Assembly: GCA_020161215.1 (NCBI GenBank)
Contig: JAIUOM010000001.1
Span: forward strand, 23,170-87,169
From: Pseudomonadota bacterium
GTDB lineage: Bacteria; Pseudomonadota; Gammaproteobacteria; Burkholderiales; Burkholderiaceae_C
Reading direction: 5' to 3'
DNA length: 64,000 bases
In this document: positions 1 to 64,000 of the stretch, one piece after another
How positions within the stretch are numbered: position 1 is the first letter of the stretch
Layout: each line of letters opens with the position of its first letter
The notes under the pieces: generated by a model
Databases searched by the model: none
The model's input: the letters and a program-made list of their open reading frames with translations, nothing else
What the model was told of the DNA's origin: nothing
Position numbers and translations under genes: made by a program

Positions 1-702
1 CAGTGAGCTGACCACGAAGGTGATCACCATGCCCAGCGCCACCGGCAGGTCCATGCTGACGCGCCGCAGGCGCAGATCCAGCAGCGCACCGCGAATGAAC
101 GGCTGGCAGGAGAACAGCATCACGGGCAGCGACAGCACCCACTGTGCCCAGCGCAGCAGATGAATAAGGTCGGGCTCGATCTCGCCCGGCGCCGTGAAAT
201 ACGCCGGCGCGGCGTACATCATGACCTGCATCATGCACAGGCCCGCGACCCCCAGGCGCCACAGCATCTTGCGGGTTTCGGCCCGGCGGACCTCGCCGGC
301 CCTCGCGTCATGCGCGGGCAAGGGCCGGTAGCCGGTGCGCGCCACGGCCTGCATCCAGGCGGAGGGGCGCGTGAGCTGCTCATCCCACACCACCCGACCG
401 CGGTGGCTGGCCGCGCTGACCTCGACCTCGCGCACGCCCGGCGTGGCGCGCAGCGCCTGCTCGATGGTCACCGCGCAGGCCGCGCAGTGCATGCCTTCGA
501 ACACGATGTTGGACTCCCAACAACCGGTGGCCGCGGGGTCCCCTTTTTCTGATGGGCGGCTGAACTCCAGCCATTCATCGCGCTCATCCAGCAAGGCGTA
601 GGGCGCCGACGCGCGCGCTGTCTGCGCGGGCTGCGGCTGCGACAAAGCCACGTCGCCCAGCAGTGGGGACAGCGGGGGGACGGCGCTGGTACCGTGTATC
701 AC
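1..702 (-). CDS. Heavy-metal (copper) translocating P-type ATPase, CcoI/FixI-like, N-terminal part (gene continues beyond window start)
   Basis: Hand translation of the minus strand from GTG at 702 (GGAG ~11 nt upstream) stays open to position 1. It contains the HMA motif FEGMHCAACAVTIEQAL followed by hydrophobic helices. It is absent from the ORF track because it is open at the window edge. Confidence 0.6.
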   Translation of the reverse strand, partial: MIHGTSAVPPLSPLLGDVALSQPQPAQTARASAPYALLDERDEWLEFSRPSEKGDPAATGCWESNIVFEGMHCAACAVTIEQALRATPGVREVEVSAASHRGRVVWDEQLTRPSAWMQAVARTGYRPLPAHDARAGEVRRAETRKMLWRLGVAGLCMMQVMMYAAPAYFTAPGEIEPDLIHLLRWAQWVLSLPVMLFSCQPFIRGALLDLRLRRVSMDLPVALGMVITFVVSSL

Positions 703-736
703 CCGGGCGACTTTATCTCCTTTCCCGGATTAAAAA

Positions 737-750
737 TTGACTTTCATCAA
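737..750. promoter_or_regulatory. FNR/Anr-type box TTGAC-N4-ATCAA in the divergent ccoI-like/uspA intergenic region
   Basis: ttgactttcatcaa has one mismatch to TTGAT-N4-ATCAA. Both flanking gene types are commonly oxygen-regulated. Confidence 0.45.
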
Positions 751-849
751 GAGTCGCGGAGGGGGGAAGGTTAAGGTATCGTCTTGTCTTGACACGCCCG
801 CATGGTGCGGGCGAGCATTCCGCGAAGACACGCCGAGAGGAGACCCTGC

Positions 850-1293
850 ATGTACACCCGCATTCTGGTTGCGACCGATGGTTCGAAACTGTCCAAGAAA
901 GCCGTCGACAACGCGATCGAACTGGCCGCCACCTGTGGCGCCGAACTGGTCGCCCTCAAGGTGGTTCCGCGTTACCCACAAAGCTATTTCGACGGTGGCA
1001 TTCCGCTGTCGACCGAGGACGTGGGGCGTGTCGAGGAACACTGGGCCGCCGACGCCCATGCCGTGGTGGAAGCCGTCAAGCAAGCCGGAGAAGCCAAGGG
1101 CGTCAAGGTCAAGGCCGTCATCGCCAAGTCCGATGTGGTCTCCGACGCCTTGATCGCCGCCGCCAAGAAGCACAAGGCCGACCTGATCGTGATGGCCTCG
1201 CACGGCCGCAAGGGCGTCAAGCGCCTGTTGCTGGGCAGTGAAACCCAGCAAGTGCTGACGCACTCCGAAATTCCGGTGCTGGTGCTGCGTTGA
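850..1293 (+). CDS. Universal stress protein (UspA family)
   Basis: MYTRILVATDGS...LIVMASHGRKGVKRLLLGSETQQVLTHSEIPVLVLR. The internal ATG at 850 is preceded by GAGAGGAG; the ORF-track start at 802 is probably too early. Confidence 0.8.
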   Translation: MYTRILVATDGSKLSKKAVDNAIELAATCGAELVALKVVPRYPQSYFDGGIPLSTEDVGRVEEHWAADAHAVVEAVKQAGEAKGVKVKAVIAKSDVVSDALIAAAKKHKADLIVMASHGRKGVKRLLLGSETQQVLTHSEIPVLVLR

Positions 1294-1352
1294 CCTCAAC
1301 CACGCGGGCACGCCCGCGTCAGGTGCGGCACTGAGCCGGCACCTTCAAAAAA

Positions 1353-1392
1353 CAACGGCTTCGGGCAAAAACCCGAAGCCGTTGTGCATTTT
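1353..1392. terminator. Bidirectional rho-independent terminator
   Basis: 13-bp perfect stem caacggcttcggg/cccgaagccgttg with a 6-nt loop, an A-run before and a T-rich run after, between convergent genes. Confidence 0.6.
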
Positions 1393-1441
1393 GCGCGCGC
1401 CGTGGTGGCGCCCGGTGCAAGGTCAGCCCAACGCGGTGCCC

Positions 1442-2068
1442 TCAGCGGGGCGTCACCGAGGCCAGGGGATCGTCCGGGGGCATGGGAATCCCCAAGGGAG
1501 CCGCCAGTGACGATGGCTGCTGCCCCTGCGGGCGAGCAGAAGGCGGCGGCAGGTAACCGGCCAGGCCATCGCGCAGGCCCATCTCAAGCCGGTCCACCCG
1601 GGAATGCAGCTCGCGGTTGTGGGTTTCCACGGCCTGCACCAGGCGGCTGATCTCGGCATCGACAGGACGATCGCGCAAGCCCATCTCGGCCCGATCGACG
1701 CGCGCCAGCGTTTCGCGCGCGTGGTTGTTCACGACTTCCGACAGGCGGGCCACTTCACGATCCAGGTGGGCACGCAGCTCCGTGAAGCGCGAGGCCTCGG
1801 CCTTGTCGGCCAGTTCGCGCTGCGCGGCCAGCTCCTTGGCGTGACGGCGCGTCTCGAGCAGCACGGTGCCCTGGGTGTAGGCGATCAGGCCAACGAACAC
1901 GGCCGACAACAACGCCATCAGACCCAGCAGCACCAGGCCCAGCGGGGCGTGCACCTCCATGAAAATCAACGACAAATCGGTGGCCCGGGTCATCTCCGCC
2001 CAATTGACACCGACAAATATCACGATGGCCGCGCCCACCAGCAGCAAGAACAGTGATCGCAAGGACAT
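1442..2068 (-). CDS. LapA-domain (DUF1049-like) inner-membrane protein with coiled-coil tail
   Basis: Two N-terminal TM helices (LFLLLVGAAIVIFVGVNW..., LGLVLLGLMALLSAVFVGLIAY), then a charged helical region with the internal repeat RVDRxEMGLRD. Confidence 0.5.
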   Translation of the reverse strand: MSLRSLFLLLVGAAIVIFVGVNWAEMTRATDLSLIFMEVHAPLGLVLLGLMALLSAVFVGLIAYTQGTVLLETRRHAKELAAQRELADKAEASRFTELRAHLDREVARLSEVVNNHARETLARVDRAEMGLRDRPVDAEISRLVQAVETHNRELHSRVDRLEMGLRDGLAGYLPPPSARPQGQQPSSLAAPLGIPMPPDDPLASVTPR

Positions 2069-2176
2069 TGGAAGCTCCCTTCAAAAAGCGGATCAAATCG
2101 CGGCCCCGGTACCCATGGAGCCGATATGGCGTCGAGTGTAGCCCGCCCTACCCCAGCCGCCTGTCAGCCAAGGCCG

Positions 2177-3745
2177 TCAAACGCCAGCGGGCACGAACAG
2201 ACCCTTGTGTTGGTCGCGCAGCAGGTTCTTCTGCACCTTGCCCATGGTGTTGCGTGGCAGCTCGGCGGCAATGAAGCAGCGCTTGGGAATCTTGAAGTTG
2301 GCCAGCTTGGCCTTCAGATCGGCGATCAGCCGCTCGGCGTCCAACGTGGCGCCGGCCTTGGGAATCACCACCAGCACGCCGACTTCCCCGAAATCGGGAT
2401 GCGGCACACCGACGACGGCGCTCTCGGCCACACCGGCCAATTCGTTGACGTAGCCCTCGATCTCGGCCGGGTACACGTTGTAGCCGCCGCTGATGATCAA
2501 ATCCTTGCTGCGTCCTACGATGGTGACGTAGCCACGCTCGTCCTGCTTGCCGACGTCGCCGGTCTTGAAAAAACCGTCGGCGGTGAACTCTTCCTTGGTT
2601 TTCTCGGGCATTTGCCAATAGCCGCTGAACACGTTCGGCCCCCTGACCTGGATGCCGCCGATCTCGCCCACCGGCACGGCCGCCCCCTCATCGTCCAGCA
2701 CGCGCAGTCCGACACCCGGCAGCGGAAAACCGACGGTGCCGCCACGGCGCTCGGACTGGCCCTGGTAGCGCCCATCGGCCCGGTATGGGTTGCTGGTCAG
2801 CATGATGGTCTCGCTCATGCCGTACCGCTCCAGGATGGTGTGGCCGGTGCGCGCCTGCCAGTCGTGGAAGGTCTCGATCAGCAGCGGCGCGGAGCCGCTG
2901 ATGAACAAGCGCATGTGCGCCGCCTGCTCGCGCGTCAGCGCCGCCTCGCCCAGCATGCGCACGTAGAGCGTGGGCACGCCCATGAACACGCTGGCGCGCG
3001 GCAGATCGGCGATCACCCGCTTGGGATCGAACTTGCCGTGCCAGAGCATCTTGCTGCCATTGAGCAGCGCGCCGTGGATGGCGACGAACAGGCCGTGCAC
3101 GTGGAAAATGGGCAGCGCGTGGATCAGCACGTCGCCTTTTTGCCAGCCCCAGTAGTCCTTGAGCATCACCGCGTTCGACAGCAGGTTGCCGTGCGAGAGC
3201 ATGGCGCCCTTGCTGCGGCCGGTGGTGCCGCTGGTGTAGAGGATGGCCGCCAAGTCGTCGGCCTGCCGGTGCACCGGGGTTTGCCGGTCCGAGCAATGCG
3301 CGGCACGCTCCAGCAGGCTGCCGCCGCGGTCGTCGTCGAGCGTGAAGACATGGCGCGTGCCAGCCTTGAAGGCGATCTTGCTGACCCAGTTGAAGTTGCC
3401 ACCGCCGCACACCACCACGGCGGGCTGGGCGTTGCCGATGAAGTACTCGATTTCCGCGCTCTGGTAGGCGGTGTTGAGCGGCAGGAACACGAAACCGGCA
3501 CGCAAGGTGGCCAGGTACAACACCATGGCCTCGACCGATTTCTCGACCTGCACCGCCACGCGCGGCGGCGCGCCGTCGTCGCGCTCGGGTATCTCCAGCG
3601 ACTGCAGCAGGTTGGCGACCATCGCGGTGGCGCGGTCCAGGTCGCGCCAGGAGTAGTTCAGACCGTTGTCGGTCTCGACGGCAATACCGTCCAAGTCGGC
3701 GGGAAAAGCATCGCGCAGCGCGCTGAAAAGGTTCTGCTGGGTCAT
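2177..3745 (-). CDS. matB: Malonyl-CoA synthetase (AMP-dependent ligase)
   Basis: AMP-binding motifs LYTSGTTGRSKGAMLSH, YGMSET and GDVGKQDERGYVTIVGRSKD. Close overall resemblance to remembered MatB sequences. A malonyl-CoA decarboxylase is in the same cluster. Confidence 0.75.
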   Translation of the reverse strand: MTQQNLFSALRDAFPADLDGIAVETDNGLNYSWRDLDRATAMVANLLQSLEIPERDDGAPPRVAVQVEKSVEAMVLYLATLRAGFVFLPLNTAYQSAEIEYFIGNAQPAVVVCGGGNFNWVSKIAFKAGTRHVFTLDDDRGGSLLERAAHCSDRQTPVHRQADDLAAILYTSGTTGRSKGAMLSHGNLLSNAVMLKDYWGWQKGDVLIHALPIFHVHGLFVAIHGALLNGSKMLWHGKFDPKRVIADLPRASVFMGVPTLYVRMLGEAALTREQAAHMRLFISGSAPLLIETFHDWQARTGHTILERYGMSETIMLTSNPYRADGRYQGQSERRGGTVGFPLPGVGLRVLDDEGAAVPVGEIGGIQVRGPNVFSGYWQMPEKTKEEFTADGFFKTGDVGKQDERGYVTIVGRSKDLIISGGYNVYPAEIEGYVNELAGVAESAVVGVPHPDFGEVGVLVVIPKAGATLDAERLIADLKAKLANFKIPKRCFIAAELPRNTMGKVQKNLLRDQHKGLFVPAGV

Positions 3746-3772
3746 GACAATCGATGAGAGAAGTGACTGCGT

Positions 3773-4567
3773 TCAGAAGCGCGCCGGGCGCTTTTCCAGG
3801 AAGGCCGCGATGCCCTCCCGGTGCTCCGCGCTGTCGGCGTAGTCATAGGCCGAATTTACTATGCTATTGATAGCTGCTCCGGATTGATTGGCGCCGGCCA
3901 CCTGGGCATTCAGGGCACGAAACGTCTGTTTGTGCAGGCGCGCGGCGCCGGGTGCCAAGGCGGCGATGCGGTCGGCGCGCTCGCGGGCGTGCGGCCACAG
4001 GGCGGTGGGTGCCAGCACGCGGCTGAGAAAGCCCCGCGCCTTCATTTCGGTGGCGTCGAGCACGGCCGCCTCCAGCAGCAGCTCGTGCACCGTGACTTCG
4101 CCGGCCACGCGCGTCACCAGTTCGGCCTCGCGCGGCGCCATGGGAAAGCACAGCTTGGCGATCGGGGCGCCAAAGCGGGCACTGTCGGCCGCCACGCGGA
4201 TGTCGCAGCAACTGGCGATCTCCACGCCCGCGCCCATGCAATGGCCTTCGATGACGGCGAGGATGGGCACGTCGCAGGCCAGCATGGCCGACAAACCGCC
4301 CCACACATCCTCTTCATGAAAGGCGCGCAGGCTGGCCGGGTCGAAGCGGAAACCGGGGTACTCGGCGATGTCGCCGCCGGCGCAGAAATGGCCGCCCTCG
4401 CCGCGCACCAGCACGCAACGCAGATCGGTGCGCGCCTGCACCTGCCCAAACACCTCGCGCAGCGCGCGCCACATGGCGCGCGACATGGCGTTGAACTTGT
4501 CCGGGTTGCGCAGCACGACAGTGGCCACGGCCCCATCGGCCCGCAGATCAATCGATGCGGATGCCAC
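3773..4567 (-). CDS. Enoyl-CoA hydratase/isomerase (crotonase) family protein
   Basis: VATVVLRNPDKFNAMS...FCAGGDI...GHCMGAGVEIA crotonase-fold motifs. Confidence 0.8.
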   Translation of the reverse strand: MASASIDLRADGAVATVVLRNPDKFNAMSRAMWRALREVFGQVQARTDLRCVLVRGEGGHFCAGGDIAEYPGFRFDPASLRAFHEEDVWGGLSAMLACDVPILAVIEGHCMGAGVEIASCCDIRVAADSARFGAPIAKLCFPMAPREAELVTRVAGEVTVHELLLEAAVLDATEMKARGFLSRVLAPTALWPHARERADRIAALAPGAARLHKQTFRALNAQVAGANQSGAAINSIVNSAYDYADSAEHREGIAAFLEKRPARF

Positions 4568-5534
4568 CGGAGGCCTTGACCACCTTCGCCCATTTGGCGA
4601 CTTCCAGCTGCACGAAACCGGCGAAGGCCGGCCCTTCCAGATTGGCGAACTCCGCCCCCTGGCCGGCCCAGATCTGCTTGTTCTCGGGCGTTTGCACCGA
4701 CTTGCGCACGGCCTCGGTCATGGCCGCCTGCATTTCAGGGGGCGTGCCCTTGGGGGCCCAGATACCGTACCAGGTGGCCACGTCGTAGTCCTTCAGCCCG
4801 GATTCGGCCGCCGAGGGCACGTCCGGGAAGGCCGGGTTGCGCGTGCGCCCGGCCATCATCAAGGGCTTGATGCGCCCACCCTTGATGTGCGCCGCCGAGG
4901 AGCCCAGGCCGTCGAACATCATGTCCACCTCGCCGGCAATCAGTGCCTGCAAGGCCGGGCCGGCGCCGCGGTAGGGGATGTGGGTGATGAAGGTGCCGGT
5001 CTGCTGCTTGAACAGCTCGCCCGCCAGGTGGTGCGAGGTGCCGCTGCCGGCCGACGCGTAATTCAGCTTGCCGGGATTTTTCTTGACGTAGTCGATCAGT
5101 TCCTGGATGGTGCGCGCCTCCACGCGCTTGGGGTTGACCACCACCACCTGCGGCACGCGCGCGACCAGGATGAGCGGCGCGAAATCCTGCAGCAGGTCGT
5201 ATTGCAGCTTCGGGTAGACGCTGGGCGCGATGGCGTGGTGCACGCCGCCCATGAAGTAGTTGTAGCCGTCGGCCGGCGCCCGCGCCGCGATGGCCGCACC
5301 CACGGTTCCGCCCCCTCCGCCCTTGTTGTCGATCAACAGGTTCTGGCCGGTCTGCCGGGTGAACTGCGCGCCCAACGGCCGCGCGAAGGCGTCGGTGCCG
5401 CCCCCGGCTGGGAAAGGCACGATCAGGTTCACGGGCTTGGACGGCCAGGGATGCTGTTGCGCCCAGGCACCGAACGAACCCGCCAAGGACGCGGCGGCCA
5501 CGATGGCCTGCCGACGGGAAAGAGACGAAACCAT
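4548..5534 (-). CDS. Bug/TctC-family tripartite tricarboxylate transporter substrate-binding protein
   Basis: Signal peptide with RRQ, then KPVNLIVPFPAGGGTDAFARPL...NKGGGGGTVG, typical of Bug proteins. Confidence 0.8.
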   Translation of the reverse strand: MVSSLSRRQAIVAAASLAGSFGAWAQQHPWPSKPVNLIVPFPAGGGTDAFARPLGAQFTRQTGQNLLIDNKGGGGGTVGAAIAARAPADGYNYFMGGVHHAIAPSVYPKLQYDLLQDFAPLILVARVPQVVVVNPKRVEARTIQELIDYVKKNPGKLNYASAGSGTSHHLAGELFKQQTGTFITHIPYRGAGPALQALIAGEVDMMFDGLGSSAAHIKGGRIKPLMMAGRTRNPAFPDVPSAAESGLKDYDVATWYGIWAPKGTPPEMQAAMTEAVRKSVQTPENKQIWAGQGAEFANLEGPAFAGFVQLEVAKWAKVVKASGGIRID

Positions 5535-5568
5535 CTGGAGCTCCTGAAAAAAGCCGAAACAAAACCGG

Positions 5569-6981
5569 TTAAGTCTGCAACGATTCGACCGCCGAAGATA
5601 CTGGTAATTTTCCCTGAGCCAGCATGGCGCGGTACTTGTCCAGCCGCCGCAAGTCGTACAGGTAGTTGACCATCAGGCCATAGGACTGTTTCAGCCCCTT
5701 GGGCGACGGATCGGCCCGCCAGTTCAGGCGCTCGACCCGGGCGCCGTTGCCCAAATGAAAGCGTGCCACGGCGTCCACCGGTTTGCCGTCCCCGGTCAGG
5801 GCCTGGCCGAGGTAGTGCGCGGCGGCCCCCAGCAGCCAGCGCACGCGCGCCGATTTTTCATCCAACGACGCCACATCCTCCAGCGCCGCCAGCAACTCGG
5901 GCGCGTCGATCGTCTCGCGCCCGAGTTCGGCGGCCAGCGCCTGGCGAGCGCGTTTGGGCAGGCGGGCCAGCAGGGCTTCGGCGTTGCGGCCCAACCAGGC
6001 ACGCAGGCCGGGGATGGGCGAGAGCGTGGCAAAGGTTTTGAGCTGGGGAAACTCCGCGCGCAGCGTCTCGACCACGCGCTTGATCAGCGAGTCTCCAAAG
6101 CTCACGCCGCGCAGGCCGGCCTGCGTGTTGCTGATGGAGTAGAAGATGGCCGTGCTGGCCTTGCCCGGCACGGCCGGCGCGGCGTCAACGTCGAGCAGGG
6201 GCGTGATGCTGCCGGCCATGTCGTCCAGCAAAGCCACCTCGACGAAAATCAGCGGCTCGTCGGGCAGGCGCGGATGAAAGAAACCGTAGCAGCGGCGGTC
6301 CTCGTCCAGCCGATTCTTGGCGTCGGCCCAGCTGTGGATGTCGTGGACGGCCTCGTACTTGATGAGTTTCTCGATCAGCGAGGCCGGCGAATTCCAGCTG
6401 ATGCGGCGCAGGTCCAGAAAGCCGACGTCGAACCAGGTGCTGAACAGGTCCTCCAGCTCGGCGTCAAGTGCCAGCAGGCGCTTGTCGGTCTTCAGGTGCG
6501 GCAGCAACTCGGCCCGCAGATCGACCAGAAAACGCACCCCTTGCGGAAAAGCGGCAAAGCGCTGCAGCAGCCGCGTGCGCGGCGAGGTAAAGGCCTTGCG
6601 CAGCCGTACCTCGGCGCGCGCTTCCTCGTGCGTGCCACGGGCCGCCTCGTAGGCTTCGCGCGCGCTCTGAATGTCGGTGGCGTCGGGCGTGAACTGCTCG
6701 CTCATCAGCAGCCAGCAATCGCGCCGCTCCTCGGGCGAGGCCTCGGCGTAGCGCCGCGCCACGGCGGCGGCGCGGCGGCCGCCCTCGACCTCGCTCACGC
6801 TCAGATCGGCCACCTGCTGCAGCTCGCGCAGCGTGCGGCGCAGCAGCCACGGCGACAGCGCTTCCTCCTTGCGGCCGAGCATGGCGCTCAGGCGTTCATG
6901 GGTCGAGCGGGCCGCGTCGCGGGCGTCCGGGCCGGTCTCGGCCTTGGCGGGTTTCGGTTCGGTGCTCATGGCCACTACCAC
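5569..6981 (-). CDS. Malonyl-CoA decarboxylase
   Basis: 470 aa; the C-terminal FHLGNGARVERLNWRADPSPKGLKQSYGLMVNYLY is characteristic of the MCD family. Confidence 0.8.
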   Translation of the reverse strand: MVVAMSTEPKPAKAETGPDARDAARSTHERLSAMLGRKEEALSPWLLRRTLRELQQVADLSVSEVEGGRRAAAVARRYAEASPEERRDCWLLMSEQFTPDATDIQSAREAYEAARGTHEEARAEVRLRKAFTSPRTRLLQRFAAFPQGVRFLVDLRAELLPHLKTDKRLLALDAELEDLFSTWFDVGFLDLRRISWNSPASLIEKLIKYEAVHDIHSWADAKNRLDEDRRCYGFFHPRLPDEPLIFVEVALLDDMAGSITPLLDVDAAPAVPGKASTAIFYSISNTQAGLRGVSFGDSLIKRVVETLRAEFPQLKTFATLSPIPGLRAWLGRNAEALLARLPKRARQALAAELGRETIDAPELLAALEDVASLDEKSARVRWLLGAAAHYLGQALTGDGKPVDAVARFHLGNGARVERLNWRADPSPKGLKQSYGLMVNYLYDLRRLDKYRAMLAQGKLPVSSAVESLQT

Positions 6982-7020
6982 TCCAATAAGCTGATTCGCC
7001 TGACGGGGCCGACCCCGTCC

Positions 7021-7845
7021 TCAGGCCGGGCGCGGCGCCGGCTCCGGTTGCCGGGTGGCCCAGAGCCACAGGGCGGCACCGGCCAGCACCATCGGCACGC
7101 ACAGCCACTGCCCCATGCTCAGGCCCAGCGCCAGCAGGCCCAGGTAGGCATCGGGTTCGCGGAAGTACTCGGCGCTAAAGCGGAACACGCCGTAGCCGAC
7201 CAAAAACGCCCCGCTGACCTGGCCCATCTTGCGCGGCTGGCGCGCATACAGCCACAGCAGGACGAACAGCAGCACGCCCTCCAGCAGAAACTGGTAGATC
7301 TGCGAGGGATGGCGGGGCGCGTCGCCGGCGCCCCGAAACACCATCGCCCAGGGCAACGAGGGATCGGCCGCGCGGCCCCACAGCTCGCCGTTGATGAAAT
7401 TGCCAATGCGCCCGCTGGCCAAGCCCAGCGGCACGCAAGGCGCCACCAGATCGGTGACCTGCAACCAGGGTCGCCGGCGCGTGCGCGCCCAGGCCATCAT
7501 GGCCAGGATCACGCCCAGCATGCCGCCATGAAAACTCATGCCGCCCTGCCAGATGTAGAACACCTCCAGCGGGTGCGTGGCGTAATAGGCCGGCTTGTAA
7601 AACAGGCAATAGCCCAGTCGCCCGCCGAGAATGACGCCCATCACGCCCCAGAACAGCAGATCCTCGATGTCGCGCCGCGTCCAGGGCGCGGGTTGGGTGA
7701 TGGAGGCGAACGGCTCATGGCGCAAGCGCCGGCTGGCCAGCCAGAAAAACAGCGCGAAAGCGACCAAATAGGTCAGGCCGTACCAGTGGATGGCCAGCGG
7801 ACCGATGCGGATCGCGACGGGATCGATGTTCGGGTGGATCAGCAT
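7021..7845 (-). CDS. lgt: Prolipoprotein diacylglyceryl transferase
   Basis: [30 protein letters not shown]...[14 protein letters not shown]. Start moved to the ATG at 7845; the ORF-track version (to 8283) is an unlikely Gly/Ala/Arg-rich extension. Confidence 0.85.
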
Positions 7846-8786
7846 GCGTCCGATTGTGCCCGCTCGGCCGAAGCGCCGACAAAATCCAGAAAACGCGCCA
7901 GCACGGGACTCACCCGTTCCGTCGACCAAACCAGGCGCGTCTCGCAGGCCGGCACCCGGCGCGCGCCACGCCCCGGCGCCGGTCGGTACACCACGCCGGC
8001 GCGCTGAAAGCGCTCCACGCTCTGCGGCACCCAGGCCAGACCCAGGCCAGCCGACACCAGATTCACGATGGTCTGCATTTGGATCGCCTCTTGCGCCACC
8101 TGCGGCGCTCGCCCACCCGCGTGGTAGAGCGCGAACACCGCATCGTGCAGCGAGGACGCGATGCGGCGCGGAAAAATCACCAGGGGCTCGGCCAGCACCT
8201 GCGCCAAAGTCCACCGGCTGCCCTGCGCCAGCGCGTGCTGCTCCGGCAAGGCCAGCACCAGCGGCTCCACCGCCACGCGCCAATGGGCCAGCCCGGGCGA
8301 CGGTGAGCCACTGGCCAGCAGCATCAGGCCGGCGTCGATCTCCCCGCGCTCGAGCAGCTCGGCCTGCACGTCGCTGGTGGCTTCGATCAGCTCCAGGTGC
8401 ACGCCCGGCGCCTGTTCGCGCCAGGCGCGCACCCAGCGCGGCAGCAGCTCGAAACCAGCCGTGGACACGAACGCCAGCCGAATCCGACCCAGCTCACCCC
8501 GGGCGGCGCCGCGCGCCAACGGCGGCAGCGCCCGGGCACGGGCCAGCAGCTCGCGCACCTCGGGCAGCAGGGCCGCGCCGGCCGGGGTCAGCGCCACGCG
8601 ACGGCGTGTGCGGTCGAACAGGCTTGCGCCCAAGGTCTGCTCCAGGCCGGCGATGGCCTGGGTCAGCGGCGGCTGGGTCATGTGCAAGCGCGCGGCGGCG
8701 CGGCCAAAGTGCAGTTCCTCGGCCACGGCCAGAAACTGCCGCCAATGCCGTAATTCAATCCATCGTTGATTTTCTTCTGGATTCAT
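7839..8786 (-). CDS. LysR-family transcriptional regulator
   Basis: N-terminal [41 protein letters not shown]. Divergent from ilvD. Confidence 0.85.
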
Positions 8787-8799
8787 ATGCTCAGCATAT
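8785..8799. promoter_or_regulatory. LysR-type T-N11-A palindrome
   Basis: atatgctcagcatat (arms ATATGC/GCATAT) at the LysR start, in the divergent LysR/ilvD region. Confidence 0.4.
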
Positions 8800-8912
8800 C
8801 AATGGCGCCCACGGATCGGATTGGAATCGGCGCGCAGCCTGGCGCATACTCCCCATTTTTCCGTCGCCGCGGGCCGCGCCCGCCCCACCCTCATCAACCG
8901 CCGAGAACCGAC

Positions 8913-10637
8913 ATGGCCGATTCCAAGCCCATCACCATCCTGCCCATCAACCGCCGCAGCGCCAACATCACCCAGGGCAAAAGCCGCGCGCCCAACCGCA
9001 GCATGTACTACGCGATGGGCTATGGAGAGAGCGATTTTTCCAAGCCCATGGTCGGCGTGGCGAACGGCCACAGCACCATCACGCCCTGCAACAGCGGCCT
9101 GCAAAAGCTGGCCGACGCGGCCGTGGCGGGCATCGAGGAAGCCGGCGGCAACGCCCAGATTTTCGGCACCCCCACCATCAGCGACGGCATGGCCATGGGC
9201 ACCGAGGGCATGAAGTACAGCCTGGTCAGCCGTGAGGTCATCTCCGATTGCGTCGAGACCTGCGTGCAGGGCCAGTGGATGGACGGCGTGGTGGTGGTCG
9301 GCGGCTGCGACAAAAACATGCCCGGCGGCATGATGGGCATGCTGCGCGCCAACGTGCCGGCCATCTACGTGTACGGCGGCACCATCCTGCCCGGCAAGTG
9401 GAAGGGGCAAGACCTGAACATCGTCAGCGTGTTCGAGGCCGTGGGCCAGAACGCCGCCGGCAAGCTGAGCGACAGCGACCTGAAGGAAATCGAGCAGCAC
9501 GCCATTCCCGGCACCGGTTCGTGCGGCGGCATGTACACGGCCAACACCATGTCCAGCGCCTTCGAGGCCCTTGGTATGTCGCTGCCCTACTCCAGCACCA
9601 TGGCCAACCCGCACGACGAGAAGCAGAACTCGGCCAAGGAGTCGGCCAAGGTGCTGATCGAGGCCATCAAGAAGGACCTGAAGCCGCGCGACATCGTCAC
9701 CAAGCAGGCCATCGAGAACGCCGTGGCCGTCATCATGGCCACCGGTGGCTCCACCAACGCCGTGCTGCACTTCCTGGCCATCGCCCACTCGGCCGAGGTG
9801 GAATGGACCATCGACGACTTCGAGCGCATGCGCAAGAAGGTGCCGGTACTGTGCGACCTGAAACCCAGCGGCAAGTACCTGGCCGTGGACCTGCACCAGG
9901 CCGGTGGCATCCCGCAGGTGATGAAGATTCTGCTGAAAGCCGGCCTGCTGCACGGCGACTGCATCACCATCACCGGCAAGACCGTGGCCGAGAACCTGAA
10001 GGACGTGCCCGACACCCCGCCCGCCGGGCAGGACGTCATCCGCCCCATCGACCAGCCGATGTACGCGCAAGGGCACCTGGCCATCCTCAAGGGCAACCTG
10101 AGCCCCGAGGGCGCGGTGGCCAAGATCACGGGCTTGAAAAACCCCGTCATCACCGGCCCAGCGCGCGTGTTCGACGACGAGCAATCGGCCCTGCAGGCCA
10201 TCCTGGACGGCAAGATCAAGGCCGGCGACGTGATGGTGCTGCGTTACCTCGGCCCCAAGGGCGGGCCGGGCATGCCCGAAATGTTGGCGCCCACGGGCGC
10301 ACTGATCGGCGCTGGCCTGGGTGAAAGCGTGGGCCTGATCACCGACGGGCGCTTCTCTGGCGGCACCTGGGGCATGGTGGTGGGCCACGTGGCACCCGAG
10401 GCCGCCGCGGGCGGCAATATCGCGCTGGTGCATGAAGGCGACTCGATCACCATCGACGCACATCAGCTGCAGCTGGAGCTGAACGTGGACGCCGCCGAAC
10501 TGGCCCAGCGCCGCGCCGCCTGGAAGGCTCCCGCCCCGCGCTACACGCGCGGCGTGCAAGCCAAGTTCGCGTTCAACGCCGCCAGCGCCAGCCGGGGCGC
10601 GGTGCTGGACGATTTCTCCGCTGGTTGCGGGGTCTGA
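8913..10637 (+). CDS. ilvD: Dihydroxy-acid dehydratase
   Basis: [37 protein letters not shown]...CDKNMPG...TDGRFSGGT. Start moved to the ATG at 8913. Confidence 0.9.
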
Positions 10638-10740
10638 CCACCCGGATGCCGGCGCTGTACCTTCCTGATCAGCTCTCTTTTTAAGAGCAAAATAAAATCG
10701 GTTGGACAGCGCCGTGCGGCAGCGGCAAAGGCCGCTTGCC

Positions 10741-10995
10741 TCAGCGCTTGCGCGAAGCGCCGGTCTTCGGCTTCTGCCCGATGGCCTCGCGCTGGCGGTC
10801 GATGCGATCTCGCCGGCGCTGATCCTCGCGCTCCATGACCTTGCGTTTGGTGTAGCCCGACCAATCCGCCCAGGCCCACCACACCATGGCCCCCGCGAAC
10901 GGTGACAGCACCCACCACCACGACCACGCCGCCACGGGGCCCAACTCTTGCCATTTCATGAGCAGGAGAATGATTCCAAGTCCCAACAGATACAT
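10741..10995 (-). CDS. Small Trp-rich membrane protein
   Basis: MYLLGLGIILLLMKWQELGPVAAWSWWWVLSPFAGAMVWWAWADW followed by a basic tail. The start at the internal Met is an assumption. Confidence 0.45.
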   Translation of the reverse strand: MYLLGLGIILLLMKWQELGPVAAWSWWWVLSPFAGAMVWWAWADWSGYTKRKVMEREDQRRRDRIDRQREAIGQKPKTGASRKR

Positions 10996-11099
10996 GTTTT
11001 TCTTGAACTGGTCGCAGATTTGTCGCCGGCTGATGTCAACTGAGCGCACTAGAATACGTTGAGTGAATGTAGCTTAACCACCCACGATTGAGGAAGACT

Positions 11100-11411
11100 A
11101 TGAAGCAAGTTCTGTTGGCTGTTGGCGCTTTGGCCGCCATCGCTGTATCCGCGCCCGCACTGGCCGATGAGGCACTGGCCAAGTCCAAGAACTGCATGGC
11201 CTGCCACACCGTCGACAAGAAACTGGTGGGCCCCGCCTACAAAGACGTCGCCAAGAAATTCGCCAGCGAAGCCGGTGCCGCCGACAAACTGGCCACCGCC
11301 ATCATGAAAGGCAGCCAGGGCGTTTGGGGTGCCGTGCCCATGCCCCCGAACGCCAACGTCAACGCCGACGAAGCCAAGAAGCTGGCCACCTGGGTTCTGT
11401 CGCTCAAGTGA
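11100..11411 (+). CDS. Class I c-type cytochrome (c551/c552-like)
   Basis: Signal peptide, heme motif CMACH, distal PMPPN. GAGGAAG RBS before the ATG at 11100. Confidence 0.8.
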   Translation: MKQVLLAVGALAAIAVSAPALADEALAKSKNCMACHTVDKKLVGPAYKDVAKKFASEAGAADKLATAIMKGSQGVWGAVPMPPNANVNADEAKKLATWVLSLK

Positions 11412-11455
11412 TGCGGTGACTCCACCCGCTCCTCTGCAAGGAGGGGGCCCACCCA

Positions 11456-11482
11456 AAAAGCCCGCACTTGCGGGCTTTTTTG
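11456..11482 (+). terminator. Rho-independent terminator after the cytochrome c gene
   Basis: aaagcccgc-actt-gcgggcttttttg. Confidence 0.6.
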
Positions 11483-11680
11483 TGCACCAGTATCGGACCG
11501 GAGGCCTGCCACAGATCGCCGACCTGGGCATTCGCCACCCCGGTGCTCACAGATCGGGCAGCCCGAGGCGATCGCCTCAATCGGCTCGCGACGATCGGTG
11601 ATGCGGGCATGCCCGCCTCGCCTCAAGCAGCCCATCAACAGCCCAGCCGCCCGCTTGGCCGGGTGCCAAGTGGATCAACC

Positions 11681-13663
11681 TCAGAAGGTCTGGTCCAACT
11701 GCGTCAGGATGGCCGGGTTTTCCAGCGTGCTGGTGTCCTGCGTGATCTGCTCGCCCTTGGCCAGGCTACGCAGCAGGCGGCGCATGATCTTGCCGGAGCG
11801 GGTCTTGGGCAGGTTCTCGCCAAAGCGGATGTCCTTGGGCTTGGCGATGGGGCCGATCTCCTTGGCCACCCAGTCGCGCAGTTCCTTGGCGATCTGCTTG
11901 GCCTCGTCGCCCTGCGGCAGCGAGCGCTTGAGCACCACAAAGGCCACGATGGCCTCGCCCGTCAGGTCGTCCGGGCGGCCCACCACGGCGGCCTCGGCCA
12001 CCAGGTCGGTCTTGGCCACCAGGGCGGACTCAATCTCCATCGTGCCCATGCGGTGGCCGGAGACGTTCAGCACGTCGTCGATGCGGCCGGTGATGCGGAA
12101 ATAGCCGCGCTCCGCATCGCGCACGGCGCCGTCGCCAGCCAGGTAGTAGCCCTTGAGCTCCTCGGGGAAGTAGCTCTTCTTGAAGCGGTCCGGATCGCCC
12201 CAGATGGTGCGGATCATGCTGGGCCAGGGCTTCTTGACGACCAGAATGCCGCCTGAGCCATTGGGCACGTCGTTGCCAGCCTCATCGACGATGGCGGCCA
12301 TGATGCCCGGCAGCGGCAGCGTGCAAGAGCCCGGCACCAGCGGCGTGGCGCCCGGCAGCGGCGTGATCATATGGCCGCCGGTCTCGGTCTGCCAGAAGGT
12401 GTCGACGATGGGGCAACGCTCGCCGCCGACGTTCTTGTAGTACCACATCCAGGCTTCGGGGTTGATCGGCTCGCCCACGCTGCCCATGATGCGCAGGCTG
12501 GTCAGGTCGGAGTTCTTGGGGTGCACCTTCTCGTTGGTCTCCGACGCCTTGATGAGCGAGCGGATGGCCGTGGGCGCGGTGTAGAAGATGGTGCACTTGT
12601 GGCGCTCGATCATCTGCCAGAAGCGGCCAGCGTCCGGGTAGGTCGGCACGCCTTCAAAGATGATCTGCGTGGCACCAGCGGCCAGCGGGCCATAGGCGAC
12701 GTAGGTGTGGCCGGTGATCCAGCCGATGTCGGCCGTGCACCAGAAGACGTCGCTGGGCTGCAGGTCAAACGTCCAGTCCATGGTCAGCTTGGCCCACAGC
12801 AGGTAGCCGCCGGTGGAATGCTGCACGCCCTTGGGCTTGCCGGTGGAGCCGGAGGTGTACAGCACGAACAGCGGGTGCTCGGCATCGACGATCTCGGGCA
12901 CGCACTCGGTGCTCTGGCCCTTGAGCGCCTCGGTGAAGGTCTTGTCGCGGCCGGCCACCATGGCGCAGGCCGTGGGCGTGCGCTCGTAAACGAACACGTT
13001 CTTGACCGACTCGCAGCCGCCCAGGCTGAGGGCTTCGTCGACGATGGCTTTCAGCGGCAGCTCCTTGCCGCCGCGCATCTGGTAGTTGGCGGTGATCACC
13101 GCCACGGCGCCGGCGTCGGCAATGCGCTCTTGCACCGCCTTGGACGAGAAGCCACCGAACACCACGTTGTGCGTGGCGCCGATGCGCGCGCAGGCCTGCA
13201 TGGCGATCACGCCTTCCACGGTCATGGGCATGTAGACCAGCACCCGGTCGCCCTTCTTGACGCCGTGGGCCTTGAGTGCGTTGGCGAACTGGCTGACGCG
13301 CGTCAGCAGTTCCTTGTAGGTGACCTTGGTGACTTCGCCGCCGTCGGCCTCGAAGATGATGGCGGTCTTGTTCTCGGTCGGCGTGCCGACGTGGCGGTCC
13401 AGGCAGTTGGCGCTGGCGTTCAGCTGACCATCGGCAAACCACTTGTAGAAGGGCTTGTTGGACTCGTCCAGCACCTGGGTGAAGGGCTTGGCCCACACCA
13501 GGTTCTCCTGGGCGCGCTTGCTCCAGAAGCCGGTGAAGTCTTTTTCCGCCTCGTCGCACAAAGCCTTGTAGGCGTCCATGCCGCCGATGCGCGCGGCCTT
13601 GACCATCGCCTCACTCGGGGGGAACACGCGGTTTTCGACCAGAACCGATTCAATGGCACTCAT
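11681..13663 (-). CDS. acs: Acetyl-CoA synthetase
   Basis: [17 protein letters not shown]...[12 protein letters not shown]...WWQTETGG...[14 protein letters not shown]. Start at the ATG at 13663 with an AAGGAG RBS. Confidence 0.9.
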
Positions 13664-13889
13664 GAGCCTTGTCTCCTTCATATTGATCCACAAGCCGACC
13701 GATGCCCAGCGCACCGTGGCAACACCCGGGCATCATTCCGGCCCGCTCTTACAAAGCACTGACTCGTTGCGCAGTCCGTCGCCCTTGCAACCCGCACTCT
13801 AGCCCCATTGGCGCCCCCTGGAGCAGGTGCCGCCGGCTGTCTAGAATGCGAGGTTTCCCTCGGTTTCACCCCCTCGATCACATTCCGTC

Positions 13890-14495
13890 ATGTCGGACCC
13901 CACCCAAGCCCCCATCAACCGCCCGCTGCGACCGCTGCCGGCCATCATCTTCGCCAGCCGCTGGCTCCAGTTGCCGCTGTACCTAGGCTTGATCCTGGCG
14001 CAGGGCGTCTATGTCATGCACTTCATGGTGGAGCTGTTCCACCTGATCGAGGCCGCCTTTGGCAACAAGGCGGCGCTGCAGGCACTGGTGACCAGCATCG
14101 GCTACAAGGGCGATGTAATGCCTGAAGCGTTGAACGAGACGCTGATCATGCTCGTCGTGCTGGCGCTGATCGACGTGGTGATGATCTCCAACCTGCTGAT
14201 CATGGTCATCGTCGGTGGCTACGAGACCTTCGTCAGCCGCCTGCGGCTCGAAGGCCACCCCGATCAGCCCGAATGGCTGGACCACGTCAACGCCTCGGTG
14301 CTGAAAGTGAAGCTGGCGCTGTCGATCATCGGCATCAGCTCCATCCACCTGCTCAAGACTTTCATCAACGCCGGCAACTACTCCGACAAGGTGTTGATTG
14401 CGCAGACGCTGATCCACATCACCTTCCTGCTGTCGGCCGTGGCGATCGCTTACACCGACAAGCTGGTGTCTTCCACCAGCAGCAACCACCACTGA
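13890..14495 (+). CDS. yqhA: UPF0114 family inner-membrane protein
   Basis: [16 protein letters not shown]...GGYETFVS...SSIHLLKTF matches remembered E. coli YqhA along its length. Confidence 0.75.
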
Positions 14496-14593
14496 AGCGG
14501 CGTCGAGGCCAAATTTTCACCAACCAAATCGGCCGTCTTCGCTTGCAAAATCAGCGCTAATAGCTACTATTTTAATAGCAATCAGAGGCGTCA

Positions 14594-15982
14594 TCAAACC
14601 ATGTCCTGTGGCCGCACCCAGGCGTCGAACTGCTCGGCCGTGAGATGACCTGAGGCGATGGCCGCCTCGCGCAGGCTGCTGCCCTCCTTGTGCGCTTTCT
14701 TGGCGATGGCGGCGGCCTTGTCGTAGCCGATGTGGGTGTTGAGCGCCGTCACCAGCATCAGCGAGCGCTGCACCAGCTCGGCAATGCGCTCGCGGTTGGG
14801 CTCGATGCCCACGGCGCAGTGGTCGTTGAAGCTGCGCATGCCATCGGCCAGCAGGCGCACGCTCTGCAAGAAATTGTGCGCAATCATGGGGCGGAACACG
14901 TTCAGCTCAAAGTTGCCGCTGGCGCCGCCAAAGTTGATCGCCACATCGTTGCCGAACACCTGCGCCGCCAGCATGGTCACCGCCTCGCTCTGCGTGGGGT
15001 TGACCTTGCCCGGCATGATGCTGGAGCCGGGCTCGTTCTCAGGGATGCTGATCTCACCGATGCCGCTGCGCGGCCCGCTGGCCAGCCAGCGCACGTCGTT
15101 GGCGATCTTCATCAGGCTGGCGGCCACGGTCTTGAGCGCGCCGTGCGCAAACACAAAGGCGTCGGCCGCGGCCATCACCTCGAACTTGTTGGGCGCCGTG
15201 ACAAACGGCAGACTGGTAAGGCGCGCCAGCTCCTTGGCCACGCCTTCCGCGTAGCCCTTGGGCGCGTTCAGGCCGGTGCCCACAGCCGTGCCACCCAGCG
15301 CCAACTCGCACAGATGCGGCAGGCTGGCGCGCACATGCGCCTCGCCCTGGGCCAGTTGCGCCGCCCAGCCCGACACCTCCTGCCCCAGCGTGAGCGGCGT
15401 GGCGTCCTGCAGGTGGGTGCGGCCGATCTTGACGATGTCGGCAAAGTCGCGCGCCTTGTGCTCCAGGGTGCCGCGCAGCAAGGCCATGGCGGGCAGCAAG
15501 TGGTGCGTCAGCGCCTGCACCGCTGCCACATGCATGGCGGTGGGGAACACGTCGTTGCTGGACTGGCTTTTGTTGACGTCGTCGTTGGGGTGGACCAGGC
15601 GCTCTTCGCCGCGCACGCCGCCCATCAACTCGCTAGCGCGGTTGGCCAGCACCTCGTTGACGTTCATGTTGGTCTGCGTGCCGGAGCCGGTCTGCCACAC
15701 CACGAGCGGGAATTCATCCGGATGCTGACCGTCGATCACCTCTTGCGCGGCGGCGACGATGGCGTCGGTCTTGGCCCCGTCCTGCAGGCCGAGCGCCTGG
15801 TTCACGGTCGCCGAGGCACGCTTGACCAGCGCCAGCGCGGTGATGATCTCGCGCGGCTGGCGCTCGCCCGAGATGTCGAAGTTCTGCAGCGAGCGCTGCG
15901 TCTGCGCCCCCCACAAATGGTCGGCCGGCACCTCGATGGGGCCGAAGGTGTCGCGCTCGGTACGGGTGCTTGTCATGTTCAT
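14594..15982 (-). CDS. fumC: Class II fumarate hydratase
   Basis: [32 protein letters not shown]...[16 protein letters not shown] signature. Start trimmed to 15982. Confidence 0.9.
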
Positions 15983-16095
15983 GCCAGTTCCGCTGTCAAA
16001 ATGCTGGGCGTGCGCCGCACGGGATGCGTCCCAGCATAGCTCCGAACGCAACGGCGTCGCGTTTGTAACCCCTATTCCCCCATGGAAGCCACGAC

Positions 16096-17646
16096 ATGAC
16101 CACGATCCGCCAAGACGACCTCGTCGAGTCCATTGCTGCCGCCCTGCAGTACATCAGCTACTACCACCCGGCCGATTACATCCAGCACCTGGCGCGCGCC
16201 TACGAGCGCGAGCAGTCGCCCGCGGCCAAGGACGCGATGGCGCAGATCCTCACCAACAGCAAGATGAGCGCCACCGGTCACCGGCCCATCTGCCAGGATA
16301 CGGGCATCGTCAACGTGTTCCTCAAGGTCGGCATGGACGTGCGCTTTGAAGGCTTTACCGGCAGCCTGGACGACGCCATCAACGAGGGCGTGCGCCGCGG
16401 CTACAACCACCCGGACAACACCTTGCGCGCCAGCGTGGTGGGCGATCCGCTGTTCGCCCGCAAGAACACCAAGGACAACACCCCCGCGGTCATCGTGACC
16501 GAGATCGTGCCGGGCAACACGGTCGACGTGACGGTGGCGGCCAAGGGCGGCGGCAGCGAGAACAAGAGCAAGATGGTCATGCTCAACCCCAGCGACAGCC
16601 TGGTCGACTGGGTGCTGAAAACCGTGCCTACCATGGGCGCCGGCTGGTGTCCGCCGGGCATGCTGGGCATCGGCATCGGCGGCACCGCTGAAAAAGCCGT
16701 GCTGCTGGCCAAGCAAAGCCTGATGGACGACCTGGACATGTACGAGCTGCAGGCCAAGTCTGCCAAGGGCGACAAGCTCAGCCAGGTCGAGGAGCTGCGC
16801 CTGGAGCTGTTCGACAAGGTCAACGCCCTGGGCATTGGCGCGCAGGGCCTGGGTGGCCTGACCACCGTGCTGGACGTGAAGATCGCCATGTACCCCACGC
16901 ACGCCGCCAGCAAGCCCGTGGCCATGATCCCCAACTGCGCCGCCACGCGGCATGCGCACTTCGTGATGGACGGCAGCGGCCCGGTCTACCTCGACCCGCC
17001 CAGCCTGGACCTTTGGCCCAAGGTCGACTGGGCACCCGACACCGAAAAAAGCCAGCGCGTCCAACTCAACACCCTGACCAAGGAGCAGGTCGCCAGTTGG
17101 AAGCCCGGCCAGACCCTGCTGCTCAACGGCAAGATGCTCACCGGCCGCGACGCCGCGCACAAGCGCATCCAGGACATGCTGGCCAAGGGCGAAAAATTGC
17201 CCGTCGACTTCACCAACCGCGTCATCTACTACGTCGGCCCGGTCGACCCGGTGCGCGACGAAGCCGTGGGCCCGGCCGGGCCCACCACGTCGACCCGCAT
17301 GGACAAGTTCACCGACATGATGCTCAGCCAAACCGGCCTGATCGCCATGATCGGCAAGGCCGAGCGCGGCCCCACCGCCATCGAGGCCATCAAGAACCAC
17401 AAGTCGGCCTACCTGATGGCCGTGGGCGGCGCCGCCTACCTGGTCAGCAAGGCCATCAAGAAGGCCAAGGTGGTCGGCTTTGAAGACTTGGGGATGGAAG
17501 CCATCTACGAGTTCGACGTGGTCGACATGCCGGTCACCGTGGCGGTCGATGCCGGCGGCACCAGCGCCCACATCACCGGCCCGGCCGAGTGGGAAAAGCG
17601 CATCGCGTCCGGCGAATTCAAGGGCATCGCCGTCTCGGCGGCCTGA
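16096..17646 (+). CDS. Class I (Fe-S) fumarate hydratase, fused alpha/beta type
   Basis: 516 aa with [15 protein letters not shown] and a C-terminal beta-domain; divergent from fumC. Confidence 0.8.
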
Positions 17647-18533
17647 TGCCTGGCCGGCCGGATTTCGACCCAGGGGCCGCCATCGGCGTCTTTGACAGCG
17701 GCATCGGCGGGCTGTCGGTGCTGGGGGCCTTGCGCGAGGCCCTGCCGAACGAACATTTTGTCTACGTCGCCGACAGCGCCTGGACGCCTTACGGCGAACG
17801 CCGCGACGAGATCGTGCTGGAGCGCACCGAGGCGATCACGCGCCATCTGCGCGAGGCGCACGCGGTCAAGGCGCTGGTCATCGCCTGCAACACCGCCAGC
17901 GCGGTGGCCGTGGAGCGCCTGCGCGAGGACCATCCGGACTGGCCCATCGTGGCCATCGAACCCGCGCTGAAACCGGCCGCCCGCCACACGCTGAGCGGCC
18001 ACGTGACCGTGCTGGCCACGCGCGGCACCCTGGCCAGCGGCAAGTACGCGGCCTTGCGGCTGAGGGTCAGCGCCACCGCGCCCCAACTGCGCTTCACCGA
18101 AATCGCCTGCGACGGCCTGGCCGCGGCCATTGAACAGTGGGCGCTGGATGGCGATGGCACGGCCTGCGACGAGCTGGTGGACCGCTACCTGGCCCCGGTG
18201 TTCCACCCGGCCATGGGTTTCCCGGCCGTCGACACCGTGGTGCTGGGCTGCACGCATTACCCCTTGATCGGCGAACAGATCCGGCTGCGCGTACCGACCA
18301 CGGTGGCGCTTCTCGATGCCGGTGCACCGGTCGCTCGGCAGACCTGGCGACTGCTGAACCAGGCCAGTTTGTTGCGCCCGCCCTCGCACGACGGTCCCGC
18401 GCTGGACCGCCCCGGTCAGGTGCGCCTGCTGGCCACCGGTGACACGGCCAGACTGCAGGCCGCCGCGCGGCGCTGGCTGGACCTGCCACCCGGCGACGAA
18501 CGGGTCGAGCGCGTCGAACTGGCTTCGGCTTAA
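17646..18533 (+). CDS. murI: Glutamate racemase
   Basis: IGVFDSGIGGLSVL...VIACNTAS...VLGCTHYPL. The ATG at 17646 overlaps the fumarase stop (TGATG). Confidence 0.85.
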   Translation: MPGRPDFDPGAAIGVFDSGIGGLSVLGALREALPNEHFVYVADSAWTPYGERRDEIVLERTEAITRHLREAHAVKALVIACNTASAVAVERLREDHPDWPIVAIEPALKPAARHTLSGHVTVLATRGTLASGKYAALRLRVSATAPQLRFTEIACDGLAAAIEQWALDGDGTACDELVDRYLAPVFHPAMGFPAVDTVVLGCTHYPLIGEQIRLRVPTTVALLDAGAPVARQTWRLLNQASLLRPPSHDGPALDRPGQVRLLATGDTARLQAAARRWLDLPPGDERVERVELASA

Positions 18534-19840
18534 ACCGTGGCGGCCATCGCCGCCGCGCGTCCGCGCGCCACGCGGATCGGTGCCAGGGCCAACAGGCCCA
18601 GCACGAACAGCACCGTGGTGCTGGCAATGGCCACGCGCTGATTGCCGCCGGTGGCCCAGGTGATCAGACCGTAGGCCAAGGGCCCGACGATGCTGGCCAG
18701 GCGCGTGCCAAAGGTCCACAACCCAAAAAACTCGGCCAACCGGGCCTCGGGCGCGAACAGCCCCACCATGGCCCTCCCCGCCGATTGGCTGGAGCCCATG
18801 CACAGCCCGGCCACGCCGGCGGCCCACCAGAACTGGCCCTTGCTGGTCGCCAGCGCGGCCAGCACGCAGGTCAGCACCCAGCCCAGCAGCGTCAACGCCA
18901 GCACGCGCTTGTGGCCAAAGGCGTCCTGGAGGTACCCGCAGCCAAAAGCCCCCACCGCCGCCGCGATGTTCAGCACGAAGATCAACAGCATGGTTTCCTG
19001 CGGCTGAAATCCGATCACCTGCTCGGCGTAGATGGCCGCCAAGGTAATGGCCACCGCCACGCCACCCTGGTAGGCCACGGTGCACAGCAGCAGCCACATG
19101 AAGTCGCGGTAGCGGCTCGCCTCACGGAAGGTGGCGCGCAGCCGGCGCAATGCCGCCCGCGGGCCGCTGCCTGCCTCGGAGGTACCGGCCGAGGAGGGTT
19201 GCGCGTGTTCGCGCAGCAGGGCAAAGGTGACCAGCGCCGCCAAGCCGTACATGGCGGCCGTGATCCACATCGTGACCGGCACGAACTGGCTGGCCGGAAT
19301 CCCTTGGGCCTGGGCGCTCAACACGTAGGCCAGGCACAGCCCCAAGGTCAGCATGCCGCCCAGATAGCCCAGGCCCCAGCCCCAGCCACTGACCTTGCCC
19401 ATCGCATCGGGCTTGGCGAGTTCGGGCAGGAAAGCCGCGGTCAGCGATTCGCCATAGGCGTAGAAGGTGTTGGACACGACGATCAAGGCCATGGCCAACA
19501 GCACCGCGCCAGGTCGCGCCCAGGCCAACGCCAGCGTGGTCAGCACGCAGGCGGCGGTGGTCAGCATCAGCAGCCGTTTCTTGGCGGCCCGCAAATCGGC
19601 CCAGGCCCCCAGACTGGGCATGGTCAGCATGACGATGACGTGCGAGACGCTCAGCGCCGCCGTCCAGGCCAGTGGCGCCCAGGCCGCCCCACCCGCCACG
19701 CCGCCGACGAAATAGGCCGCGAACACGGCCGTCAGCACCACCGTGGTGTAGCCGGAATTGGCGAAGTCGTACATCGCCCAGCCGAACAACTCGCGTCGCC
19801 GGACACCGGGGTTCAGCACATCCGAAGAAAACACCGCCAT
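18530..19840 (-). CDS. MFS transporter, UMF1/Atg22-like family
   Basis: ELFGWAMYDFANSGYTTVVLTAVF and about 12 predicted TM segments. Confidence 0.7.
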   Translation of the reverse strand: MAVFSSDVLNPGVRRRELFGWAMYDFANSGYTTVVLTAVFAAYFVGGVAGGAAWAPLAWTAALSVSHVIVMLTMPSLGAWADLRAAKKRLLMLTTAACVLTTLALAWARPGAVLLAMALIVVSNTFYAYGESLTAAFLPELAKPDAMGKVSGWGWGLGYLGGMLTLGLCLAYVLSAQAQGIPASQFVPVTMWITAAMYGLAALVTFALLREHAQPSSAGTSEAGSGPRAALRRLRATFREASRYRDFMWLLLCTVAYQGGVAVAITLAAIYAEQVIGFQPQETMLLIFVLNIAAAVGAFGCGYLQDAFGHKRVLALTLLGWVLTCVLAALATSKGQFWWAAGVAGLCMGSSQSAGRAMVGLFAPEARLAEFFGLWTFGTRLASIVGPLAYGLITWATGGNQRVAIASTTVLFVLGLLALAPIRVARGRAAAMAATV

Positions 19841-19933
19841 GCGAGGCGCCTCCTGGCCGATTCAGGCGGCCAAACGGCCACCAGCATAGCAAGCGCCGAC
19901 GGGATCAGCCTGGGCCGCAGCGAGCGGTGGCGA

Positions 19934-20557
19934 TCAGTGCAGGTGGCGCGGCCGGCGGCCCCCGCCGTGGCCCGGCGTGCCGCCACCGGGACTGCGCGGC
20001 TTGCCCAGCTCCAGCGAGCTGGTGAGCGCATTGAAGCGGTTGTCGAACAGCTTGTCGATCTCGGCGACCACGCCACCCAGTTCGGCACCGTCGAAATGCC
20101 GCTCCATCAGGCTGACCACGTCCTCGACCAGCAGATCGCGCTGCGCCTGCATGATGGCCTCGGGCGTAGGGCCCACGAACAGCAGGACAAAGTCGTCGCG
20201 CGCATCGCGACCGTCTTCTTCGTCGTCCTCGTCGTAGTCGACGTCGTAGAAGGTGACCTCGATCTGCGAGCCCTCGGCGGAAAGCTCGTTCAGGTTCATG
20301 CACAGATCGTCGAGTTGATGACGGAAGTCGTCCTCGCCGCGCAAGGTCCAGCACATCTGCAGCAGGTGCTGGTGCGGGTCGAAGCGGATACCGGGCTCGT
20401 CCTCGTACAGGCTGGCCGCACCATCGGCCAGCGAGCGTCCACCGGCGTACTTCCACAGGGGTTTGAGGGCTTCCTGCAAGGCATCGAAGCGCACGTCGCC
20501 GCGCAGCTTGACATCGCCATGCACGTGAATCTCGAAAGGTGCGTCGTCGTGATTCAT
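19934..20557 (-). CDS. Hypothetical acidic protein
   Basis: 207-aa ORF with an Asp/Glu-rich centre (YDVDYDEDDEEDGRD). It starts 23 nt downstream of the tRNA-Leu 3' end on the same strand. Confidence 0.5.
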   Translation of the reverse strand: MNHDDAPFEIHVHGDVKLRGDVRFDALQEALKPLWKYAGGRSLADGAASLYEDEPGIRFDPHQHLLQMCWTLRGEDDFRHQLDDLCMNLNELSAEGSQIEVTFYDVDYDEDDEEDGRDARDDFVLLFVGPTPEAIMQAQRDLLVEDVVSLMERHFDGAELGGVVAEIDKLFDNRFNALTSSLELGKPRSPGGGTPGHGGGRRPRHLH

Positions 20558-20580
20558 GGCGTCTTCAACATCCTCAAAGC

Positions 20581-20644
20581 TGGTACCCCGGGCCGGGATC
20601 GAACCGGCACGCCGCCTTTCGGCAAGCGGCGGATTTTAAGTCCG
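20581..20644 (-). pseudogene. 3' part of the split host tRNA-Leu(UAA) gene (anticodon loop to CCA)
   Basis: The reverse complement reads CGGACTTAAAATCCGCCGCTTGCCGAAAGGCGGCGTGCCGGTTCGATCCCGGCCCGGGGTACCA: anticodon-stem 3' strand, long variable arm, T arm GCCGG-TTCGATC-CCGGC, acceptor 3' strand, CCA. The matching 5' half lies at 59359-59397. Confidence 0.8.
20634..20644. repeat. attL core, 11-bp direct repeat TTTTAAGTCCG
   Basis: Identical 11-mer at 59359-59369; it corresponds to the anticodon loop plus part of the stem of tRNA-Leu(UAA). Confidence 0.8.
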
Positions 20645-20661
20645 ATACCGGGGCTCACTAC

Positions 20662-20750
20662 TGGTGCCACCGAGCGGACTCGAACCGCTAAGTCATTGAT
20701 TTGACGAGGGATTTTAAGTCCCCTGTGTTTACCGATTTCACCACGGTGGC
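20662..20750 (-). tRNA. Phage-borne tRNA-Leu (anticodon UAA), 89 nt including CCA
   Basis: The reverse complement GCCACCG-TG-GTGAAATCGGTAAACAC-A-GGGGA-CTTAAAA-TCCCT-C-GTCAAATCAATGAC-TT-AGCGG-TTCGAGT-CCGCT-CGGTGGC-A-CCA folds as a class II cloverleaf. The AT-rich variable arm is unlike the host copy. Confidence 0.8.
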
Positions 20751-20765
20751 GGCAAAGACAGCCAT

Positions 20766-20800
20766 TGTGACACGTCCCTGCCACAGGACTTGCCACAAGG
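20766..20800. promoter_or_regulatory. TGTGACAC-N4-CTGCCACA motif (copy A) plus an extra TGCCACAAG
   Basis: tgtgacacgtccctgccacaggacttgccacaagg. Related copies at 54240-54263 and 59175-59195. Confidence 0.4.
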
Positions 20801-20818
20801 TTGCCGCTCACCAGCCTG

Positions 20819-20848
20819 AATAAAAACGACGCTTATTGGACAACCCGG
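20819..20848 (+). promoter_or_regulatory. Phage RNAP promoter candidate, copy 1 (29/30 match)
   Basis: aataaaaacgacGcttattggacaacccgg. The other three copies are identical 30-mers. It has an ACGAC core and an AT-rich block before GG, resembling T7-class promoters. Confidence 0.6.
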
Positions 20849-20960
20849 CTTCGGGGGTCCCGTAACGACACGTTCATGAGTTTTTCAGGCGACTTCAGGC
20901 CACCCAGGCTGAAGGTGAAGTGAAAAAGTTGATGAAGGCTATCCCCGTCAACCCCCCTAC

Positions 20961-20992
20961 AGGTCCCAGTAGGTCCCCAGTAGGTCAACTAT
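20961..20992 (+). repeat. Three tandem 10-11 bp units (AGGTCCCAGT / AGGTCCCCAGT / AGGTCAACTAT) in the RNAP gene leader
   Basis: Read directly: aggtcccagtaggtccccagtaggtcaactat, followed by aggagtg (the RBS). Confidence 0.6.
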
Positions 20993-21007
20993 AGGAGTGT
21001 CCACATA

Positions 21008-23584
21008 GTGTCGGTTTTATCCCTTAAGGGCGGTGACGCCTTTTCTATTTACTTTGATTCTCTCGATCCCGAGATGGTCTCGGAACAGCTACGGATCGAA
21101 CAGGAAATCATGGAACGCGGGATAGATTCGTATTACCGCAACCTGGAGTCAGCTCGCCAGCGTGAGCAGGAGAACAGCACGAGCTTCGGCACCGCCTTGA
21201 TGAAGCGGTTCAATGCTGTGGTCGCGGATCGCATCGAAGAATTCCTCCGCTCCTTGGATACGGGCAAGCCCGGCAAGCGACACGCCTCCGCAAAGCACTT
21301 GCGGAAGATCAACCCCCGCAAGGCGGCATACCTCGCTCTCCTGGGATGCGTGGCTGGCATCCGATCAACTCGCCACCTCACTTCGGTGGCCTCTGTGGTT
21401 GGCCGAATGGTGGACGACGAGATGCGCCTGGAGGAGCTGAGAGAAAAGGACGCCAAGGAGGCGGGCAAGCTCGTGAAAAACGCCACGGAGCGGGTGTCGC
21501 ACCAGTTCCGCCGCACTTTTGTTCACCGCCACCTCAAGGGCGTCGTTGACGAGCTGCCGGCGCATGAGCGGGTCCACATCGGACTAGCCCTGATCGACTT
21601 CGTTATCGAGACCACGGGGCTGTTCCACGTTCAAGCCGCACGGGGCCGGAAAGGTAAGACGTACAACGAGTTGCTGCCGACACAAGCCGCCCTGGATTGG
21701 ATCGACCGACGCAACGCGGCAACCGAGGCCCTGCGCCCACAGCACGAGCCGATGGTGGTCCCGCCTATGCCTTGGTCGCCGGAGGAGTTCGGGGGCTATT
21801 TAACCTACGCCAAGCGGCCCTACCCGCTCGTGAAAACCCGCAACCAGGGGTTCCTCGCCGAGCTGCCCAACTACGAGATGCCTGTGATCTACGAGGCCAT
21901 CAACAACGTCCAGAACACGGGGTGGCAAGTGAACAACCGCGTCCTGGAAGTGATGAATAGCATGTGGGATGAGGACATTGCCGAGGCGGGTCTGCCCCAC
22001 CGTGGTGGCGTTCCTATCCCCCCAAAGCCGGCTGACATCGCAAGCAACGAGGAGTCCCGCAGGAGCTGGCGCCGCCGCGCTGCCGTCGCCTGGGCCGCAA
22101 ACAAGAGCCTGAGCGGCGAGCGCATCGCCACCAACTTGATGCTGGGCACCGCCAACAGGTTCGCCAAGTACCCGGCAATCTACTTCCCCTACCAGTACGA
22201 CTACCGTGGGCGCCTCTACTCTGTCCCCTCTGGACTATCCCCGCAAGGCGCTGACCCCGCCAAGGGCCTCCTCAGGTTCGCCGAGGGGAAGCCTTTGGGG
22301 GAGCGCGGGGCCTTCTGGCTGGCCTACCAAGGGGCCAACCTCGCCGGCAACGACAAGGTGACCTTCGAGGAGCGTGTGCAATGGGTCTGGGATAACGATG
22401 AGGCCATCCGGGCATGCGCCGCTGATCCGATGAACAACCGGGGCTGGTGCCGAGCCATTGGCGAAATCGCTATCGACTCCCCCTGGCAGTTCCTGGCGTT
22501 CTGTTTCGAGTGGAACGATTACCGGGCGGACCCGGACGGCTTCGTGTCGCACCTGTCGGTGGCAATGGACGGCTCGTGTTCGGGAATCCAACACTTCAGC
22601 GCCATGCTGCGAGACCCCAGCGGCGCCCGCGCTGTGAACCTCACCCCTGAGGAGCGGCCCCAGGACGTGTACCGGATCGTGGCGGACGCCGTGAGTGCCG
22701 AGCTGCGCCGAGACCTGGAACATGGCACCGAGGACAGTCTAAGCCACACCAAGGATGGCGCGGCTGTGGTGATTCAGGGCACCAAGACCCTCGCCGCTCA
22801 GTGGCTGGAGTTCGGGGTGACACGCAAGGTGACCAAGCGCCCGGTGATGACGCTCGCCTACGGGTCGAAAGAGTACGGGTTCACCGACCAGCTCCTTGAC
22901 GACATCCTGGACCCGGCCCTGGCCCACGCCACAGGCCCTGATGGGAGCATCGACAAGGACCTCTACCCGTTCACCGGGGACAAGAACGCGACTGCCCGCT
23001 ACCTCGCCAAGAAAATCTGGGCTTCGGTCACGGAGACCCTGGTGGCGGCAACCTCAGCGATGAAGTGGCTCCAGTCGGTGGCTAACCGGGTCGCCAAGGA
23101 GAACATCCCGGCCCGCTGGGAGAACGCCGTGGGCTTCCCAGTGATGCAGGCGTACCCGGACATGCGTACACGCCGAGTAACGACCAGCCTGCACGGTGGT
23201 CTCACCCTGCCGCTGCTGGAACCGAGCAAGGACGGCGGGCTGAACGTGCGGAAGATGGAGGACGGCATTGCGCCGAACTTCGTCCACTCCTGCGATGCCG
23301 CTCACCTGACCCTCACTGTGGTCCGGGGCGAGGAGTCCGGGGTTACCTCGTTCGCCGTGGTCCATGACTCGTTCGGGACCCACGCCTGCGACATGGACGT
23401 GTATTTCAAGGCGGTCCGCGAGGCGTTCGTGGAAATCTACGGGGGGATAAACGTGCTTGGCAATTTCCAGGACTCAATGGCTGAGTTGGTCGCCCCGGAG
23501 GTGGCGGCGAAGTTCCCGCCGATACCGCCCGTTGGCTCTCTGGACCTAGAGGCCGTCAAGGCGAGCAGGTATTGCTTTGCCTGA
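21008..23584 (+). CDS. T7-type single-subunit DNA-directed RNA polymerase
   Basis: DGSCSGIQHFSAMLRD, TKRPVMTLAYGSKEYGF, GIAPNFVHSCDAAHL, FAVVHDSFGTH and the C-terminal YCFA align with T7 RNAP motifs. GTG start with GGAG 12 nt upstream. Confidence 0.9.
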   Translation: MSVLSLKGGDAFSIYFDSLDPEMVSEQLRIEQEIMERGIDSYYRNLESARQREQENSTSFGTALMKRFNAVVADRIEEFLRSLDTGKPGKRHASAKHLRKINPRKAAYLALLGCVAGIRSTRHLTSVASVVGRMVDDEMRLEELREKDAKEAGKLVKNATERVSHQFRRTFVHRHLKGVVDELPAHERVHIGLALIDFVIETTGLFHVQAARGRKGKTYNELLPTQAALDWIDRRNAATEALRPQHEPMVVPPMPWSPEEFGGYLTYAKRPYPLVKTRNQGFLAELPNYEMPVIYEAINNVQNTGWQVNNRVLEVMNSMWDEDIAEAGLPHRGGVPIPPKPADIASNEESRRSWRRRAAVAWAANKSLSGERIATNLMLGTANRFAKYPAIYFPYQYDYRGRLYSVPSGLSPQGADPAKGLLRFAEGKPLGERGAFWLAYQGANLAGNDKVTFEERVQWVWDNDEAIRACAADPMNNRGWCRAIGEIAIDSPWQFLAFCFEWNDYRADPDGFVSHLSVAMDGSCSGIQHFSAMLRDPSGARAVNLTPEERPQDVYRIVADAVSAELRRDLEHGTEDSLSHTKDGAAVVIQGTKTLAAQWLEFGVTRKVTKRPVMTLAYGSKEYGFTDQLLDDILDPALAHATGPDGSIDKDLYPFTGDKNATARYLAKKIWASVTETLVAATSAMKWLQSVANRVAKENIPARWENAVGFPVMQAYPDMRTRRVTTSLHGGLTLPLLEPSKDGGLNVRKMEDGIAPNFVHSCDAAHLTLTVVRGEESGVTSFAVVHDSFGTHACDMDVYFKAVREAFVEIYGGINVLGNFQDSMAELVAPEVAAKFPPIPPVGSLDLEAVKASRYCFA
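21061..21074. promoter_or_regulatory. Palindromic operator-type site TCTCG-ATCC-CGAGA inside the 5' end of the RNAP gene
   Basis: Perfect 5-bp arms; belongs to the TCTCG-N4-CGAGA family (see findings). Confidence 0.45.
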
Positions 23585-23588
23585 ACAC

Positions 23589-23602
23589 TCTCGCAATCGT
23601 GA
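23589..23602. promoter_or_regulatory. Operator-like site TCTCG-CAAT-CGTGA (1 arm mismatch)
   Basis: Lies just after the RNAP stop and before promoter copy 2. Confidence 0.3.
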
Positions 23603-23624
23603 CCATCCCTACTCCGGGATTTTC

Positions 23625-23654
23625 AATAAAAACGACCCTTATTGGACAACCCGG
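23625..23654 (+). promoter_or_regulatory. Phage RNAP promoter candidate, copy 2
   Basis: aataaaaacgacccttattggacaacccgg, identical to copies 3 and 4. Confidence 0.6.
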
Positions 23655-23696
23655 CGTCTTCGTCAGGTGTCCTCCTCACCCAACCAAAGGATCACC

Positions 23697-23891
23697 ATGG
23701 CATTCGACTACTCCGTCCCTTCCATTGATACACCCCCGATGGGCGCTGACCACCCGTCCGCGTTCGCCATCCAGACCCGCCGCGCCATCACGCTGGCGAG
23801 CGAGGGGCGTCCCATCCCTGTGGACCTGCGGACCGAACTGATGGAAGCCGGCATCGACGCGGATGCCATCGAGAACACTTTCGGCGCCTGA
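23697..23891 (+). CDS. Hypothetical small acidic protein (64 aa)
   Basis: ATG at 23697 after AAAGGA; first ORF after promoter copy 2. Confidence 0.5.
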   Translation: MAFDYSVPSIDTPPMGADHPSAFAIQTRRAITLASEGRPIPVDLRTELMEAGIDADAIENTFGA

Positions 23892-23904
23892 AGGAGGACC
23901 GCCG

Positions 23905-24204
23905 ATGCAACTTCTGTCGTTCGATCCCAAAGATATCCCGGAAGCCTGCCGACAAGCCGCCGAGAGCACCCTCCCTGGTGCCTGCTTCACCGCAGCGTTC
24001 ACGTTCAGCCCCCCCGAGTGGGCGTCCGTAATGAGGGGCTTAGAGATGCGCGAGCAAGGCGGGGCCATCGGAAAGCCCACGGCCAAACACCGTGTCCACC
24101 GCACGGTCATCGGTAGCCACGGATACCAGGAAACCCTAGTTGCCCGCCACACGCTGTACGGCATCCCGGTGTTCATCACCCCTGATCCCATCACCTGGGT
24201 GTAA
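23905..24204 (+). CDS. Hypothetical protein (99 aa)
   Basis: AAGGAGGA RBS before the ATG at 23905. Confidence 0.5.
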   Translation: MQLLSFDPKDIPEACRQAAESTLPGACFTAAFTFSPPEWASVMRGLEMREQGGAIGKPTAKHRVHRTVIGSHGYQETLVARHTLYGIPVFITPDPITWV

Positions 24205-24227
24205 CGACCCAGCACACAAACCTGAAG

Positions 24228-24251
24228 GCACCTACGAGGTGCTTTTCTTTT
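24228..24251 (+). terminator. Hairpin-TTTTCTTTT element
   Basis: gcacct-acg-aggtgc followed by ttttctttt. Confidence 0.45.
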
Positions 24252-24267
24252 CCCCTGAAAGAGCCCT

Positions 24268-24969
24268 ATGAGCAAAGATACCAAGAAGCGAGCACTGGAA
24301 TTCACCTCCCCCCGAGGCGTGTTCGTCTACCCGTCCCTGGACAAGCCCGACTTCGGGACCAAGGCGTTTCCGAAACCGGATGGTGAGTACAAGGTCACCC
24401 TGAAGCTGCCCGAAGCGGACGCTGAAAAGTTCATCAGCGAGAAGCTGGGTGGCCTGATCGAAGAAGCCCGTGAAGAAGCAAGCCGCGCCTTCAAAGAGCT
24501 GCCGATTGCTCAACGCAAGAAGCTGAAGGAGGTGACCTTCAACGACGTGGGCGCCCCTGAGTACGACAAGGAGACCGAGGAGCCCACGGGCTACGTCCTC
24601 ATCAAGATCGCCATGAGAGCCGGCGGCGTGCGCAAGGACAAGAGCACCTGGAACCAGCGCCCGGCCGTGTTTGACGCCCGAGGCGTGGCCCTCAAAAAGG
24701 TGCCTGAGATTTGGGGTGGCAGCGAGGGTCGCCTATCGTTCACGGCCAACCCGTACTTCATCCCCGGCACGGGTGCGGCTGGTGTCTCGCTGCGCCTGAA
24801 GGCGGCTCAGGTCATCAAGCTCGTCCAGGGTGGTCAGCGAGACGCTGGTGGCTTCGGATTTGCGCCGGAGGACGACGGCTTCGACAGCTCCGAATTCGAG
24901 GCCGCAGGCGACGATGCTGTGTCCGATGCGGCTGTGCCCGCTGACACCGCAGGTGACGAGGACTTCTGA
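24268..24969 (+). CDS. Single-stranded DNA-binding protein, T7 gp2.5-like
   Basis: 233 aa. The N-terminus RGVFVYPSLDKPD and an acidic C-terminal tail ending ...AGDEDF (terminal Phe, as in gp2.5); located between RNAP and endonuclease I. Confidence 0.75.
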   Translation: MSKDTKKRALEFTSPRGVFVYPSLDKPDFGTKAFPKPDGEYKVTLKLPEADAEKFISEKLGGLIEEAREEASRAFKELPIAQRKKLKEVTFNDVGAPEYDKETEEPTGYVLIKIAMRAGGVRKDKSTWNQRPAVFDARGVALKKVPEIWGGSEGRLSFTANPYFIPGTGAAGVSLRLKAAQVIKLVQGGQRDAGGFGFAPEDDGFDSSEFEAAGDDAVSDAAVPADTAGDEDF

Positions 24970-25403
24970 TGACAGCTCCCCGCCGCGCGGCTGGGGGGAA
25001 GGCAATCAAGCGGATCACCGCTTACCGGAGCGGGCTGGAAGCAAAGCTCGCAGCTCAACTGGCATCTATCGGTGTTGAAGTCCTGTACGAGGACAAGGGG
25101 TCAGTCATCAAGTATGAGACCCCCGCCGAAAACCACAGGTACACGCCGGACTTCGTTCTCCCCAACGGAATCGTCATTGAATCCAAGGGAATTTTCGATT
25201 CGGCCGACCGCAAGAAGCATCTCCTCATCCGCGCCCAGCACCCAGACATCGACATCCGCTTCGTTTTCTCACGGAGCAAAGCGCCCATCTACAAGGGCTC
25301 CCCTACCAGCTATGCCGCGTGGTGCGCGAAGCACGGCTTTCAGTACACCGACCGGCTAATCCCCCCGGCGTGGCTGGACGAACCCAGAAAGGAAAACACA
25401 TGA
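24969..25403 (+). CDS. Endonuclease I (T7 gp3-like Holliday-junction resolvase)
   Basis: YRSGLEAKLAAQL...HRYTPDFVLPNGIVIESKG...DRKKHLLIRAQHPDIDIRFVF...YKGSPTSY is nearly colinear with T7 gp3. Confidence 0.9.
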   Translation: MTAPRRAAGGKAIKRITAYRSGLEAKLAAQLASIGVEVLYEDKGSVIKYETPAENHRYTPDFVLPNGIVIESKGIFDSADRKKHLLIRAQHPDIDIRFVFSRSKAPIYKGSPTSYAAWCAKHGFQYTDRLIPPAWLDEPRKENT

Positions 25404-25852
25404 GCACCGTAGCCGGACTCAAAAAACGCCCCCGCACGGACTACCTCGTGGTCCATGCGAGCGCCACCCGACCCTCCCAAGACATCGGAGCACGAACCAT
25501 CGACCGCTGGCATCGCGGCAGAGGCTGGGCCTGCATCGGTTATCACTTCGTTATCCGCCGAGACGGCACCGTTGAAGAAGGGCGCGGCCAGGACTTGATT
25601 GGTGCACACGTCTACGGCCACAACGCCACCAGCCTGGGCATCTGCTTGGCTGGCGGGGTAGCCGAGAAAGATGGCAAGACCGCCGAGAACAACTACACGC
25701 CGGAGCAGATGGTGACCCTAGTGGCGCTCCTCAAGGACCTCTCCAAGCAGTACCGTGGGGCCGTCATCCAGGGTCACCGCGACTTCAAAGGAGTCAAGAA
25801 GGATTGCCCCTGCTTTGATGTGCGCAAATGGTGGAAGGAGGTGAATACCTGA
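25400..25852 (+). CDS. N-acetylmuramoyl-L-alanine amidase (T7 lysozyme gp3.5-like)
   Basis: 150 aa. DYLVVHASAT...IGYHFVIRRDGTVEEGR...GHRDF...CPCFDV. ATGA overlap with the endonuclease stop. Confidence 0.9.
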   Translation: MSTVAGLKKRPRTDYLVVHASATRPSQDIGARTIDRWHRGRGWACIGYHFVIRRDGTVEEGRGQDLIGAHVYGHNATSLGICLAGGVAEKDGKTAENNYTPEQMVTLVALLKDLSKQYRGAVIQGHRDFKGVKKDCPCFDVRKWWKEVNT

Positions 25853-25858
25853 GGGGGA

Positions 25859-26269
25859 CTACATCTTCTCCAGCGGGGGGCAGCCGTTGAGTTCACGGAC
25901 AACTTCCCGCGCCACGTCGAGGTAACTCATTTGACGTTTGATCCGGTGGTCAATGATGGCGGCGCCGAACAGTCGGTACGGATCAGTTATCGACCCAATC
26001 TGAGTCATCTCGCAGCCGTGGTCGAACTCCAGGTCCCGCGCTGCCCTGATGTACCCCTGACAAGTGCCTGCCCCCATCGCATCGCTTAGCGTTGCTGAGC
26101 GTTGCTTGTGCTCAAGTAAGCGGACCACGAGAAAGCAGCCCTCAGCAACGCTATCGGCTGGTTTCGCCGGGACTATCTTCGGAATAAGACCCTCAGGGAC
26201 AGGGGTCTTGGCGTGTACGGGCACCTGAAAAACGGCCACCAGAGCGGCCAATAACAACAACTTTTTCAT
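25859..26269 (-). CDS. Secreted/periplasmic hypothetical protein (136 aa); the only antisense gene in the prophage (moron)
   Basis: MKKLLLLAALVAVFQVPVHA signal peptide and four Cys. TATAGT -10-like hexamer 6 nt upstream of the ATG on the minus strand. The ORF-track start at 26389 is probably too long. Confidence 0.6.
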   Translation of the reverse strand: MKKLLLLAALVAVFQVPVHAKTPVPEGLIPKIVPAKPADSVAEGCFLVVRLLEHKQRSATLSDAMGAGTCQGYIRAARDLEFDHGCEMTQIGSITDPYRLFGAAIIDHRIKRQMSYLDVAREVVRELNGCPPLEKM

Positions 26270-26354
26270 CGTCCAACTATAGAACATCGACCCCACCAAC
26301 CGACTCGCCGCACGTCCTGACCTCTGATGCTGCGGCGCAGCCACCAACCAACAC

Positions 26355-26378
26355 AGCCCCGCAAGGGGCTTTTCTTTT
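26355..26378 (+). terminator. Hairpin-TTTCTTTT element
   Basis: agcccc-gcaa-ggggct followed by tttctttt. Confidence 0.45.
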
Positions 26379-26381
26379 GCC

Positions 26382-26714
26382 ATGAACAAGCCTTCTCTGT
26401 TTGAAGCCGAGGCCCGAGCGCGGTTCTTCCGAACTATCCGGGAAATCGAGCTTCCCCGTCTCCTAGGGGACGCCGGTATCGACTACCGATACACGCCTTG
26501 GGGCTACGAGTTCCAAATCGTTGTCGTAGGCCCTTGCAATGTCTCCGGGGAACTGGAGACGCACCGGGGCCGTTGGTGGGCCTGGGACTTTGAGGACAGC
26601 GTGCACGCCCTGCTGCGCTCTGTATTCCTGGCCGTCAAGGTGTTTGCCGAGCACGAGCTGGCCGAGCAGTTCCAGTTCAGTGGCAAGGCACTGTTCTTCC
26701 CCAGCCATGGCTGA
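26382..26714 (+). CDS. Hypothetical protein (110 aa)
   Basis: ORF immediately upstream of the primase-helicase and overlapping its start. Confidence 0.5.
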   Translation: MNKPSLFEAEARARFFRTIREIELPRLLGDAGIDYRYTPWGYEFQIVVVGPCNVSGELETHRGRWWAWDFEDSVHALLRSVFLAVKVFAEHELAEQFQFSGKALFFPSHG

Positions 26715-28314
26715 CGAGTCCCACTTCATCCGCCACACCTCATGCACCGCCTGCGGGAGCCGGGACGCCAACAGCCTGTACTCGGACGGGCACACCCACT
26801 GCTTTGCTTGTGAGAACTACGTTCCAGGCGACGGCAGCGCACCCCCTCAAACCGCAAGGAGTAAACGAATGTCCAGCCTACTGACCGGGGAATACCGGGC
26901 GCTTCCCAAGCGCAAATTGACCGAGGAAACGTGCGCGAAATTCGGCTATTCGGTTGCCACACACAAAGGGGAAACCGTCCAAGTTGCGAACTACCGCGAC
27001 CAAGACGGAGACCTCGTAGCCCAGAAGGTCCGCACGGCAAGCAAGGACTTCAGCACCCTCGGGGACTTCTCTGAAGTAGCCCTGTTCGGTGCCCACCTGT
27101 GGTCAGGCGGGGGGCGCAAGATCGTCGTCACCGAGGGCGAGATTGATTGCCTAACCGTCTCGCAGGCGCAGAACAACAAGTGGCCTGTGGTCTCTGTTCC
27201 CAATGGGGCCTCTGCCGCCCTCAAGGCCATCAAGCGAAACCTCTCGTTCCTGGAAAAGTTCGAGGAGGTGATTTTCATGTTCGACCAGGACGACCCAGGT
27301 ATAGCCGCCGCTAAAGAATGCGCCGCCATTCTCCCGGTGGGCAGGGCCAAGATCGCCACTCTAGCCCTGAAAGACCCCAGTGAGCTGATGAAGGCCGGGC
27401 GCCAAGATGAAATAGTCTCAGCCATATGGAACGCCAAGGAGTACCGACCCGATGGGCTCCTGTCTTTCGAGGACGTTATCGAACGCATCAAGAAGCCCGT
27501 CGAGATGGGGCTCCCCTGGTGGGACGACCGCCTGACTGCCGCCACCTACGGGCGCCGCTACAAGGAGGTCTACACCTTCGGTGCCGGCACGGGGATCGGT
27601 AAGACCGACTGGCTCACCCAGCAGATCGCCTTCGATATGGCGCAGGGTATCCGTGTCGGTCTGGTGTTCCTGGAGACGCCTGTGGATGAGCTGGGCAAGC
27701 GCATCGCTGGCAAGTACATGGGCAAGCTGTTCCACGTCCCGGACGCCGAGTGGACCCAGGAGGAACTGGACCAGGGCTCCGAGTGGCTGATCGGCAAAGG
27801 ATGCGTGTATGACTCGTTCGGTCAAACCGACTGGGATGTTGTGAAAGGACACATCCGGTATATGGCTACAGCCCTGGACATCAAGGTGTTCTACCTCGAC
27901 CACCTCACGGCCCTGGCCGACACCACCGATGAGAAGGGCAGCCTGGAACAGATCATGAAGGAGCTGGCCGGGCTGGTCCACGAGCTGGGCCTCATCCTGC
28001 ACCTTGTGTCGCACCTGACGACCCCTGAGGGGAAGCCCCACGAGGAGGGAGGTCGCGTGATGATCCGGCACTTCAAGGGCTCCCGCTCCATCGGCTTCTG
28101 GTCCAACTTCATGTTCGGACTGGAGCGCAATCAGCAGACCGAGGACGAGAGCGAGCGCGGCGTGAGCCTGTTCCGTGTTCTGAAGGATCGCAACACGGGC
28201 CGCAGCACCGGCAAGACCCTGGGCCTTCTCTATTCCCACGGCGATGGCCGTCTCGCACCGCACGAGCAATTCGCCGATTCGCCCTTCAAAAACGAGACGG
28301 CACCGGACTTCTGA
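26707..28314 (+). CDS. Bifunctional DNA primase/helicase (T7 gp4-like)
   Basis: Zn finger CTAC-N17-CFAC, TOPRIM VVTEGEIDCLT, Walker A GAGTGIGKT, DnaB-type helicase C-terminus. Start set at MADESHFIRH. Confidence 0.9.
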   Translation: MADESHFIRHTSCTACGSRDANSLYSDGHTHCFACENYVPGDGSAPPQTARSKRMSSLLTGEYRALPKRKLTEETCAKFGYSVATHKGETVQVANYRDQDGDLVAQKVRTASKDFSTLGDFSEVALFGAHLWSGGGRKIVVTEGEIDCLTVSQAQNNKWPVVSVPNGASAALKAIKRNLSFLEKFEEVIFMFDQDDPGIAAAKECAAILPVGRAKIATLALKDPSELMKAGRQDEIVSAIWNAKEYRPDGLLSFEDVIERIKKPVEMGLPWWDDRLTAATYGRRYKEVYTFGAGTGIGKTDWLTQQIAFDMAQGIRVGLVFLETPVDELGKRIAGKYMGKLFHVPDAEWTQEELDQGSEWLIGKGCVYDSFGQTDWDVVKGHIRYMATALDIKVFYLDHLTALADTTDEKGSLEQIMKELAGLVHELGLILHLVSHLTTPEGKPHEEGGRVMIRHFKGSRSIGFWSNFMFGLERNQQTEDESERGVSLFRVLKDRNTGRSTGKTLGLLYSHGDGRLAPHEQFADSPFKNETAPDF

Positions 28315-28390
28315 CCACGCCGCCCAACGCCCCGCACGGCGCACTCCGGGACTTTTCTTTTAACTCAGCATTCAACAATAAGGAGGCCCT

Positions 28391-29041
28391 GTGGCCGCTG
28401 CAATTCAATACAACCCGAAAACCGTTTCCATCTTCGGTGACAGCTACACGTCCAACGCCTTTGTCAAAGACGCCGGCATAGCGTACTCACCCCTGAGCAG
28501 CATCGGTGCTGGCGGGCGGGGTTCGTTTCTGGTCCTGGATGACCGTTCGGTGGGTGGCTGTACCGCACAGCACGCGATGACCGACACCGGCCCGTGGCGC
28601 GACATCCTGACCGTGGGGGGACCCTTCGACTTCTCCGCCGCATACGACATTGCCGAGTACCAGATGTTCCGCTACGGCATCAACGAGGCCGTTGCGATGG
28701 CCTACGGTGTATATGTGTTCTCCTTGGAGGACTTTGAGTATTGCATCAACGCGATGGTGAGCATCAGCCAGGGCGTAGGCCGCAAGCCGCTCCTCTGTAC
28801 TCCCCCGGTACTGCCCGTGCGTGGCCTCATGACTCAGACATCGGTCAGTCGCCTGGATGACGTTCGCAACCGCATCCGCCGCGTTGCCACGCTGCGCAAT
28901 GTTCCCCTGGTCGAACTGGGCGATTGGACGTTCACGGCCCAGGACATGGCCGACGACTATCACCCGAGCGCCATCCTGATGAACGCACTGAATATGGACC
29001 TGGGCGGCCGCCTAGGGGAAATCATCAAGGGCGGCTACTGA
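28391..29041 (+). CDS. SGNH/GDSL-family hydrolase
   Basis: Block I FGDSYT near the N-terminus, GINE (GxND-like), block V DDYHPS. AAGGAGG RBS before the GTG at 28391. Confidence 0.6.
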   Translation: MAAAIQYNPKTVSIFGDSYTSNAFVKDAGIAYSPLSSIGAGGRGSFLVLDDRSVGGCTAQHAMTDTGPWRDILTVGGPFDFSAAYDIAEYQMFRYGINEAVAMAYGVYVFSLEDFEYCINAMVSISQGVGRKPLLCTPPVLPVRGLMTQTSVSRLDDVRNRIRRVATLRNVPLVELGDWTFTAQDMADDYHPSAILMNALNMDLGGRLGEIIKGGY

Positions 29042-29153
29042 TCTGCCCAGGGAGCCGCTGAAGGCTCTCCCCCCCTCCTCACCTCACAGACCCCGCTTGC
29101 GCCCACCTAGGGCCGGCGGGGTTTTCCATTTCCGATCAACAAGGACCTCCTCA

Positions 29154-29432
29154 ATGACCAAGCGTATTCCTGCCAACGTGCAAATTCCACCGATGGTGTG
29201 GAAGGACCTGACGCCCCAAGGCAAAGCGCTCCTGAGCTACCTCAACACCACGGGAAGCATCACCCAGCGCGATGCCATCCTGGACCTGGGCGTGCAGTCC
29301 CTGACCAAACGAATCCACGAGTTGCGTGCCTTCTACGTCATCGTCAGCGACACGCGCCGGCACAAGACCACCGGCCAGCGCTACGTCCGCTACTTCTTGA
29401 AGTCCCTGCGCGACCAATACCGGGAGTTCTGA
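29154..29432 (+). CDS. Small winged-helix/HTH DNA-binding protein (92 aa)
   Basis: LLSYLNTTGSITQRDAILDLGVQSLTKRIHELR resembles an HTH. It ends 2 nt before the GNAT gene. Confidence 0.5.
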   Translation: MTKRIPANVQIPPMVWKDLTPQGKALLSYLNTTGSITQRDAILDLGVQSLTKRIHELRAFYVIVSDTRRHKTTGQRYVRYFLKSLRDQYREF

Positions 29433-29434
29433 GC

Positions 29435-29872
29435 ATGGCGCGATACACACTCCGTGCCGCCCGGATTGACAGCGAACTGGATGTGGAGCGGCTTAAGCGT
29501 CTGCAACTGGAGGTGTTCCCCTCGGACCTCTGCATCGACCCTGAAGGCACCGATCACGACACCCTTTGGTGGCTGGTGCTGGATGGTCGCCGGGCTGTGG
29601 CCTTCGCCGCCCTGACGGTGACTAAACCGTTGGACGAGCTGACTGCCGATCTGATTCGCTGCGGTGTCGTGGAGGGTTACCGGGGATTGGGCTTTCAACG
29701 GCGCCTCATCAGCGCCCGGATCAAGAAGGCTTGGGAGCTGGGCCTAACCCGGATCAACACCTACACATCGGACCGCAACCACGTCTCGATGTCGAACCTC
29801 GTCGGCTGCGGCTTCGTCGTGGACGATTCGCCCCCTGAGGACGGCTTCATCACCTGGACGCTCACCCAATGA
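29435..29872 (+). CDS. GNAT-family N-acetyltransferase (145 aa)
   Basis: Acetyl-CoA motif A VVEGYRGLGFQRRLISA. ATGA overlap with the DNAP start. Confidence 0.65.
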   Translation: MARYTLRAARIDSELDVERLKRLQLEVFPSDLCIDPEGTDHDTLWWLVLDGRRAVAFAALTVTKPLDELTADLIRCGVVEGYRGLGFQRRLISARIKKAWELGLTRINTYTSDRNHVSMSNLVGCGFVVDDSPPEDGFITWTLTQ

Positions 29873-31725
29873 TGGCTGACACCGCCCCAACACCCTGGTT
29901 GGCGGATGTGGTTACGGACACGGAGACAAACGGGCTCCTGTCCACAGTGGACACGCTTCATTGCGCTGTCATCTTCGACCGCCGCACAGGCCAGGAGCAC
30001 CGCTACCCACCAACAGAAACCAAGCGCTACCAGGAGGACCTTCAGCGTTACGTGGACCTCGGCCTCAGAGTTGCCGCCCACAACGGCATCAAGTACGACC
30101 ACCCCGTTCTGCGCAAGCTCCTTCCCAAACTCCACATCCCCCAGGAAGCCCTCATCGACACCCTGACGTGCGCCCGTCTGGTTTGGCCTGACATCAAAAA
30201 GAGTGACACCAATCTGGTCAAGAGCAGGCGGCTTCCTGGGAGCCTTTGGGGGTCTCACTCACTGAAAGCCTGGGGCTACCGGCTGGGAATCCTGAAGGGT
30301 GACTATGGAGAACAGGAGGACGCATGGGACAAGTACACCCCGGAGATGTTGGACTACTGCGCCCAGGACGTTCGGGTCACTCTGGCCCTCCTTGAACGGA
30401 TCGAAGCCAAGCTGCCCGCCCTTCAGTCACTTGAGCTGGAGCACCGCGTCTCTTGGCTCCTGGCCCAGCAAGAGCGGAACGGCTTTCACTTCGATTCCGG
30501 CGCAGCCCGCTCCCTGTACCTGAAGCTGGTTGAGCGCCGCGCTGCCCTGGAGAACAAGCTGGCCGGGTGGTTCCCGCCGTGGACCGTGGAGCTTCGTCCG
30601 TTCACACCCAAGGTCAACAACAAGAAGCTGGGCTACGTCAAAGGCGTTCCCGTGGTCAAGAAAAAGACCCTGGTGTTCAACCCCGGTTCTCGTGACCACA
30701 TCGCCAACCGCCTTAAGACCCTGTTCGGCTGGGACCCCACCGAGTTCACGCCCAGTGGAAAGCCCCAGGTCGATGAGGAAATTCTTAAACATCTCCCCTA
30801 CCCGCCAGTCGCGGACCTCGTTGAATACCTCCTGGTGCAAAAGCGCATCGGACAGGTGGGAGACGGGGACAACGCATGGCTCAAGCTGGTCTCACCTGAA
30901 GGAAAAATCCATGGCTCAATCACGCCAAACGGCGCGGTTACTGGTCGGTGCACACACTCCTACCCCAACGTTTCCCAAACGCCCTCTAGCGATTCTCCTT
31001 ATGGCGAGGACTGCCGGGCCTGCTGGGTTGTCCCGCCCGGTTGGTGGCTCGTCGGCGCTGATGCCTCCGGGCTGGAGTTGCGCTGCCTCGCCCACTTCAT
31101 GCACCCCTATGACGACGGGGCGTACACCCGAATCCTGCTGACAGGCGACTCATCCAAGGGGACGGACATTCACTCCGTCAACCAGCGAGCTGCCGGCCTG
31201 CCCACCCGAGCGAACGCAAAGACGTTCATCTATGCGTTCCTCTACGGGGCCGGGGATGGCAAGCTGGGGCAGATCATTGGGAAAGACCGAGCGGCCGGGC
31301 GGCGCCTGCGCACGAAGTTCCTCGCTGGACTGCCGGCTCTGTCCATGCTGATCGACAAGGTGAAGGCGGCTTCCAAGAGGGGTTACATCATCGGCCTCGA
31401 CCGGCGCATCGTCCCCATTCGCTCCGAACACGCGGCACTGAACACGCTGTTGCAGTCAGCCGGCGCGGTCATCTGCAAGCAATGGCTCATCAATTTCCAC
31501 ACAGTTATGGAGGAAAGGGGCTTCATCCACGGTTTTGACGGGGATTACGCACAGGTGGCCTTTGTCCACGACGAGGTGCAAATCGCCTGCCGGACGGAAG
31601 CCATAGCCCGCGAAGTCGCCGAACTGGCGCCGCTGATGGTCCGCAAAGCGGGTGAGCAATTCAACTTCCGCTGTCCAACGGATGGCGAATCCAAGATCGG
31701 CCACACCTGGGCCGAGACCCACTAA
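29869..31725 (+). CDS. Family A DNA polymerase (T7 gp5-like), 618 aa
   Basis: ExoI VVTDTETNGL, motif A DASGLELRCLAH, motif B RANAKTFIYAFLYGAG, motif C FVHDEVQ. Confidence 0.9.
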   Translation: MMADTAPTPWLADVVTDTETNGLLSTVDTLHCAVIFDRRTGQEHRYPPTETKRYQEDLQRYVDLGLRVAAHNGIKYDHPVLRKLLPKLHIPQEALIDTLTCARLVWPDIKKSDTNLVKSRRLPGSLWGSHSLKAWGYRLGILKGDYGEQEDAWDKYTPEMLDYCAQDVRVTLALLERIEAKLPALQSLELEHRVSWLLAQQERNGFHFDSGAARSLYLKLVERRAALENKLAGWFPPWTVELRPFTPKVNNKKLGYVKGVPVVKKKTLVFNPGSRDHIANRLKTLFGWDPTEFTPSGKPQVDEEILKHLPYPPVADLVEYLLVQKRIGQVGDGDNAWLKLVSPEGKIHGSITPNGAVTGRCTHSYPNVSQTPSSDSPYGEDCRACWVVPPGWWLVGADASGLELRCLAHFMHPYDDGAYTRILLTGDSSKGTDIHSVNQRAAGLPTRANAKTFIYAFLYGAGDGKLGQIIGKDRAAGRRLRTKFLAGLPALSMLIDKVKAASKRGYIIGLDRRIVPIRSEHAALNTLLQSAGAVICKQWLINFHTVMEERGFIHGFDGDYAQVAFVHDEVQIACRTEAIAREVAELAPLMVRKAGEQFNFRCPTDGESKIGHTWAETH

Positions 31726-31727
31726 CC

Positions 31728-31937
31728 ATGGACAGAGAAACGCTGGAAGCGCTGCACCTTGTGTTCCTGGCGCCGCGAAGTATCCAGTCGGACTTCTCCC
31801 GCGAGCGAGCACAGGAAGTAGCAGCGTTGGCCTCACAAGGCTACATCACCACACGCCAAGCCAAGGACACCTACGGGCGTCAATGGCGAATCACACCCAC
31901 AGGCCAAACCGTGCTAGTCGCGCGGGGTCTGCTCTAG
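31728..31937 (+). CDS. Hypothetical protein (69 aa)
   Basis: ORF directly after the DNAP gene. Confidence 0.45.
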   Translation: MDRETLEALHLVFLAPRSIQSDFSRERAQEVAALASQGYITTRQAKDTYGRQWRITPTGQTVLVARGLL

Positions 31938-31950
31938 ACAAAGGAGCGCT

Positions 31951-32271
31951 ATGCCCAAACAATTTTCCCCCCAGTTCTACTCGGCCCAGGCCAAGCTGAG
32001 CGAGTTTTATCGAGCGTTCAAAGACACCTGCGAACCCGCCTTAGCGGATGTCGCGGTGGCGGAACGCAGCTTCGTGCAAGCTGGCCTGGAGGAGCTGTAC
32101 GCGGCAGCCGGACAGGCAGCGGGCGTATTCCTACCCGCCTTCGACGCCCTGCCGGCTGACGCCCAAGACCGCTTCAGCGAAGTCGCTGCCACCTTCGTCC
32201 GTATGGGCGCAGCCATGTGCTTCGGCTCCGTGGCCGGCCTCGCTGCTGACGAGATGGCCGATGCGTTTTGA
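31951..32271 (+). CDS. Hypothetical protein (106 aa)
   Basis: ORF with AAAGGAG upstream. Confidence 0.45.
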   Translation: MPKQFSPQFYSAQAKLSEFYRAFKDTCEPALADVAVAERSFVQAGLEELYAAAGQAAGVFLPAFDALPADAQDRFSEVAATFVRMGAAMCFGSVAGLAADEMADAF

Positions 32272-32461
32272 CCTGCGGCTCTACCAATCACCAACCCCCA
32301 CTTCCCTGCTGTGCTGGGATTGTCGCCAGGTCTTCCTGGATGGCGCCTTTCCGGTGAACACCCAGATGCCATTCCGGCGCTACCGAGACACCACTTGCAC
32401 AAGCTGCAATCGAACCAAGGAGAACCCCCATGCCAAAGCTGACGGCGATCCTGGACGCTGA
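32261..32461 (+). CDS. Possible small zinc-ribbon protein (66 aa)
   Basis: MRFDLRLYQ...CWDC...CTSC (two CxxC pairs). It overlaps both neighbours, so this is speculative. Confidence 0.3.
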   Translation: MRFDLRLYQSPTPTSLLCWDCRQVFLDGAFPVNTQMPFRRYRDTTCTSCNRTKENPHAKADGDPGR

Positions 32462-33191
32462 CATCCTGATCTATCAAGCTGCCCTCCAGGTGGAGCACGA
32501 GCACCGCTGGGACGACGGCATGTGGACATACCACGCCGAGGAGGAACACGGCCAGCACGCCCTGCGATCCGCCATCGAGTCCCTAGTGGTCACCTTGAAG
32601 GCAGATGACTTCGTGCTACCGCTGACGGACCTAGACCGCAACTGGCGTCTGGACATCTTGCCCACCTACAAGGGCAACCGAAAGGGCACCAGACGGCCCC
32701 TGCTGAGGCGCCACCTATTTGAATGGTGCCTGACCGAGTACGGCAGCAGAGCGTACATGCGTCCCACCCTTGAGGGGGACGACGTGGCAGGCATCCTGCT
32801 GACCCACCCGACCCTGATCCAAGGCGACCGAATCCTCGCCAGTCTGGACAAGGACATGAAAACCTTACCGGGCAAGCACTACAACCAAGGGAACGGTCGG
32901 TTCTTCGAGATAAACAGCGAGGAGGCGGACTGGTGGCACCTGTACCAGACGCTGACCGGAGACACCACCGATGGCTACACAGGGTGTCCCGGCGTTGGTC
33001 CGAAAAAAGCCCTGGAGCTGTTGAACACCGAGGACCCGCTGTGGCCTGTGGTTGTTGCCGCCTACCGGAAGGCCGGCCTCTCCGAGCAGGTGGCGATTCA
33101 GCAGGCCCGCGTGGCGCGTATCTGCCGCCACACCGACTACGACTACAAGAAAAGGAAACCCATCTTATGGACCCCCGAACAGAACTGCTGA
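32430..33191 (+). CDS. 5'-3' exonuclease (T7 gp6-like, FEN/PIN fold)
   Basis: ILDADILIYQAA, LPTYKGNRK, GDDVAGIL, SLDKDMKT, GDTTDGYTGCPGVGPKKA. Confidence 0.8.
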   Translation: MPKLTAILDADILIYQAALQVEHEHRWDDGMWTYHAEEEHGQHALRSAIESLVVTLKADDFVLPLTDLDRNWRLDILPTYKGNRKGTRRPLLRRHLFEWCLTEYGSRAYMRPTLEGDDVAGILLTHPTLIQGDRILASLDKDMKTLPGKHYNQGNGRFFEINSEEADWWHLYQTLTGDTTDGYTGCPGVGPKKALELLNTEDPLWPVVVAAYRKAGLSEQVAIQQARVARICRHTDYDYKKRKPILWTPEQNC

Positions 33192-33463
33192 ACGCCTTCA
33201 ACGGCGGCGATGGCGAGCCTGAAGGCTTCGCCGTTCGGGAAACTGGCGACTGGACACAGGAGGGGAAAGGCCAGCACCTGTGCACCGTGTTTGAGCATCT
33301 GGAGACCAAGCGTTTCTTCACTGTGGATCAGAGACGCTACGGGAGTTACCACACCGATTGGGACTACCTCACCCCCGAGGTGAGTGAGGTGTACCCGCAC
33401 ACCAAGACAGTGACGGTCACCGAATGGCACACCACACCGCAACGTTCAGGGAATTCTCAATGA
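33167..33463 (+). CDS. Hypothetical protein (98 aa)
   Basis: ATG at 33167 after AAAGGAAA; overlaps the exonuclease end. Confidence 0.4.
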   Translation: MDPRTELLNAFNGGDGEPEGFAVRETGDWTQEGKGQHLCTVFEHLETKRFFTVDQRRYGSYHTDWDYLTPEVSEVYPHTKTVTVTEWHTTPQRSGNSQ

Positions 33464-33915
33464 GCCCTTATCCACCCATCCCTGTCGGCCCCGAAGGGGA
33501 AGAACGCCGCGACTGCCTGACGTGCGCCCGGCACGACCCCACCATCCCCCTCAACAAGAAGGGGGCCATCTGCTGGTCCTGTTCGTCCAACGTTTCTCTG
33601 CCCATGTGGCGCCCAAAGGAGCCGCCTCTCACCGACCCACGTCCGAGTGCGGCCAGCGAGCAGCCGGCCGAGCAAGGTTCCACACAAAACCCGTGGGCCA
33701 TTCAGGAGGGCGGCGCTCACTACAAGGACATGCCGATTCAACCGTTTGAGTTCTCAATGGTGAACCGCCTGGACCCCATGCAGCACACGGTCATCAAGTA
33801 CGTGACGAGATTCCGCAGCAAGAACGGCATCGCCGATCTACGCAAGGCCCGTCACACCATCGACCTCCTCATCGCTCACGAGCAAAACCAAGCGAGCGGC
33901 AAGCGCACCGCCTAA
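33460..33915 (+). CDS. DUF3310-like protein with an N-terminal Cys-rich region
   Basis: The C-terminal GGAHYKDMPIQPFEF...VIKYVTRFRSKNGIADLRKARHTIDLL fits the remembered DUF3310 pattern. N-terminal CLTC...CWSC. Confidence 0.55.
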   Translation: MSPYPPIPVGPEGEERRDCLTCARHDPTIPLNKKGAICWSCSSNVSLPMWRPKEPPLTDPRPSAASEQPAEQGSTQNPWAIQEGGAHYKDMPIQPFEFSMVNRLDPMQHTVIKYVTRFRSKNGIADLRKARHTIDLLIAHEQNQASGKRTA

Positions 33916-33957
33916 CCCGCCGCACCCCCTGTTCTCTACATACCCCAAGGACCCCCT

Positions 33958-34236
33958 ATGAACCACCTGTCCATCTTCATCGCCCTCGTTGTCGCCGCCG
34001 TCATCATCCTGACTGTTTGGGTGGCCGTCGTGGCCGTCAAGACATTCATCGCCCAACACCGCGCAGGCCAAGAGCCGACCGTCAAGGGTGCCTTCAAAAG
34101 CGCTCTGGCAGACGTGGCTTTCACCATCGCTACCCCGTTCCGCAAGCTGTGGGCCAAGGTACGTGCTGGGTGGGCCAGTGTCTCTGCCAAGGTCGCAGCC
34201 ATCATGCTCGCCCTGACGATTGCTATCCAAAAATAA
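33958..34236 (+). CDS. Small membrane protein (2 TM)
   Basis: IFIALVVAAVIILTVWVAVVAV and AAIMLALTIAI hydrophobic segments. Confidence 0.5.
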   Translation: MNHLSIFIALVVAAVIILTVWVAVVAVKTFIAQHRAGQEPTVKGAFKSALADVAFTIATPFRKLWAKVRAGWASVSAKVAAIMLALTIAIQK

Positions 34237-34261
34237 AAACGACCCTTATTGGACAACCCGG
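34232..34261 (+). promoter_or_regulatory. Phage RNAP promoter candidate, copy 3 (head of the structural module)
   Basis: Identical 30-mer. Confidence 0.6.
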
Positions 34262-34267
34262 CGAAGT

Positions 34268-34471
34268 ATGCGAATCACCGCACCCATCTCCGAGTCGTTG
34301 CTGAAGGCGCTGGACACGGCTTTCCCCAACACCCCCATCACACCACCAATCGACGCCTCTGCGGACACCGTGGTGGCGCTGTTGCGGGTGCGCCAGGGGG
34401 AGCAAGCCGTTCTCCAGTTCCTGCGCCGCCAGTACGAGCATCAGATCAACCCAACTCAGAAAGGACGCTAA
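34268..34471 (+). CDS. Hypothetical protein (67 aa)
   Basis: First ORF after promoter copy 3. Confidence 0.45.
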   Translation: MRITAPISESLLKALDTAFPNTPITPPIDASADTVVALLRVRQGEQAVLQFLRRQYEHQINPTQKGR

Positions 34472-34476
34472 CACTC

Positions 34477-34656
34477 ATGTGCACCGCTCCGAAACCGCAC
34501 GCCCCGGCCCCTGAAGTGCCGCTGCCCGAGGAGACCGTAAAGCCCACCGTTGTGGACACTGGCGGTAAGAAGAACCCACGCCGCTCCGGCCGTTCCGTGC
34601 TCACGGTCCCGACTCCCGCCCGAAGCGGTATGTCCGGCCTGAACATTCCGAGCTAA
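34477..34656 (+). CDS. Hypothetical Pro-rich small protein (59 aa)
   Basis: AAAGGA RBS; lies immediately before the portal gene (the T7 gp7.3 position). Confidence 0.4.
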   Translation: MCTAPKPHAPAPEVPLPEETVKPTVVDTGGKKNPRRSGRSVLTVPTPARSGMSGLNIPS

Positions 34657-34659
34657 ACA

Positions 34660-36204
34660 ATGACCGGAGCACTCCCCAATAAAACAACCGCAGGGAGCCT
34701 CTACTCACACCTCCAAGCCAAGCGCTCCTCCTACATCTCCGATGCCGCTCGCTGTGCCGGTGTCACGATCCCCTCGCTGTTCCCGCAGCACCCCACCAAG
34801 GTTGACGACTTTGTGACCCCGTACCAGTCGGTAGGCTCGCGTGGTGTCAACAACATCGCCGCCAAGATGATGCTGGCGCTGTTCCCCCCCAAGACCCCCT
34901 TCTTCCGCCTGAAGGTCGAGGACGAAGTTCTTGCCTCGATGTCCGCCACGCCGGATATTCGCTCCAAGGTTGAAACGGGGCTAAGCACGCTTGAGTCGCG
35001 GGTCACCTCTGAGCTGACCAGTCGCGGCCTTCACGAGACCAGCTTCGAGTTGTTCAAGCACCTCATCGTGGCCGGCAACGTGCTGCTGTACCTCCCTGAT
35101 GACGGGCCGCTGGAACTCCATTGGCTGCACGCCTATGTGTGCCGCAGGGACCGCGCAGGCAACGTCCTCGACATCGTGCTCCAGGAAAAGATCGCCCGAG
35201 TGGCTTTAGACCCGGACTTCCGTGCCCTGCTGAAGGCGTCCAAGAACCGGGATGACAACAAAGACGAGGTGACCATCTACACCCACGTCACCCGAGAGTC
35301 CACGCAATGGGTGGCGTACCAGGAGGTCGGAGGGCTGGAGGTCCCAGGCACACGGGGTGAGTACCCGCTGGACAAGTGTCCCTGGATTCCGCTGCGCCTC
35401 ATCAAGCAAGCCGGCCGTGACTATGGGCGCTCCTACGTCCATGAGTACCTGGGAGACCTCCTGAGTCTGGAGGGGCTATCCCAGGCGCTGCTGGAGGGAG
35501 CAGTGGGCGCGGCCAAGCTGCTGTTCCTGGTGAACCCGAACGGAGTCACCGAAAAGGACGACCTAGCGAAAGCCCGCAACGGGGACTTTGTGGACGGAAC
35601 CGTCAATGACGTGAACGCCCTCCAACTCGGCAAGTATTCCGACTTCCGGGTGGCCCTGGAGCAGGCCAACTCCACCACTGAACGCCTGTCGTTCGCGTTT
35701 CTCTTGAACAGCGCCGTGCAACGCCGAGGCGAGCGGGTGACTGCCGAGGAAATTCGATACGTGGCGCAAGAGTTGGAGGACTCCCTGGGTGGTCTCTACT
35801 CGCTCCTGGCGAAAGAGTTACAGCTACCCCTGGCAACCCGCACCATGTACGTGCTACAGCAAGCGGGCAAGCTCCCGGCGCTTCCCGAGAAGGATGTCAA
35901 GCCGGTGGTGGTCACAGGCTTAGAGGCCCTGGGACGCAGTAGCGACCTGAGCAAACTTGAGCAGGCTCTATCCAAGGCTGTAGCGGCCGTTGGCCCTGAG
36001 CAAGTGGCTAAGCGCCTCCGGGTTGCCGACATATTGACACTCGTGTTCACCGCCTGTGGTGTCAGAGCCGATGGGCTTCTCCTTTCGGAGGCGGAAGTCC
36101 AACAAAACGATCAGCAAGCCATGGCAATGCAGATGATGCAGCAAGGCTTGAACCCGGCCATTCAAGCCGGGGGCAATCTCATTAAAGAAGGAATGAAGGA
36201 ATGA
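34660..36204 (+). CDS. Head-tail connector (portal), T7 gp8-like
   Basis: VTIPSLFP, NNIAAKMMLALFPP and colinear resemblance to T7 gp8. Confidence 0.85.
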   Translation: MTGALPNKTTAGSLYSHLQAKRSSYISDAARCAGVTIPSLFPQHPTKVDDFVTPYQSVGSRGVNNIAAKMMLALFPPKTPFFRLKVEDEVLASMSATPDIRSKVETGLSTLESRVTSELTSRGLHETSFELFKHLIVAGNVLLYLPDDGPLELHWLHAYVCRRDRAGNVLDIVLQEKIARVALDPDFRALLKASKNRDDNKDEVTIYTHVTRESTQWVAYQEVGGLEVPGTRGEYPLDKCPWIPLRLIKQAGRDYGRSYVHEYLGDLLSLEGLSQALLEGAVGAAKLLFLVNPNGVTEKDDLAKARNGDFVDGTVNDVNALQLGKYSDFRVALEQANSTTERLSFAFLLNSAVQRRGERVTAEEIRYVAQELEDSLGGLYSLLAKELQLPLATRTMYVLQQAGKLPALPEKDVKPVVVTGLEALGRSSDLSKLEQALSKAVAAVGPEQVAKRLRVADILTLVFTACGVRADGLLLSEAEVQQNDQQAMAMQMMQQGLNPAIQAGGNLIKEGMKE

Positions 36205-36455
36205 CCAAAGCTGCCCGCAAACCCGCGCAGGACCCCGTGACTCAAGAACCCACCGCCGCCGATGTCGCTGAGAACATCGTGGTCCAAAACCTAGGGGACG
36301 CAACCGAGGACAAGGCCCGCCTCTCCCCTCCCGCTGGGCAGCCCACGCTGCTGCCTATGTCCAAGCTGCCTCCTGGCTATGAGACCCTGACGCGGACCTA
36401 TCCGACCGCCAAGGGTTACCGCATGGAAGGTGGCGCTGTCGCCGTCTACTTCTGA
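36201..36455 (+). CDS. Hypothetical protein (84 aa)
   Basis: ORF between the portal and scaffold genes. Confidence 0.45.
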   Translation: MTKAARKPAQDPVTQEPTAADVAENIVVQNLGDATEDKARLSPPAGQPTLLPMSKLPPGYETLTRTYPTAKGYRMEGGAVAVYF

Positions 36456-36460
36456 TTGAT

Positions 36461-37252
36461 ATGAACCAAGCCAATTCCATCACCATTAACCGCGAGGGTG
36501 GAGCCCCCGATGGTCACAACGAATCTATGCAGGAACGCTATGAGGCAGGCCAAGCCTCTGCCGCCGCTGGTCTGTCCTCCGTACCGTCAAAGTCCCCCGC
36601 CAATCCCGATGGTGCTCCCACCGATCCCGCTCCCGCACCGTCCCCTGCTGGTTCTCCTGCTGCGACTCCTGCGACTGCTCCCCAAGTTCAGCCCGAGAAC
36701 CCCGGCACGTCCTTCGTGGACAGCCTGCTCACCAATGCGGGCCTCACCCGTGACGGTCTGAGTTCGGAGCTGGACACCGGCAGCCTGTCCGCAGCGACCT
36801 ACGCAGCGCTGGCGAAGCAAGGCGTGGATCAAGCCACCGTGGATCAGTACGTCTCGGGCATGGTGGCAAGCTCCGCAGCCAAAACGGCAGAGTACGAAAC
36901 CGCCGTCATCACTTCTGTGGTGAAGGACGCGGCCGAGTACCAACGCCTCGTGACATGGGCGTCCTCGACGCTGACCAAAGCCGAGATTGATTCGTACAAC
37001 AAGCTCGTCAACGGGGGCGACATCGACACCGCCAAGTTCGCCGTGCAGGCTCTCCATACGCGATTCGCTGCGGCGAACCGTCCCGAGCCCAAGCTGCTGA
37101 CCTCGGCTGTGTCCCAGGGCTCCGGCGTGGCTGGTTATCAATCGTGGGCACAGGTGACCGCCGACATGCGCAAGCCTGAGTACCGCCTCGACTCGGCCTT
37201 CCGTGCTGAAGTCGAGGCACGCCTCAAGGTCTCTGGGGACCTTCCCCGATGA
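36461..37252 (+). CDS. Scaffolding protein (gp9 position)
   Basis: Position, size and Ala/Pro/Ser-rich helical composition. Confidence 0.6.
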   Translation: MNQANSITINREGGAPDGHNESMQERYEAGQASAAAGLSSVPSKSPANPDGAPTDPAPAPSPAGSPAATPATAPQVQPENPGTSFVDSLLTNAGLTRDGLSSELDTGSLSAATYAALAKQGVDQATVDQYVSGMVASSAAKTAEYETAVITSVVKDAAEYQRLVTWASSTLTKAEIDSYNKLVNGGDIDTAKFAVQALHTRFAAANRPEPKLLTSAVSQGSGVAGYQSWAQVTADMRKPEYRLDSAFRAEVEARLKVSGDLPR

Positions 37253-37692
37253 GCTTTCTTTCAGCGTTGGTCCCCTTTGGTCCTGTGCTCGAAAAAGTCT
37301 TCGACCGCGTTTTCCCGGACCCCGCAGCCCGCGCCTCGGCCGAGCTGGATGTCCTGAAGATGCAACAGGCCGGCGAATTCAAAGTGCTGGACGCCCTGGT
37401 GGCTGGCGATGCAGGTCAGCAACTCATCAACGCGGAGGAGGCTAAGTCCGACTCCCTATTCAAGTCTGGCTGGCGCCCGGCAGTTGGCTGGATTTGCGCC
37501 CTTGCTCTGGCTTGTCAATTCTTCCTGATCCCGCTACTTGGCTGGGCCGCAACCAACGGGCTTGGCTGGGGTGCACCCCCGAAGCTGCAACTGGACGAAC
37601 TCACAACCATCCTCATGGGCCTGCTGGGACTCGGGGCGTACCGCACCTACGAAAAGGTACGCGGCGTCTCCGTCAAACCCACCGGCACCTAA
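37249..37692 (+). CDS. 3-TM holin-like protein (GTA_holin_3TM / DUF3154-like)
   Basis: VFDRVFPDP...LKMQQAGE...NAEEAKSDSLFKSGWRPAVGWICALALACQFFLIPLL fits the remembered family pattern. Confidence 0.55.
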   Translation: MSFLSALVPFGPVLEKVFDRVFPDPAARASAELDVLKMQQAGEFKVLDALVAGDAGQQLINAEEAKSDSLFKSGWRPAVGWICALALACQFFLIPLLGWAATNGLGWGAPPKLQLDELTTILMGLLGLGAYRTYEKVRGVSVKPTGT

Positions 37693-37757
37693 ACCCCACC
37701 CCCTCCTGAAGCTCCCTTAGGCCCAGCGCCTGGGGGGGCTTTGCTTCGTCTATTTGC

Positions 37758-37771
37758 TCTCGCAAACGAGA
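37758..37771. promoter_or_regulatory. Palindromic operator-type site TCTCG-CAAA-CGAGA in the capsid gene leader
   Basis: Perfect arms. Followed at 37775-37784 by tcccgatatc, the reverse complement of the GATATCGGGA core. Confidence 0.45.
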
Positions 37772-37802
37772 CATTCCCGATATCAATACAAGGAAATACA
37801 AC

Positions 37803-38744
37803 ATGGCAACGTTCCCCTCCAATCCCGGTCAGCGCGAGGGCTCCGGCGATGACTTCGAGCTGTTCCTCACTCAGTTCGCTGGTGAAATCCTGACTCAGTT
37901 CGATGCGCAGAACAAAGTGCTGCCCCGAGTCACGCAGCGGACCATCAGCAACGGCCGCAGCGCCCAGTTCCCGGTGATTGGTGACACCACTGCCAAGTAC
38001 CACGCCCCCGGCACCGAAATCGAGGGCACCCCCATCGTGCACAACGAGGTGACCCTGACGGTGGACATGCCGTTGATCGCTGACGTGTTCATCGCCAACA
38101 TCCAGGAGGCCATGAACCATTACGAAGTTCGTGCCCCGTATGCCCGCAAGCTGGGCAACGCCCTGGCGAACACTCTGGACCGCCACTTGCTCCAGACTGC
38201 CGTGCAGGCCGCTCGCGGCGCCGCTCGCATCTCCACCGACTTCGGTGGGACCGTCCTCTCTGTGCCCAGCCTGGACACCGACATGGACGCCCTGGTGGAA
38301 TCGTTCTTCAACGCCGCCACCGTGCTGGACGACAAGAACGTGCCGGAGGATGGCCGCTTCGCCTTCCTGCGCCCCGCCATCTACAACCGCCTCGCCCAGA
38401 ACACGAAGGTCCTGAACAAGGACTGGGGTGGTGCTGGCGTGTTCGCCGAAGGCAAGGTCCTTCGAGTGGCAGGGATTGAACTGCTCAAGAGCACCCACGT
38501 TCCCAGCACCGTCGTGCCGGACGGCTCCCTGGGGGCCGGCTACGGTAACAAGTACGGCGGTGACTTCACCAAGACGGTAGGCGTCGTGTTCACCGAGGAC
38601 ACCGTGGGCAATCTGAAGCTCATGGACATCCAAATGGAGCACGAGTACAGCGTTCGCTGGCAGGGCACTTTGATGGTGGCGAAGTACGCCATGGGTCACG
38701 GTGTGCTGAACCCCGCGACTTCGGTGGAACTCGCTTCGGTCTAA
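37803..38744 (+). CDS. Major capsid protein (T7 gp10-like)
   Basis: DDFELFLTQFAGEILTQF...SNGRSAQFPVIGDTTAKYHAPG parallels the T7 gp10 N-terminus. Confidence 0.85.
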   Translation: MATFPSNPGQREGSGDDFELFLTQFAGEILTQFDAQNKVLPRVTQRTISNGRSAQFPVIGDTTAKYHAPGTEIEGTPIVHNEVTLTVDMPLIADVFIANIQEAMNHYEVRAPYARKLGNALANTLDRHLLQTAVQAARGAARISTDFGGTVLSVPSLDTDMDALVESFFNAATVLDDKNVPEDGRFAFLRPAIYNRLAQNTKVLNKDWGGAGVFAEGKVLRVAGIELLKSTHVPSTVVPDGSLGAGYGNKYGGDFTKTVGVVFTEDTVGNLKLMDIQMEHEYSVRWQGTLMVAKYAMGHGVLNPATSVELASV

Positions 38745-38782
38745 GGCCGAGCCCCCAGTAGGGGAACTCATCATCAACCCAA

Positions 38783-38816
38783 GGGGGCGCTCTAACAAGG
38801 CGTCCCCTATTTTTTC
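38783..38816 (+). terminator. Hairpin plus T-run after the capsid gene (the T-phi position in T7)
   Basis: 8-bp stem gggggcgc/gcgtcccc (one G-U pair), 9-nt loop, then tatttttt. Confidence 0.5.
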
Positions 38817-38825
38817 GAGAACACC

Positions 38826-39401
38826 ATGCTCACTCCGACCACTTCCCTCGAAGCCGTGAATCAGATGCTGGGAACCATTGCGGAGTCCCCAGTGAACTCC
38901 CTGGTGGGGACGGAATCGGTGGATGCGCTCACCGCCCAAGCCGTGCTCACCGAGGCGTCCAGGGACCTCCAGATGCACGGTTGGCCCTTCAACACAGAAT
39001 CCGGTTACCCGCTCCCCGCGACCGTGGACGGCGAAGTTGCCCTCCCCCTCAATTGCCTGTTCGCGGACTCCTTCGGCCCTGATCGGGACCTCGACCTCGT
39101 GCAGCGCGGTAGCCGCCTCTACGACCGGGGCAACCACACGTTCAAGGTTGGCCGTTCGGTCACCGCTGAAATCACCTTCATGTTGCCCTTTGAGGAGCTT
39201 CCCGAAGCGGCCCGGCGTTTCGTCGCCGTACGTGCCAGCCGCCTGTTCCAGAAGCGGGTGACCGGCTCCCAGACCTTAGATGGGTTCACTGCGGAGGACG
39301 AGGCCGTTGCCTTACGCGCGTTCCGTAGGGTGATGGGGCAATCGTCAGATCCAAATTTCTTCAATTCCCCGGACATGCGCCGGGCTCTCTCTAGGAGGTA
39401 A
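38826..39401 (+). CDS. Tail tubular protein A (gp11-like)
   Basis: 191 aa, position and N-terminus LEAVNQMLGTIAESPVNSL typical of gp11 homologues. Confidence 0.75.
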   Translation: MLTPTTSLEAVNQMLGTIAESPVNSLVGTESVDALTAQAVLTEASRDLQMHGWPFNTESGYPLPATVDGEVALPLNCLFADSFGPDRDLDLVQRGSRLYDRGNHTFKVGRSVTAEITFMLPFEELPEAARRFVAVRASRLFQKRVTGSQTLDGFTAEDEAVALRAFRRVMGQSSDPNFFNSPDMRRALSRR

Positions 39402-39404
39402 CTC

Positions 39405-41819
39405 ATGCTCATCACCTCAAGCATCCCTAACCTGATCGGCGGGGTCTCCCAACAGCCCGAGCTGCTGCGCCTGCCGTCTCACCTGAAGGAGCAAGTGAAC
39501 TGCCTGAGCACGCCGTCCCGAGGGTTGACCTGTCGATTCGGTACGGATCACCTCGGGGTGGTGCAGGCCAACTTCACCAGCTACCAGGAGGGAGGCCATA
39601 CCGTGGTCCTGGATTACGGGGCCACCGGGGTCTACCTGCTGAACACCTCTCCCAGCGGGGATGTGGCAATGGCGAACGCCAAGACAGGGGAGAACCTGCC
39701 CATCTACGGACCCACAGGCCAACTGGGTAGCAACATCCCGTACACCTCGTGCGCGAACCCTGCTGACAGCATCAAAGTCATCAAGGAGGCGGACACCACG
39801 TTCCTGGTCAACAACGCGGTGGTGGTCGCGGAGCAGTCCGCCCCTGCCCACGCTTCCGCTTGGCCTGCCCTATTGTGGGTCAAGGCGGGCAACTACGGCC
39901 GCTCATACACGGTCTCCGTGCCGGGCTATGGCGTTTACTCCTACACCACCCCAGACGGCGGTAGCGCCTCTCACAGCCGCCTCACAAACACCACGGTGAT
40001 TGCAATGGTGCTCTACGAGTTGTTGGGCAACACCCGCCCAGCTTCGGGCGTTACTGAAGATGGAGGAGCGTGGTCAGGCCCTGGCGTAGCCGTGCCCGGC
40101 GTGTCCCTGCGCGGCTCCGTGCTCTCTTTCACAGCCGGACCAGCCGGCACCGTGGTTGACGATGGGACGGGAGGCAGTGGGATGAGCTACGTGTCCCACA
40201 CGGTGCGATCCGTTGGTGAGCTTCCCAGCCGCAACGCAGCGCCTGGTTTCTTCGTGAAGGTTGAAGGCGGCGACTCGTCAGCGGCCGGCGACCACTACCT
40301 CCAATACAACGAGGCGGCGAGTTCCTGGGAGGAGACCCAGAACCCCCTGGAGCCTGTGAGCGGCCTGAACCCAGACACCCTCCCCGTGATGATTCAACCC
40401 TACAGGGACGGTATTCAGTGGCGGTCCTGCCCCTGGGCGGGGCGCAAGGTCGGGGATAGTAAATCAAACCCCAAACCGGGGTTCGTCGGCAAGCGGATCA
40501 ACGACCTGTTTTTCTTCCAGGATCGCATGGGCCTCCTATCAGGCGAAGGCTGCGATATCTCCGAGACCAGTGAGTATTTCAACTACTACCGCACGTCCGT
40601 TATCAACCTGCTGGACTCGGACCCTGTAAGCGTCACCGTCAACCACCCGAAGGTGTCCACGCTGTTCTACGCGGTCCCGTTCAATCGCCGCCTATTGTTC
40701 TTCTCGGGCCGCGCTCAATTTGAGCTGACGATGGGTGACTACCTGAGCCCAGCCAATGCAGGGACCCGCCAGCTCACTGAGTTCGAGAGCCGCCCGACAG
40801 TACGCCCCACCGGGCTTGGCAACAGCCTCTACTTCCCAGCAGACAAAGGGGACTTCTCAGCTTTCTATAACTACTTCGTGTCTGGAGTGGACGCCCAGGA
40901 GGATGCCGTAGACATCACCGGCCACATCCCGGCCTACATCCCCTACGGAGTCGCCATCCTCCGAGCGTCAGCGGCCAACAATATGTTGCTGACCTATACC
41001 TACGCGGGGGAGCGCAACAGCATCTACGTTTACCAGTTCTACCAGGACGGAAGTCAACGCCTTCAGAGTGCTTGGCACCGCTGGGATATGGGCGGTCTGG
41101 TGCAGGCCATGGAAGTGGTAGGAACAACCCTCTACCTGGCAGTCGAACGGGATGGCCTAACGTGCGCCGAAAAGGTGGAGCTGAACTCCGCATTTGACTC
41201 CATCCGGGTGGACCGTAAGGCGTCCTACTCCGGCCCCAAATTGACCGTAACAGGGGCTGGCTGGCAGGCAAAGACAACCGCACACCTGGACTACAGCGCC
41301 AGCCCCACTGCGGTGTACTGGGTCACCACCCATGCGGCCACCGCTCAGTACCCAGCCGGGTCCATCTTGCGCGGGGAGGTGTCCCCCAGTGGCCTGGAAG
41401 TGGTTTTCGCTGGAGACCACGCAGCCAACTCCGTCACCATCGGGGAGGCTATTCCGTGGTCGGCCACCTTGGGCCGCTTCATCCTACGCGAGGAGTCCGG
41501 CAACGGCTCTGCTGGGGTGTCACGGGGGCGAACCCAGGTAAACCGCCTGTGGATCAACCACGACGACTGGGGCCTGTTCACAGTGACCGTGGATCAGGTG
41601 GGCCGCGAGCCTCGCACCTACAAATCGTCAGGCCGTCAACTGGGAACTTCGACAGCCAACATCGGAGCCCTTCAACCTGGGCCTGGGAGGTTCGCAGTTC
41701 CCGTGCGGGGCCGCAACACCGACGTGGAAGTCACCATCTCGGGGGCAACCCCACAGGGGCCGGCTCTGCTGAGCGTCGATTGGGAGGGATACCACGTCTC
41801 AAGGGGTCGCCGTGTTTGA
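39405..41819 (+). CDS. Tail tubular protein B (gp12-like)
   Basis: 804 aa. The N-terminus NLIGGVSQQPELLRLPSH is characteristic of gp12 homologues. Confidence 0.8.
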   Translation: MLITSSIPNLIGGVSQQPELLRLPSHLKEQVNCLSTPSRGLTCRFGTDHLGVVQANFTSYQEGGHTVVLDYGATGVYLLNTSPSGDVAMANAKTGENLPIYGPTGQLGSNIPYTSCANPADSIKVIKEADTTFLVNNAVVVAEQSAPAHASAWPALLWVKAGNYGRSYTVSVPGYGVYSYTTPDGGSASHSRLTNTTVIAMVLYELLGNTRPASGVTEDGGAWSGPGVAVPGVSLRGSVLSFTAGPAGTVVDDGTGGSGMSYVSHTVRSVGELPSRNAAPGFFVKVEGGDSSAAGDHYLQYNEAASSWEETQNPLEPVSGLNPDTLPVMIQPYRDGIQWRSCPWAGRKVGDSKSNPKPGFVGKRINDLFFFQDRMGLLSGEGCDISETSEYFNYYRTSVINLLDSDPVSVTVNHPKVSTLFYAVPFNRRLLFFSGRAQFELTMGDYLSPANAGTRQLTEFESRPTVRPTGLGNSLYFPADKGDFSAFYNYFVSGVDAQEDAVDITGHIPAYIPYGVAILRASAANNMLLTYTYAGERNSIYVYQFYQDGSQRLQSAWHRWDMGGLVQAMEVVGTTLYLAVERDGLTCAEKVELNSAFDSIRVDRKASYSGPKLTVTGAGWQAKTTAHLDYSASPTAVYWVTTHAATAQYPAGSILRGEVSPSGLEVVFAGDHAANSVTIGEAIPWSATLGRFILREESGNGSAGVSRGRTQVNRLWINHDDWGLFTVTVDQVGREPRTYKSSGRQLGTSTANIGALQPGPGRFAVPVRGRNTDVEVTISGATPQGPALLSVDWEGYHVSRGRRV

Positions 41820-42270
41820 CAAGCCCCACACCCGGCTGGCTACCCCGGACGACGCCGCTGAGCTGGCCGTGACCATGCGGGACGCCGACCTCAGGGAACT
41901 CGCTTTGGGCTCCCATTCAGGCCCTTACGACGCCTTGATGCGGGGCTTGGTGTACTCCGCTGAGGCACGCGCCGTTGTGACTGCTGAGGGAGAGGTGGCA
42001 GCAATCTACGGGGTGGTCCCCCAAGGCCACGGCAGGGGCTCCCCGTGGTTGCTGGGGGCGGACTGCATTCAGGACATCGCCGTGCCGTTCCTGCGCGGCT
42101 CGCGCTCCGTGGTCGCAGAGATGCACCTCAAGTACCCCCTGCTGCACCACCAAGTCTGGGAGGGCAACACGCTGCACGTCCGCTGGCTTCGCTGGCTTGG
42201 ATTCACCGTCGAGCCTTCCCCCACCACCCGCCCCAATTTCCTTAACTTTTGGAGGACCAACCATGTGTGA
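41812..42270 (+). CDS. Internal virion protein at the gp13 position (Gp13/acetyltransferase-like fold suspected)
   Basis: GTG start overlapping the gp12 stop. The pattern ATPDDAAELAVTMRDADLRE...AIYGV...SPWLLG recalls Gp13-like virion proteins. Confidence 0.5.
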   Translation: MFDKPHTRLATPDDAAELAVTMRDADLRELALGSHSGPYDALMRGLVYSAEARAVVTAEGEVAAIYGVVPQGHGRGSPWLLGADCIQDIAVPFLRGSRSVVAEMHLKYPLLHHQVWEGNTLHVRWLRWLGFTVEPSPTTRPNFLNFWRTNHV

Positions 42271-42769
42271 ACCGGCCCTTATTTCCGCCGGCCTGTCTAT
42301 CGCCGGGACAGCTCTAGGCGTGAACGCCCAGGCTCGTGCCGCATCGGCCCAGAACGAGGCCATCAACAAAGCCACCGTAGACAACTACTCGGCACTAAAC
42401 CGCCAAGGCGTGGAGGATCGTGAGAACGCCTCCGTCGAGCAAACCAAGATCAAGAACGACACCGAGTCCCGGACGGCATCGGCCCGAGCTGCTGCTGCCG
42501 GCGCCGAGGTAGGCGGTCTTAGCGTTGACGCCCTGCTGCTCGACTTGGCAGGCAAGGGTTTGGAGGCCGGCACCACGTCCGACATCAATTACACCCGCTC
42601 AGCGCAAGCCCGCGCCGACCAAGCAGAGGCGCTGCGCCGGGGCGCTGTGTCCCAGAAAGCCGCCATACGCGATGTAGGCGTGGCTGAATACCTGGGCGCC
42701 GGACTCCAGATAGCCAACACCGGCCTGAACTACGTGAATAAGCGCAAAGCGGCGCGGGGAGGTATCTGA
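42263..42769 (+). CDS. Internal virion protein (gp14 position)
   Basis: 168 aa, N-terminal hydrophobic segment; GGAGGA RBS before the ATG at 42263. Confidence 0.55.
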   Translation: MCEPALISAGLSIAGTALGVNAQARAASAQNEAINKATVDNYSALNRQGVEDRENASVEQTKIKNDTESRTASARAAAAGAEVGGLSVDALLLDLAGKGLEAGTTSDINYTRSAQARADQAEALRRGAVSQKAAIRDVGVAEYLGAGLQIANTGLNYVNKRKAARGGI

Positions 42770-45108
42770 TGCAGAACCGCGCCCCCACCGACAACCAGTT
42801 CGGGCAAGAGCGTTTGCGCACCCAGGCCCAGCCGGTGTTCACCACCGAGCAGCAGCCCGGCGCCCGCTACGAGGGGCTGGCAAAGGTCTTCGCCCAAGGG
42901 GAACTCCTGGCGCAACAGGCTCAGGCAACCAAGGACCACACCGACCGGGGCCGCGCCCAGCAATATGCCAACTCGATGACGGTGGCAGAGCTGGGCAAGA
43001 AGGTCCGTAACCAGGAGCTGATGGCCTCCGACTCCCCCGTGTTCGCCGCCACCCTCCAGAACATCTGGGGGGGTAACGCAGCCGCAGCCCTTGAGCGGGA
43101 CGTTCTATCCAAGATCGGCACAGGGGAGATGACCTTCAACAGCCCAGAGGAGATGGACAACTACCTCACCGAGCAGCGGAACACCACGCTGTCGGGACAA
43201 TCCCAGTACGCCGCTGCGGGGTTCGATAAGGGGCACGACCAGATGCGCCAGAAGTTCATGGCAGCAGCCTCCCAGGAGCGCGACAAGCGGCTGGTCACAC
43301 AGGCCACCAACGAGGTCACCGACAGTCTGGCGAACACCCTCATCACGGTGACGGGAAGCGACTTCAAGGGGAGCCAGCAGGACGCCGCCAAGACCATCCT
43401 GAGTCAGTACCAGAAGCTGCGCCAAGGCACCCACATGCCCGGCAGGGCCGCTGAAGGTGCCCTCAAGGAGGTCATCACCCGCGCAGCGCTAAGCGGTCAC
43501 ACGGAACTCGTTGAATCCCTGGTGGACTCCGAGCTGCCCGGCATCGGCACCATCCGCAACCTCCTGGGCGAGGCCCCCACGGCAACCCTGCTGGCTCAAG
43601 CAACGAACAAGAGGGACCAATCGCTGCGCCAAGATATCGACGTGCAGCTCCGGGACTTCTACCGTGACGCAGACGAGGGTCGCCTCAGCGTCGAGAAGCT
43701 GGACACCTTCGCCAACGTCAACGAGAAGTACCTGACCACACCGCAGTACATGAGTCTGTTGCACGCCAACCGAGCAGCCCAAGCCCGGCAGGAGGAGGTA
43801 CGGCAGAGGGTCACCAAGCAAGGCGCCATTGACGGGTCCGTCTGGGGTGCCGAGCAAGCCGTCCGGGCCGCTGTGTCGTCAGGCCAGTTGTGGACCCTCC
43901 GGGGCGCCGAACGGCCCCAGGTGCTGACCGCCACGGGTGGCCTGAAAGACTTCGACGTGGACCGCTTCGCTGCCCAGGAGGTGGCAAGCATGACCGCAGG
44001 GATGACCCCGGATAAAGCCTCGGCTGTGTGGGCTTCCAATGACCTGGAGAACCCCGACTGGAAGGCGCAGTTCTCGGCTGGCCTGATGAACTTCTCGTCC
44101 CTTGCTGGGGCCACCCCCGGCAAACCAGTGGGTGAGTTGAACAGCGCCGCGATGGACTCCATTAAGCTGTTCGAGCAGGTCAACCGGCAACAGCCCCGCT
44201 ACCTCAAGAACATGCTGGGCGAAAAGTCGTATGAGCAGTACGAGAACGTCAGCATCTTGATGTCTGGCGGGATGCCACCCAACACTGCCGCAGCTATGGC
44301 CGCGAACGTGGACCGAAACGACATCCTGAGCGACCACACGCGGGGCCTTGTCAAGCAAGTGCAGGCGGACACCGCCAAGATGCTGGCCGAGCCCTTCTAC
44401 AAGTGGGGCTGGGTGCAGAGAATGTTCGGGACCAACACCACCGGGAACTCCGTCCAAGTCGCCAGTCGGCTGGGCCGGATTACCGAGCTAATGGTCCGAT
44501 CCGGCATGTACCCGGACCTGGAGTCCGCCCGCAAGAGCGCTGGTGAGTACCTAGCGAGCCCGGCCGTGAGCGTCAAAGTCAACGGCTTTGTCTACATGCG
44601 GACGGAGCTGCCCAAGGCCCCACCGGGGGAGGCTCCCGAATACTGGTTCGAGAAGTTCATTGACGATGTGGTCAAGCCGGAAGCTCTCAAGCACCCCGGC
44701 ATCAAGGCCAGCGAAGTGAACCTCGTGTGGTCCCCTGCGGACAACGCTTACCGGGCTTTCGCGGCCGGTGTCCCGCTCACGGGAGATGGCTGGCACCAGC
44801 TCACTTACCGAGCCGCAGACATCGAGCGGCGCACTTTCACCGAGCGAGAGCAACGGATCAATTCCGCCGCTGTGGCTGGTGAGAAACGCCTGAGCGGTCA
44901 GGCCGAACAGGACTCCTACGGGGCCTGGAGAGCCGCGCGTGAACTGGAGATGGCCAAGAGTTACCAGCTTCGCTACGGCCAGCCGGGATTCCACAGCCGC
45001 ATCCTGTCCCTGGACGCCTATCGCCGCGCTGTGGCGGACGGCAACGAAGCCAAGAACCTGGACGAGTTGGAGCGGCTGTATCCGCCCCGCCGCCGCCCTA
45101 CCAAGTAA
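42769..45108 (+). CDS. Internal virion/core protein (gp15 position)
   Basis: 779 aa, position and size. Confidence 0.6.
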   Translation: MQNRAPTDNQFGQERLRTQAQPVFTTEQQPGARYEGLAKVFAQGELLAQQAQATKDHTDRGRAQQYANSMTVAELGKKVRNQELMASDSPVFAATLQNIWGGNAAAALERDVLSKIGTGEMTFNSPEEMDNYLTEQRNTTLSGQSQYAAAGFDKGHDQMRQKFMAAASQERDKRLVTQATNEVTDSLANTLITVTGSDFKGSQQDAAKTILSQYQKLRQGTHMPGRAAEGALKEVITRAALSGHTELVESLVDSELPGIGTIRNLLGEAPTATLLAQATNKRDQSLRQDIDVQLRDFYRDADEGRLSVEKLDTFANVNEKYLTTPQYMSLLHANRAAQARQEEVRQRVTKQGAIDGSVWGAEQAVRAAVSSGQLWTLRGAERPQVLTATGGLKDFDVDRFAAQEVASMTAGMTPDKASAVWASNDLENPDWKAQFSAGLMNFSSLAGATPGKPVGELNSAAMDSIKLFEQVNRQQPRYLKNMLGEKSYEQYENVSILMSGGMPPNTAAAMAANVDRNDILSDHTRGLVKQVQADTAKMLAEPFYKWGWVQRMFGTNTTGNSVQVASRLGRITELMVRSGMYPDLESARKSAGEYLASPAVSVKVNGFVYMRTELPKAPPGEAPEYWFEKFIDDVVKPEALKHPGIKASEVNLVWSPADNAYRAFAAGVPLTGDGWHQLTYRAADIERRTFTEREQRINSAAVAGEKRLSGQAEQDSYGAWRAARELEMAKSYQLRYGQPGFHSRILSLDAYRRAVADGNEAKNLDELERLYPPRRRPTK

Positions 45109-45130
45109 GCCATTCCGGCTTCCCCCTCAA

Positions 45131-45157
45131 GCCGCCTTCGGGCGGTTTTTCTTTTTC
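45131..45157 (+). terminator. Hairpin-TTTTTCTTTTT element
   Basis: ccgcc-ttcg-ggcgg followed by tttttcttttt. Confidence 0.45.
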
Positions 45158-45207
45158 TAAACCACGGCCACCTTCGGGTAGCCGGCTATTCAAAAGGAGG
45201 AGCACCC

Positions 45208-48200
45208 GTGTCGAATTACACGAGGGACCAAATCCGTCGAATCACTCTCGATTCAGAGAAAAAATACGGCCTGCCCAAGGACACCTTGTTCAAGATCGCA
45301 GGCATTGAGTCCAGCTACCGCCCCGGACAGCGGAGCCACACAGGTGCCCAAGGCTGGTTCCAATTTATGCCGGCAACGGCCAAACAGTACGGGCTGACCA
45401 ACCCTGACGACCTCACCCAATCCGCCGACGCTGCTGGCCGGTTCATGAAGGACCTGCTGGGACGCCACGACGGGAATATGGACGAGGCCCTGGCCTACTA
45501 CAACGGAGGCCACAAGGCTGTCGCGGCGCTACGTGGTGGCAAGCCGTGGGCGGAAACCTCGGACTACCTGTCCAAGTTCAACGGAGGTCGCGCAGGTGCC
45601 CCGGCAGCTCCCGCCGAAGTAGCCCCAAAGCCGGCTCTCGGGCGCCAGTTCACGGAGCTTGAAACCGTCCCCTCCACCCAAGGCCCCTCCAATACCCAGC
45701 TCGCCTTCCAACAACGCCAGCGCGAAGATGAGTTCGGTGGGGTCTCTGGCTTCGCTGGCAATGTGCTTGGCGCCGCTCGTCTGGGTTTCGAGACGCAGAA
45801 CACAGCTTGGAACTGGTTCAAAGACCGGGCCGTTGAAGATGTCGGGGAGCCCCTTGATTGGAACTCAGCGCTCGCCAAGGACACCCTGAATCAGTTCCCC
45901 GAGCGGCACTGGGGTTACCTCAGCGAAGCCGGCACGGTCAAGGGTCTGGAGATGCGCTCAGCACGGCTGGCCGAGACGATGGCCCAGGAGCAGAAGCTGG
46001 GTGAGATGGGCCTGCCCCTGGCGCTGACTGGCGGGATCGTGGGTGGCCTACCCGACATCCCGACTTTGATTGGCGCCTTGCCGGGTATGGGCGGTGCGGG
46101 CCTGCTCACCAAGACCAGCCGCCTCGCCAACCTCGTTCGTTCGGGAGCGTGGGGCGCAGCTACGAACGTTGCCATCGACGCCGTGGGCGATCAATACCGC
46201 CCCACAGCTACCCCAGACGACCTGTGGATGTCCGCCCTGTTCGGCGCTGCTGTGGGGGGCGTAGCAGGCTCGTTAGCCAAAGTGCGTGCCCCAGCGCTGG
46301 CGAAGGAACTCAGAGACCTGGACGGTCACCTAGGCAAACAGGCCAGGGACGCCATGGAGCGAGAGGCGATAGAAGGTGGCCTGGAGCCGGCCCCGCCTCG
46401 CATCACCCCTGAGAAGCCGCTGGAAAAGACCCCGGAACCCGTCCCTGAGCACGCCCCCGATGGGACACCCCAGCCGGGCTCCCTGAAGGGGCCTGAAGGG
46501 CTTGCGGGGGGTGACCCTCCCCAACCCCCACGGGTAGCCAAAGAAGCCCCCACCGGCCCAGATGCGGCGCCTGACAAGGCCCCTGATGCTGCCCCGAGGC
46601 AAGACCCTTGGGAGGCTGAGTGGGACACGCCGCGCTACACGGAGGCCACCGGCACGGGCAAGGTTTTGGAGTTGCCCGCCCTGGACGATCCGGGGGCCAT
46701 GGCGAAGTACGTCATCCGGTTCTCACAGAACGATGACCTCGTGCGGGTCCTGAAGAAGTCCCTGGAGGCTATCGACATGCGGCGCCTGAAGTTCTCCGTT
46801 CTCGACCCCAAGAGGGCGGGCAACCTACGGCCATCGTCCAACCCGAAGAACCGGCTGGCCCCCGATATGTCCACCAAACTGGGGGGCGCTCTGGGCTTGA
46901 TGCGGAGCACCTACACGGCGGACGGGGTTGACTTGCAGTTAGCCCTGCGTGGGCGCGGCTGGGGCTCAGCACACGGCCTGACCGAGGACATATTTATCCA
47001 CGAGATGGTTCACGGCGCCACGGTCCACCGCTTTGAGCGCACGATGAAGGGCTGGGGGACTTCCAGGATGTCGTCCGACACCAAGCAAGCCTACCGCGAG
47101 CTGAATGACCTGTACGGCTTCGTGAAGAAGCACTCCAGAACCCGGTCGGATATCCCGAAGAACGCGGGCAACTACCTCAGCAACGCCAAGGAGTTCATCT
47201 CCTACGGCCTTACCGACCGGCGCTTCCAGGACTGGCTACGAAGCGTCAAGGTGCCAGGGTCCAAGACGACGCTGTGGACTCGTTTCACGTCTGGTCTCTC
47301 CAAGCTACTGGGGATCGCCAAGAAGGACACCCATGCACTGGCCCGCCTGATCGACTTGACGGACGCAATGATGTCCAAGAAGGGATTCGACACCCGGAAG
47401 AACCCCCGGCCAACCCTTCAACCGGCGAACAAGTTCGTTTCCGACGAGGAGGCAACAGCGGCTGCGAATGCTGACCTATCCCCTGTGTTTGGCTGGGGGT
47501 TGGGCCTGGAGCACCGCCTGGGCTCCGAGAAGATTCCCCCGAAGATTCGCAACCTCGCTGGAAAGCTGTTTGGCACTACGGTTGGGTACAAGGATCACGC
47601 TGTAGTCAGGGCCAACGTCTGGGATGACAGCGTTGCCCGCAGCGGTGGCTGGCAGGCGGATATGCGCAAGGTCGGATACACCAAGTTCCACGAGTGGTTC
47701 AAGAGCCAGAAGGACTTCCCCTGGCATCAGAAAGGGGTGGCATTCGAGCACTTCGGTGAGCAGGTGAACAACTACATCCGAGGCATCCCAGGTCAGTACG
47801 GCCCCGAGGTGATTGCGGCCGGACGCCACGCCCAGGACATCCTGGAAACGGTGGTGGATGAAATCAACAACCCCGCGATGCGCCGTGGCGGGAGCAAGCG
47901 TGGCCTGACAACGCAGGAGGTGACCGACGACCTGGGCAACACGATGTGGGTTGGCGAGCTGCAAAAGAACCGTAACTACCTCCCCCGCAAACACGACATC
48001 ATGAAGTGGAACGCTGCCATCCAGAAGTGGGGGGTGAGTGCGGTAGAGGACTGGTGGACCAACGCCTTCGCAAAAACGCACGGCCACATGCAACCGGAGT
48101 TTCACCGCCGCTTCGCCAAGTGGTACATGGACGCGGTTCAGGATGCCCACCTAAACCGCACGGAGTCGCATCTGGAGGACATGATGACGGGTGCTGATGA

Positions 48201-49917
48201 GAAGGCCCTGCACGATGTCCTGGTGCGCAACGGTGGGTTCTCTGAGGACGACGCTTGGGACTTGATCCGGGGCATGTTCCTAGGCCCTGAGAAGGACAAG
48301 GGCCGCACAGCAGCCAGCCTGCGCCACCGCAGCTCCATTGCCGAGGACCACAGCGAAACGCTGATTGACTCGGCCGGGAACCGGGGCACGTTGACCCTGA
48401 ATGACTTCATTCACACCAACGCTTTCGATGTGCTCGACAGCTACTTCCAGCGGACGGCCTCGTCTATCTCTCTGGCTGACCATCTGGATGTCTACAAGCA
48501 GGCCGATATCGGGCGCCTGATCGACACCGCGACGAAGCAAGAGCTGGGAACCACCGTGCCTCAGGCAGTGGTGGAGCAGGCCCGCAAGGACCTTCAGTTC
48601 TCCTTCGACCGAATCCAGGGGTTGCCCCAGGAGGAGTTCGCGGGGTGGCGTAAAGGTCTGGAGATGTGGCGCTCCTTCAACGTCATCCGCTTGATGGGCG
48701 GGGCCATGTTCAACCAGGTCCAGGAGATGTCCCAGCTCGTTGGCTCCCTTGGTTGGAAGGCCACGCTTCAAGCGGTTCCTGAGTTGCGCCGCCTCATGCG
48801 GGACGCCCGTACCGGGAAAGCCCCGAACGAATGGCTGGATCACCTGGAGAACACCATCGGTGGAGTCGGTTCTGAATACGTGGCGCGGATGCAGCTCTCC
48901 CCCCGGCACGACTGGGTGGAGAACCTGGGGGACACCCGAACGAACCGCGCCCTGGACACACTGGACACGGGCCTGAAGAAGTTCGCTAGCGGGGTCCTGG
49001 ACTACAGCGGCATGACGGCCGTGATGGTGCAGCAAAAGAGACTCCATGCCGTGGCCCTTACCAACCACCTCGTGAACCTTGCGGTGGAAGGCGGTGAGGC
49101 CCGTGTGTTCACCCCGAACCGGCTCGCCATGATGGGGCTCGACTCCAGCGAATTCGCAGCCATGAAGGCAGCCATCCGCAAATACTCCGCGCCTGGAGGT
49201 CGGGGGGAGTACGGCAAGAAGGTGAACTTCGACTTCAAGCGGTTCGCCAAGGACGAGCCGGAGCTGAACGCGAAGATGATGCACCTGATCCACCGGGAAT
49301 CTCGGCGAGTTGTGCAAGAGAACGATCTGGCCTCAATGGTGACCGTTATGGGAACCTCCGTGGGGCAGACGATGTTCCAGTTCATGAACTTCGTGATGCA
49401 AGCGTGGAACAAGTCCATGCTGTATGCGATGCACCACCGCGACTTCGCAACGGCATCCACGATGCTGTGGGGTGGCCTCCTCTCCAGCCTGACGTACACG
49501 GCCCGCACGCAACTGTCGGCTATGGGCAGGAGCGAGGAGGATCGGGAACGGTTCCTGGACAAGAGGCTGGCAACCAAGCAGCTCGTAGCCAACTCGATTG
49601 GCCGCGTGGCTCAGCTCTCGCTTTTACCGCAGCTCTACGACATCGGGCCGGGCATGCTCACAGGCGCTGTGTTCTCGGGCATGCGTACCACGTCGGACGT
49701 ATCCAGCTTGGCCTCCAACCCGACGATCCAAGCCGTGCAGAGCGTCCTATCGCTGGGCAAAGTTGTCCGCAACGGTTTCAGTGACGACCTCCAGACGACA
49801 TCGCAGGATGTTCGCTCGTGGGGTCGCCTACTGCCGCTGAACAACGTCGTGCCTATTTCATCCCTCATCAACACAGTCGCCGCTGACTACCCATACGACG
49901 AGAAAGAAGCTGAATAA
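45208..49917 (+). CDS. Giant internal virion protein (gp16 position) with N-terminal lytic transglycosylase and an internal HExxH motif
   Basis: SLT motifs IAGIESSYRP...GAQGWFQFMPATAKQYGL...AYYNGG; Pro-rich linker; HEMVH at 46999-47013. AAGGAGG RBS before the GTG at 45208. Confidence 0.8.
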   Translation: MSNYTRDQIRRITLDSEKKYGLPKDTLFKIAGIESSYRPGQRSHTGAQGWFQFMPATAKQYGLTNPDDLTQSADAAGRFMKDLLGRHDGNMDEALAYYNGGHKAVAALRGGKPWAETSDYLSKFNGGRAGAPAAPAEVAPKPALGRQFTELETVPSTQGPSNTQLAFQQRQREDEFGGVSGFAGNVLGAARLGFETQNTAWNWFKDRAVEDVGEPLDWNSALAKDTLNQFPERHWGYLSEAGTVKGLEMRSARLAETMAQEQKLGEMGLPLALTGGIVGGLPDIPTLIGALPGMGGAGLLTKTSRLANLVRSGAWGAATNVAIDAVGDQYRPTATPDDLWMSALFGAAVGGVAGSLAKVRAPALAKELRDLDGHLGKQARDAMEREAIEGGLEPAPPRITPEKPLEKTPEPVPEHAPDGTPQPGSLKGPEGLAGGDPPQPPRVAKEAPTGPDAAPDKAPDAAPRQDPWEAEWDTPRYTEATGTGKVLELPALDDPGAMAKYVIRFSQNDDLVRVLKKSLEAIDMRRLKFSVLDPKRAGNLRPSSNPKNRLAPDMSTKLGGALGLMRSTYTADGVDLQLALRGRGWGSAHGLTEDIFIHEMVHGATVHRFERTMKGWGTSRMSSDTKQAYRELNDLYGFVKKHSRTRSDIPKNAGNYLSNAKEFISYGLTDRRFQDWLRSVKVPGSKTTLWTRFTSGLSKLLGIAKKDTHALARLIDLTDAMMSKKGFDTRKNPRPTLQPANKFVSDEEATAAANADLSPVFGWGLGLEHRLGSEKIPPKIRNLAGKLFGTTVGYKDHAVVRANVWDDSVARSGGWQADMRKVGYTKFHEWFKSQKDFPWHQKGVAFEHFGEQVNNYIRGIPGQYGPEVIAAGRHAQDILETVVDEINNPAMRRGGSKRGLTTQEVTDDLGNTMWVGELQKNRNYLPRKHDIMKWNAAIQKWGVSAVEDWWTNAFAKTHGHMQPEFHRRFAKWYMDAVQDAHLNRTESHLEDMMTGADEKALHDVLVRNGGFSEDDAWDLIRGMFLGPEKDKGRTAASLRHRSSIAEDHSETLIDSAGNRGTLTLNDFIHTNAFDVLDSYFQRTASSISLADHLDVYKQADIGRLIDTATKQELGTTVPQAVVEQARKDLQFSFDRIQGLPQEEFAGWRKGLEMWRSFNVIRLMGGAMFNQVQEMSQLVGSLGWKATLQAVPELRRLMRDARTGKAPNEWLDHLENTIGGVGSEYVARMQLSPRHDWVENLGDTRTNRALDTLDTGLKKFASGVLDYSGMTAVMVQQKRLHAVALTNHLVNLAVEGGEARVFTPNRLAMMGLDSSEFAAMKAAIRKYSAPGGRGEYGKKVNFDFKRFAKDEPELNAKMMHLIHRESRRVVQENDLASMVTVMGTSVGQTMFQFMNFVMQAWNKSMLYAMHHRDFATASTMLWGGLLSSLTYTARTQLSAMGRSEEDRERFLDKRLATKQLVANSIGRVAQLSLLPQLYDIGPGMLTGAVFSGMRTTSDVSSLASNPTIQAVQSVLSLGKVVRNGFSDDLQTTSQDVRSWGRLLPLNNVVPISSLINTVAADYPYDEKEAE

Positions 49918-49941
49918 GCCTCCTCTCCGATCACCTACCGG

Positions 49942-49978
49942 CCCCCTCTCGGGTTCTCCCAGAGGGGGTTTTCTATTT
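49942..49978 (+). terminator. Hairpin-TTTTCTATTT element
   Basis: 8-bp stem ccccctct/agaggggg with an 11-nt loop. Confidence 0.45.
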
Positions 49979-49993
49979 CCGAAGGAAAAACAC

Positions 49994-51109
49994 ATGGCAT
50001 CTACCAGTGTGAAATACACCATCTCCAAGCCAACAGGGGTGACCTACGCAATTCCGTTTCCGTTCCTGGAGCCGGATCACGTTAAGGTGTACCTGAATGG
50101 CGCGGGGTTCTTCAACTACAACCTCCTCCAAGAAACCAGCTCGATTGACCCGACCGTGCCCTTGCCGGTTGGCGGTGTCCTGACGGTTCGCCGGGAGACA
50201 CCACTCGGGTACACCCCAGTCGCCTTTGAGGATGTGTCAACGCTCACCGCCCGTGACCTGGACCTCGTGTCCCGGTACTCGGCATACATCTCCCAAGAGG
50301 CCAAGGACGCTGCTGAAGCGGCGCTGATGGAAACAACAGCCGGTGTGCTGGATGCCCGTGGCCTCCGCTTGGTTCAAGTAGCTGCCGGTCGAGACGCGGG
50401 CGATGCCGTAAACCGGGGTCAGCTTGACTCTGCCGTGGCGCAGTTGTCGGCCGGTGCCGCCGAGGCCAGCACCAGTGCTGGGGTGGCTACCGCTGCCGCC
50501 TCTCAGGCACAAGCGGATGCGGTCTCGTCGGCCGCTAGCGAAGCGGCTGCGCAGTCCTACTCGGACGCCGCCATGGGTTACCGCAACGATGCGGCACGGT
50601 CTGCCAGTGACGCCCAATACGCTGTCCAGAACGCGCTCCCGAAGGACCTGAGCGGCTTGCCTGTGGCCGGCTCCGGGGAGCTGCTGGAGGATGACTTCAC
50701 TGTCCTCCGTAAGTTCGCTTCGACCGTAAAGACCTCGCTGCGCAGCGTGTTCAATCTTCTCCTGGGCCGGGACAACTCGTGGACAGGAAAGCAGGAGTTT
50801 GCTGGCTATGTCGCCCACGGCGATGGGGAGCCGTACACCACGACCAAGACCATCACCGCGACACTGCCTACAACACCGGGCTGGCCGGTCACCGTGGAGA
50901 CTGGGATCGGCGCGGACCGCGTTATCCGTCTCTCGGCGATCTGCATCCAGGACGGCAACCTCCGTGTCCCCCCGAGTATGGCTTTGGGTGCCAGCAAGCA
51001 CCTCTACTACGTCTACCACGAGGGTACGACCGTCGTCGCCGCGAGCGATGAGCTGGGGACATTGGTCGCTGGGCGTGTCCTTATCGTGACGCTCACCTAC
51101 ATCCCATGA
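49994..51109 (+). CDS. Tail fibre protein (T7 gp17-like N-terminal domain), short (371 aa)
   Basis: YAIPFPFLEPDHVKVYLNG...TVRRETPL...DVSTLTARDLDLVSRYSAYISQEAKD matches the gp17 adaptor-domain pattern. Confidence 0.75.
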   Translation: MASTSVKYTISKPTGVTYAIPFPFLEPDHVKVYLNGAGFFNYNLLQETSSIDPTVPLPVGGVLTVRRETPLGYTPVAFEDVSTLTARDLDLVSRYSAYISQEAKDAAEAALMETTAGVLDARGLRLVQVAAGRDAGDAVNRGQLDSAVAQLSAGAAEASTSAGVATAAASQAQADAVSSAASEAAAQSYSDAAMGYRNDAARSASDAQYAVQNALPKDLSGLPVAGSGELLEDDFTVLRKFASTVKTSLRSVFNLLLGRDNSWTGKQEFAGYVAHGDGEPYTTTKTITATLPTTPGWPVTVETGIGADRVIRLSAICIQDGNLRVPPSMALGASKHLYYVYHEGTTVVAASDELGTLVAGRVLIVTLTYIP

Positions 51110-51387
51110 CCCAGCAACAGACCCTCCCTGGGCTCCCCCACGGGTCCTGGGACGTGGAAGCCCGCGTGTCGATCCTGGAGTACCGCATGGACGAAACCGA
51201 GCGGGGGCAGACGGCCCTCCGCAATGAGTACGTAAAGGAGCACGCAGCTCTACGCGGTGCCCTTCAAGGCATCGAAAAGAACCTCCAAGCCATCAAGTGG
51301 ATCGCCGTGGGCGCCGCTGTGGCGTCCCTTGTGCTTACGCAGGGACCTGGAGGGCTCAACGACATCCTCACGAAACTATTTCTATGA
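51106..51387 (+). CDS. Small protein with a coiled-coil N-terminus and a C-terminal TM segment (gp17.5 holin position)
   Basis: IKWIAVGAAVASLVLTQG TM segment; position between the fibre and small terminase genes. Confidence 0.45.
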   Translation: MTQQQTLPGLPHGSWDVEARVSILEYRMDETERGQTALRNEYVKEHAALRGALQGIEKNLQAIKWIAVGAAVASLVLTQGPGGLNDILTKLFL

Positions 51388-51644
51388 CCGAAGACAAACC
51401 GAAAACCGCAGCCATCCCTGAGCTGGAGGAGCTGCATAGTGCGCTGGCACGGGAGCTTCGTCAGGCGCTCTCTGCTCGTGACGAGAACGGCCGACCCATC
51501 GCCGCCCTACTCAACGTGGCACGTCAGTACCTGAAGGACAACAAGATCGAAGCGGCACCCGTTCCGGGCTCCCCTCTGGGTGACCTCGCGGCCATGCCCG
51601 TGTTTGATGACGACGAACAGGACGCACTCGGCTTGCCGAACTGA
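51384..51644 (+). CDS. Terminase small subunit (gp18-like)
   Basis: 86 aa, position and size as T7 gp18. ATGA overlap with the previous ORF. Confidence 0.6.
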   Translation: MTEDKPKTAAIPELEELHSALARELRQALSARDENGRPIAALLNVARQYLKDNKIEAAPVPGSPLGDLAAMPVFDDDEQDALGLPN

Positions 51645-51705
51645 TCGTCACCTCTATTCCCCCTGCTCTGATCTAAGACCGGGCAGTCAACGAGCCCCCG
51701 TAGGT

Positions 51706-51730
51706 AGCCCCTGCGGGGGCTTTTTCTTTT
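51706..51730 (+). terminator. Hairpin-TTTTTCTTTT element
   Basis: agcccc-tgcg-ggggct followed by ttttctttt. Confidence 0.45.
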
Positions 51731-51742
51731 CCCGAGGAGCCC

Positions 51743-53476
51743 ATGAAGTTAAAGCCTCCAGGGACGCTCCCACCCCTGAACCGTCTGGCTGACGCAATGC
51801 ACCCAGCACGGCAGGACTTCAGGAAATTCGTTTTCCTGCTGTGGAAGCACCTGAACCTACCCGCCCCCACTGATGTCCAGTACGACATCGCCCGTTACCT
51901 CCAGACCGGCCCGCGTCGGTGCGTTATCGAAGCCTTCCGTGGCGTCGGTAAGTCTTGGCTAACTGCTGGCTTTGTGGTCTGGCTGCTGTGGAACGACCCG
52001 CAGCAAAAAATCCTGGTGGTGTCCGCCTCGAAAGACCGGGCCGACCAATTCTCCAGCTTCGTCAAGCGGATCATCGCGGAGATGCCGCTGGTGCAACACC
52101 TGCAACCGAAACGCGGCCAGCGCGACTCCATGATCGCCTTTGACGTGGGGCCGTCCCGCGCAGACCACTCCCCCTCCGTCAAATCAGTCGGCGTGACCGG
52201 CCAACTAACCGGGTCCCGTGCCGACGTAATCATCCCCGATGACGTGGAGGTCCCCAACAACTCCATGACGCAGACCCAGCGGGACCAGCTCGCTGAGCGT
52301 GTGAAGGAATTCGACGCCATCCTGAAGCCGGGTGGCCGGGTCATCTATCTGGGAACCCCCCAGTGCGAGGCCAGCCTCTACATCGAGTTGCCCGAACGCG
52401 GCTACCAAGTCCGTGTGTGGCCCGCGCTGTACCCCACGCTGAAGCAGATCGACGGCTACAAGGGCACCCTGGCCCCGTTCATCACTCGGCGATTGGAGAA
52501 AGACCTATCGCTCCAAGGCACGACGACTGACCCCAAGCGGTTCTCCGACGATGACCTCATGGAACGCCGGGTGTCCTACGGCAAAGCCGGCTTCGCGCTC
52601 CAGTTCATGCTGGACACCACGCTGGCCGACCTGGACAAGCACCCGTTGAAACTCGCCGACCTCATCACGATGAGCCTGCCACCGACGATGGCGCCAATCA
52701 AGATCGCCTGGGCGGGTGCCTCCGAACAGGCCCTGGCCGAGCTGCCTGCTGTCGGCCTCACAGGGGACAGGTACAACCGCCCCATGTGGTACGCCCCTGA
52801 GCTGACTGAGTACGCCGGGGCTGTCATGACCATCGACAACGCAGATGGCACCCACGATGAGACCGCCTTTGTCGTGGTCAAGCAGCTCCACGGGAACTTG
52901 TTCCTGACCCTCTCCGACTCCGTGATGGGACCGAGTGATGCCAGCATGGGCAAGATCGCCCAGGCCGCTAAGAGCCAAGGTGTCAATCTGATCCGGGTGG
53001 AATCCAATGCGCAGGGGAACACCTTTGCCGAGCTGTTGCGCAAAGCGCTCAAGGCCGCTGGCTATCCGTGCACCGTGGAAACCAAGCGCTCCCACGGCCA
53101 GAAAGAGCTGCGGATCATCAGCACACTTGAGCCGGTACTCGGGGGCCACCGTCTAGTGGTGGACGCAAGGGTCATTGAGCAGGACTATGCCTGCACCCGC
53201 GACGAGCCGCGCAAGAGCCTGTTCTACCAACTGACCCGGATCACACGGGACCGTGGCTCGCTGGGCTTTGACGACCGCATAGACGCCCTGGCCCAAGCTG
53301 TGAGCTACTGGTCTGAGGCACTGAGCCGTGACCAAGAGAAAGCCGCTGAGGCCCACAAGGACCGGGCCATCCACGAGACCTTGAAGGACTTCATTCGGAA
53401 CGCCCTGGGCAAAGGCAAGCGACGTGGCCGCGCAGCATCCGCTTTCAGCACGAACAGGGGGCTCTCAGGCCGTTAA
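51743..53476 (+). CDS. Terminase large subunit (gp19-like)
   Basis: 577 aa; CVIEAFRGVGKSW Walker A-like, VIIPDDVE Walker B-like; T7 gp19 size and position. Confidence 0.85.
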   Translation: MKLKPPGTLPPLNRLADAMHPARQDFRKFVFLLWKHLNLPAPTDVQYDIARYLQTGPRRCVIEAFRGVGKSWLTAGFVVWLLWNDPQQKILVVSASKDRADQFSSFVKRIIAEMPLVQHLQPKRGQRDSMIAFDVGPSRADHSPSVKSVGVTGQLTGSRADVIIPDDVEVPNNSMTQTQRDQLAERVKEFDAILKPGGRVIYLGTPQCEASLYIELPERGYQVRVWPALYPTLKQIDGYKGTLAPFITRRLEKDLSLQGTTTDPKRFSDDDLMERRVSYGKAGFALQFMLDTTLADLDKHPLKLADLITMSLPPTMAPIKIAWAGASEQALAELPAVGLTGDRYNRPMWYAPELTEYAGAVMTIDNADGTHDETAFVVVKQLHGNLFLTLSDSVMGPSDASMGKIAQAAKSQGVNLIRVESNAQGNTFAELLRKALKAAGYPCTVETKRSHGQKELRIISTLEPVLGGHRLVVDARVIEQDYACTRDEPRKSLFYQLTRITRDRGSLGFDDRIDALAQAVSYWSEALSRDQEKAAEAHKDRAIHETLKDFIRNALGKGKRRGRAASAFSTNRGLSGR

Positions 53477-53604
53477 AAGGGCTCAGGGGTTACTACCCCC
53501 CACCCAACGGCCGGAAGCCGCTAGAGGCCCTAAAACACCCCCGAGGAACCCCGTTCCCACCACCCCCTACGCCAGCGTACACAGTGGAGACAGTCTCCTC
53601 CCCC

Positions 53605-53655
53605 AGGCCACCTCAGGACCACCCTTCCAGGGCTCCGCAGGTGGCCTATTTTTTC
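53605..53655 (+). terminator. Long hairpin plus T-run after the terminase gene
   Basis: 9-bp stem aggccacct/aggtggcct with a 25-nt loop, then attttttc. Confidence 0.45.
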
Positions 53656-53687
53656 ATAGCAAGGAACCCGCATGAAACCTCACGATT

Positions 53688-53717
53688 AATAAAAACGACC
53701 CTTATTGGACAACCCGG
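53688..53717 (+). promoter_or_regulatory. Phage RNAP promoter candidate, copy 4 (phiOR-like position, facing the non-coding terminus region)
   Basis: Identical 30-mer. Confidence 0.6.
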
Positions 53718-53973
53718 TGTGAATCGGCCTTGTCTGGGGAGCGTCCCTACTCATGGGTAGGACGGCGGCCTTTGGCAACTTTGCCGCTTGGGGACTAGTG
53801 AAGCCAACCAGGAGTCCAGATGGACTCTGTGGAATGTGGGTTTATGTTCTCTCTGCTCCTACCTCTTGTCTATCTCTGGGACCCCGTAAAGGCCCTCTAG
53901 AGGTTCAATCTACGGGGGGTAGGGGGGGAGTTGAAAACAGCTCGCTCCCAGAGAGTCCTACCTCAACTACCTC

Positions 53974-53997
53974 CCTATTGATTACCTAAAGGGAACC
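53974..53997 (+). repeat. CCTATTGATT-ACCTAAAGGG element (copy 1 of a pair exactly 300 bp apart) with tandem CCTAAAGG
   Basis: cctattgattacctaaagggaacctaaagg; partner cctattgattcttaagggga at 54274. Confidence 0.5.
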
Positions 53998-54239
53998 TAA
54001 AGGCGAACCCAGCGGGGACCTGGCGGGATGCCTCCAGGGACCAATAGAGTGCTTAGCGGGGTACAGCCATCATGGTCTACCCAAGAGCGAAGCGACTGAG
54101 GGGAGCCCCCAAATAATTAGCCGCAAAAGTCCGAGGACACCCTCGATACAGGGGCGGCGCGAATTTCCCCCCATGGCCCCCTCGAAGCCCCCCCCCTACC
54201 TCCCCGGTGGAGAACCTCCATGCACCCCCTCCGGGCGCC

Positions 54240-54263
54240 TGTGACACCGTGACACCTGCCACA
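54240..54263. promoter_or_regulatory. TGTGACAC...CTGCCACA motif (copy B)
   Basis: tgtgacaccgtgacacctgccaca. Confidence 0.35.
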
Positions 54264-54273
54264 AGCGAGCTAA

Positions 54274-54295
54274 CCTATTGATTCTTAAGGGGACC
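54274..54295 (+). repeat. CCTATTGATT-CTTAAGGGGA element (copy 2)
   Basis: Shares CCTATTGATT and a CT(A/T)AAGGG-like tail with the element at 53974. Confidence 0.5.
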
Positions 54296-54449
54296 GCAGC
54301 GGATGGGGCATCCACAGGGGGGCGGATTCGGGGCCTTGAGAGTCACTGGGTGTGGTTCTTTATAGCTATTTGATATGATGAACCAGTTGTTAATAGCCAA
54401 TAGCTATATCACTGCATCTTTGGCTATCTGTAGTTGTTATTCCTTTTAG

Positions 54450-54473
54450 TTATAAAGACAGAATTCTTTATAA
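54450..54473. repeat. Palindrome TTATAAAG-N8-CTTTATAA in an AT-rich block
   Basis: Read directly. Confidence 0.5.
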
Positions 54474-54480
54474 CCCCATG

Positions 54481-54648
54481 CCACCTCTAGGCCACCTCCA
54501 GGCACTGCACCGAGCCACCCCAGGCACTGCACCGAGCCACCTCCAGGCCACCTCCAGGCCACCTCCAGGCACCCCCAGGCCACCTCCAGGCCACCTCCAG
54601 GCACTGCACCTCTAGGCCACCTCCAGGCACTACACCGGGCCACCCAAG
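54481..54648 (+). repeat. Degenerate tandem array: ~11 copies of the 11-bp unit GCCACCTCCAG interspersed with 4 copies of GCACTGCACCGA-like units
   Basis: Read directly. Flanked by AT-rich DNA at 54355-54476 and 54652-54745. Confidence 0.8.
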
Positions 54649-54669
54649 AGGTTTAGCTTGAAACTATCG

Positions 54670-54685
54670 AATTGAAAATTCAATT
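54670..54685. repeat. Palindrome AATTGAA-AA-TTCAATT
   Basis: Read directly; upstream of the early promoter. Confidence 0.5.
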
Positions 54686-54697
54686 AGTTAATTCCGA

Positions 54698-54727
54698 TTG
54701 ACTTAATACTCTCGATATCGGGATACT
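54698..54727 (+). promoter_or_regulatory. Sigma70-type early promoter TTGACT-N18-GATACT
   Basis: The hexamers equal those I recall for T7 A1 (TTGACT/GATACT). The spacer holds operator TCTCGATATCGGGA. 47 nt upstream of the first early ORF. Confidence 0.55.
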
Positions 54728-54740
54728 CTCGACATCGGTT
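54710..54740. promoter_or_regulatory. Operator pair O1: TCTCGATATCGGGA + TCTCGACATCGGTT (17-bp register)
   Basis: The first 14-mer is identical at 55336 and 59218; near-palindrome of TCTCGATATCGAGA. Confidence 0.5.
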
Positions 54741-54774
54741 TGATTCACAGACCGTAACCACCCAGGAGAAAACC

Positions 54775-55332
54775 TTGATTAAGACCCCCGTCAACGAATA
54801 CACGATGAACAAAGCAGGCGCCGAGCTGGGCCGCTGGATGATCCAGAGAGCTGCCCGTTTGGCCCGTGATGTTGGATTCAGCTACGAGCCGGCTGGTGAT
54901 GCCCCGGAGACCTACGAAGCTGTCCTGGCTGCTGTACGCCGTTCGCAGTGTGAGCGGGTTCCCTTCCCGGTTTGGGCAGGCGGATCGGACGCCACCATCT
55001 ATGGCAGTGCGGAGGCCAATTACGCTTTCCGCTACTGGCATGACATGGCCCATATCGCCTCTACGGGTGACTTCACAGTCGCCGGGGAACTGGCTGCTGT
55101 CCGTATGCAGCTCACCGAACTTGCTCGCACTTTCGGTACAGACTCAATCGAATACGCCCTGTTCGTTGCTGACACTCTCGGGCAGGTTTGGTTCCACGAG
55201 CGCACCGAGGGCGGATTCGTCCAGGATCAAAAAAGCTGGGTGTTTGCTGTCGTCCAGGCTCACGCGGACACCCACCGAGGAGACCTCCAGGGACTTGAGG
55301 CTCATTTCCTAGAGGGCCTTCGTTCGTCCTAA
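54775..55332 (+). CDS. Hypothetical early protein (185 aa)
   Basis: TTG start 7 nt after AGGAG; first ORF downstream of the early promoter. Confidence 0.5.
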   Translation: MIKTPVNEYTMNKAGAELGRWMIQRAARLARDVGFSYEPAGDAPETYEAVLAAVRRSQCERVPFPVWAGGSDATIYGSAEANYAFRYWHDMAHIASTGDFTVAGELAAVRMQLTELARTFGTDSIEYALFVADTLGQVWFHERTEGGFVQDQKSWVFAVVQAHADTHRGDLQGLEAHFLEGLRSS

Positions 55333-55335
55333 CCC

Positions 55336-55369
55336 TCTCGATATCGGGACTATCTCGGGTTTGCCGAGA
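55336..55369. promoter_or_regulatory. Operator pair O2: TCTCGATATCGGGA + TCTCGG-GTTTG-CCGAGA
   Basis: Same 17-bp register as O1. Confidence 0.5.
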
Positions 55370-55446
55370 GGTCCCCCCAGAGGGTCCGAGCCGGGTTCTC
55401 TGGGGGGATTCGCCCCTACCGATCAAGCACCAACGGAGATTTGAAG

Positions 55447-55539
55447 ATGAGTGACCTCTACGACCTCTTTCACGACTGCCCCGAGCTGGCAGAGGCTGTG
55501 AACGAAGCCCAGCACGCCGATGGCGATACAGGGGAGTGA
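55447..55539 (+). CDS. Possible 30-aa acidic peptide
   Basis: MSDLYDLFHDCPELAEAVNEAQHADGDTGE; GGAG RBS; below the ORF-track threshold. Confidence 0.25.
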   Translation: MSDLYDLFHDCPELAEAVNEAQHADGDTGE

Positions 55540-55541
55540 CC

Positions 55542-55967
55542 ATGGCGGAACTAGTCACCTTTGACCCCACGAGCCTAGGCTCTCATCGCGCCCGGAACAT
55601 GAGCCCCGAAAAAGAGCTGCTGCACGCCTATTCGGCTGTCGTGGTCGATGCTGAAGGAGGCTTGTCTAACCCCGTTACCGCCCGCGTTTACGGATCGCGG
55701 CATGGCGATGGCGCCGGGCGCCTGTGGGCATCCGTGTGGACGGCCCCGGAAAGCCTTAAGGGGGGCGGCGCCAGCGGCTGGGGGTACGTCACCGGCTGCG
55801 GATACCACAAGCCCAGCGCGGCGATTGCTGTGGCGCTGCGTGCGGCTGGCTGGCTGTTGCCTTTCGAGGTGTCGGGCTGCGGCCATGGAACCACCATCCG
55901 CGCCCTTGAGGCTGTCGCTATGGCATGCGTCCCAGGCGCCGCACGGGGACAGGTCATCACGCACTGA
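55542..55967 (+). CDS. Hypothetical early protein (141 aa)
   Basis: ATG at 55542 (the ORF track uses the GTG at 55536). Two GCG(Y/H) motifs. Confidence 0.5.
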   Translation: MAELVTFDPTSLGSHRARNMSPEKELLHAYSAVVVDAEGGLSNPVTARVYGSRHGDGAGRLWASVWTAPESLKGGGASGWGYVTGCGYHKPSAAIAVALRAAGWLLPFEVSGCGHGTTIRALEAVAMACVPGAARGQVITH

Positions 55968-56069
55968 GCGCCAGAACTGCGCCTGAAGGGCACCCGGAGG
56001 GGCCGCTTAGAGTGGCCGTGGGGGGTGCCCTTTGGGGGCCGCTTTGGCCCGTACAAAGGAGAAAAATCC

Positions 56070-56681
56070 ATGCCTAGCATCGACGTGCCCGCAGCACATT
56101 TAAAAGCCTTGGCGCGGTTCACCGTCCCCAAGGACATCCGCAGCTCTTATCGGGGGGTATGGGTGGAGCGCTCGCGGGTCTACCGTAGCGGGTTCACCCT
56201 GGCCGCATCCAACGGGTTCGCCCTGGCCGTCCTGCACTACGCGGAGGGCGGGCGCGAGCTGGGGCCAACACCCTACATGATCGACCCAAAACCGCCGAAG
56301 CCGGCGCGGCGAGAGGTTCAGCCAAGGTTCACCCAAAAGCTGGTCCGGGTGCGTTGGTCCGAGCCGGCCAATGCCCAAGGCGGCTTACCTTGGCGGGATG
56401 TCTTTCCGGCACAGATCACCGGGGAGCCGGCGCAATACGCGCCCCACAGCTTGAACTTGTTCGGCCGGTTGGCTGCTGCGGTTGCAAATCAGCGGCTGGG
56501 CAACCCGGCTATTCCGTGCATCCACTACAACGGCCCCAATCACCCCGGAATCGTCACTTTCCCGGCGCTGGACAGCGATGAAGCCGCCCCCGAGTTCGTC
56601 GGTGTTATCTCCCCGGTCCATAGCTGGCCCGCAGAGGGGACCCATGCAGGCCCGTACATGCCTGCCGTTTGGGCCGCTTGA
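56070..56681 (+). CDS. Hypothetical early protein (203 aa)
   Basis: AAGGAG RBS before the ATG at 56070. The N-terminal LKALARFTVPKD...GFTLAASNGFALAV faintly recalls a beta-clamp domain; unverified. Confidence 0.5.
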   Translation: MPSIDVPAAHLKALARFTVPKDIRSSYRGVWVERSRVYRSGFTLAASNGFALAVLHYAEGGRELGPTPYMIDPKPPKPARREVQPRFTQKLVRVRWSEPANAQGGLPWRDVFPAQITGEPAQYAPHSLNLFGRLAAAVANQRLGNPAIPCIHYNGPNHPGIVTFPALDSDEAAPEFVGVISPVHSWPAEGTHAGPYMPAVWAA

Positions 56682-56715
56682 CGTGGCCGCAGAAAACTCC
56701 TTTCAGAGAATCAAT

Positions 56716-56940
56716 ATGACAAACGAAATCCGCCCGATCTTGAACATCACCCGCCGCGCTTGTCCCGCCCAGAAGTTCGCCAAATACGCCCGCGTGGTGT
56801 TCCCCGAGGGGGTCACCCGCAGCGCTGTCGAGGCCACCATTGGGCGCTTCCCGGCGTCCGAGGGGTTCCGCGTGAGCCTGCGCCGCTCTGGCCCCGTGGG
56901 CTTTTCGCTCCCCCTTGAGCTGGCCGAGCTGGGGGCATGA
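56716..56940 (+). CDS. Hypothetical protein (74 aa)
   Basis: Internal ATG of ORF 56482-56940; abuts the next ORF (ATGA overlap). Confidence 0.4.
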   Translation: MTNEIRPILNITRRACPAQKFAKYARVVFPEGVTRSAVEATIGRFPASEGFRVSLRRSGPVGFSLPLELAELGA

Positions 56941-57245
56941 CCATGGCACGCATCGACATAAACCACATCCTGCTCTTGCGCCCGGTCGGTAGTCGGTACG
57001 GGGCACCGCTGGGCCGTAGGAACGTCCTGGGCGAGCCGTCCCCGCTGTATCTCCAGCGTGTCCGGTTTGTGGATGGCGACTACGCCCCCGATGGGACCTA
57101 CTGGGGCGGTGGAGGTGCCCCCCTGTGGTGCGCGTTCACGCCGGACCTATCCACTGAGGTCTATGTGCGAGCGCGGAGCCGCGCGGAGGCGTTTGAGGCC
57201 GTCAAGGCTGAGTGCCCCGAAGCCACTCTTTTCCGTGCGCCCTAA
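56937..57245 (+). CDS. Hypothetical protein (102 aa)
   Basis: ORF track; translationally coupled to the previous ORF. Confidence 0.45.
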   Translation: MTMARIDINHILLLRPVGSRYGAPLGRRNVLGEPSPLYLQRVRFVDGDYAPDGTYWGGGGAPLWCAFTPDLSTEVYVRARSRAEAFEAVKAECPEATLFRAP

Positions 57246-57282
57246 CACTTCCGACATCAATTCTTTCCCGATACAGAAACGC

Positions 57283-57310
57283 TCTCGATATGTCACACCT
57301 TCTCGATGCC
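57283..57310. promoter_or_regulatory. Two TCTCGAT half-sites (O3)
   Basis: tctcgatatgtcacaccttctcgatgcc. Confidence 0.3.
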
Positions 57311-57377
57311 GTTGCTTACTCTGGTGGCCGATTCTGCTGGGCTTTCCCCGGCATAAAAGTAACCAAAAAACACTCAA

Positions 57378-57390
57378 ATTACCGGGTAAT
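57378..57390. promoter_or_regulatory. Palindrome ATTACC-G-GGTAAT
   Basis: In the 450-bp lower-GC non-coding region upstream of the MarR-like gene. Confidence 0.4.
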
Positions 57391-57488
57391 TCCCGTTGTT
57401 TTAACGCGACTTAACCATGGAAACAGGGGCTTGCGCAACAGGTCCGGTGTAACATCCTCTCCCGCTGCCGGGACAATCATTGAATCGA

Positions 57489-57532
57489 GTTACTGCCGGT
57501 AACGGTAGTTATGATCCTTCTTTATCCATAAC
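57489..57532. promoter_or_regulatory. Palindromes GTTAC-TGCCG-GTAAC and GTTATG-N13-CATAAC
   Basis: Read directly; share the TTAC..GTAA theme with 57378. Confidence 0.4.
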
Positions 57533-57697
57533 ATAGGATCGTCGTTTTGATGCACGTCAAAGTAGCTGGGCACGAAGTAATTCTCACGACCGCCCCCTTA
57601 GCGCCGCCGTATGCAGCGTTCGACCGAACGTACTGCGGTGGATTTGAGGTCTTCTTAGGGCCTCTCCATCTAATCTACAGCCGACCAAGGAAACGCT

Positions 57698-58084
57698 GTG
57701 AACGAAAAACTAACAATCGAGGAGCGTATTGCAACGAACCGCCTGTATGCGGTGTTGGAGGAACTGGGGGGCGTACATCCGAATATGACGGTAGCGCAGC
57801 TCAAGACTCTCGTTGCAGCAGCGTTGAATCCAGGCAGCACCGTGACCGAGCTTGGAAAGCTGACTGGAACCACCCTCTCGTCCGCTTCGCGGCACGTCGA
57901 TGCACTTGGCCCGCTCCAGGCGACCCGCAAGATCGGTATGGATTTGGTGACATCTGACTATGACGCCCTAAACAGGCGCCGGAAAGTGGTCCAGCTCACC
58001 GCAGACGGCTACCGCCTCCTACGCGCGGTGCTGATGCGGATGGCCGGTCCTGCTGGGATCACTGTGACACGTCCTAAGGAGTAA
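57698..58084 (+). CDS. MarR-like winged-helix transcriptional regulator
   Basis: MTVAQLKTLVAAALNPGSTVTELGKLTGTTLSSASRHVDAL...RRKVVQLTADGYRLL. GTG start after AAGGAAA; 4 nt upstream of the integrase gene. Confidence 0.6.
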   Translation: MNEKLTIEERIATNRLYAVLEELGGVHPNMTVAQLKTLVAAALNPGSTVTELGKLTGTTLSSASRHVDALGPLQATRKIGMDLVTSDYDALNRRRKVVQLTADGYRLLRAVLMRMAGPAGITVTRPKE

Positions 58085-58088
58085 TTGA

Positions 58089-59312
58089 ATGCCTATCTAT
58101 GAACGAGGAGGCGCCTTTCAGGTGTCCGTGGGGTCAGGGGCTGCGCGAAAGCGCGAGACGACCTCCACCAGAGCGGAAGCCGAGGCCCTTGAACTGGCCC
58201 TGCTGGCCGAGTTGCGCGATGAAAAGCTGCGACGTGTAGCGGCCCGCGCCCAGGGTGACCCAGCAAAGACTGTGGGGCACGCTGTCGAGGCCGCTATTCG
58301 GGACCACTGGCTGGACACCAAGAGCCGACGCACTACGGAGCTGAATGTGCGCGACATCGCCGCCATCCTCGGATGGGACCGCCCGCTGGTGAGCCTCATG
58401 ACGAGTGACGTGGACGACGCCGTTGCGGAGCTGATTGAGCGCGGAATCACCGGGTCCACGATCAACCGCAAGCTGTCCGCCCTGAGCGTGTCCCTGCGCA
58501 ACGCCCGCCGCAAAGGGTGGGTGAAGGACCTACCGGACATCCTCAGGAGGAAAGAATCGGAATGTCGCATCGGCTGGTACACGGAGGAGACCGAGAAGCT
58601 GATGCTGGACACATGCGAGCGGCTGGGTCTGAATGCCCTGGCGAACTTCATCACGGTTGGCATCGACACTGGGTTCCGCCGCACGGAGATGCTGCGGCTG
58701 GTCCCTGCCGACTTAGCTGGCGGTCTGGTCATCCTGCATGCTGGGGAAACCAAGAGCGGTAAGGCCCGCGCTGTGCCCGCTACGGAGTCCGTGGTTGCCG
58801 TCTTTGAAGCTGCCAAGGGGGTCGGTAGCCCCCGCGTGTTTCAGAGCCTCACAGACTCAATCCTGAGGTCGCAATGGTCCCAGCTCCGGGAGGCCCTACA
58901 TCGAGAGCAAGACCCGTTCTTCATCGTGCACACCCTGCGTCATACCACAGCCACCCGGCTGGCCTTCGCTGGGGCCACCGCACCGCAGATCATGGCGTTC
59001 ATGGGGCACTCAAGCCTTCAGGTCTCGCAGAAGTACATCCACCTTGCTGCGGAACACGTCAAAGGGATTGAAGTGCTGTTGACCAGGAAGGCCCCAAGGG
59101 TGGTTTCAGCCCCCCTGCCGACACCTCTGCCGGTTCCCGCTCAACCCGCTGCTGGGGACCCTACTGAGGCACCTTGTGACACCAAACCTGCCACAAACCC
59201 CCTTTTTCGCCAATCATTCTCGATATCGGGACCATCTCAATATCGAGTTACAAATCAACAGTTTAGTGGGTTTTCACTGGGCAACTTAGGAGGGCCGTGG
59301 CAGAAAACATAA
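58089..59312 (+). CDS. Tyrosine recombinase/integrase
   Basis: RRTEMLRL (Arg I), HTLRHTTATRL (HxxR), MGHSSLQVSQKYIH (His...Tyr). About 85 non-conserved-looking C-terminal residues overlap regulatory motifs. Confidence 0.85.
   Translation: MPIYERGGAFQVSVGSGAARKRETTSTRAEAEALELALLAELRDEKLRRVAARAQGDPAKTVGHAVEAAIRDHWLDTKSRRTTELNVRDIAAILGWDRPLVSLMTSDVDDAVAELIERGITGSTINRKLSALSVSLRNARRKGWVKDLPDILRRKESECRIGWYTEETEKLMLDTCERLGLNALANFITVGIDTGFRRTEMLRLVPADLAGGLVILHAGETKSGKARAVPATESVVAVFEAAKGVGSPRVFQSLTDSILRSQWSQLREALHREQDPFFIVHTLRHTTATRLAFAGATAPQIMAFMGHSSLQVSQKYIHLAAEHVKGIEVLLTRKAPRVVSAPLPTPLPVPAQPAAGDPTEAPCDTKPATNPLFRQSFSISGPSQYRVTNQQFSGFSLGNLGGPWQKT
59175..59195. promoter_or_regulatory. TGTGACAC-N5-CTGCCACA motif (copy C)
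   Basis: tgtgacaccaaacctgccaca, 164 bp from the attR core. Confidence 0.4.
59218..59248. promoter_or_regulatory. Operator pair O4: TCTCGATATCGGGA + TCTCAATATCGAGT
   Basis: Same 14-mer and 17-bp register as O1/O2; inside the integrase 3' end. Confidence 0.5.
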
Positions 59313-59358
59313 TCGGATTCGAGAGCTTCGCGTCAACGGCAGGGACTTTAGCAGTGTC

Positions 59359-59369
59359 TTTTAAGTCCG
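59359..59369. repeat. attR core, 11-bp direct repeat TTTTAAGTCCG
   Basis: Identical to 20634-20644. Confidence 0.8.
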
Positions 59370-59397
59370 CTGTGTCTACCTGTTTCACCACCGGGGC
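59359..59397 (-). pseudogene. 5' part of the split host tRNA-Leu(UAA) gene (acceptor strand, D arm, anticodon stem 5' strand and loop)
   Basis: The reverse complement is GCCCCGG-TG-GTGAAACAGGTAGACAC-A-GCGGA-CTTAAAA. The sequence then continues into non-tRNA phage DNA. Confidence 0.8.
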
Positions 59398-59493
59398 GAT
59401 TGTCCGGTCCCGATCATCCACGGCGGGCACGCTGGCCGAAACACTATACCCCCGCAGCCCCGTCGGCGCGAGTCGAACCCGCGGGTACCCATC

Positions 59494-59532
59494 GATAAAA
59501 GAAAAAACCACCCGTGCTTGTGGCACGCGTGG
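59494..59532 (-). terminator. Rho-independent terminator downstream of tRNA-Lys
   Basis: 10-bp stem (one mismatch) ccacgcgtgc/gcacgggtgg followed by TTTTTTCTTTT on the minus strand. Confidence 0.6.
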
Positions 59533-59544
59533 CTTTCGTATTTT

Positions 59545-59620
59545 TGGTGGGTCGTGCGTGACTCGAACACGCGACCAACGGATTAAAAGTCCGCTGCTCT
59601 ACCAACTGAGCTAACGACCC
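59545..59620 (-). tRNA. tRNA-Lys (anticodon UUU)
   Basis: The reverse complement GGGTCGTTAGCTCAGTTGGTAGAGCAGCGGACTTTTAATCCGTTGGTCGCGTGTTCGAGTCACGCACGACCCACCA folds as a canonical 76-nt cloverleaf. Confidence 0.9.
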
Positions 59621-59657
59621 CCACACACCATTCGCTATGAGCCTCTTGTGAAGCGCC

Positions 59658-60488
59658 TTAGCGATCTGGCAAGCCTTGCATTATAGCGTGTTTTTTTGCG
59701 TGTCCTGAAGCGATCTGATTCAGCACCCACCCCGCCGCGCAAAAACCAAAACTGGCGGTCACGGCCACGCTCGATCCGTAGCCGTGACAGTTGAGTGTAC
59801 CGTCCCTCTCGGCCGGACTCTCGCAGGCCTCCGGCATGGCCACCGCCTCGCGGCTGAACACGACGGGCACACCGATGCGCTTGCCCTGTGTCGGCGCGCC
59901 ATGCTGGCGCCGCAGACGGTAGCGCAACTGGGCCATCAGCGGGTCGTGCGTCACCTCGGCCAAATCGGCGATCTCCACGCGCTCGGGGTGGCGCTTGCCA
60001 CCGGCCGCCCCCACCGCCATGAAGCACGCGCCGCTGTGCAACGCCCAGGCCGCCATGGCGACCTTGGCGGCCATCTGGTCACAGGCGTCGATCACGGCAT
60101 GCACCGGCGCCGGCAGCAGCGCCGGCCAGTTGCCGGGCTCGACGAATTCCTCGACCTCATGCACCTGGCAACCCGGGTGGATCTGCAAGATGCGCTCGCG
60201 CATCGCCGTCACCTTGGCCTGCCCCAGGGTGCCGCTCAGGGCGTGCACCTGACGGTTGACGTTCGATTCAGCCACCTGGTCCAGGTCGATCAGGGTGAGG
60301 GCCGCCACGCCGCTGCGCGCCAAGGCCTCGGCCACCCAGGAGCCCACGCCGCCGATGCCGACCACGGCCACGTGGGCGCCCCGGATGCGCCGCGCGCCCT
60401 CCGCGCCGTACAGGCGCGCCAGGCCGCCAAAACGGCGCTCCAGATCGGCGGCGTCGCCCTCCACGACCGAAGACCAGGGCGCGCTCAC
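59658..60488 (-). CDS. tcdA: tRNA threonylcarbamoyladenosine dehydratase (ThiF/MoeB-type)
   Basis: RFGGLARLYGAEGARRIRGAHVAVVGIGGVGSWVAEALARSGVAALTLIDLDQVAESNVNRQVHAL parallels E. coli TcdA. The GTG at 60488 overlaps the upstream stop (GTGA); the ORF-track extension to 60815 is rejected. Confidence 0.8.
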   Translation of the reverse strand: MSAPWSSVVEGDAADLERRFGGLARLYGAEGARRIRGAHVAVVGIGGVGSWVAEALARSGVAALTLIDLDQVAESNVNRQVHALSGTLGQAKVTAMRERILQIHPGCQVHEVEEFVEPGNWPALLPAPVHAVIDACDQMAAKVAMAAWALHSGACFMAVGAAGGKRHPERVEIADLAEVTHDPLMAQLRYRLRRQHGAPTQGKRIGVPVVFSREAVAMPEACESPAERDGTLNCHGYGSSVAVTASFGFCAAGWVLNQIASGHAKKHAIMQGLPDR

Positions 60489-61636
60489 AGGCTGCGCTCC
60501 AGACGCCAGGCCTGGTAGCGCAGCGCGGCCACGGCACCGGCCACGATGCCCGCCACCGCCGTGAAGCTGGTCAGGCTCAGGTTGGACACGCCGGACAGCC
60601 CCTGGCCGATGGTGCAGCCCAGCGCCGTCACCCCGCCCACGCCCATCAGCGTACCGCCGATCAGGTGGTTGGTCAGGTCTTCCGTGGTCTTGAAGCCTTC
60701 CCAGCGGAACTGGCGCGACACCAGCGCCATCAACGCCGCGCCGGCCACCACCCCGGCCACCGACGCCACGGCAATGCTCACACGCTGATTGCTGTCGCTG
60801 AAGAACATCAGCCAATCGATGGCGTAGGCCAGCGGCGCGGTGAAGGTCAGGGCCTCCATGCGGCCGGTGCGCGCGGCCAGGTAGGTGGCCTCCAACGTCT
60901 CGGGGTGCTCGGCCACGAAACCCAGCCTACCGCTGACCCACCACATGACGGTGATGATCAGGCCAATGCCCAGCCCGGCCAGCAGGTTCTCCCCGGTTCT
61001 GAACCCACGCCCGGCCAAAGCCCACGCCACCAGGGGCAGCCCGACCAGCAGCGCCGCCACGCCGAGGGTGAGCGGCACGGGCCAACCGCCCCACTGCGCC
61101 GCCAGGTGCCCCACGATGGCCGGGCCGGAAAACTCGACGAACACCCGGTCCACCGTGCGGTCACGCAGCACGGCGGTCACGCCGCGCAAGGTGGCGTAGG
61201 CCGACAGCGCCATGGCCAGAAACACCACCAGCGCCTTCAGATTGCCAGTACCCATGCGCACCAGGGTCTTGCCGCCGCAGCCGGAAGCCAGCACCATGCC
61301 CACCCCGAACAGCAGACCGCCCACCAGGGACGACAACCACATCCAGCGCGGTCCGGCGTAGACCGAGTCACCGGGATGAATCCAGCCCCCCCCGGCCAGA
61401 GCCCCGAAGCCCAGCACAGCCACCCCCGCCGCCAGCACCCACTGGCGCAGGCGATGCGTGCTGCCCATGGTGACCACGTCGGCGATCGCGCCCATGGTGC
61501 AAAACCGCGTGCGCTGGACAATGGCGCCAAACACCGCCGACAGCGCAAAAGTGGCCAGCAGCACGTGGCGCGTGAGGTCGCGGATGTCGGACATGTCGGG
61601 CATGGGGCGCCATTCTATTGAAGACCCGGCTTGCAT
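60485..61636 (-). CDS. YeeE/YedE-family (sulfur-transport-like) membrane protein
   Basis: [12 protein letters not shown] and a second GCTIGQG motif; polytopic. The start is uncertain (61636, 61603 or 61594). Confidence 0.65.
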
Positions 61637-61864
61637 TCAGGCCATCCGGAGCCACCTCAAATCTTCCAAATTGCTCATTATTTTATAGCACACCAGGATG
61701 TACGGGCGCCGACATATGGGTGTTTTCCTTCTGAACTGGCCTTGCGGCCGCGGCCTGGGCCGCCTTCCGGCCGGGCAGCTAAAATCCGAGCCTTCAGCTT
61801 AGCGCTCCTCTCCGCCCACCGCCTGCGCAGGCGCCCTCCCCCGCGGCCACCGCCGTCACCCGCC

Positions 61865-64000
61865 ATGTCCGACCCGATTCCGCAACCGGGACTTCAGTCC
61901 CTGTCCAAATCCTTTGAACCCGCCGCCATCGAGGCCCACTGGGGCCCCGCGTGGGAGCGGCGCGGCCTGGGCCGGGCCGGCTGGCGCGGCACGGGCGAGC
62001 CCAGCGCTGAAGCGGCCGCCAAGGGCGAGAACTTTGCCGTGCAGCTGCCGCCGCCCAACGTGACCGGCACCCTGCACATGGGCCATGCGTTCAACCAGAC
62101 GATCATGGACAGCCTGACGCGCTACCACCGCATGCGTGGCTTCAACACCGTCTGGGTGCCGGGCACCGACCACGCCGGCATCGCCACCCAGATCGTGGTG
62201 GAGCGCCAGCTGCAAGAACAAGGCCAGAGCCGGCACGACCTGGGCCGCAAAAATTTCGTCGCCCGCGTGTGGGAGTGGAAGCAGCAGTCGGGCAACACCA
62301 TCACCCAGCAGATGCGCCGCATGGGCGACAGCGTGGACTGGAGCCGCGAGTACTTCACCATGGACGACAAGCTGTCCCAGGTGGTGACCGAGACCTTTGT
62401 GCGCCTGCACGAGCAGGGCCTGATCTACCGCGGCAAGCGCCTGGTCAACTGGGACCCGGAGCTGAAAAGCGCCGTCAGCGACCTGGAGGTGGAAAGCTCC
62501 GAGGAAGACGGCTTTCTGTGGCACATCGCCTACCCCTTGGCCGACGGCAGCGGCGAAAAGCTGGTGGTCGCCACCACCCGCCCCGAAACCATGTTGGGCG
62601 ACGTGGCCGTGATGGTGCACCCCGAGGACGAGCGCTACAGGCACCTGATCGGCAAGGCTGTCACCCTGCCCCTGGTGGGCCGCGAGATCCCGGTGATTGC
62701 CGACGACTACGTGGACAAGGACTTCGGCACCGGCGTGGTCAAGGTCACGCCCGCGCACGACGCCAACGACTACGCCGTGGGCCAGCGCCACCAGCTGCCG
62801 ATGATCGGCGTGCTGAACCTCGACGCCAGCATCAATGACGAAGCGCCCGCCGCCTACCGCGGCCTGGACCGCTTTGCCGCCCGCAAGGCCGTGGTGGCCG
62901 ACCTCGACAAGCTCGGCCTGCTGGTCGAGACCAAAAAGCACAAGCTGATGGTGCCGCGCTGCGCCCGCACTGGCCAGATCATCGAGCCGATGCTGACCGA
63001 CCAGTGGTTCTTGGCCATGACCAAGGTCAGCGATCAAGACCCCACGGGCAAGAGCATTGCGCAAAAAGCCATTGAGGCCGTGACCAGCGGCCAGGTGCGC
63101 TTTGTGCCCGAGCAGTGGGTGAACACCTACAACCAGTGGATGGGCAACATCCAGGACTGGACGCTCAGCCGCCAGCTGTGGTGGGGCCACCAGATTCCGG
63201 CCTGGTATGGTGAGGACGGTTCCATTTTTGTAGCGCGCAGCGAAGAAGAGGCGCGCGCCAAGGCCGATAAAGCGGGCTACAAAGGCACGCTGACGCGCGA
63301 CCCGGATGTGCTGGACACCTGGTATTCGTCCGCCATGGTGCCTTTCTCCACCCTCGGTTGGCCGTTGGAAAAGGCTGAACCGCTGTCGGATATGGCGCTG
63401 TACCTGCCCAGCAGCGTGCTGGTCACGGGCCACGACATCATCTTTTTCTGGGTCGCACGCATGATCATGATGACGACCCACTTCACCGGCCAGGTGCCCT
63501 TCAAGGACGTGTACATCCACGGCCTAGTGCTCGACGCGCACGGCAAGAAGATGAGCAAGTCCGAAGGCAACGTGCTCGACCCGGTGGATTTGATCGATGG
63601 CATTGCGCTGGAGCCGCTGCTGCAAAAGCGCACCACGGGCCTGCGCAAACCCGAGACCGCGCCCAAGGTGCGCGAGAACACCAAGAAGGAGTTCCCGGAC
63701 GGCATTCCTGGCTACGGCGCCGATGCGCTGCGCTTTACCTTTGCCGCCATGGCCACGCTGGGGCGCACCGTCAACTTCGACAGCAAGCGCTGCGAGGGCT
63801 ACCGCAACTTCTGCAACAAGCTCTGGAACGCCAGCCGCTTTGTGCTGATGAACACCGAAGGCCACGACTGCGGCCTGCAAGGTGACACCGCGGCCGAGCG
63901 TTCATCGGCCGACCGCTGGATCGTCAGCCGCCTGCAAAAGACCGAGGCCGCCGTGGCCAAGGGCTTTGAGGAGTACCGCCTCGACAACGTGGCCAACACG
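61865..64000 (+). CDS. valS: Valyl-tRNA synthetase, N-terminal ~712 codons (runs off the window end)
   Basis: Hand translation from the ATG at 61865: [26 protein letters not shown]...[14 protein letters not shown] (HIGH) and [14 protein letters not shown] (KMSKS) near 63545. Not in the ORF track because it is open-ended. Confidence 0.85.

What the first reader, a model, noticed from the sequence alone, without database searches (positions are those of the whole stretch)
20634..59369. Complete T7-type podovirus genome residing as an integrase-bearing prophage
The interval holds the full T7 gene order on one strand: RNAP, gp2.5-like SSB, endonuclease I, amidase, primase-helicase, DNAP, exonuclease, portal, scaffold, capsid, tubular A/B, gp13-16-like core proteins, fibre and both terminases. 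A tyrosine integrase and a MarR-like regulator follow. The element is bounded by an 11-bp direct repeat inside a tRNA gene. No core gene looks truncated. T7-like phages are the textbook obligately lytic group. As far as I recall, integrase-bearing relatives are known only sporadically (e.g. cyanopodovirus P-SSP7, which also matches a host tRNA-Leu). How a phage that brings its own RNAP is kept silent is essentially undescribed. No CI/Cro-like pair is visible here.
Basis: partly seen in the sequence, partly recalled or inferred. Interest (0 to 1): 0.75.

Follow-up and report, generated by a model that had tools for sequence, protein, structure and literature searches.

The report
Intact temperate T7-like prophage in tRNA-Leu
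This is a complete, apparently functional T7-type phage integrated in a Burkholderiales chromosome; it splits the host's leucine tRNA gene and carries its own replacement copy, an arrangement already described for several other T7-like phages.

Summary
Window 20645-59369 (38,725 bp, 61.6% GC against 66.5% in the flanks) is a full T7-order phage genome on the + strand. No core gene is truncated. It is collinear, at 40-82% amino-acid identity, with the isolated Limnohabitans phage YIMV22061.

It ends with a MarR-like regulator and a tyrosine integrase. It is bounded by the 11-bp repeat TTTTAAGTCCG.

One refinement: the repeat is the anticodon stem-loop of a host tRNA-Leu(UAA) that is split and not rebuilt. 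Joining the two flanks gives a junction found exactly in 57 Burkholiales genomes. The intact tRNA-Leu(UAA) at 20662-20750 is a separate, phage-borne gene next to attP.

The novelty claim does not hold. Integrase-bearing T7-like phages and prophages are widely reported (pelagiphages, Pasto, LUZ100, Ralstonia and Bordetella phages). A MarR-based silencing model and a phage promoter ahead of the RNA polymerase gene are published. Disruption of a host tRNA with a phage tRNA as substitute is published too.

Added here:
- four phage-type promoters;
- a palindromic operator candidate, TCYCG-N4-CGRGA;
- the inference that integration cuts the polymerase gene off from host promoters.

Verdict: a new member of a known kind, of modest interest.

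The parts
20579..20644 (-). 3' half of the split host tRNA-Leu(UAA) 'A', including the attL core TTTTAAGTCCG (20634-20644)
   Evidence: Read directly from the sequence. Joined to 59370-59398 it gives a 92-nt tRNA-Leu(UAA) called by ARAGORN. The junction 34-mer is found exactly in 57 Burkholderiales genomes. The left flank is collinear with about 20 of them right up to the junction.
20645..20661 (-). 17-nt spacer of the phage P' arm; it holds a relic of the tRNA-A acceptor strand (GCCCCGGT on the - strand) fused to the anticodon stem
   Evidence: Only a sub-threshold Rfam hit covers the junction.
20662..20750 (-). Phage-borne complete tRNA-Leu(UAA) 'B'
   Evidence: ARAGORN. Rfam tRNA 59.3 bits against a gathering score of 29. 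A homologous tRNA sits at the same place and orientation in Limnohabitans phage YIMV22061. Compared by eye, the two differ by changes on both sides of acceptor-stem and anticodon-stem pairs.
20775..20799 (.). Candidate integrase arm-type sites (CCCTGCCACAGG, CTTGCCACAAGG) in the P' arm
   Evidence: Repeated k-mers around attP. Matching CCCTGGCACAG repeats occur at the equivalent places in L058. Inference only.
20819..20852 (+). Phage-type promoter phi1, upstream of the RNAP gene (one mismatch to the other three copies)
   Evidence: Repeat family D3. The 23-mer has 4 matches against 0.00 expected.
21008..23584 (+). T7-type single-subunit RNA polymerase
   Evidence: phrog_414, E 8e-258. PF00940 and PF14700. 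52% identity to the YIMV22061 RNAP.
21061..21074 (.). Operator-like palindrome TCTCGATCCCGAGA inside RNAP codons 18-23
   Evidence: The same offset is occupied in L058. However, the encoded peptide D-x-L-D-x-E-M is also conserved, so this site is inconclusive.
23589..23602 (.). Operator-like near-palindrome TCTCGCAATCGTGA just after the RNAP stop codon, ahead of phi2
   Evidence: L058 has TCTCGCTTCCGAGA in the same non-coding position.
23625..23658 (+). Phage-type promoter phi2
24268..33191 (+). DNA-metabolism block: gp2.5 SSB, endonuclease I, amidase, primase-helicase, GDSL-like protein, GNAT, DNAP, small ORFs, exonuclease
34232..34265 (+). Phage-type promoter phi3, ahead of the structural genes
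34660..53476 (+). Structural, lysis and packaging block: portal, scaffold, 3-TM holin-like protein, capsid, tail tubular A and B, four internal virion proteins (the last with an SLT domain), fibre, small and large terminase
53688..53721 (+). Phage-type promoter phi4, downstream of the large terminase gene
   Evidence: L058 has its own promoter copy in the same place (family D8).
53984..54628 (.). Non-coding stretch with short repeat arrays (ACCTAAAGG x2; CCAGGCCACCT x13.5) and an AT-rich segment; probable neighbourhood of the virion ends and terminal repeat
   Evidence: L058 has analogous arrays. The role is inferred by analogy with T7 (my own knowledge).
54698..54740 (+). Candidate early host-RNAP promoter (TTGACT-18-GATACT) overlapped by two tandem operator-like palindromes
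54775..57245 (+). Early-region ORFs of unknown function (54775-55332, 55536-55967, 56025-56681, 56937-57245), with an operator-like palindrome at 55336-55349
57460..57473 (.). Palindrome TCCCGCTGCCGGGA, 225 nt upstream of the regulator gene
57698..58084 (+). MarR-like winged-helix regulator, the putative prophage repressor
   Evidence: phrog_9665, E 5e-16. Pfam MarR_2 is below its cut-off. 46% identity to the YIMV22061 homologue and 43% to LUZ100 gp10. A profile of 52 relatives hits 68 PDB sequences; nearly all of the 60 listed carry MarR-family names, best E 2e-9.
58089..59312 (+). Tyrosine integrase (R197, K225, H281, R284, H307, Y316), with a roughly 75-aa C-terminal extension that overlaps the P arm
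   Evidence: PF00589. phrog_1. 49% identity to the YIMV22061 integrase. Residue positions.
59218..59231 (.). Operator-like palindrome TCTCGATATCGGGA between the integrase catalytic domain and the attR core
59359..59398 (-). attR core TTTTAAGTCCG (59359-59369) plus the 5' half of host tRNA-Leu(UAA) 'A'

Best explanation
The element is an intact temperate member of the Autographiviridae (T7-like). It is 38.7 kb long and integrated in a Burkholderiales chromosome.

Shown:
- Its tyrosine integrase recombined an attP lying between the integrase gene and the RNA polymerase gene with the anticodon stem-loop of the host tRNA-Leu(UAA).
- Only 11 bp are shared, so the host tRNA is split and not rebuilt.
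- A complete phage tRNA-Leu(UAA), embedded in attP 17 nt from the core, lies just inside the left end.

Inferred:
- The phage tRNA substitutes for the lost host tRNA ('tRNA-dependent lysogeny'). It may also help to read the phage's more frequent UUA codons.
- Silence rests on two things. First, integration separates the RNA polymerase gene from every host-type early promoter. These now lie at the far right end and read outward through the regulator and integrase genes. The polymerase gene keeps only its own phage-type promoter, which needs the polymerase itself.
- Second, the MarR-like protein binds TCYCG-N4-CGRGA palindromes. These overlap the early promoter, lie upstream of its own gene and bracket the polymerase gene.
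- On induction, excision rejoins the early promoters to the polymerase gene. The phage promoter ahead of that gene then gives positive feedback, and the other three phage promoters drive DNA-metabolism and virion genes.
For: - Complete gene set with intact domains.
- Full-length collinearity with a plaque-forming phage.
- att core repeat.
- The reconstructed attB is an intact tRNA-Leu(UAA) by ARAGORN, and its junction is found exactly in 57 related genomes with a collinear left flank.
- No tRNA-Leu A is callable at attL or attR.
- Phage tRNA B scores 59 bits. It is conserved, with compensatory stem changes, in YIMV22061. A tRNA-Leu(UAA) also sits in the lysogeny module of LUZ100.
- Four copies of a 23-nt phage-type promoter against 0 expected.
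- The palindrome occurs 7 times in the window, all inside the prophage, against 0.44 expected. It occurs 5 times in YIMV22061 against 0.32 expected, partly at equivalent places. It is absent from the 57 host-type loci.
- A sigma70-like promoter overlaps the palindrome at 54698-54727. No sigma70-like site lies on the + strand between attL and the RNAP start.
- The same attL and attR junctions, at 99.6-100% identity, occur in independent metagenome assemblies. This points to stable lysogeny.
- Published models for relatives: PMC10134795, bioRxiv 10.1101/410191, PMC10865867.
Against: - No free or excised form was found. The predicted attP junction is absent from IMG/VR and from the JGI metagenome contigs, and every contig recovered shows the integrated form.
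- Two assemblies carry an IS3-type insertion in the nozzle gene, so the lineage can decay.
- Binding of the MarR-like protein to the palindrome is untested.
- The palindrome inside the RNAP gene coincides with a conserved peptide.
- The right flank has no syntenic counterpart among the 57 loci.
- Whether the host has a second tRNA-Leu(UAA) gene is unknown.
- Pfam MarR_2 is below its cut-off for the single sequence.
Confidence: 0.8

Rival explanations
1. It is a cryptic or defective prophage: structurally complete by eye, but no longer able to excise or form particles, and kept only as a passenger or for its tRNA.
For: - Only integrated forms were seen in all contigs recovered.
- The attP junction was not found in two collections.
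- An IS3-disrupted variant and a small deletion variant exist in other samples.
- No excisionase was identified.
Against: - Every core gene is full-length against an isolated phage, with complete domains.
- The integrase catalytic residues are present.
- The core repeats are identical.
- Promoter and operator repeats are intact.
- The attP search needed an exact match and did not cover the ENA and Logan data in which this phage is actually found.
Confidence: 0.15
2. It reflects transient integration during an essentially lytic infection, as shown for T7-like cyanophages, rather than true lysogeny.
For: S-TIP37 and P-SSP7 integrate into tRNA-Leu but give no stable lysogens (PMC8776855).
Against: - The junctions are assembled at contig level, continuous with up to 90 kb of host DNA, in many independent samples at about 100% identity.
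- An IS element has had time to insert in some copies.
- Unlike the cyanophages, this phage has a MarR-like regulator and repeated operator-like sites.
Confidence: 0.03
3. The phage tRNA-Leu(UAA) serves mainly to supplement codons during lytic growth, not to replace the host tRNA.
For: TTA codons are about five times more frequent in phage genes (1.67 per 1000) than in the host genes of the window (0.33 per 1000).
Against: - The tRNA has the same anticodon as the gene the phage destroys.
- It lies inside attP, 17 nt from the core.
- It is on the strand opposite to all phage genes and is not preceded by a phage promoter in its own orientation.
- The same pairing of a disrupted host tRNA with a phage tRNA is reported for pelagiphages HTVC025P and HTVC019P (10.1101/410191). 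It is shown experimentally for mycobacteriophages (PMC10865867).
- The two roles do not exclude each other.
Confidence: 0.25

Closest known systems
Limnohabitans phage YIMV22061 (PQ492660.1; PMC12195039)
   Same: - Collinear over the whole genome at 40-82% amino-acid identity.
- Same order of MarR-like regulator, integrase, attP-like anticodon-loop mimic, tRNA-Leu(UAA) on the opposite strand, phage promoter and RNAP.
- Same TCTCG-N4-CGAGA palindromes.
- Similar short-repeat arrays after the large terminase gene.

   Different: - It was isolated as a free phage. Its paper does not discuss lysogeny, and its record calls the integrase and regulator hypothetical proteins.
- RNAP is only 52% identical.
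- The promoter sequence and the fibre C-terminus differ.
- The other early genes are unrelated.
- Here the integrated state, and so attB, attL and attR, can be seen.
Pseudomonas phage LUZ100 (OP329100; PMC10134795), and Agrobacterium phage Pasto (Boeckman et al. 2022, as cited in PMC10134795)
   Same: - T7-like with a MarR-like regulator directly upstream of the integrase, in one operon.
- A phage-specific promoter directly upstream of RNAP.
- A tRNA-Leu(UAA) on the opposite strand in the lysogeny module.
- A published model of MarR sites around the RNAP promoter plus positive feedback.

   Different: - In LUZ100 the tRNA lies between the regulator and the integrase, and no lysogen could be obtained.
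- The regulator is 43% and the integrase 34% identical.
- The palindrome found here is absent from the first 8 kb of LUZ100.
HTVC019P-type pelagiphages, especially HTVC025P and HTVC011P (bioRxiv 10.1101/410191)
   Same: - attP lies between the integrase and RNAP genes.
- The core is in the middle of a host tRNA-Leu gene.
- The host tRNA is split.
- A complete phage tRNA-Leu lies downstream of the integrase and upstream of RNAP, and was proposed to be used instead.
- HTVC011P has a partial 5' tRNA piece after its full tRNA. This resembles the relic at 20645-20661.
   Different: - Alphaproteobacterial host.
- Integrase about 30% identical.
- Anticodon UAG in HTVC025P and HTVC011P.
- Integration there was detected during infection rather than as a resident prophage in assembled genomes.
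tRNA-dependent lysogeny of mycobacteriophages such as Fionnbharth (PMC10865867)
   Same: - A short common core of about 10 bp.
- attB lies in a host tRNA that is not reconstructed.
[quoted passage not shown]
   Different: - Unrelated siphoviruses of Actinobacteria.
- The requirement for the phage tRNA was shown experimentally there. Here it is only inferred.
T7-like cyanophages P-SSP7 and S-TIP37 (PMC8776855)
   Same: - Integrase upstream of RNAP.
- attP downstream of the integrase.
- Target is tRNA-Leu.
   Different: - The cyanophages have a long exact attP match.
- No repressor gene was found in them.
- They give integration without stable lysogeny.

Membership tests
Autographiviridae (T7-like phages) | Phage-encoded single-subunit RNA polymerase | tested here: met
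   phrog_414 at E 8e-258. PF00940 and PF14700. tblastn finds 2812 phage records.
Autographiviridae (T7-like phages) | Conserved one-strand gene order: RNAP, DNA metabolism, structural genes, terminase | tested here: met
   Collinear with YIMV22061.
Autographiviridae (T7-like phages) | Repeated phage-specific promoters | tested here: met
   A 23-mer in four co-oriented intergenic copies against 0 expected. Promoter activity itself was not tested.
Autographiviridae (T7-like phages) | Linear virion DNA with direct terminal repeats; podovirus particle | not testable with these tools
   A prophage holds only one copy of the repeat. Repeat arrays at 53984-54628 are suggestive.
Temperate T7-like phages (Pasto, LUZ100, HTVC019P type) | Tyrosine integrase upstream of RNAP, with attP between the two | tested here: met
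   PF00589. Catalytic residues present. The att cores at both prophage ends place attP between 59312 and 21008.
Temperate T7-like phages (Pasto, LUZ100, HTVC019P type) | MarR-like regulator next to the integrase | tested here: met
   The stop codon of the regulator gene lies 4 nt before the integrase start.
Temperate T7-like phages (Pasto, LUZ100, HTVC019P type) | Ability to form lysogens and to be induced | not testable with these tools
   The integrated state recurs in many assemblies. No excised form was found.
tRNA-dependent lysogeny | attB overlaps a host tRNA gene and the shared core is short (about 10 bp) | tested here: met
   An 11-bp core in the anticodon stem-loop of tRNA-Leu(UAA).
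tRNA-dependent lysogeny | No functional tRNA is reconstructed at either junction | tested here: met
   ARAGORN calls no tRNA-Leu A at attL or attR. Rfam gives only a sub-threshold hit at attL.
tRNA-dependent lysogeny | [quoted passage not shown] | tested here: met
   tRNA-Leu(UAA) at 20662-20750, 59.3 bits.
tRNA-dependent lysogeny | The host tRNA is essential and the phage tRNA is needed for lysogen survival | not testable with these tools
   Only 64 kb of the host is visible. No genetics is possible.
MarR family regulators | Winged helix-turn-helix of the MarR type | tested here: met
   A profile of 52 relatives hits 68 PDB sequences; nearly all of the 60 listed carry MarR-family names. The single sequence falls below the Pfam cut-off (21.1 against 27 bits) and matches PDB only weakly.
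MarR family regulators | Binds palindromic operators as a dimer | tested here: inconclusive
   The TCYCG-N4-CGRGA palindrome is enriched and its positions are partly conserved. Binding has not been shown.

The most novel reading that the evidence does not exclude
In this clade, prophage silence may be partly topological. attP lies between the host-promoter-driven early and lysogeny operon and the RNA polymerase gene. Integration therefore leaves the polymerase gene at the extreme prophage end with only a self-dependent phage promoter. Excision must then come before any polymerase expression. MarR-type operators bracketing the polymerase gene act as a second lock, and lysogen survival depends on the tRNA carried inside attP.
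Probability: 0.35. Interest if true: 0.45.

Novelty: new member of a known kind. Interest (0 to 1): 0.3.

Why it matters
- It is a clean natural example of a resident, apparently intact T7-like prophage. Both junctions are visible and the empty site can be inferred. The host group, freshwater and soil Burkholderiales, has few such phages described.
- It links three published ideas in one locus: temperate T7-like phages, MarR-based control of the phage polymerase, and tRNA-dependent lysogeny.
- It gives concrete sequences to test: four promoters, an operator candidate, the att sites and candidate arm sites.
- It does not open a new question. It offers a convenient system for one that is already posed: how a phage with its own RNA polymerase stays quiet.

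Tried and rejected
- attP junction: an exact search for the predicted junction found nothing in IMG/VR or the JGI metagenome contigs.
- Right flank: no nucleotide or translated match in the 57 attB loci. A same-species empty site was therefore not recovered.
- Contig ends: several contigs end exactly at the core. I considered this as evidence for mixed attB and attL populations and rejected it as proof. The same tRNA sequence in other species of a metagenome would fork the assembly graph in the same way.
- The search for related loci with the integrase alone gave only two distant IMG/VR loci, without a tRNA.
- The search for homologous proteins returned only the regulator itself. A single-sequence PDB search was uninformative.
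- The paper of Boeckman et al. 2022 is not held, so its model is cited through PMC10134795.
- An attempt to rebuild the DNAP of YIMV22061 across its record origin was uninformative.
- The palindrome inside the RNAP coding region cannot be told apart from protein-level conservation.
- The sigma70 reading of the weaker repeat copies (55321, 59203, 21046, 23574) rests on poor hexamers. Only 54698-54727 passed the scan.


Full report
**1. Observation.**

The window is about 66.5% GC. Between about 20.6 and 59.4 kb the GC content falls to 61.6%.

PHROG and Pfam scans of the + strand ORFs identify the following genes:
- a T7-type RNA polymerase (21008-23584)
- gp2.5-like SSB
- endonuclease I
- amidase
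- primase-helicase
- family A DNA polymerase with its exonuclease domain
- 5'-3' exonuclease
- portal
- scaffold
- a 3-TM holin-like protein
- capsid
- tail tubular A and B
- four internal virion proteins, the last 1569 aa long with an SLT domain
- a fibre with a T7-type N-terminal adaptor
- small and large terminase

Then come about 1 kb of non-coding DNA and several ORFs of unknown function. After these lie a 128-aa winged-helix regulator (57698-58084) and a tyrosine integrase (58089-59312). The integrase carries R197, K225, H281, R284, H307 and Y316.

All proteins of the isolated Limnohabitans phage YIMV22061 (PQ492660.1) map collinearly and at full length onto the element, at 40-82% identity. 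So no core gene is truncated.

**2. Ends of the element.**

TTTTAAGTCCG occurs at 20634-20644 and at 59359-59369.

To the left of the first copy lies the 3' half of a tRNA-Leu on the minus strand: variable arm, T arm, acceptor strand and CCA. To the right of the second copy lies the matching 5' half.

Joining the two flanks in silico gives a 92-nt tRNA-Leu(UAA) that ARAGORN calls. Neither junction as it stands gives such a call. Rfam finds only a sub-threshold hit at attL.

The predicted empty-site 34-mer is found exactly in 57 Burkholderiales genomes, including Ramlibacter, Aquabacterium and Limnohabitans. In about 20 of them the 2 kb to the left (the DUF6806 and MFS transporter genes) is collinear with the window right up to the junction, at about 72-74% identity.

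The right flank holds tRNA-Lys, a ThiF-like gene and a sulphur transporter gene. It has no counterpart in those loci. A same-species empty site was therefore not recovered.

The element is 38,725 bp long, counting one core copy.

**3. The intact tRNA is the phage's own.**

The tRNA-Leu(UAA) that ARAGORN reports at 20662-20750 lies 17 nt inside the left junction. It scores 59.3 bits in Rfam. Its acceptor stem (GCCACCG/CGGTGGC) differs from that of the split host gene (GCCCCGG/CCGGGGT).

YIMV22061, a free phage, has a homologous tRNA-Leu(UAA) in the same place and orientation, between integrase and RNAP. By eye, it differs from the window's copy on both sides of acceptor-stem and anticodon-stem pairs, which is what a functional tRNA under selection would show. 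It is followed 7 nt later by an anticodon stem-loop mimic, GCGGACTTAAACTCCGT.

LUZ100 also has a tRNA-Leu(UAA) on the opposite strand in its lysogeny module.

The 17-nt spacer in the window keeps the first 8 nt of the host tRNA (GCCCCGGT) fused to the anticodon stem. It looks like a decayed 5' half.

Repeats of CTGCCACA, and inverted copies of the related GTGGCAG, flank the core on both arms. CCCTGGCACAG repeats lie at the equivalent places in YIMV22061. I read these as candidate integrase arm sites. On that reading the tRNA gene sits inside attP.

**4. How this compares with published work on the tRNA.**

Pelagiphage work describes the same layout (bioRxiv 10.1101/410191):
- attP lies between integrase and RNAP.
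- The core is in the middle of a host tRNA-Leu gene.
- The host gene is split.
- A full phage tRNA-Leu between integrase and RNAP is 'likely used instead' (HTVC025P).
- In another phage a partial 5' piece follows the full tRNA (HTVC011P).

Guerrero-Bustamante and Hatfull showed experimentally, in mycobacteriophages, that a core of about 10 bp, a host tRNA that is not rebuilt and a phage tRNA of the same isotype define 'tRNA-dependent lysogeny' (PMC10865867). The three sequence-level criteria are met here. The genetic requirement cannot be tested.

TTA codons are about five times more frequent in the phage genes than in the host genes of the window: 1.67 against 0.33 per 1000. A role in lytic translation is therefore also possible.

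**5. Regulatory anatomy.**

A 23-nt motif, AAAAACGACCCTTATTGGACAAC, resembles a T7 promoter. It occurs four times, always on the + strand and between genes:
- upstream of RNAP (20822; this copy has one mismatch)
- just after RNAP (23628)
- ahead of the structural genes (34235)
- after the large terminase gene (53691)

YIMV22061 has its own, different promoter sequence at three of the equivalent positions: upstream of RNAP, after RNAP and after the large terminase gene.

A second motif, the palindrome TCYCG-N4-CGRGA, occurs seven times against 0.44 expected, and all seven lie inside the prophage. The sites are:
- two tandem copies over a sigma70-like promoter, TTGACT-18-GATACT, at 54698-54740; the second copy departs from the strict pattern
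- 55336
- 57460, upstream of the regulator gene
- 59218, between the integrase core and attP
- 21061, in RNAP codons 18-23
- two further copies at 37758 and 44771
- a near-copy at 23589, just after the RNAP stop codon

YIMV22061 has five copies against 0.32 expected, including the post-RNAP, intra-RNAP and early-region positions. The motif is absent from the 57 host-type loci and from LUZ100.

The intra-RNAP copy coincides with a conserved peptide and is inconclusive on its own. The post-stop copy is non-coding and is conserved even though the adjacent promoters differ.

The regulator is 46% identical to that of YIMV22061 and 43% identical to LUZ100 gp10. It has 472 relatives among cluster representatives. 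A profile of 52 relatives matches 68 PDB sequences; nearly all of the 60 listed carry MarR-family names.

**6. Mechanism.**

Shown: the integrated topology, the split tRNA, the phage tRNA and the repeated motifs.

Inferred:
- The regulator represses through the palindromes.
- In the free genome, host RNA polymerase starts at the early promoters and reads through the regulator, the integrase and attP into the RNAP gene.
- After integration those promoters lie 34 kb downstream and point out of the element.
- The RNAP gene is then preceded only by two convergent host genes, the antisense phage tRNA and its own phage promoter.
- No sigma70-like site was found on the + strand between attL and the RNAP start.

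The published LUZ100 and Pasto model (PMC10134795, citing Boeckman 2022) already has MarR sites around the RNAP promoter and positive feedback from a phage promoter. The uncoupling by integration is my own addition. It follows from the family-wide position of attP.

**7. Is it a live prophage?**

Exact copies of the capsid, integrase, RNAP and flanking DUF6806 proteins occur on 15-20 contigs each, from ENA, Logan and JGI assemblies. The retrieved stretches are 99.6-100% identical to the window and always show attL or attR. This fits a stable lysogenic strain present in many samples. It does not fit transient integration of the cyanophage type (PMC8776855).

No excised form was found, but that search was exact and covered other collections.

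Two assemblies carry an IS3-type insertion at 40685 in the nozzle gene, and one carries a deletion of about 50 bp in an early ORF. Decay does occur in this lineage, although the copy in the window is intact.

**8. Verdict.**

The claims of rarity and of an undescribed silencing problem are superseded by the literature.

RNAP identity to any GenBank phage is at most 52%. This is therefore a new lineage within the integrase-bearing T7-like phages of Betaproteobacteria: a new member of a known kind.

Noticed in passing
window 40685 (in tail tubular B gene 39405-41819); L065 5884-6010, L066 3432-3486: Contigs from two other metagenome samples match the window exactly up to 40685. They then continue into an IS3-family element (TGAACCGCCCCGGG…, OrfA start [22 protein letters not shown]). 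Some copies of this prophage are therefore inactivated by an insertion sequence.
   Followed up: partly
window 56972-57022; L070: One assembly lacks about 50-57 bp in the early ORF 56937-57245, which is called as 83 aa instead of 102 aa.
   Followed up: no
window 20645-20661: The spacer between the attL core and the phage tRNA keeps GCCCCGGT, the first 8 nt of the host tRNA-Leu, fused to the anticodon stem. It is a relic without a D arm, perhaps of a 5' half that once restored the gene.
   Followed up: partly
window 53984-54628; L058 14948-15264: Arrays of short repeats (ACCTAAAGG x2; CCAGGCCACCT x13.5) and an AT-rich stretch lie after the last phage promoter. The Limnohabitans phage has analogous GGTGCCTGGTGG arrays. 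They probably flank the virion terminal repeat.
   Followed up: partly
window 59187-59345 and 20775-20799; L058 10600-11000: CTGCCACA repeats, and inverted copies of the related GTGGCAG, lie on both sides of the core. CCCTGGCACAG repeats lie at the equivalent places in the Limnohabitans phage. These are candidate integrase arm-type sites, with the phage tRNA gene between the core and the P' sites.
   Followed up: partly
L058 (PQ492660.1) 11008-12427 and 127-1323: In the GenBank record of the Limnohabitans phage, the integrase and the MarR-like regulator are annotated as hypothetical proteins. The CDS at 127-1323 (+) appears to be the antisense of the N-terminal part of the DNA polymerase.
   Followed up: partly
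window 28391-29041, 29198-29872 and 37249-37692: Accessory genes lie among the core genes: a GDSL-like hydrolase (below the Pfam cut-off) and a GNAT acetyltransferase ahead of the DNA polymerase, and a GTA-type 3-TM holin homologue between scaffold and capsid.
   Followed up: no
L072, L073, L080 (Logan); L085, L088, L089 (ENA): Contigs break exactly at the att core. The Logan unitigs extend 30 nt (k-1) from the core edge. This marks a fork in the assembly graph there. It could mean empty attB sites in the same samples, or the same tRNA sequence in other species.
   Followed up: partly
window 59545-59620: A host tRNA-Lys(UUU) gene lies 150 nt beyond attR on the same strand as the split tRNA-Leu. 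None of the 57 related attB loci shares this right-hand neighbourhood.
   Followed up: partly

Follow-up and report, generated by a model that had tools for sequence, protein, structure and literature searches.

A 64,000-nucleotide stretch of bacterial DNA (the window) contains a T7-like prophage that divides the host gene for tRNA-Leu(UAA) within its anticodon stem-loop, rebuilds the gene at neither junction and brings with it a complete tRNA-Leu(UAA) of its own next to the left junction. The best explanation of this arrangement, with a probability that we put at about 0.8, is tRNA-dependent lysogeny by a temperate T7-like phage in a Comamonadaceae-like betaproteobacterium. The features concerned are listed in Table 1.

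The prophage and its integration module

The GC content is about 0.61 between roughly 20 and 60 kb of the window as against 0.64–0.70 in the flanks, and the Pfam matches in the prophage include an RNA polymerase, a primase/helicase, a family A DNA polymerase, portal, nozzle and tail fibre proteins, a terminase (51743–53476) and an integrase. Based on these matches together with the gene calls for the identical prophage in L001/L147, the genes follow the T7-like order of RNA polymerase, SSB, endonuclease I, amidase, primase/helicase, DNA polymerase, portal, tail tube/nozzle, tail fibre and terminase. A transcriptional regulator is encoded directly 5' of the integrase, and the two are the lysogeny module of temperate T7-like phages, as in LUZ100. 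Since the full T7-like gene set is accompanied by a tyrosine integrase and by this regulator-integrase module, the element is, on its gene content, a temperate T7-like prophage of 38.7 kb. Homology of the integrase to its family spans residues ~6–336, and a C-terminal tail of ~70 residues overlaps the P' arm; 47 nt separate the end of the gene from the right copy of the core. When the ends of the prophage are joined, the integrase, attP and tRNA adjoin the RNA polymerase gene, as they do in the related phages L159–L163 and L170.

In four related phages, copies of the 7-mer TGTG(G/T/C)CA are concentrated between −130 and −180 and between +110 and +180 relative to the core, and three of the eight motif copies in the whole prophage are those at 20779, 20791 and 59189, the last at +163 from the core, with the geometry seen in L161 and L163. 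We infer that these copies are arm-type integrase sites, in which case the tRNA gene would be part of attP, lying between the P arm and the core.

Table 1. Positions of the prophage, its integration module and the interrupted tRNA gene in the window
Feature	Position	Strand	Basis or remark
Displaced 3' part of host tRNA-Leu(UAA)	20581..20633	(-)	ARAGORN on joined tRNA; relatives; DUF6806 next
T7-like (Autographiviridae-type) prophage, 38.7 kb	20634..59358	(+)	Pfam genes; GC
Left 11-bp common core CGGACTTAAAA	20634..20644	(-)	Exact direct repeat of 59359-59369
17-nt spacer, phage tRNA to left core	20645..20661	(-)	Sequence read
Complete phage tRNA-Leu(UAA), 89 nt	20662..20750	(-)	ARAGORN; Rfam RF00005 59.3 bits (gathering score 29)
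Two TGTGGCA motifs, putative P-arm integrase sites	20779-20785, 20791-20797	(-)	Upstream of phage tRNA
Single-subunit phage RNA polymerase	21008..23584	(+)	PF00940 1.6e-107; PF14700; first gene right of tRNA
Transcriptional regulator directly 5' of integrase	57698..58084	(+)	phrog_9665, 4.7e-16
Tyrosine integrase	58089..59312	(+)	PF00589 1.7e-15; phrog_1 6.5e-38
TGTGGCA motif, putative P' arm-type integrase site	59189..59195	(-)	+163 from core
Right 11-bp common core CGGACTTAAAA	59359..59369	(-)	Exact direct repeat of 20634-20644
Residual 5' part of host tRNA-Leu(UAA)	59370..59397	(-)	Sequence read; no tRNA called
Host tRNA-Lys(UUU) and terminator-like hairpin	59545..59620	(-)	ARAGORN; Rfam 75 bits; upstream of split tRNA-Leu

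The host tRNA-Leu(UAA) gene is split

On the minus strand, the right junction 59397->59359 reads GCCCCGGTGGTGAAACAGGTAGACACAGCGGACTTAAAA, which comprises the acceptor 5' strand, the D arm and the start of the anticodon stem and then the core; beyond the core it runs into unrelated phage DNA (GACACTGCTAAAG...), as had been read from the sequence before, and no tRNA is called there. At the left junction, 20633->20581 reads TCCGCCGCTTGCCGAAAGGCGGCGTGCCGGTTCGATCCCGGCCCGGGGTACCA, with the other copy of the core at 20644->20634 just before it, and contains the 3' strand of the anticodon stem, a long variable arm, the T arm, the acceptor 3' strand, A73 and CCA. The core itself consists of four nucleotides of the anticodon stem (the 3' end of its 5' strand) and the seven nucleotides of the anticodon loop. 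DUF6806 (19934–20557) adjoins the 3' part of the tRNA in the same order as in relatives. Upstream of the split gene lies a host tRNA-Lys, with a terminator-like site at 59507–59527 between the two.

Joining 59397->59359 to 20633->20581 yields a class II tRNA-Leu(taa) of 92 nt with CCA encoded, which ARAGORN accepts. The sequence-only reading had proposed exactly such a product of about 92 nt, and had held that integration cuts the host tRNA-Leu(UAA) in its anticodon loop without regenerating it. Both statements stand. In the 64-kb window ARAGORN calls tRNA-Leu(taa) at 20662–20750 and tRNA-Lys(ttt) at 59545–59620, both on the minus strand, and the Rfam tRNA model finds nothing in the window besides these two (59.3 and 75.2 bits, gathering score 29); neither program calls a tRNA at 59359–59397 or 20581–20654. 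A tRNA-Leu(taa) is thus called by ARAGORN both in the window and in the in-silico joined locus, in the former as the phage copy. The identity between attP and attB is confined to 11 bp, the predicted attP being GGTATCGGACTTAAAAGACACTGC and the predicted attB ACAGCGGACTTAAAATCCGCC. The displaced half is not duplicated in the phage, and what remains of the host gene is therefore two non-functional pieces separated by 38.7 kb.

By our own arithmetic about 190 pairs of identical 11-mers are expected by chance across 40 kb, so that the repeat alone is not significant; the split is proven by the match of the joined tRNA to the intact genes of relatives and not by the repeat. A chance 11-mer repeat was rejected on these grounds, the joined tRNA being identical to relatives' genes at 88–90 of 92 positions. 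A group I intron in the anticodon loop of tRNA-Leu(UAA) was likewise rejected, as the insert is a 38.7-kb phage with a flanking direct repeat, and so was a crossover within the phage's own tRNA, which would yield chimeric tRNAs, none of which was seen. The reconstructed host tRNA has a G1-U72 pair; since L076 has the same pair, it is on this comparison natural and no sign of decay.

It is barely credible that the split arose as an artefact of assembly or that the element is a dead remnant. The source is probably a metagenome assembly, and there are several contigs with breaks at the core or close to it, but the two junctions are found, with the same sequence, in independent ENA, JGI and Logan assemblies, and the prophage has its full T7-like gene set with long intact open reading frames. 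The right junction of the window is also present in L147 and L150–L154, and a JGI contig repeats it with the tRNA-Lys included.

The empty site in relatives

A degenerate pattern covering all four att configurations matched at least 120 genome loci, nearly all of them in Comamonadaceae or other Burkholderiales. Almost all of these loci have the intact configuration, and in at least 66 both sides are an exact match to the host sequence. Among the matches listed, 116 of 120 loci hold exactly one intact tRNA-Leu(taa) by ARAGORN, which also found an intact tRNA-Leu(taa) at the syntenic position in all five loci checked by name. It had been predicted that the empty site in relatives would be an intact tRNA, and the syntenic tRNA-Leu(UAA) genes bear this out. 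The reconstructed host tRNA is identical to those of L156, Ottowia L019 and L076 at 90, 88 and 85 of 92 positions, respectively, and in L019 and L076 the intact tRNA-Leu(UAA) lies directly upstream of DUF6806-MFS, like the 3' half in the window. When the in-silico excised locus was aligned to the relatives' loci, the identity was 79% over 2.1 kb with Ottowia L019 and 87% with L076, and Variovorax, Ramlibacter and others aligned as well; the relatives' alignments begin at the first base of the tRNA and continue unbroken across the junction into DUF6806 and the MFS gene.

Upstream of the tRNA, the usual operon in relatives is Gly(GCC)-Cys(GCA)-Leu(UAA) (79 of 116 among the matches listed), whereas the upstream flank in the window has the tRNA-Lys and a terminator in place of Gly-Cys, and no homology was detected by alignment between the region upstream of the 5' half and the relatives' Cys-Leu spacers. 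To judge from this comparison, the left flank of the window species has been rearranged at some time, and because it differs from the relatives' Gly-Cys-Leu the ancestral locus of this species is deduced rather than observed. The degenerate attB/attP/attL/attR pattern found no attP in IMG/VR, and the 19 contigs with the identical DUF6806 protein and the 14 with the identical integrase either show the integrated state or end at the core. A longer, species-specific pattern, applied to JGI metagenomes, returned one attR of the prophage and two intact tRNAs, the latter from other organisms only. No same-species empty site or free attP was present in the collections searched, and in the material sampled no form but the lysogen was seen.

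The rearranged locus, with tRNA-Lys in the place of Gly-Cys, lends some weight to the possibility that a second intact host tRNA-Leu(UAA) lies elsewhere, so that the disruption would be neutral and the lysogen independent of the prophage copy; 64 kb of host sequence are in view. We nevertheless consider this improbable. The 120 matches listed come from 119 distinct assemblies, one of them a complete Polaromonas chromosome that has a single match, the listed loci hold exactly one Leu(UAA) gene in the proportion given above, and the species-specific scan gave only the attR junction for the window organism.

The phage-borne tRNA-Leu(UAA)

The sequence-only reading had described a complete, divergent tRNA-Leu(UAA) with an AT-rich variable arm 17 nt inside the left junction, and ARAGORN and Rfam both accept it as a tRNA. 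It encodes A73 and CCA, its variable arm is short as well as AT-rich, and it is oriented like the host tRNA-Leu gene and antisense to the phage protein genes. Only 66 aligned positions match between the phage tRNA (89 nt) and the host tRNA-Leu (92 nt), whereas 82 of 89 are identical to the tRNA of L163, even though the integrase of that phage is only 48% identical, and 73 of 89 to the tRNA of YIMV22061. Among six diverged phage tRNAs all 23 stem pairs are kept and none is broken, 16 of them by compensatory double changes, and A73 and CCA are conserved. Because the pairs are kept and the tRNA is close to that of L163 and distant from the host's, this is the signature of a tRNA maintained within the phage lineage and not of a recent or decaying pick-up. 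A consensus scan found no sigma-70 consensus promoter upstream of the phage tRNA; CACAAT is conserved 12–18 nt upstream of the tRNA in four phages.

The 17-nt spacer holds GCCCCGG (20654->20648), which is also the sequence of the host tRNA's 5' acceptor strand, and we estimate the chance probability of this from base composition at about 0.002. It is probably the vestige of a phage-borne 5' tRNA segment that has since decayed. Together with the host 3' half, the GCCCCGG of the spacer folds as a cloverleaf lacking the D arm (−35.9 kcal/mol, z −2.1).

This stretch, and a degenerate stem-loop in YIMV22061, resemble leftovers of tRNA fragments and could be taken to mean that the whole phage tRNA is a functionless, passive remnant of imprecise excision from an earlier host, which is how the authors of LUZ100 read their integrase-adjacent tRNA-Leu (PMC10134795). 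For the window we regard a functionless remnant as very unlikely, since the unbroken and compensated stems, the retained A73 and CCA, and the closeness to the tRNA of a phage with a 48% identical integrase at a great distance from the host's tRNA point to long-term purifying selection within the phage lineage; capture may still account for the first arrival.

Core and cargo tRNA in related phages

Relatives of the integrase at 41–51% identity are encoded in contigs of unintegrated T7-like phages, in which the genes for integrase and RNA polymerase lie side by side (L159, L161, L163, L164, L167/L168 and the cultured Limnohabitans phage L170). Each of these contigs has a complete tRNA-Leu between the two genes, and a second, isolated copy of an anticodon stem-loop lies 7–40 nt from each tRNA-Leu. 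The anticodon of this core equals that of the cargo tRNA in seven of seven lineages, five with UAA and two with CAA; given those margins, the chance probability of a complete match is by our own arithmetic about 1/21.

Two architectures are found. In architecture A, both tRNA and core lie antisense to the integrase, with the core 7–40 nt past the CCA of the tRNA. The window reads ...CACCA-17 nt-CGGACTTAAAA-GACACTGCT, L163 reads ...7 nt-CGGACTTAAAA-GCTACTGCG, L161 ...9 nt-AGACTCAAAA-GCTACAGCC and L159 ...9 nt-AGATTCAAAA-TCAGCAGTG, and in YIMV22061 AGACTTAAAA-GACGATGCG lies ~40 nt past the tRNA. Architecture B, represented by L164 and L167/L168, has the integrase first, then the arm sites, the core (A/C)GGACTTAAAA and, after ~25 nt, a tRNA-Leu(UAA) on the sense strand. 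An integrated relative, L165/L166 (contigs SRR8772120_1859 and SRR18810025_7127), has the integrase and arm sites and then the core AGGACTCAAAA, which continues into a host tRNA-Leu(CAA) 3' half without any tRNA being rebuilt, and in L051 another unrepaired 5' half of tRNA-Leu(UAA) precedes GACGCTGCTA, an integrase-like gene lying at a distance of 1.6 kb.

A nucleotide search of the prophage against GenBank phages gave short, distant matches only, and searches of IMG/VR with the RNA polymerase or the integrase as single proteins gave only relatives at 36–40% identity, which have no such tRNAs. Ralstonia phage RsoP1EGY, with a 38% identical integrase, also has no tRNA between its integrase and RNA polymerase genes. 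Because these relatives lack it, the tRNA module is not universal among T7-like integrases. Taken together, the sequences suggest that the tRNA-dependent pattern is the rule for the whole integrase clade to which the window belongs, including the cultured Limnohabitans phage and possibly LUZ100.

A further idea, which we think rather unlikely, is that throughout the clade the complete tRNA is built into attP, between the arm-type sites and the core, and that core and cargo tRNA would move and be retargeted as one 'cut-and-replace' cassette. If true, this would explain the joint switching of anticodons between UAA and CAA and the two mirror-image architectures, with the tRNA before or after the core, one of which would place the phage tRNA directly behind the host tRNA promoter; the D-arm-less hybrid at the left junction of the window could then be a processing signal for the phage tRNA transcript.

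Mechanism and codon use

Under tRNA-dependent lysogeny the sequence of events would be as follows. The junctions indicate that the phage tyrosine integrase recombined the 11-bp attP core CGGACTTAAAA with the identical site in the host tRNA-Leu(UAA). The phage tRNA would be expressed in the lysogen and take over the decoding of UUA, and during lytic growth it would also serve the relatively frequent UUA codons of the phage. Precise excision would be expected to restore the host tRNA gene, which sets the arrangement apart from an addiction module; if the prophage were lost imprecisely, however, the locus would be without a Leu(UAA) gene.

Comparison of UUA usage in phage and host genes had been proposed along with the original claim, and it reveals a clear difference: by a rough GC3-based gene call, UUA makes up 18 of 10542 codons in phage genes and one of 6575 in the host genes of the window, which is ~11-fold. 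The phage genes with UUA include those of the RNA polymerase, portal, terminase and integrase. The sequence-only reading had suggested that UUA decoding in the host may depend on the prophage copy. With one UUA in 6575 host codons, however, few host genes may need tRNA-Leu(UAA), which may matter less here than it would to a low-GC host, and the host might tolerate losing its own copy even if nothing complemented it; the phage itself clearly benefits from its tRNA.

It follows that the phage tRNA could serve mainly lytic translation, its closeness to attP being incidental and the host, which hardly uses UUA, tolerating the loss. The ~11-fold excess of UUA in phage genes favours this reading, which is to be taken seriously although we think it the less probable one. 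Codon supply alone predicts neither the position of the tRNA 7–40 nt from the core in seven lineages nor an anticodon that switches with the core, and the two functions are not mutually exclusive. Decoding for the host, as tRNA-dependent lysogeny would have it, and supply for the phage are both compatible with the architecture. A host almost without UUA does raise the question of what chiefly keeps the phage tRNA in place, the needs of the host or those of the phage genes, which are richer in UUA.

If tRNA-dependent lysogeny is the correct reading, its range extends to T7-like temperate phages of freshwater and wastewater Betaproteobacteria; earlier, the genetic demonstration had been confined to actinobacteriophages, and SAR11 podoviruses were the other group for which it had been noted. 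Predictors of prophages and attB sites that seek long tRNA-derived repeats will miss such elements, the tRNA gene counts of a lysogen can mask an isoacceptor that is supplied solely by a prophage, and integration vectors made from such integrases would need the cognate tRNA.

Comparison with known systems

With canonical integrases of the P4, L5 and HP1 type, attP duplicates the displaced tRNA segment, typically 40–50 bp or more, and the tRNA is rebuilt. The anticodon loop is a known crossover sublocation for tRNA-targeting tyrosine integrases. The window prophage is like this type in its tyrosine integrase, in its attB within a tRNA gene and in its anticodon-loop crossover. It differs in that it rebuilds nothing, there being 11 bp of identity and no tRNA at either junction, and the sequence-only reading was right to set it apart from the usual tRNA-targeting phages, which restore the 3' end.

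The novelty implied for this strategy, on the other hand, does not hold, as it has been published as tRNA-dependent lysogeny (PMC10865867) and noted in pelagiphages (bioRxiv 10.1101/410191); the proposed mechanism is right but is already in the literature. What is new is the betaproteobacterial host group, the placing of the closest cultured relative, YIMV22061, in the pattern and, as read from the sequences compared here, the clade-wide co-variation of core and cargo anticodon, the two mirror-image architectures and the putative arm sites flanking the tRNA.

Guerrero-Bustamante & Hatfull (mBio 2024) describe the phenomenon in actinobacteriophages under the name of tRNA-dependent lysogeny and showed it genetically for mycobacteriophages; the actinophages covered include Fionnbharth, LeBron, Cain and Gaia, the last of which targets tRNA-Leu (CAA) by way of an 8-bp core (PMC10865867). 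In this kind of lysogeny a tyrosine integrase uses an attB that lies within a tRNA gene, the common core measures ~8–17 bp, no tRNA is rebuilt, and the cognate phage tRNA is required for lysogeny, clear plaques resulting from its deletion (PMC10865867). The authors considered that it may occur elsewhere and cited Lj965 (PMC10865867). All four features that can be recognized at the sequence level were found in the window, namely a tyrosine integrase, an attB within a tRNA, a core, here of 11 bp, in the 8–17 bp range of the actinophages and a phage tRNA of the same anticodon. Two functional features belong to it as well. One is that the disrupted tRNA be the sole copy of an essential isoacceptor; relatives have one copy, and UUA is very rare in the host genes of the window. 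The other is the need of viable lysogens for the phage tRNA, to which purifying selection on the tRNA structure may lend indirect support. The actinophages differ in being siphoviruses of Actinobacteria in which the requirement for the tRNA was shown by genetics, whereas the window phage, known from sequence alone, is a T7-like podovirus in a betaproteobacterium and has its tRNA 17 nt from the core.

Zhao et al. (bioRxiv 10.1101/410191) reported that the host tRNA-Leu is interrupted by the pelagiphages HTVC025P, HTVC119P and HTVC200P, and considered that the tRNA-Leu of the phage is 'likely used instead'. These are likewise T7-like phages with the integrase beside the RNA polymerase gene, a tRNA-Leu that is hit in mid-gene without complementation and a phage tRNA-Leu near the integrase. 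In HTVC011P and HTVC109P, attP includes partial 5' tRNA ends (bioRxiv 10.1101/410191), which resemble the GCCCCGG vestige of the window. The pelagiphages differ in their hosts, which are SAR11 (AT-rich Alphaproteobacteria), and in their anticodons, UAG or UAA, and the pelagiphage integrases that were matched, those of HTVC048P, HTVC021P and HTVC121P, are only ~32–33% identical over ~58% of the protein. The pelagiphage study contains neither the co-variation of core and cargo anticodon nor the geometry of arm sites (bioRxiv 10.1101/410191).

The closest cultured relative is the Limnohabitans phage YIMV22061 (PQ492660.1), which has a Comamonadaceae host and a 48% identical integrase and shares the order of integrase, core-like AGACTTAAAA, antisense tRNA-Leu(UAA) and RNA polymerase. 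It differs from the window in being a free phage genome and in its tRNA, to the extent given above; the paper describing it reports only '1 tRNA' and an integrase, with no analysis of integration (PMC12195039). Pseudomonas phage LUZ100 is also a temperate-type T7-like phage with a MarR-like regulator and an integrase; its tRNA-Leu(UAA) is antisense and adjoins the integrase, and ~90 nt past the stop codon of the integrase there is a core-like AGACTTAAAA. Its integrase is 34% identical, and its tRNA lies upstream of the integrase and not between the integrase and RNA polymerase. Integration has not been demonstrated for LUZ100, whose authors took the tRNA for a remnant of excision (PMC10134795); the likeness to the window prophage is a hint that this 'remnant' tRNA may belong to the same scheme.

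The junctions and host flank in the window

The host tRNA-Leu closes a Gly(GCC)-Cys(GCA)-Leu operon in 79 of the 116 related loci, and in none of the 116 was a tRNA-Lys found upstream of tRNA-Leu. The spacer upstream of the split tRNA-Leu has no homology to the spacers of these relatives, and the locus has therefore been rearranged in the lineage of the window. At the left junction the predicted tRNA-like cloverleaf begins 7 nt past the terminal CCA of the phage tRNA and is composed of phage-derived GCCCCGG, TAT, the core at which the host gene is split and the host tRNA-Leu 3′ half. This fold may represent what remains of an attP-borne 5′ tRNA segment, or a processing signal.

The integrase ORF encodes 407 aa, whereas its relatives comprise 335–353 aa, and homology to these relatives and to PHROG integrases ends near residue 336. 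In the relatives, a separate small ORF is found where the C-terminal tail sits in the window.

Features of the window, related contigs and related phages (coordinates are those of the window unless a contig or phage is named)
Feature	Position	Strand	Remarks
tRNA-like cloverleaf without D arm	20581–20654	-	predicted fold, -35.9 kcal/mol, z -2.1
tRNA-Lys(UUU) and terminator	59398–59620	-	precede split tRNA-Leu
Integrase C-terminal tail, ~70 aa	59098–59312	+	overlaps putative P′ arm
34-nt element AATAAAAACGACCCTTATTGGACAACCCGGC	20819–20852, 23625–23658, 34232–34265, 53688–53721	+	4 copies, 88–100% identical
Repeat with near-palindrome CTCTCGATATCGGGA	21046–21082, 23574–23610, 54695–54731, 55321–55357, 59203–59239	+	
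Clustered short CCACCTCCAGG-type tandem repeats	54480–54650		gene-poor stretch after terminase
tRNA-Leu(UAA) 5′ half running into GACGCTGCTA, not 3′ half	L051 5900–5950		MAG contig CALJIV010000021.1
Junction of related integrated prophage	L165/L166, about 6240–6330		
Two loop-like copies after tRNA-Leu(UAA)	YIMV22061 (L170) 5230–5290	-	
Antisense tRNA-Leu(UAA)	LUZ100 (L172) 2641–2726		between MarR-like regulator and integrase
Isolated AGACTTAAAA	LUZ100 (L172) about 3893–3905		~90 nt past integrase stop

Repeated elements of the prophage

All four copies of the 34-nt element AATAAAAACGACCCTTATTGGACAACCCGGC are intergenic and lie on the phage coding strand, and these elements are likely to be promoters for a phage RNA polymerase. 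The CTCTCGATATCGGGA repeat is a candidate operator for the regulator encoded at 57698–58084; one copy falls in the putative P′ arm of attP, within the tail at the 3′ end of the integrase ORF. The CCACCTCCAGG-type cluster may mark the site of the virion genome ends or of terminal repeats.

Related junctions and phages

The junction in contig L051 is a further unrepaired tRNA-Leu junction of the same kind as that in the window, with an integrase-like ORF (32% identical) 1.6 kb downstream of the tRNA-Leu(UAA) 5′ half. This contig is labelled Phycisphaerales, perhaps through mis-binning. In L165/L166 the integrase is followed by TGTGGCA/TGTGACA motifs and AGGACTCAAAA, after which come the 3′ half of a host tRNA-Leu(CAA) and further host genes (MCP, VgrG); a phage tRNA-Leu(CAA) is predicted at the opposite end of that prophage.

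In the cultured Limnohabitans phage YIMV22061, one loop-like copy is a degenerate stem-loop, GCGGACTTAAACTCCG, and the other, AGACTTAAAA-GACGATGCG, is probably the core; TGTG(C/T)CA motifs are present on either side of these copies. The isolated AGACTTAAAA of Pseudomonas phage LUZ100 is likewise flanked, here by TGTGTCG-like motifs. The tRNA of LUZ100 was published as an excision remnant (PMC10134795); contrary to that reading, its antisense tRNA-Leu(UAA) together with the isolated, motif-flanked AGACTTAAAA suggests that LUZ100 may also use tRNA-dependent lysogeny, in which the host tRNA is cut by integration and not rebuilt and the phage supplies the cognate tRNA (PMC10865867).

Follow-up and report, generated by a model that had tools for sequence, protein, structure and literature searches.

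The attL junction of a T7-like prophage in a split tRNA-Leu(UAA) gene: a chimeric pseudo-tRNA that is probably a by-product of integration

In tRNA-dependent lysogeny, shown experimentally in mycobacteriophages such as Fionnbharth and Gaia, phage and host share a common core of about 8–17 bp, the host tRNA is not reconstructed and a cognate phage tRNA complements its loss (Guerrero-Bustamante and Hatfull, mBio 2024, PMC10865867). Fionnbharth, LeBron and Gaia combine a tyrosine integrase, an attB in a tRNA gene, a short core and a phage tRNA with the same anticodon, and the target of Gaia is a tRNA-Leu (PMC10865867). Other elements rebuild the gene that they enter, as described for the mycobacteriophages Boilgate and Omega (PMC10865867) and for the Islander islands (PMC4383910). 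Among the Autographiviridae, the integrase-bearing members have their genes in a T7-like order, in which int lies upstream of the polymerase gene; they include Limnohabitans phage YIMV22061 (PQ492660), the Ralstonia RsoP1EGY-type phages, Pseudomonas phage LUZ100, and the pelagiphages and cyanophage P-SSP7, both of which integrate at tRNA genes. The description of YIMV22061 does not discuss its att sites or the role of its tRNA (PMC12195039).

In the window, the whole stretch of 64,000 nt analysed here, an element of 38.7 kb lies between two copies of a short core and encodes a T7-type RNA polymerase, primase-helicase and terminase as well as a tyrosine integrase (Pfam RNA_pol, 1.6e-107; Helic-prim_T7_N, 1.6e-25; Terminase-T7_RNaseH-like, 1.3e-23). 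From about 20.6 to 59.4 kb the G+C content is 0.61, as against 0.67 outside. The best phage matches of the prophage are Autographiviridae, its polymerase, primase-helicase and terminase are those of that family and its closest isolated relative is YIMV22061, which has the same arrangement of int, core, tRNA-Leu(UAA) and RNA polymerase. Integrase identity to the integrase-bearing Autographiviridae is at most 48%, and YIMV22061 lacks the 8-mer GCCCCGGT discussed below while having an extra copy of an anticodon arm.

Compared feature by feature, the prophage appears to be a case of tRNA-dependent lysogeny in a Comamonadaceae-infecting clade of Autographiviridae. Its integrase gene adjoins attP, attB lies within a tRNA gene of the host, the shared core has only 11 bp and nothing is rebuilt; a phage tRNA-Leu(taa) is present, and in relatives the anticodon of this tRNA tracks that of the core. 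Unlike the actinobacteriophages, however, this is a T7-like podovirus of Comamonadaceae (Betaproteobacteria) whose need for its tRNA is presumed. The phage tRNA also lies inside the left arm of attP, 7–30 nt from the core and on the strand opposite the phage genes, and the orphan 3' half of the host gene is fused to an apparent scrap of a tRNA 5' end. As at rebuilding attP sites, integration is into a tRNA gene, a displaced tRNA fragment stays at one end and the integrase gene adjoins the promoter-proximal part of the tRNA. Rebuilding elements carry 40–50 bp of the 3' part of the tRNA and thereby restore the gene, whereas here the int-side arm holds no 3' half and the gene stays broken. The comparison would extend tRNA-dependent lysogeny from actinobacteriophages, the only phages in which experiments have shown it, to integrase-bearing T7-like phages of freshwater and wastewater Comamonadaceae, and it would give a concrete role to the single tRNA gene of these phages. 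The features at the left junction are as follows.

19934..20557, minus strand: host DUF6806 gene (Pfam DUF6806, 7.4e-82), its start codon 23 nt past the displaced tRNA 3' end
20581..20633, minus strand: displaced host 3' half of tRNA-Leu(UAA), 53 nt, ending in ACCA
20581..20654, minus strand: attL junction pseudo-tRNA, in which GCCCCGG-T-AT from the phage side is followed by the 11-bp core and then by the displaced 3' half of the host tRNA-Leu(UAA)
20634..20644, minus strand: attL copy of the 11-bp core CGGACTTAAAA, which covers the anticodon loop and, before it, the 3' part of the 5' strand of the anticodon stem
20647..20654, minus strand: GCCCCGGT, the acceptor-like block that lies phage-side in attL and equals positions 1–8 of the host tRNA-Leu
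20655..20661, minus strand: 7-nt spacer GTAGTGA, from the CCA end of the phage tRNA to the chimera
20662..20750, minus strand: phage tRNA-Leu(UAA), 89 nt (ARAGORN; Rfam RF00005, 59.3 bits), acceptor GCCACCG:CGGTGGC
20764..20797, minus strand: conserved region upstream of the phage tRNA, with a -10-like CACAAT (20769..20764) and TGTGGCA/TGTCACA repeats
21008..23584, plus strand: T7-type single-subunit RNA polymerase (Pfam RNA_pol, 1.6e-107, and RPOL_N), the first prophage gene by attL, closest homologue 54% identical

Read on the minus strand from 20654 to 20581, the 74-nt junction consists of GCCCCGG-U-AU-CGGACUUAAAA and then the 3' half of the host gene; GCCCCGG occupies 20654..20648, the T is position 20647 and the AT is 20646..20645. 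The displaced 3' half holds the anticodon-stem 3' strand, the long variable arm, the T arm, CCGGGGT and the terminal ACCA, with a T at position 72; it is single-copy within the window and equals intact Ottowia tRNA-Leu(UAA) genes except in the variable arm and at T72. Synteny shows that the position of DUF6806 next downstream of tRNA-Leu(UAA) is conserved in Comamonadaceae; the interval from the phage tRNA through the chimera to DUF6806 has no predicted terminator. An earlier, sequence-only reading of this DNA had located attL, the 11-bp core, the phage tRNA and the 7-nt spacing correctly, and its statement that GCCCCGG plus the following U is identical to the 5' acceptor strand and U8 of the host tRNA-Leu is borne out at 8 of 8 positions.

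From its place beside the core, the block appears to be phage-borne (GCCCCGGTAT). Searched exactly against 185,579 species genomes, the junction GCCCCGGTATCGGACTTAAAA gave 0 matches. The predicted attP, GGTATCGGACTTAAAAGACACTGC, had 0 exact matches in either IMG/VR or the JGI metagenomes; the free form of the phage was not seen. A gapped pattern running from the 3' end of the phage tRNA to GACTTAAAA had 0 matches in metagenomes, and a loose core pattern found only chance matches in viral contigs.

At the other end of the element the features are these.

58089..59312, plus strand: tyrosine integrase (Pfam Phage_integrase, 1.7e-15), its stop codon 46 nt from the attR core
59359..59369, minus strand: attR copy of the 11-bp core, with the same letters as the attL core
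59370..59397, minus strand: host 5' part of tRNA-Leu(UAA), from the GCCCCGG acceptor 5' strand and U8 through the D arm into the beginning of the anticodon stem

The minus strand of attR is GCCCCGGTGGTGAAACAGGTAGACACAG-CGGACTTAAAA (59397..59359) and then unrelated DNA; past the core lies phage DNA and no tRNA is rebuilt. GCCCCGGT starts the host 5' half here (59397..59390). What had been taken for a host tRNA-Leu at attR is thus a 39-nt 5' half in which ARAGORN and Rfam call nothing, and neither calls a tRNA at attL, attR or attP. When the host parts of attR and attL are joined to give attB, a normal 92-nt tRNA-Leu(taa) results. The sequence common to attL and attR is only 11 bp, and because phage and host share this core alone, the host tRNA is split and not rebuilt. 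The main point that the sequence-only reading overlooked is that integration destroys the host tRNA-Leu(UAA) and that the adjoining phage tRNA is its replacement; this replacing role is presumed from the sequence.

The host DUF6806 protein is up to 91% identical to that of Ottowia genomes, and most of the Ottowia-type loci fetched have an intact tRNA-Leu(UAA) that starts with GCCCCGGTGGTGAAAC and ends 15–25 nt before the DUF6806 start codon. Judged by these sequences, the host is an Ottowia species whose tRNA-Leu(UAA) gene holds the prophage in its anticodon loop. The tRNA-Lys gene at 59545..59620 was considered as the attachment site for the adjoining integrase; no 3'-end repeat of it occurs at the left end, and it was rejected because the tRNA-Leu halves and the core explain both junctions. 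A T-arm-like stretch at 59455..59490 is, according to Infernal, no tRNA remnant.

The arrangement of int, a short core in the anticodon loop, an opposite-strand phage tRNA-Leu and the RNA polymerase gene is common to all relatives, namely YIMV22061 (L001) and the loci L130, L131, L133, L428, L429 and L430. Their integrases are 47–51% and their RNA polymerases 42–54% identical to those of the window, and homologous tRNAs occupy the same place. The anticodon of the phage tRNA always equals that of the core, be it UAA (the window, L130, L001, L428, L429 and L430) or CAA (L131 and L133). One of them, L428, was found in Variovorax sp. PMC12 as a prophage that occupies the same tRNA-Leu/DUF6806 locus. 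Motifs like CACAAT and TGTGGCA also occur upstream of the tRNA in L130, L131, L133, L001, L277, L346, L347 and L429; the CACAAT region is plausibly a promoter and the repeats are plausibly arm-type sites of the integrase, and a simple sigma-70 scan found no match. No closer relatives of the prophage were found in the databases searched, and a single-protein search of genomes for RNA polymerase loci returned nothing. All contigs with an identical integrase (14) or an identical DUF6806 protein (18) are the same lysogen. Within-lineage constraint on attL cannot be measured, because the 10 metagenome copies compared are 100% identical and closer relatives are lacking.

Three Ottowia-like metagenome-assembled genomes (L277, L346 and L347) have a lone phage-type tRNA-Leu(UAA) with the CACAAT motif upstream of DUF6806, a degenerate host 3' half and no phage RNA polymerase nearby; in L277, the upstream neighbour of the phage-type tRNA is the host AlaRS gene. 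It appears that these genomes lost the prophage and kept its tRNA as their resident tRNA-Leu(UAA). Since the 3' halves are degenerate in all three, the orphan half is not maintained over time. The retention of the tRNA in the three genomes gives indirect support to the view that the phage tRNA is needed for viable lysogens and that the host gene is single-copy or essential. As an evolutionary after-effect of such lysogeny, we would thus have three genomes without a prophage whose phage tRNA has replaced the host tRNA-Leu(UAA). The replacement-tRNA architecture of the whole clade and these genomes with the phage tRNA alone are more useful than the chimera, which is most likely a by-product.

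Nine spacers between the CCA of the phage tRNA and the core were compared.

Window: GTAGTGA-GCCCCGGTATCG
L130: TCTGGCGCG
L131: ATGGACAGAA
L133: AATAACCGCA
L429: GCGTTGAA
L428: GCCAAAAACGACGTTCTCCA
L430: AACAGAAAACACTCGGGACA
L277: CGAAGCTATCGGTGGTG
L001: GCGGATG-CGGACTTAAACTCCG-TGCGAACA

Conservation of the acceptor-like block in related attP sites, by which the sequence-only reading had proposed to judge its idea, was not found: the block is absent from 8 of 8 related attP/attL sites. In L428 and L430, where the host 3' strand is known (TCCGGGT), the spacer holds no complementary 7-mer. Each of the nine spacers was tested, against shuffles, for the longest stretch that it shares exactly with the 5' part of the Ottowia tRNA-Leu. 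The window spacer has an exact 8-mer at tRNA positions 1–8 (p(shuffle) = 0.005) and the L277 spacer an overlapping exact 8-mer, CGGTGGTG, at positions 5–12 (p(shuffle) = 0.002), which abuts the core; the spacers of the other seven relatives have no such piece. L277 is the other Ottowia-type element that still holds the core. Ahead of its 8-mer stands GCTAT instead of the GCCC of the tRNA, and the piece cannot form an acceptor stem; what the window and L277 share would therefore be ancestry rather than the ability to pair. Between the phage tRNA and the presumed core, the attP of YIMV22061 holds a further, nearly perfect copy of a host-type anticodon arm, CGGACTTAAACTCCG (3270-3284), one more scrap of tRNA origin in the arm of an attP.

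RNAfold returns the proposed structure of the chimera, a 7-bp acceptor stem with a short anticodon stem, variable arm and T arm and no D arm, at -35.9 kcal/mol as against -28.8 +/- 3.3 for shuffles (z -2.1), and the module recurs when 201 nt of context are folded. With U/C at position 27:43, the anticodon arm, said to be kept, survives as a short stem of no more than 4 pairs, and the predicted fold forms 3. A G.U wobble makes up pair 1:72, and the link from the acceptor to the anticodon stem is only 3–4 nt. Infernal aligns the chimera end to end to tRNA-Sec, a tRNA-clan model, with 16 D-arm positions deleted and only 23.6 bits, far below the gathering score of 47. As a bacterial tRNA it receives no call from ARAGORN (bacterial settings, -ps) or from Rfam at the gathering score. 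The ARAGORN run with relaxed settings that had been suggested as a check does not recover it either, since the mitochondrial mode (-mt) gives a different fold in which the variable arm serves as the T arm. The chimera lacks the architecture of a D-arm-less tRNA of mitochondrial type, in which a D-replacement loop accompanies a normal anticodon and T arm. In silico it has the geometry of a minimal RNase P substrate, with 7 + 5 bp contiguous on the 3' strand and then ACCA. Like D-arm-less mitochondrial tRNAs and RNase P minihelices, it sets an acceptor stem on a T arm, has a 3' NCCA and lacks a D arm; those are evolved, conserved RNAs or designed substrates, whereas the chimera is a recombination junction known so far only as DNA sequence, is not conserved and has a 3–4-nt connector and a long variable arm.

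T72 lies at position 20585 of the window (G1.U72), and the displaced 3' halves of L428 and L430 likewise have T72. Among 135 distinct intact tRNA-Leu(UAA) genes, 127 have G1, C72 and A73 and only 3 (L185, L190 and L280) have T72, which is thus enriched in the displaced halves. Because those 3 intact genes bear it too, T72 is an ambiguous sign of decay.

The 7/7 match had been called unlikely by chance. GCCCCGG occurs 16 times on both strands of the prophage (77 kb), and the chance of finding it at any of the ~7 usable offsets is ~1.4e-3 (4.5e-4 with T8), which upholds the claim nominally; the match was nevertheless chosen after the fact, and for a 7-mer that pairs when wobbles are tolerated the chance rises to ~2.4e-2. 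The match is, at least nominally, non-random.

Several readings of the block compete. It may be an ordinary G+C-rich 8-mer in the attP spacer without tRNA ancestry: GCCCCGGT occurs 10 times in the window as against 6.3 expected, the match was picked from a 64-kb read and 7 of the 9 spacers hold no tRNA-like piece. Yet the positional probability is about 5e-4 to 1.4e-3 and a second element at an Ottowia locus, L277, has its overlapping 8-mer at the same place (p = 0.002), and we consider such a coincidence improbable. More likely than this, though still unlikely, is a processing handle or insulator specific to the lysogen, in which the block and the orphan 3' strand form a tRNA-like module that RNase P would cut 7 nt past the phage tRNA, setting its 3' trailer, blocking mispairing and freeing the DUF6806 mRNA. 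Were the chimera processed in this way, it would be an RNA element of a rare sort, brought into being only by site-specific recombination. Its acceptor stem of 7 bp is stacked on the T arm in the predicted fold, the match has its first letter exactly at +1, a spacer of just 7 nt precedes it and the stretch from the phage tRNA to DUF6806 is free of predicted terminators. Minihelices without D and anticodon arms are established RNase P substrates, and the chimera has the minimal features of a bacterial one (7+5 bp stacked, ACCA). When the dicistronic RNA is folded at equilibrium, the phage tRNA forms its acceptor stem with a probability of 0.81, compared with a mean of ~0.42 for shuffled or random blocks; the phage acceptor GCCACCG differs from the GCCCCGG of the host and several relatives, and a GCCCCGG acceptor would in silico pair with the orphan strand instead (cross-pairing 0.95). 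This folding test of the insulator role is not significant, however, since 10–22% of random blocks do as well, and equilibrium folding ignores co-transcriptional folding. The block is also missing from all related attP/attL sites, L428 and L430 do without it at a phage tRNA acceptor probability of 0.58–0.80, orphan halves decay in the remnants and the pair 1:72 is G.U.

A narrower version, that in this lineage only a 5' strand evolved that captures the orphan 3' half and forms a lysogen-only RNase P module co-evolved with the recoded GCCACCG acceptor, seems to us less likely again than the handle in general, if a shade more credible than coincidence. All relatives available are distant, with no more than 51% identity in the integrase and 54% in the RNA polymerase, and a young, lineage-specific function is therefore compatible with non-conservation. 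Very improbable, finally, is that the chimera works as a D-arm-less tRNA-Leu or as a decoy for an anticodon nuclease or other tRNA-targeting defence. It does retain the UAA anticodon loop, variable arm, T arm, A73 and CCA, but the link between its stems is 3–4 nt, the anticodon stem has 4 pairs at most, it falls under every tRNA threshold and it is not conserved. Bacterial LeuRS relies on the tertiary structure between D-loop and T-loop, which counts against charging of the chimera; a complete phage tRNA-Leu(UAA) adjoins it, and no Leu(UAA)-specific nuclease is indicated within the window. Neither the handle nor the decoy, both put forward by the sequence-only reading, has gained comparative support. 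Of the roles that it suggested, the relic of an ancestral captured tRNA is the one that has, through the L277 8-mer, the absence of the block elsewhere and the decay of orphan halves.

We therefore favour, as probable, the reading in which attL belongs to a T7-like prophage in a split tRNA-Leu(UAA), the 74-nt chimera is a by-product and the block is an eroded relic of a tRNA 5' half, because the window and L277 spacers hold overlapping 8-mers of the same tRNA 5' end. The tyrosine integrase inserted the prophage into the anticodon loop of the Ottowia tRNA-Leu(UAA) and so destroyed the host tRNA, with its 5' half left at attR and its 3' half at attL, and the phage tRNA-Leu(UAA) 7 nt upstream of the attL chimera would take over the decoding role of the lost tRNA. 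The chimera would then be the orphaned host 3' half fused to the phage attP left arm, probably co-transcribed with the phage tRNA and probably without a function. In the lineage that infects Ottowia, this left arm would formerly have held a tRNA-Leu 5' half, which different deletions may have eroded once a complete phage tRNA made rebuilding needless; the closing of the acceptor stem would be a consequence of ancestry and not a selected function. Against the relic stand a match that starts exactly at +1 and a spacing that allows a tRNA-like fold, at a chance of about 5e-4 to 1.4e-3. The relic reading agrees with a proposed route in which the gain of a cognate tRNA lifts the pressure to keep a core of rebuilding length (Guerrero-Bustamante and Hatfull, PMC10865867). 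Scraps of a tRNA 5' half in attP would then point to a possible origin of such systems in ancestors that rebuilt the tRNA.

In four further Ottowia genomes (L274, L281, L266 and L268), the tRNA-Leu(UAA) upstream of DUF6806 is interrupted by other elements with junctions of the form ...CTCTGG|CTTAAAATCCGCCGC, without an adjacent phage tRNA or with only decayed 3' halves left. The tRNA-Leu(UAA)/DUF6806 locus thus appears to be an integration hot spot.

Homologues of the integrase share at most 51% identity with it and have about 348 aa in all relatives, as against 407 aa in the window. The integrase of the window has a Pro/Ala-rich C-terminal extension of ~60 aa that ends 46 nt short of the attR core; in that place relatives have a terminator-like hairpin. 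On the int side, CTCGAATCCGAT (59315-59326 of the window, minus strand) and CTCGCATCCGAT (L001) both lie exactly 35 nt past the core and may be an arm-type site, a site for an accessory protein or a T-loop relic. As a relic of a 3' half, the T-loop-like CTCGAATCCGAT was set aside, for its significance could not be shown despite the same offset in L001.

Three families of repeats were seen in the prophage. AATAAAAACGACSCTTATTGGACAACCCGG occurs four times on the plus strand, at gene-block boundaries (20819-20852, 23625-23658, 34232-34265 and 53688-53721), and its copies are candidate promoters for the phage RNA polymerase. A motif with the near-palindrome TCTCGATATCGGGA at its centre occurs five times on the plus strand (21046, 23574, 54695, 55321 and 59203), once preceded by TTGACT, and is a candidate operator or early promoter. 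Direct repeats of the CACCTCCAGGCC type are clustered at 54482-54648, between the terminase and the early genes, and may mark the region of the phage genome ends.

Follow-up and report, generated by a model that had tools for sequence, protein, structure and literature searches.

Palindromic sites as candidate repressor operators across an integrated T7-like prophage

The palindrome TCTCG-N4-CGAGA recurs across a T7-like prophage, at its predicted early promoter, at both ends of its RNA polymerase gene, in the capsid leader and near the right attachment site, and phages with just 40 to 50% protein identity keep it at matching positions. Judging from sequence comparison, we put the probability at about 0.6 that these sites are operators of a phage-encoded dimeric repressor, most probably the MarR-fold protein encoded at positions 57698 to 58084 of the window, that is, of the whole 64,000-nt stretch of DNA that was analysed. 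An earlier note on this DNA had read the sites as an operator set of a dimeric repressor for early genes, the polymerase gene and late genes. This reading gains support from the orthologous positions of the sites in relatives, from the preservation of the dyads and from the predicted MarR fold of the candidate binder; its late-gene part draws on two sites only, one in the capsid leader and one at the 5′ end of a gp16-like gene.

The prophage spans 38.7 kb at ∼61% GC, compared with ∼66 to 70% GC in the flanking host DNA (25.3 kb of host in the window), and its genes lie on the plus strand throughout. Its left border falls inside a tRNA-Leu(UAA) gene (20662 to 20750, minus strand), and a displaced 5′ half of the host tRNA-Leu is found at 59359 to 59400. 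We take TTTTAAGTCC as the att core since it is the sole stretch common to both borders and lies in the anticodon loop; it occupies 20712 to 20721 inside the tRNA gene (attL) and 59359 to 59368 in the anticodon loop of the displaced half (attR). The two tRNAs were the only Rfam matches. Reading rightward, attL is followed by a phage-promoter-like 30-mer, a T7-type single-subunit RNA polymerase (RNAP) gene (21008 to 23584, plus strand), genes for DNA metabolism and structural genes, and then by the terminase (51743 to 53476), a repeat-rich noncoding stretch, the early genes (54775 to 57245), the MarR-like gene, a tyrosine integrase gene (58089 to 59312, plus strand) and attR. This is the layout of Pseudomonas phage LUZ100 and of Limnohabitans phage YIMV22061, circularly permuted via integration between int and the RNAP gene. 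A LUZ100-like lysogeny module is likewise present, with marR directly 5′ of the tyrosine integrase, a tRNA-Leu att site between int and the RNAP gene, and a phage promoter 5′ of the latter. Several wastewater metagenomes carry the same prophage with the same host junction at ∼100% identity, and this near identity makes these copies (L002 to L011) uninformative on the conservation of the sites discussed below.

With up to one arm mismatch allowed, TCTCG-N4-CGAGA occurs 11 times in the window, where 2.15 occurrences are expected and the maximum is 6. Counted inside versus outside the prophage, as the earlier note had suggested, nine sites fall into the 38.7-kb prophage, where Markov simulations predict 1.48, and two into the 25.3 kb of host; that is, the dyad is over-represented in the prophage while the host flanks are at chance density. 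The expectation of ∼0.04 perfect sites by chance was about right, a Markov simulation of the prophage giving 0.057, and at least two perfect-arm sites were seen in no simulation. All the principal members of the family named at the outset are present: the exact 14-mer TCTCGATATCGGGA occurs three times (54710, 55336 and 59218; 0 copies in 100 shuffles), perfect-arm sites lie at 21061 to 21074 and 37758 to 37771, and one-mismatch sites begin at 23589 and 45246. If the variable position is allowed for (T/C at position 3, A/G at position 12), the number of perfect sites rises to seven, all of them in the prophage, with the tandem site at 57460 to 57490 among them. Further one-mismatch matches, at 45780 and 46800, are without comparative support.

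Each 14-mer is followed, as had been claimed, by a second related site 17 bp on, and Tandem Repeats Finder independently reported a period of 17 at 54706 to 54738. A full module consists of a 14-bp palindrome, 3 bp and a weaker 14-bp palindrome; its four alternating half-sites nearly form one palindrome of 31 bp, an arrangement that suggests a pair of dimers bound next to each other. Searching either strand of the window for the same-strand half-site pattern TCTCG-N12/13-TCTC[GA] returned five occurrences (21061, 54710, 55336, 57283 and 59218), every one of them on the plus strand of the prophage.

The first module, O1 (TCTCGATATCGGGA-tac-TCTCGACATCGGTT, 54710 to 54740), lies at a sigma-70-like early promoter, TTGACT-N18-GATACT (54698 to 54727, plus strand), at the left end of the phage map. 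This promoter is predicted from a consensus scan, in which it was the sole plus-strand match of its kind between 53400 and 59700. The placement of the first pair in its spacer holds, and O1 additionally covers the first 2 nt of the −10 element, thus overlapping core promoter elements. Module O2 (TCTCGATATCGGGA-cta-TCTCGGGTTTGCCGAGA, 55336 to 55369) begins 4 nt past the stop codon of the first early gene; the next ORF is 112 nt away. Directly 3′ of it is a 17-bp perfect hairpin (55372 to 55408, plus strand), possibly a terminator or an RNase III-type processing site; an 81-nt segment including the O2 stem-loop folds with −46 kcal/mol (z −4.0). Tandem site O3 (TCCCGCTGCCGGGA-caa-TCATTGAATCGAGT, 57460 to 57490), which was absent from the first list of sites, lies 238 nt upstream of marR and is, by its position, a candidate autoregulatory operator. 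For O4 (TCTCGATATCGGGA-cca-TCTCAATATCGAGT, 59218 to 59248), described earlier as beside attR, the vicinity of attR is correct, with ∼140 bp separating this module from the att core to its right; after excision, it lies upstream of attP, phi1 and the RNAP gene. It is overlapped, together with the attP arm, by the nonconserved 3′ tail of the integrase gene. The half-sites reported at 57283 and 57301 were borne out in part: two TCTCGAT copies exist (57283 to 57307), but they are 18 rather than 17 bp apart and their right arms are absent, for which reason we list them as tentative.

Two modules bracket the RNAP gene at a distance of 2528 bp from each other. Specifically, O5 (TCTCGATCCCGAGA-tgg-TCTCG, 21061 to 21082) is situated at +53 within the gene, in codons 18 to 23, and O6 (TCTCGCAATCGTGA-cca-TCCCTACTCCGGGA, 23589 to 23619) begins 5 nt after its stop codon and ends 6 nt before the phi2 30-mer. 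Of the remaining two, O7 (TCTCGCAAACGAGA-cat-TCCCGATATCAATA, 37758 to 37788) lies in the capsid leader, its 37758 site being 32 nt upstream of the capsid ATG at 37803. At +38 in the gp16-like gene, which encodes an SLT domain, O8 (TCTCGATTCAGAGA, 45246 to 45259) has one mismatch and is a weaker case because it overlaps with a conserved protein motif.

The palindrome is distinct from the putative promoters of the phage polymerase. The 30-mer AATAAAAACGACCCTTATTGGACAACCCGG occurs four times, at 20819 before the RNAP gene (phi1, 20819 to 20848, plus strand), at 23625 after it (phi2, 23625 to 23654, plus strand), at 34232 before the portal gene and at 53688 after the terminase, and these positions match phi1, phi2, phi6 and phi8 of LUZ100. 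From this correspondence we take the 30-mer to be the phage-polymerase promoter and the palindrome to be a separate signal. By eye, the 30-mer has an ACGAC core in common with the T7 promoter. We had considered the palindrome itself as the phage RNAP promoter and rejected this, since the separate 30-mer family fills that role and the palindrome bears no resemblance to it; such an identity is also disfavoured by the TCTCG motif being palindromic and being located in the early region and inside genes.

Evidence for function also comes from relatives. Three independent phages whose MarR-like proteins are 45 to 49% identical to that of the window carry the TCTCG palindrome: YIMV22061 (46%) and the metagenomic phages L098 (45%) and L097 (49%), the latter two retrieved through their MarR proteins by exact-protein look-up. 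When every perfect palindrome with 5-nt arms and a 0- to 8-nt spacer was scanned for in each genome, without bias toward any motif, TCTCG-N4-CGAGA came out as the first-ranked family in both YIMV22061 and L098. YIMV22061 has five perfect sites and further ones at one mismatch. Their positions mirror those in the window: three modules upstream of early genes (O1 and O2 in the window), one site in the int-RNAP spacer (O4), one in the capsid leader with similar flanks (O7) and a perfect one at +41 of the gp16-like gene (compare +38 for O8). Inside the RNAP gene, perfect sites lie at +50 in YIMV22061 (30321) and in L098 (7624), corresponding to +53 in the window, and the site 5 nt after the RNAP stop has its counterparts at +5 in all three relatives (YIMV22061, 32849; L098, 10155; L097, 14489). 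The second half of this post-RNAP site overlaps the upstream edge of a phi2-like promoter in YIMV22061 and L097. Within 12 kb, L098 holds 5 perfect and 7 one-mismatch sites, among them two shortly before marR, two in the interval from int to the RNAP gene, one at RNAP +50 and one at stop +5, while the L097 sites occupy RNAP stop +5 and the int-RNAP spacer. Sites 51 to 108 nt upstream of marR are seen in L098 and L101; in YIMV22061, L097 and L102, the region upstream of marR yielded no clear site.

At the intragenic RNAP site, the arms are identical in three phages while the residues encoded there differ (SLDPEM, ALDDEM and VLASEM), and the arms need a rare T-ending codon plus CTC for leucine, for which codon usage gives odds of ∼1% per phage given the protein. 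Fixed arms, variable residues and rare codons together point to selection on the DNA itself. Scanning IMG/VR for an RNAP stop in a TCTCG context produced six unrelated chance matches only, and the TCTCG clade seems to be absent from that collection.

Beyond the TCTCG clade, RNAP-anchored loci were collected from IMG/VR, ∼28 of which have a MarR homologue upstream of int and the RNAP gene. Overall, a 14-bp dyad is found 3 to 6 nt after the RNAP stop in 31 MarR-encoding loci. At least 4 of 5 arm positions there are complementary in 20/31 loci, versus a null rate of 16%, an enrichment that its nominal P value exaggerates because the loci are related. The arms differ by clade (TTACC..GGCAA, TTCCA..TGGAA, ATCCA..G.CAT and, with the prophage, TCTCG..CGAGA), and the arm clades track types of the MarR recognition helix (SRY-ALGK, SRY-F-KP, SRN and SRH-ALGP). 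The correspondence of helix and half-site has exceptions: L032 and L037 combine an SRH helix with TTACC arms, and the sites of L018 and L021 are odd. Each locus tends to repeat its own element: in 23/30 loci, it is found again ahead of marR or in the stretch from marR to RNAP +150; over the 30 loci, this amounts to 46 sites versus 3.5 in permuted-arm controls.

LUZ100 provides a case in which transcription starts have been mapped experimentally, namely those of its promoters P1 and P2 (PMC10134795). Its element, ATCCACYAGCGCATARGWTGCGC, covers the spacer and the −10 of both, and a third copy lies 13 nt past the RNAP stop. This geometry is that of O1 and O6.

Which protein might bind the sites? 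The 128-aa product of 57698 to 58084 (plus strand), encoded directly upstream of the integrase, is our proposed repressor. Its AlphaFold2 model (pLDDT 92.8) comprises helices 7-26, 32-43, 49-56, 60-70 and 102-116 and a beta wing at 84-100, and essentially all of the 50 Foldseek matches to the PDB that were listed are MarR-family regulators. A profile of its homologues likewise found MarR-family regulators almost exclusively when compared with the PDB (best E value, 1.6e-9), and PHROG 9665, 'transcriptional regulator', matched with an E value of 4.7e-16; Pfam MarR_2 scored 21.1 bits, under its 27-bit gathering cut-off. Going by the model, the assignment to the MarR fold is confident. Counting against the role of repressor, it contains neither a cysteine nor a cleavage domain that would explain induction. 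Regarding its homologues, a word-based search for close ones returned only the protein itself, and locus searches with MarR alignments gave one locus in viral contigs and none in genome contigs; the homologues used here were found by a full HMMER scan. The alternative candidate is a winged-helix protein of the HTH_39 type, encoded by a middle gene (29097 to 29432, plus strand).

Because the genes for MarR and HTH_39 co-occur in most loci, co-occurrence alone cannot decide between the two, and nor is covariation of arms and recognition helix proof of MarR as the binder, since all phage-encoded proteins co-diverge with their phage. A presence/absence test of MarR against the dyad is similarly weak, as many of the loci scored 'MarR-minus' simply lack upstream sequence; the sole clean MarR-less case is that of L030/L031. 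In L074, a MarR-less contig with GCTAG palindromes, no regulator was detected by Pfam.

It is nevertheless unlikely, in our estimate, that the sites are true operators of another binder, be it HTH_39 or a host factor, serving for instance in an early-to-middle shut-off of host-polymerase promoters. HTH_39 does have points in its favour. Homologues are encoded in most of the same phages, the window protein is 67% identical to that of YIMV22061, in which the arms are the same, the LUZ100 annotation has the homologue as a putative DNA-binding protein, and L030/L031, which lack MarR and integrase, keep both HTH_39 and one post-RNAP dyad. Yet the same two loci are without extra copies, retaining essentially only the post-RNAP one (L031 has one further one-mismatch match), whereas four MarR-encoding loci with no HTH_39 detected in 6 to 10 kb downstream (L014, L084, L085 and L096) keep multicopy site families. 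Both observations favour MarR, as does the clustering of sites directly 5′ of marR, which is how MarR autoregulation usually shows itself. A host factor is improbable since the arms change between phage clades and the host flanks are at chance density.

Alternatively, the modules might mainly be boundary cassettes of transcription units, combining a terminator hairpin, a weak host promoter and a leader and conserved as promoter cores or as RNA stem-loops, processing sites for example, such that the dyad would not be there for a repressor. All modules are indeed oriented with transcription; most are preceded at 6 nt by a −35-like TCGYCY or TTGACT and have a −10-like GAnnnT hexamer over the right arm, and the early ones lie 65 to 130 nt upstream of ORFs, after GC hairpins. 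As RNA hairpins, the tandem sites reach z scores of −2.1 to −3.9, better than shuffles at O1, O2 and O4, and the A-to-G change in the 14-mer would yield a G-U pair. We still consider this explanation quite improbable. If the 54698 promoter is called correctly, O1a precedes the predicted transcription start and would escape transcription; most imperfect sites break the pairing rather than produce a wobble; and the RNA fold at O5 is no better than shuffles (z +0.27). Promoters, moreover, have no reason to keep dyad symmetry while the arms change between clades, sites inside coding regions occupy conserved codons, and the post-RNAP copy of LUZ100 is without a mapped host transcription start (PMC10134795). 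Finally, a single segment might in principle have given rise to the three exact 14-mers, the flanks within this repeat family being 62 to 76% identical, and the whole might then be a chance cluster or a recently duplicated, functionless repeat. Given the shuffles and simulations above, the divergence of the flanks around an exact core, and the recurrence of the same palindrome at the same positions in phages this distant, we find that scarcely credible. Promoter and operator roles of the modules can coexist.

If the sites are operators of the MarR-fold protein, repressor bound at O1 would leave the host RNA polymerase unable to fire the main early promoter, O2 would be a candidate operator after the first early gene, and O3 could mediate autoregulation of marR-int. 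O4 and O5 lie on either side of attP, phi1 and the beginning of the RNAP gene; at O5, bound repressor would block any transcription entering that gene, and at O6 it would occlude the phi2-driven middle genes. Each module would hold two dimers side by side, probably with cooperativity. In addition, integration at attP places the RNAP gene apart from the early and marR-int transcription units. Since phi1 makes RNAP expression self-amplifying, tight multisite control of the RNAP gene would make sense; for LUZ100, such self-amplification via the promoter upstream of the RNAP gene has been noted (PMC10134795).

Although we hold it at less than even odds, the picture could be broader still. Lysogeny in this clade of temperate Autographiviridae may depend on a dispersed, position-conserved operator network in place of a single switch, with tandem MarR operators that silence the early promoters and also bracket the RNAP gene, from the attP arm ahead of it, from +50 within it and from 5 nt past its stop next to phi2, and that act as roadblocks or as anchors of a ∼2.5-kb loop, and with the post-RNAP operator common to the whole family of MarR-encoding T7-like phages, LUZ100 included. 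Further sites would, in such a network, mark the capsid and internal-virion-protein genes. Two points weigh against the operator reading in general: O6 and O7 leave the phage promoter cores in the window uncovered, and roadblocking of T7-type polymerases over long range is known to be inefficient.

MarR-family repressors use short pseudo-palindromic operators over −35 and −10 elements, often as two adjacent sites, and regulate their own genes. With E. coli MarR and its family, the prophage protein has the winged-helix fold in common, and the TTGCC/TTACC...GGCAA arms of sister phage clades presumably resemble marO half-sites. Unlike these chromosomal regulators, which respond to ligand or oxidation and control one locus, the prophage protein, the shorter one at 128 aa, is free of cysteine and faces ∼8 dispersed candidate sites. 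The arrangement also recalls lambda CI at OR and OL: several tandem operators cover early promoters, some operators are ∼2.5 kb from each other, and binding would probably be cooperative and the repressor autoregulated. It differs in that the two protein families are unrelated, the prophage protein has no S24 self-cleavage domain, and its putative targets include a phage RNA polymerase gene and intragenic sites. LUZ100 (gp10/gp11) is a close parallel: it has the same order of early region, marR, int, tRNA-Leu/attP, phage promoter and RNAP gene, its MarR homologue is 43% identical to the prophage protein, and its P1, P2 and post-RNAP region share a repeated element placed as O1 and O6. In contrast to LUZ100, with its ATCCA/GCGCAT-type half-site, the prophage uses TCTCG, is really integrated, with att sites, and belongs to a clade that adds conserved sites at RNAP +50, in the capsid leader and at approximately +40 of gp16.

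T7-like phages are widely assumed to be strictly lytic, and are favoured both for phage therapy and as a source of orthogonal polymerase-promoter pairs. For temperate members, it has been proposed that sites bound by MarR lie on both sides of the promoter that precedes the RNAP gene (Boeckman et al. 2022, Virology 568:86, as related in PMC10134795 and PMC11321410). With a MarR switch of this kind already proposed, the prophage set would add to a known type of switch. The literature on temperate T7-like phages with which we compared our data, Boeckman et al. (2022) being outside this comparison, describes no operators, palindromes, or sites at RNAP +50 or stop +5, so that the detailed site map and its family-wide conservation may be new. 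The operator map of a real integrated T7-like prophage makes the proposed MarR switch directly testable, with defined DNA and a defined protein, and marR-int combined with clade-specific dyads after the RNAP stop offers a signature for flagging temperate Autographiviridae. The candidate repressor-operator pairs, being clade-specific, might moreover supply orthogonal control elements for expression systems of the T7 type. The lac operator in pET-type vectors is comparable in that a repressor beside a T7-type promoter limits the single-subunit polymerase. That arrangement is synthetic and has its operator just downstream of the start site, whereas in the prophage the sites precede phi2 or follow phi1 at a distance of more than 200 nt.

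Integration of the prophage split a tRNA-Leu(UAA) gene at its anticodon loop, at the core TTTTAAGTCC (window 20600-20750 and 59313-59400). At attL the tRNA-Leu is intact, with a 5' half of phage origin, and the displaced host 5' half is found at attR, adjoining a degenerate phage 3' half. At 20600-20660 we also noted a further remnant that resembles a tRNA and contains this core word. Clusters of the form (T)GTGACAC ... CTGCCACA(A/G) occur in the window at 20765-20798, 59174-59196 and 54239-54264. Two of these, one on either side of the att core, resemble arm-type sites for the integrase, and comparable words lie on both sides of tRNA-Leu in Limnohabitans phage YIMV22061 (L012) and in the metagenomic phages L097 and L098. 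The third cluster lies near the presumed virion end.

Among the near-identical metagenome copies of the prophage, the loci concerned here being L003, L005, L006, L007 and L010, two show an indel relative to the window at 56966-57022. In addition, three metagenome contigs end just beyond the att core, at 59378-59388, a pattern consistent with the assembly having broken between an integrated form and a free or empty one.

As for transcription by the phage's own enzyme, four plus-strand copies of AATAAAAACGACCCTTATTGGACAACCCGG in the window (20819-20848, 23625-23654, 34232-34261 and 53688-53717) are very likely phage RNA polymerase promoters. One of them lies upstream of the T7-type RNA polymerase gene itself, an arrangement that would result in positive feedback; directly before the capsid gene, no copy is present in the window. 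Three GC hairpins, each followed by TTTTCTTTT(C/G)CC (repeat family D6; 24228-24254, 26355-26381 and 51707-51733), probably act at the boundaries of modules as terminators, either intrinsic or for the phage polymerase. Directly after O2, a tandem candidate operator of the early region, we found a hairpin (55372-55408) with a perfect 17-bp stem and no U-tract. The 81-nt segment containing it has a predicted fold of -46 kcal/mol (z -4), and the hairpin may serve either for termination or for processing of the RNase III type.

The interval that separates the terminase gene from the early promoter contains a tandem array with an 11-bp unit, CCAGGCCACCT x 13.5 (54476-54628; also noted at 53597-53623), and, next to it, a stretch (54360-54480) that by eye seems AT-rich with many short inverted repeats; this is probably where the virion ends or the concatemer junction lie. 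Upstream of marR, the proposed repressor gene, 450 bp without a called gene (57246-57697) contain TCTCGAT half-sites and the 57460 tandem site; no ORF there is supported by Pfam, and Rfam gave no match. An inverted repeat is visible by eye at about 57510-57545.

Relaxing the candidate operator palindrome to TC[TC]CG-N4-CG[AG]GA added one more perfect match, at 44771-44784 within the gene at 42769-45108. This site is not supported by comparison with relatives and could be due to chance.

In Pseudomonas phage LUZ100 (L013), ATCCACYAGCGCATARGWTGCGC, which includes the perfect palindrome GCGCA-N5-TGCGC, is found in both of the mapped host promoters, P1 and P2, and again shortly after the RNA polymerase stop (378-400, 579-601 and 6691-6713); the LUZ100 paper makes no mention of operators or palindromes (PMC10134795). 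GCTAG-N4-CTAGC palindromes occur in T7-like contigs without detectable MarR or integrase (L055, L057, L062, L063, L069, L074, L077 and L094, from IMG sample 3300045988 and others), with no regulator identified by Pfam in L074. These palindromes, some of them in 18-bp tandem arrays, overlap the RNA polymerase stop codon and are also found in the early region.
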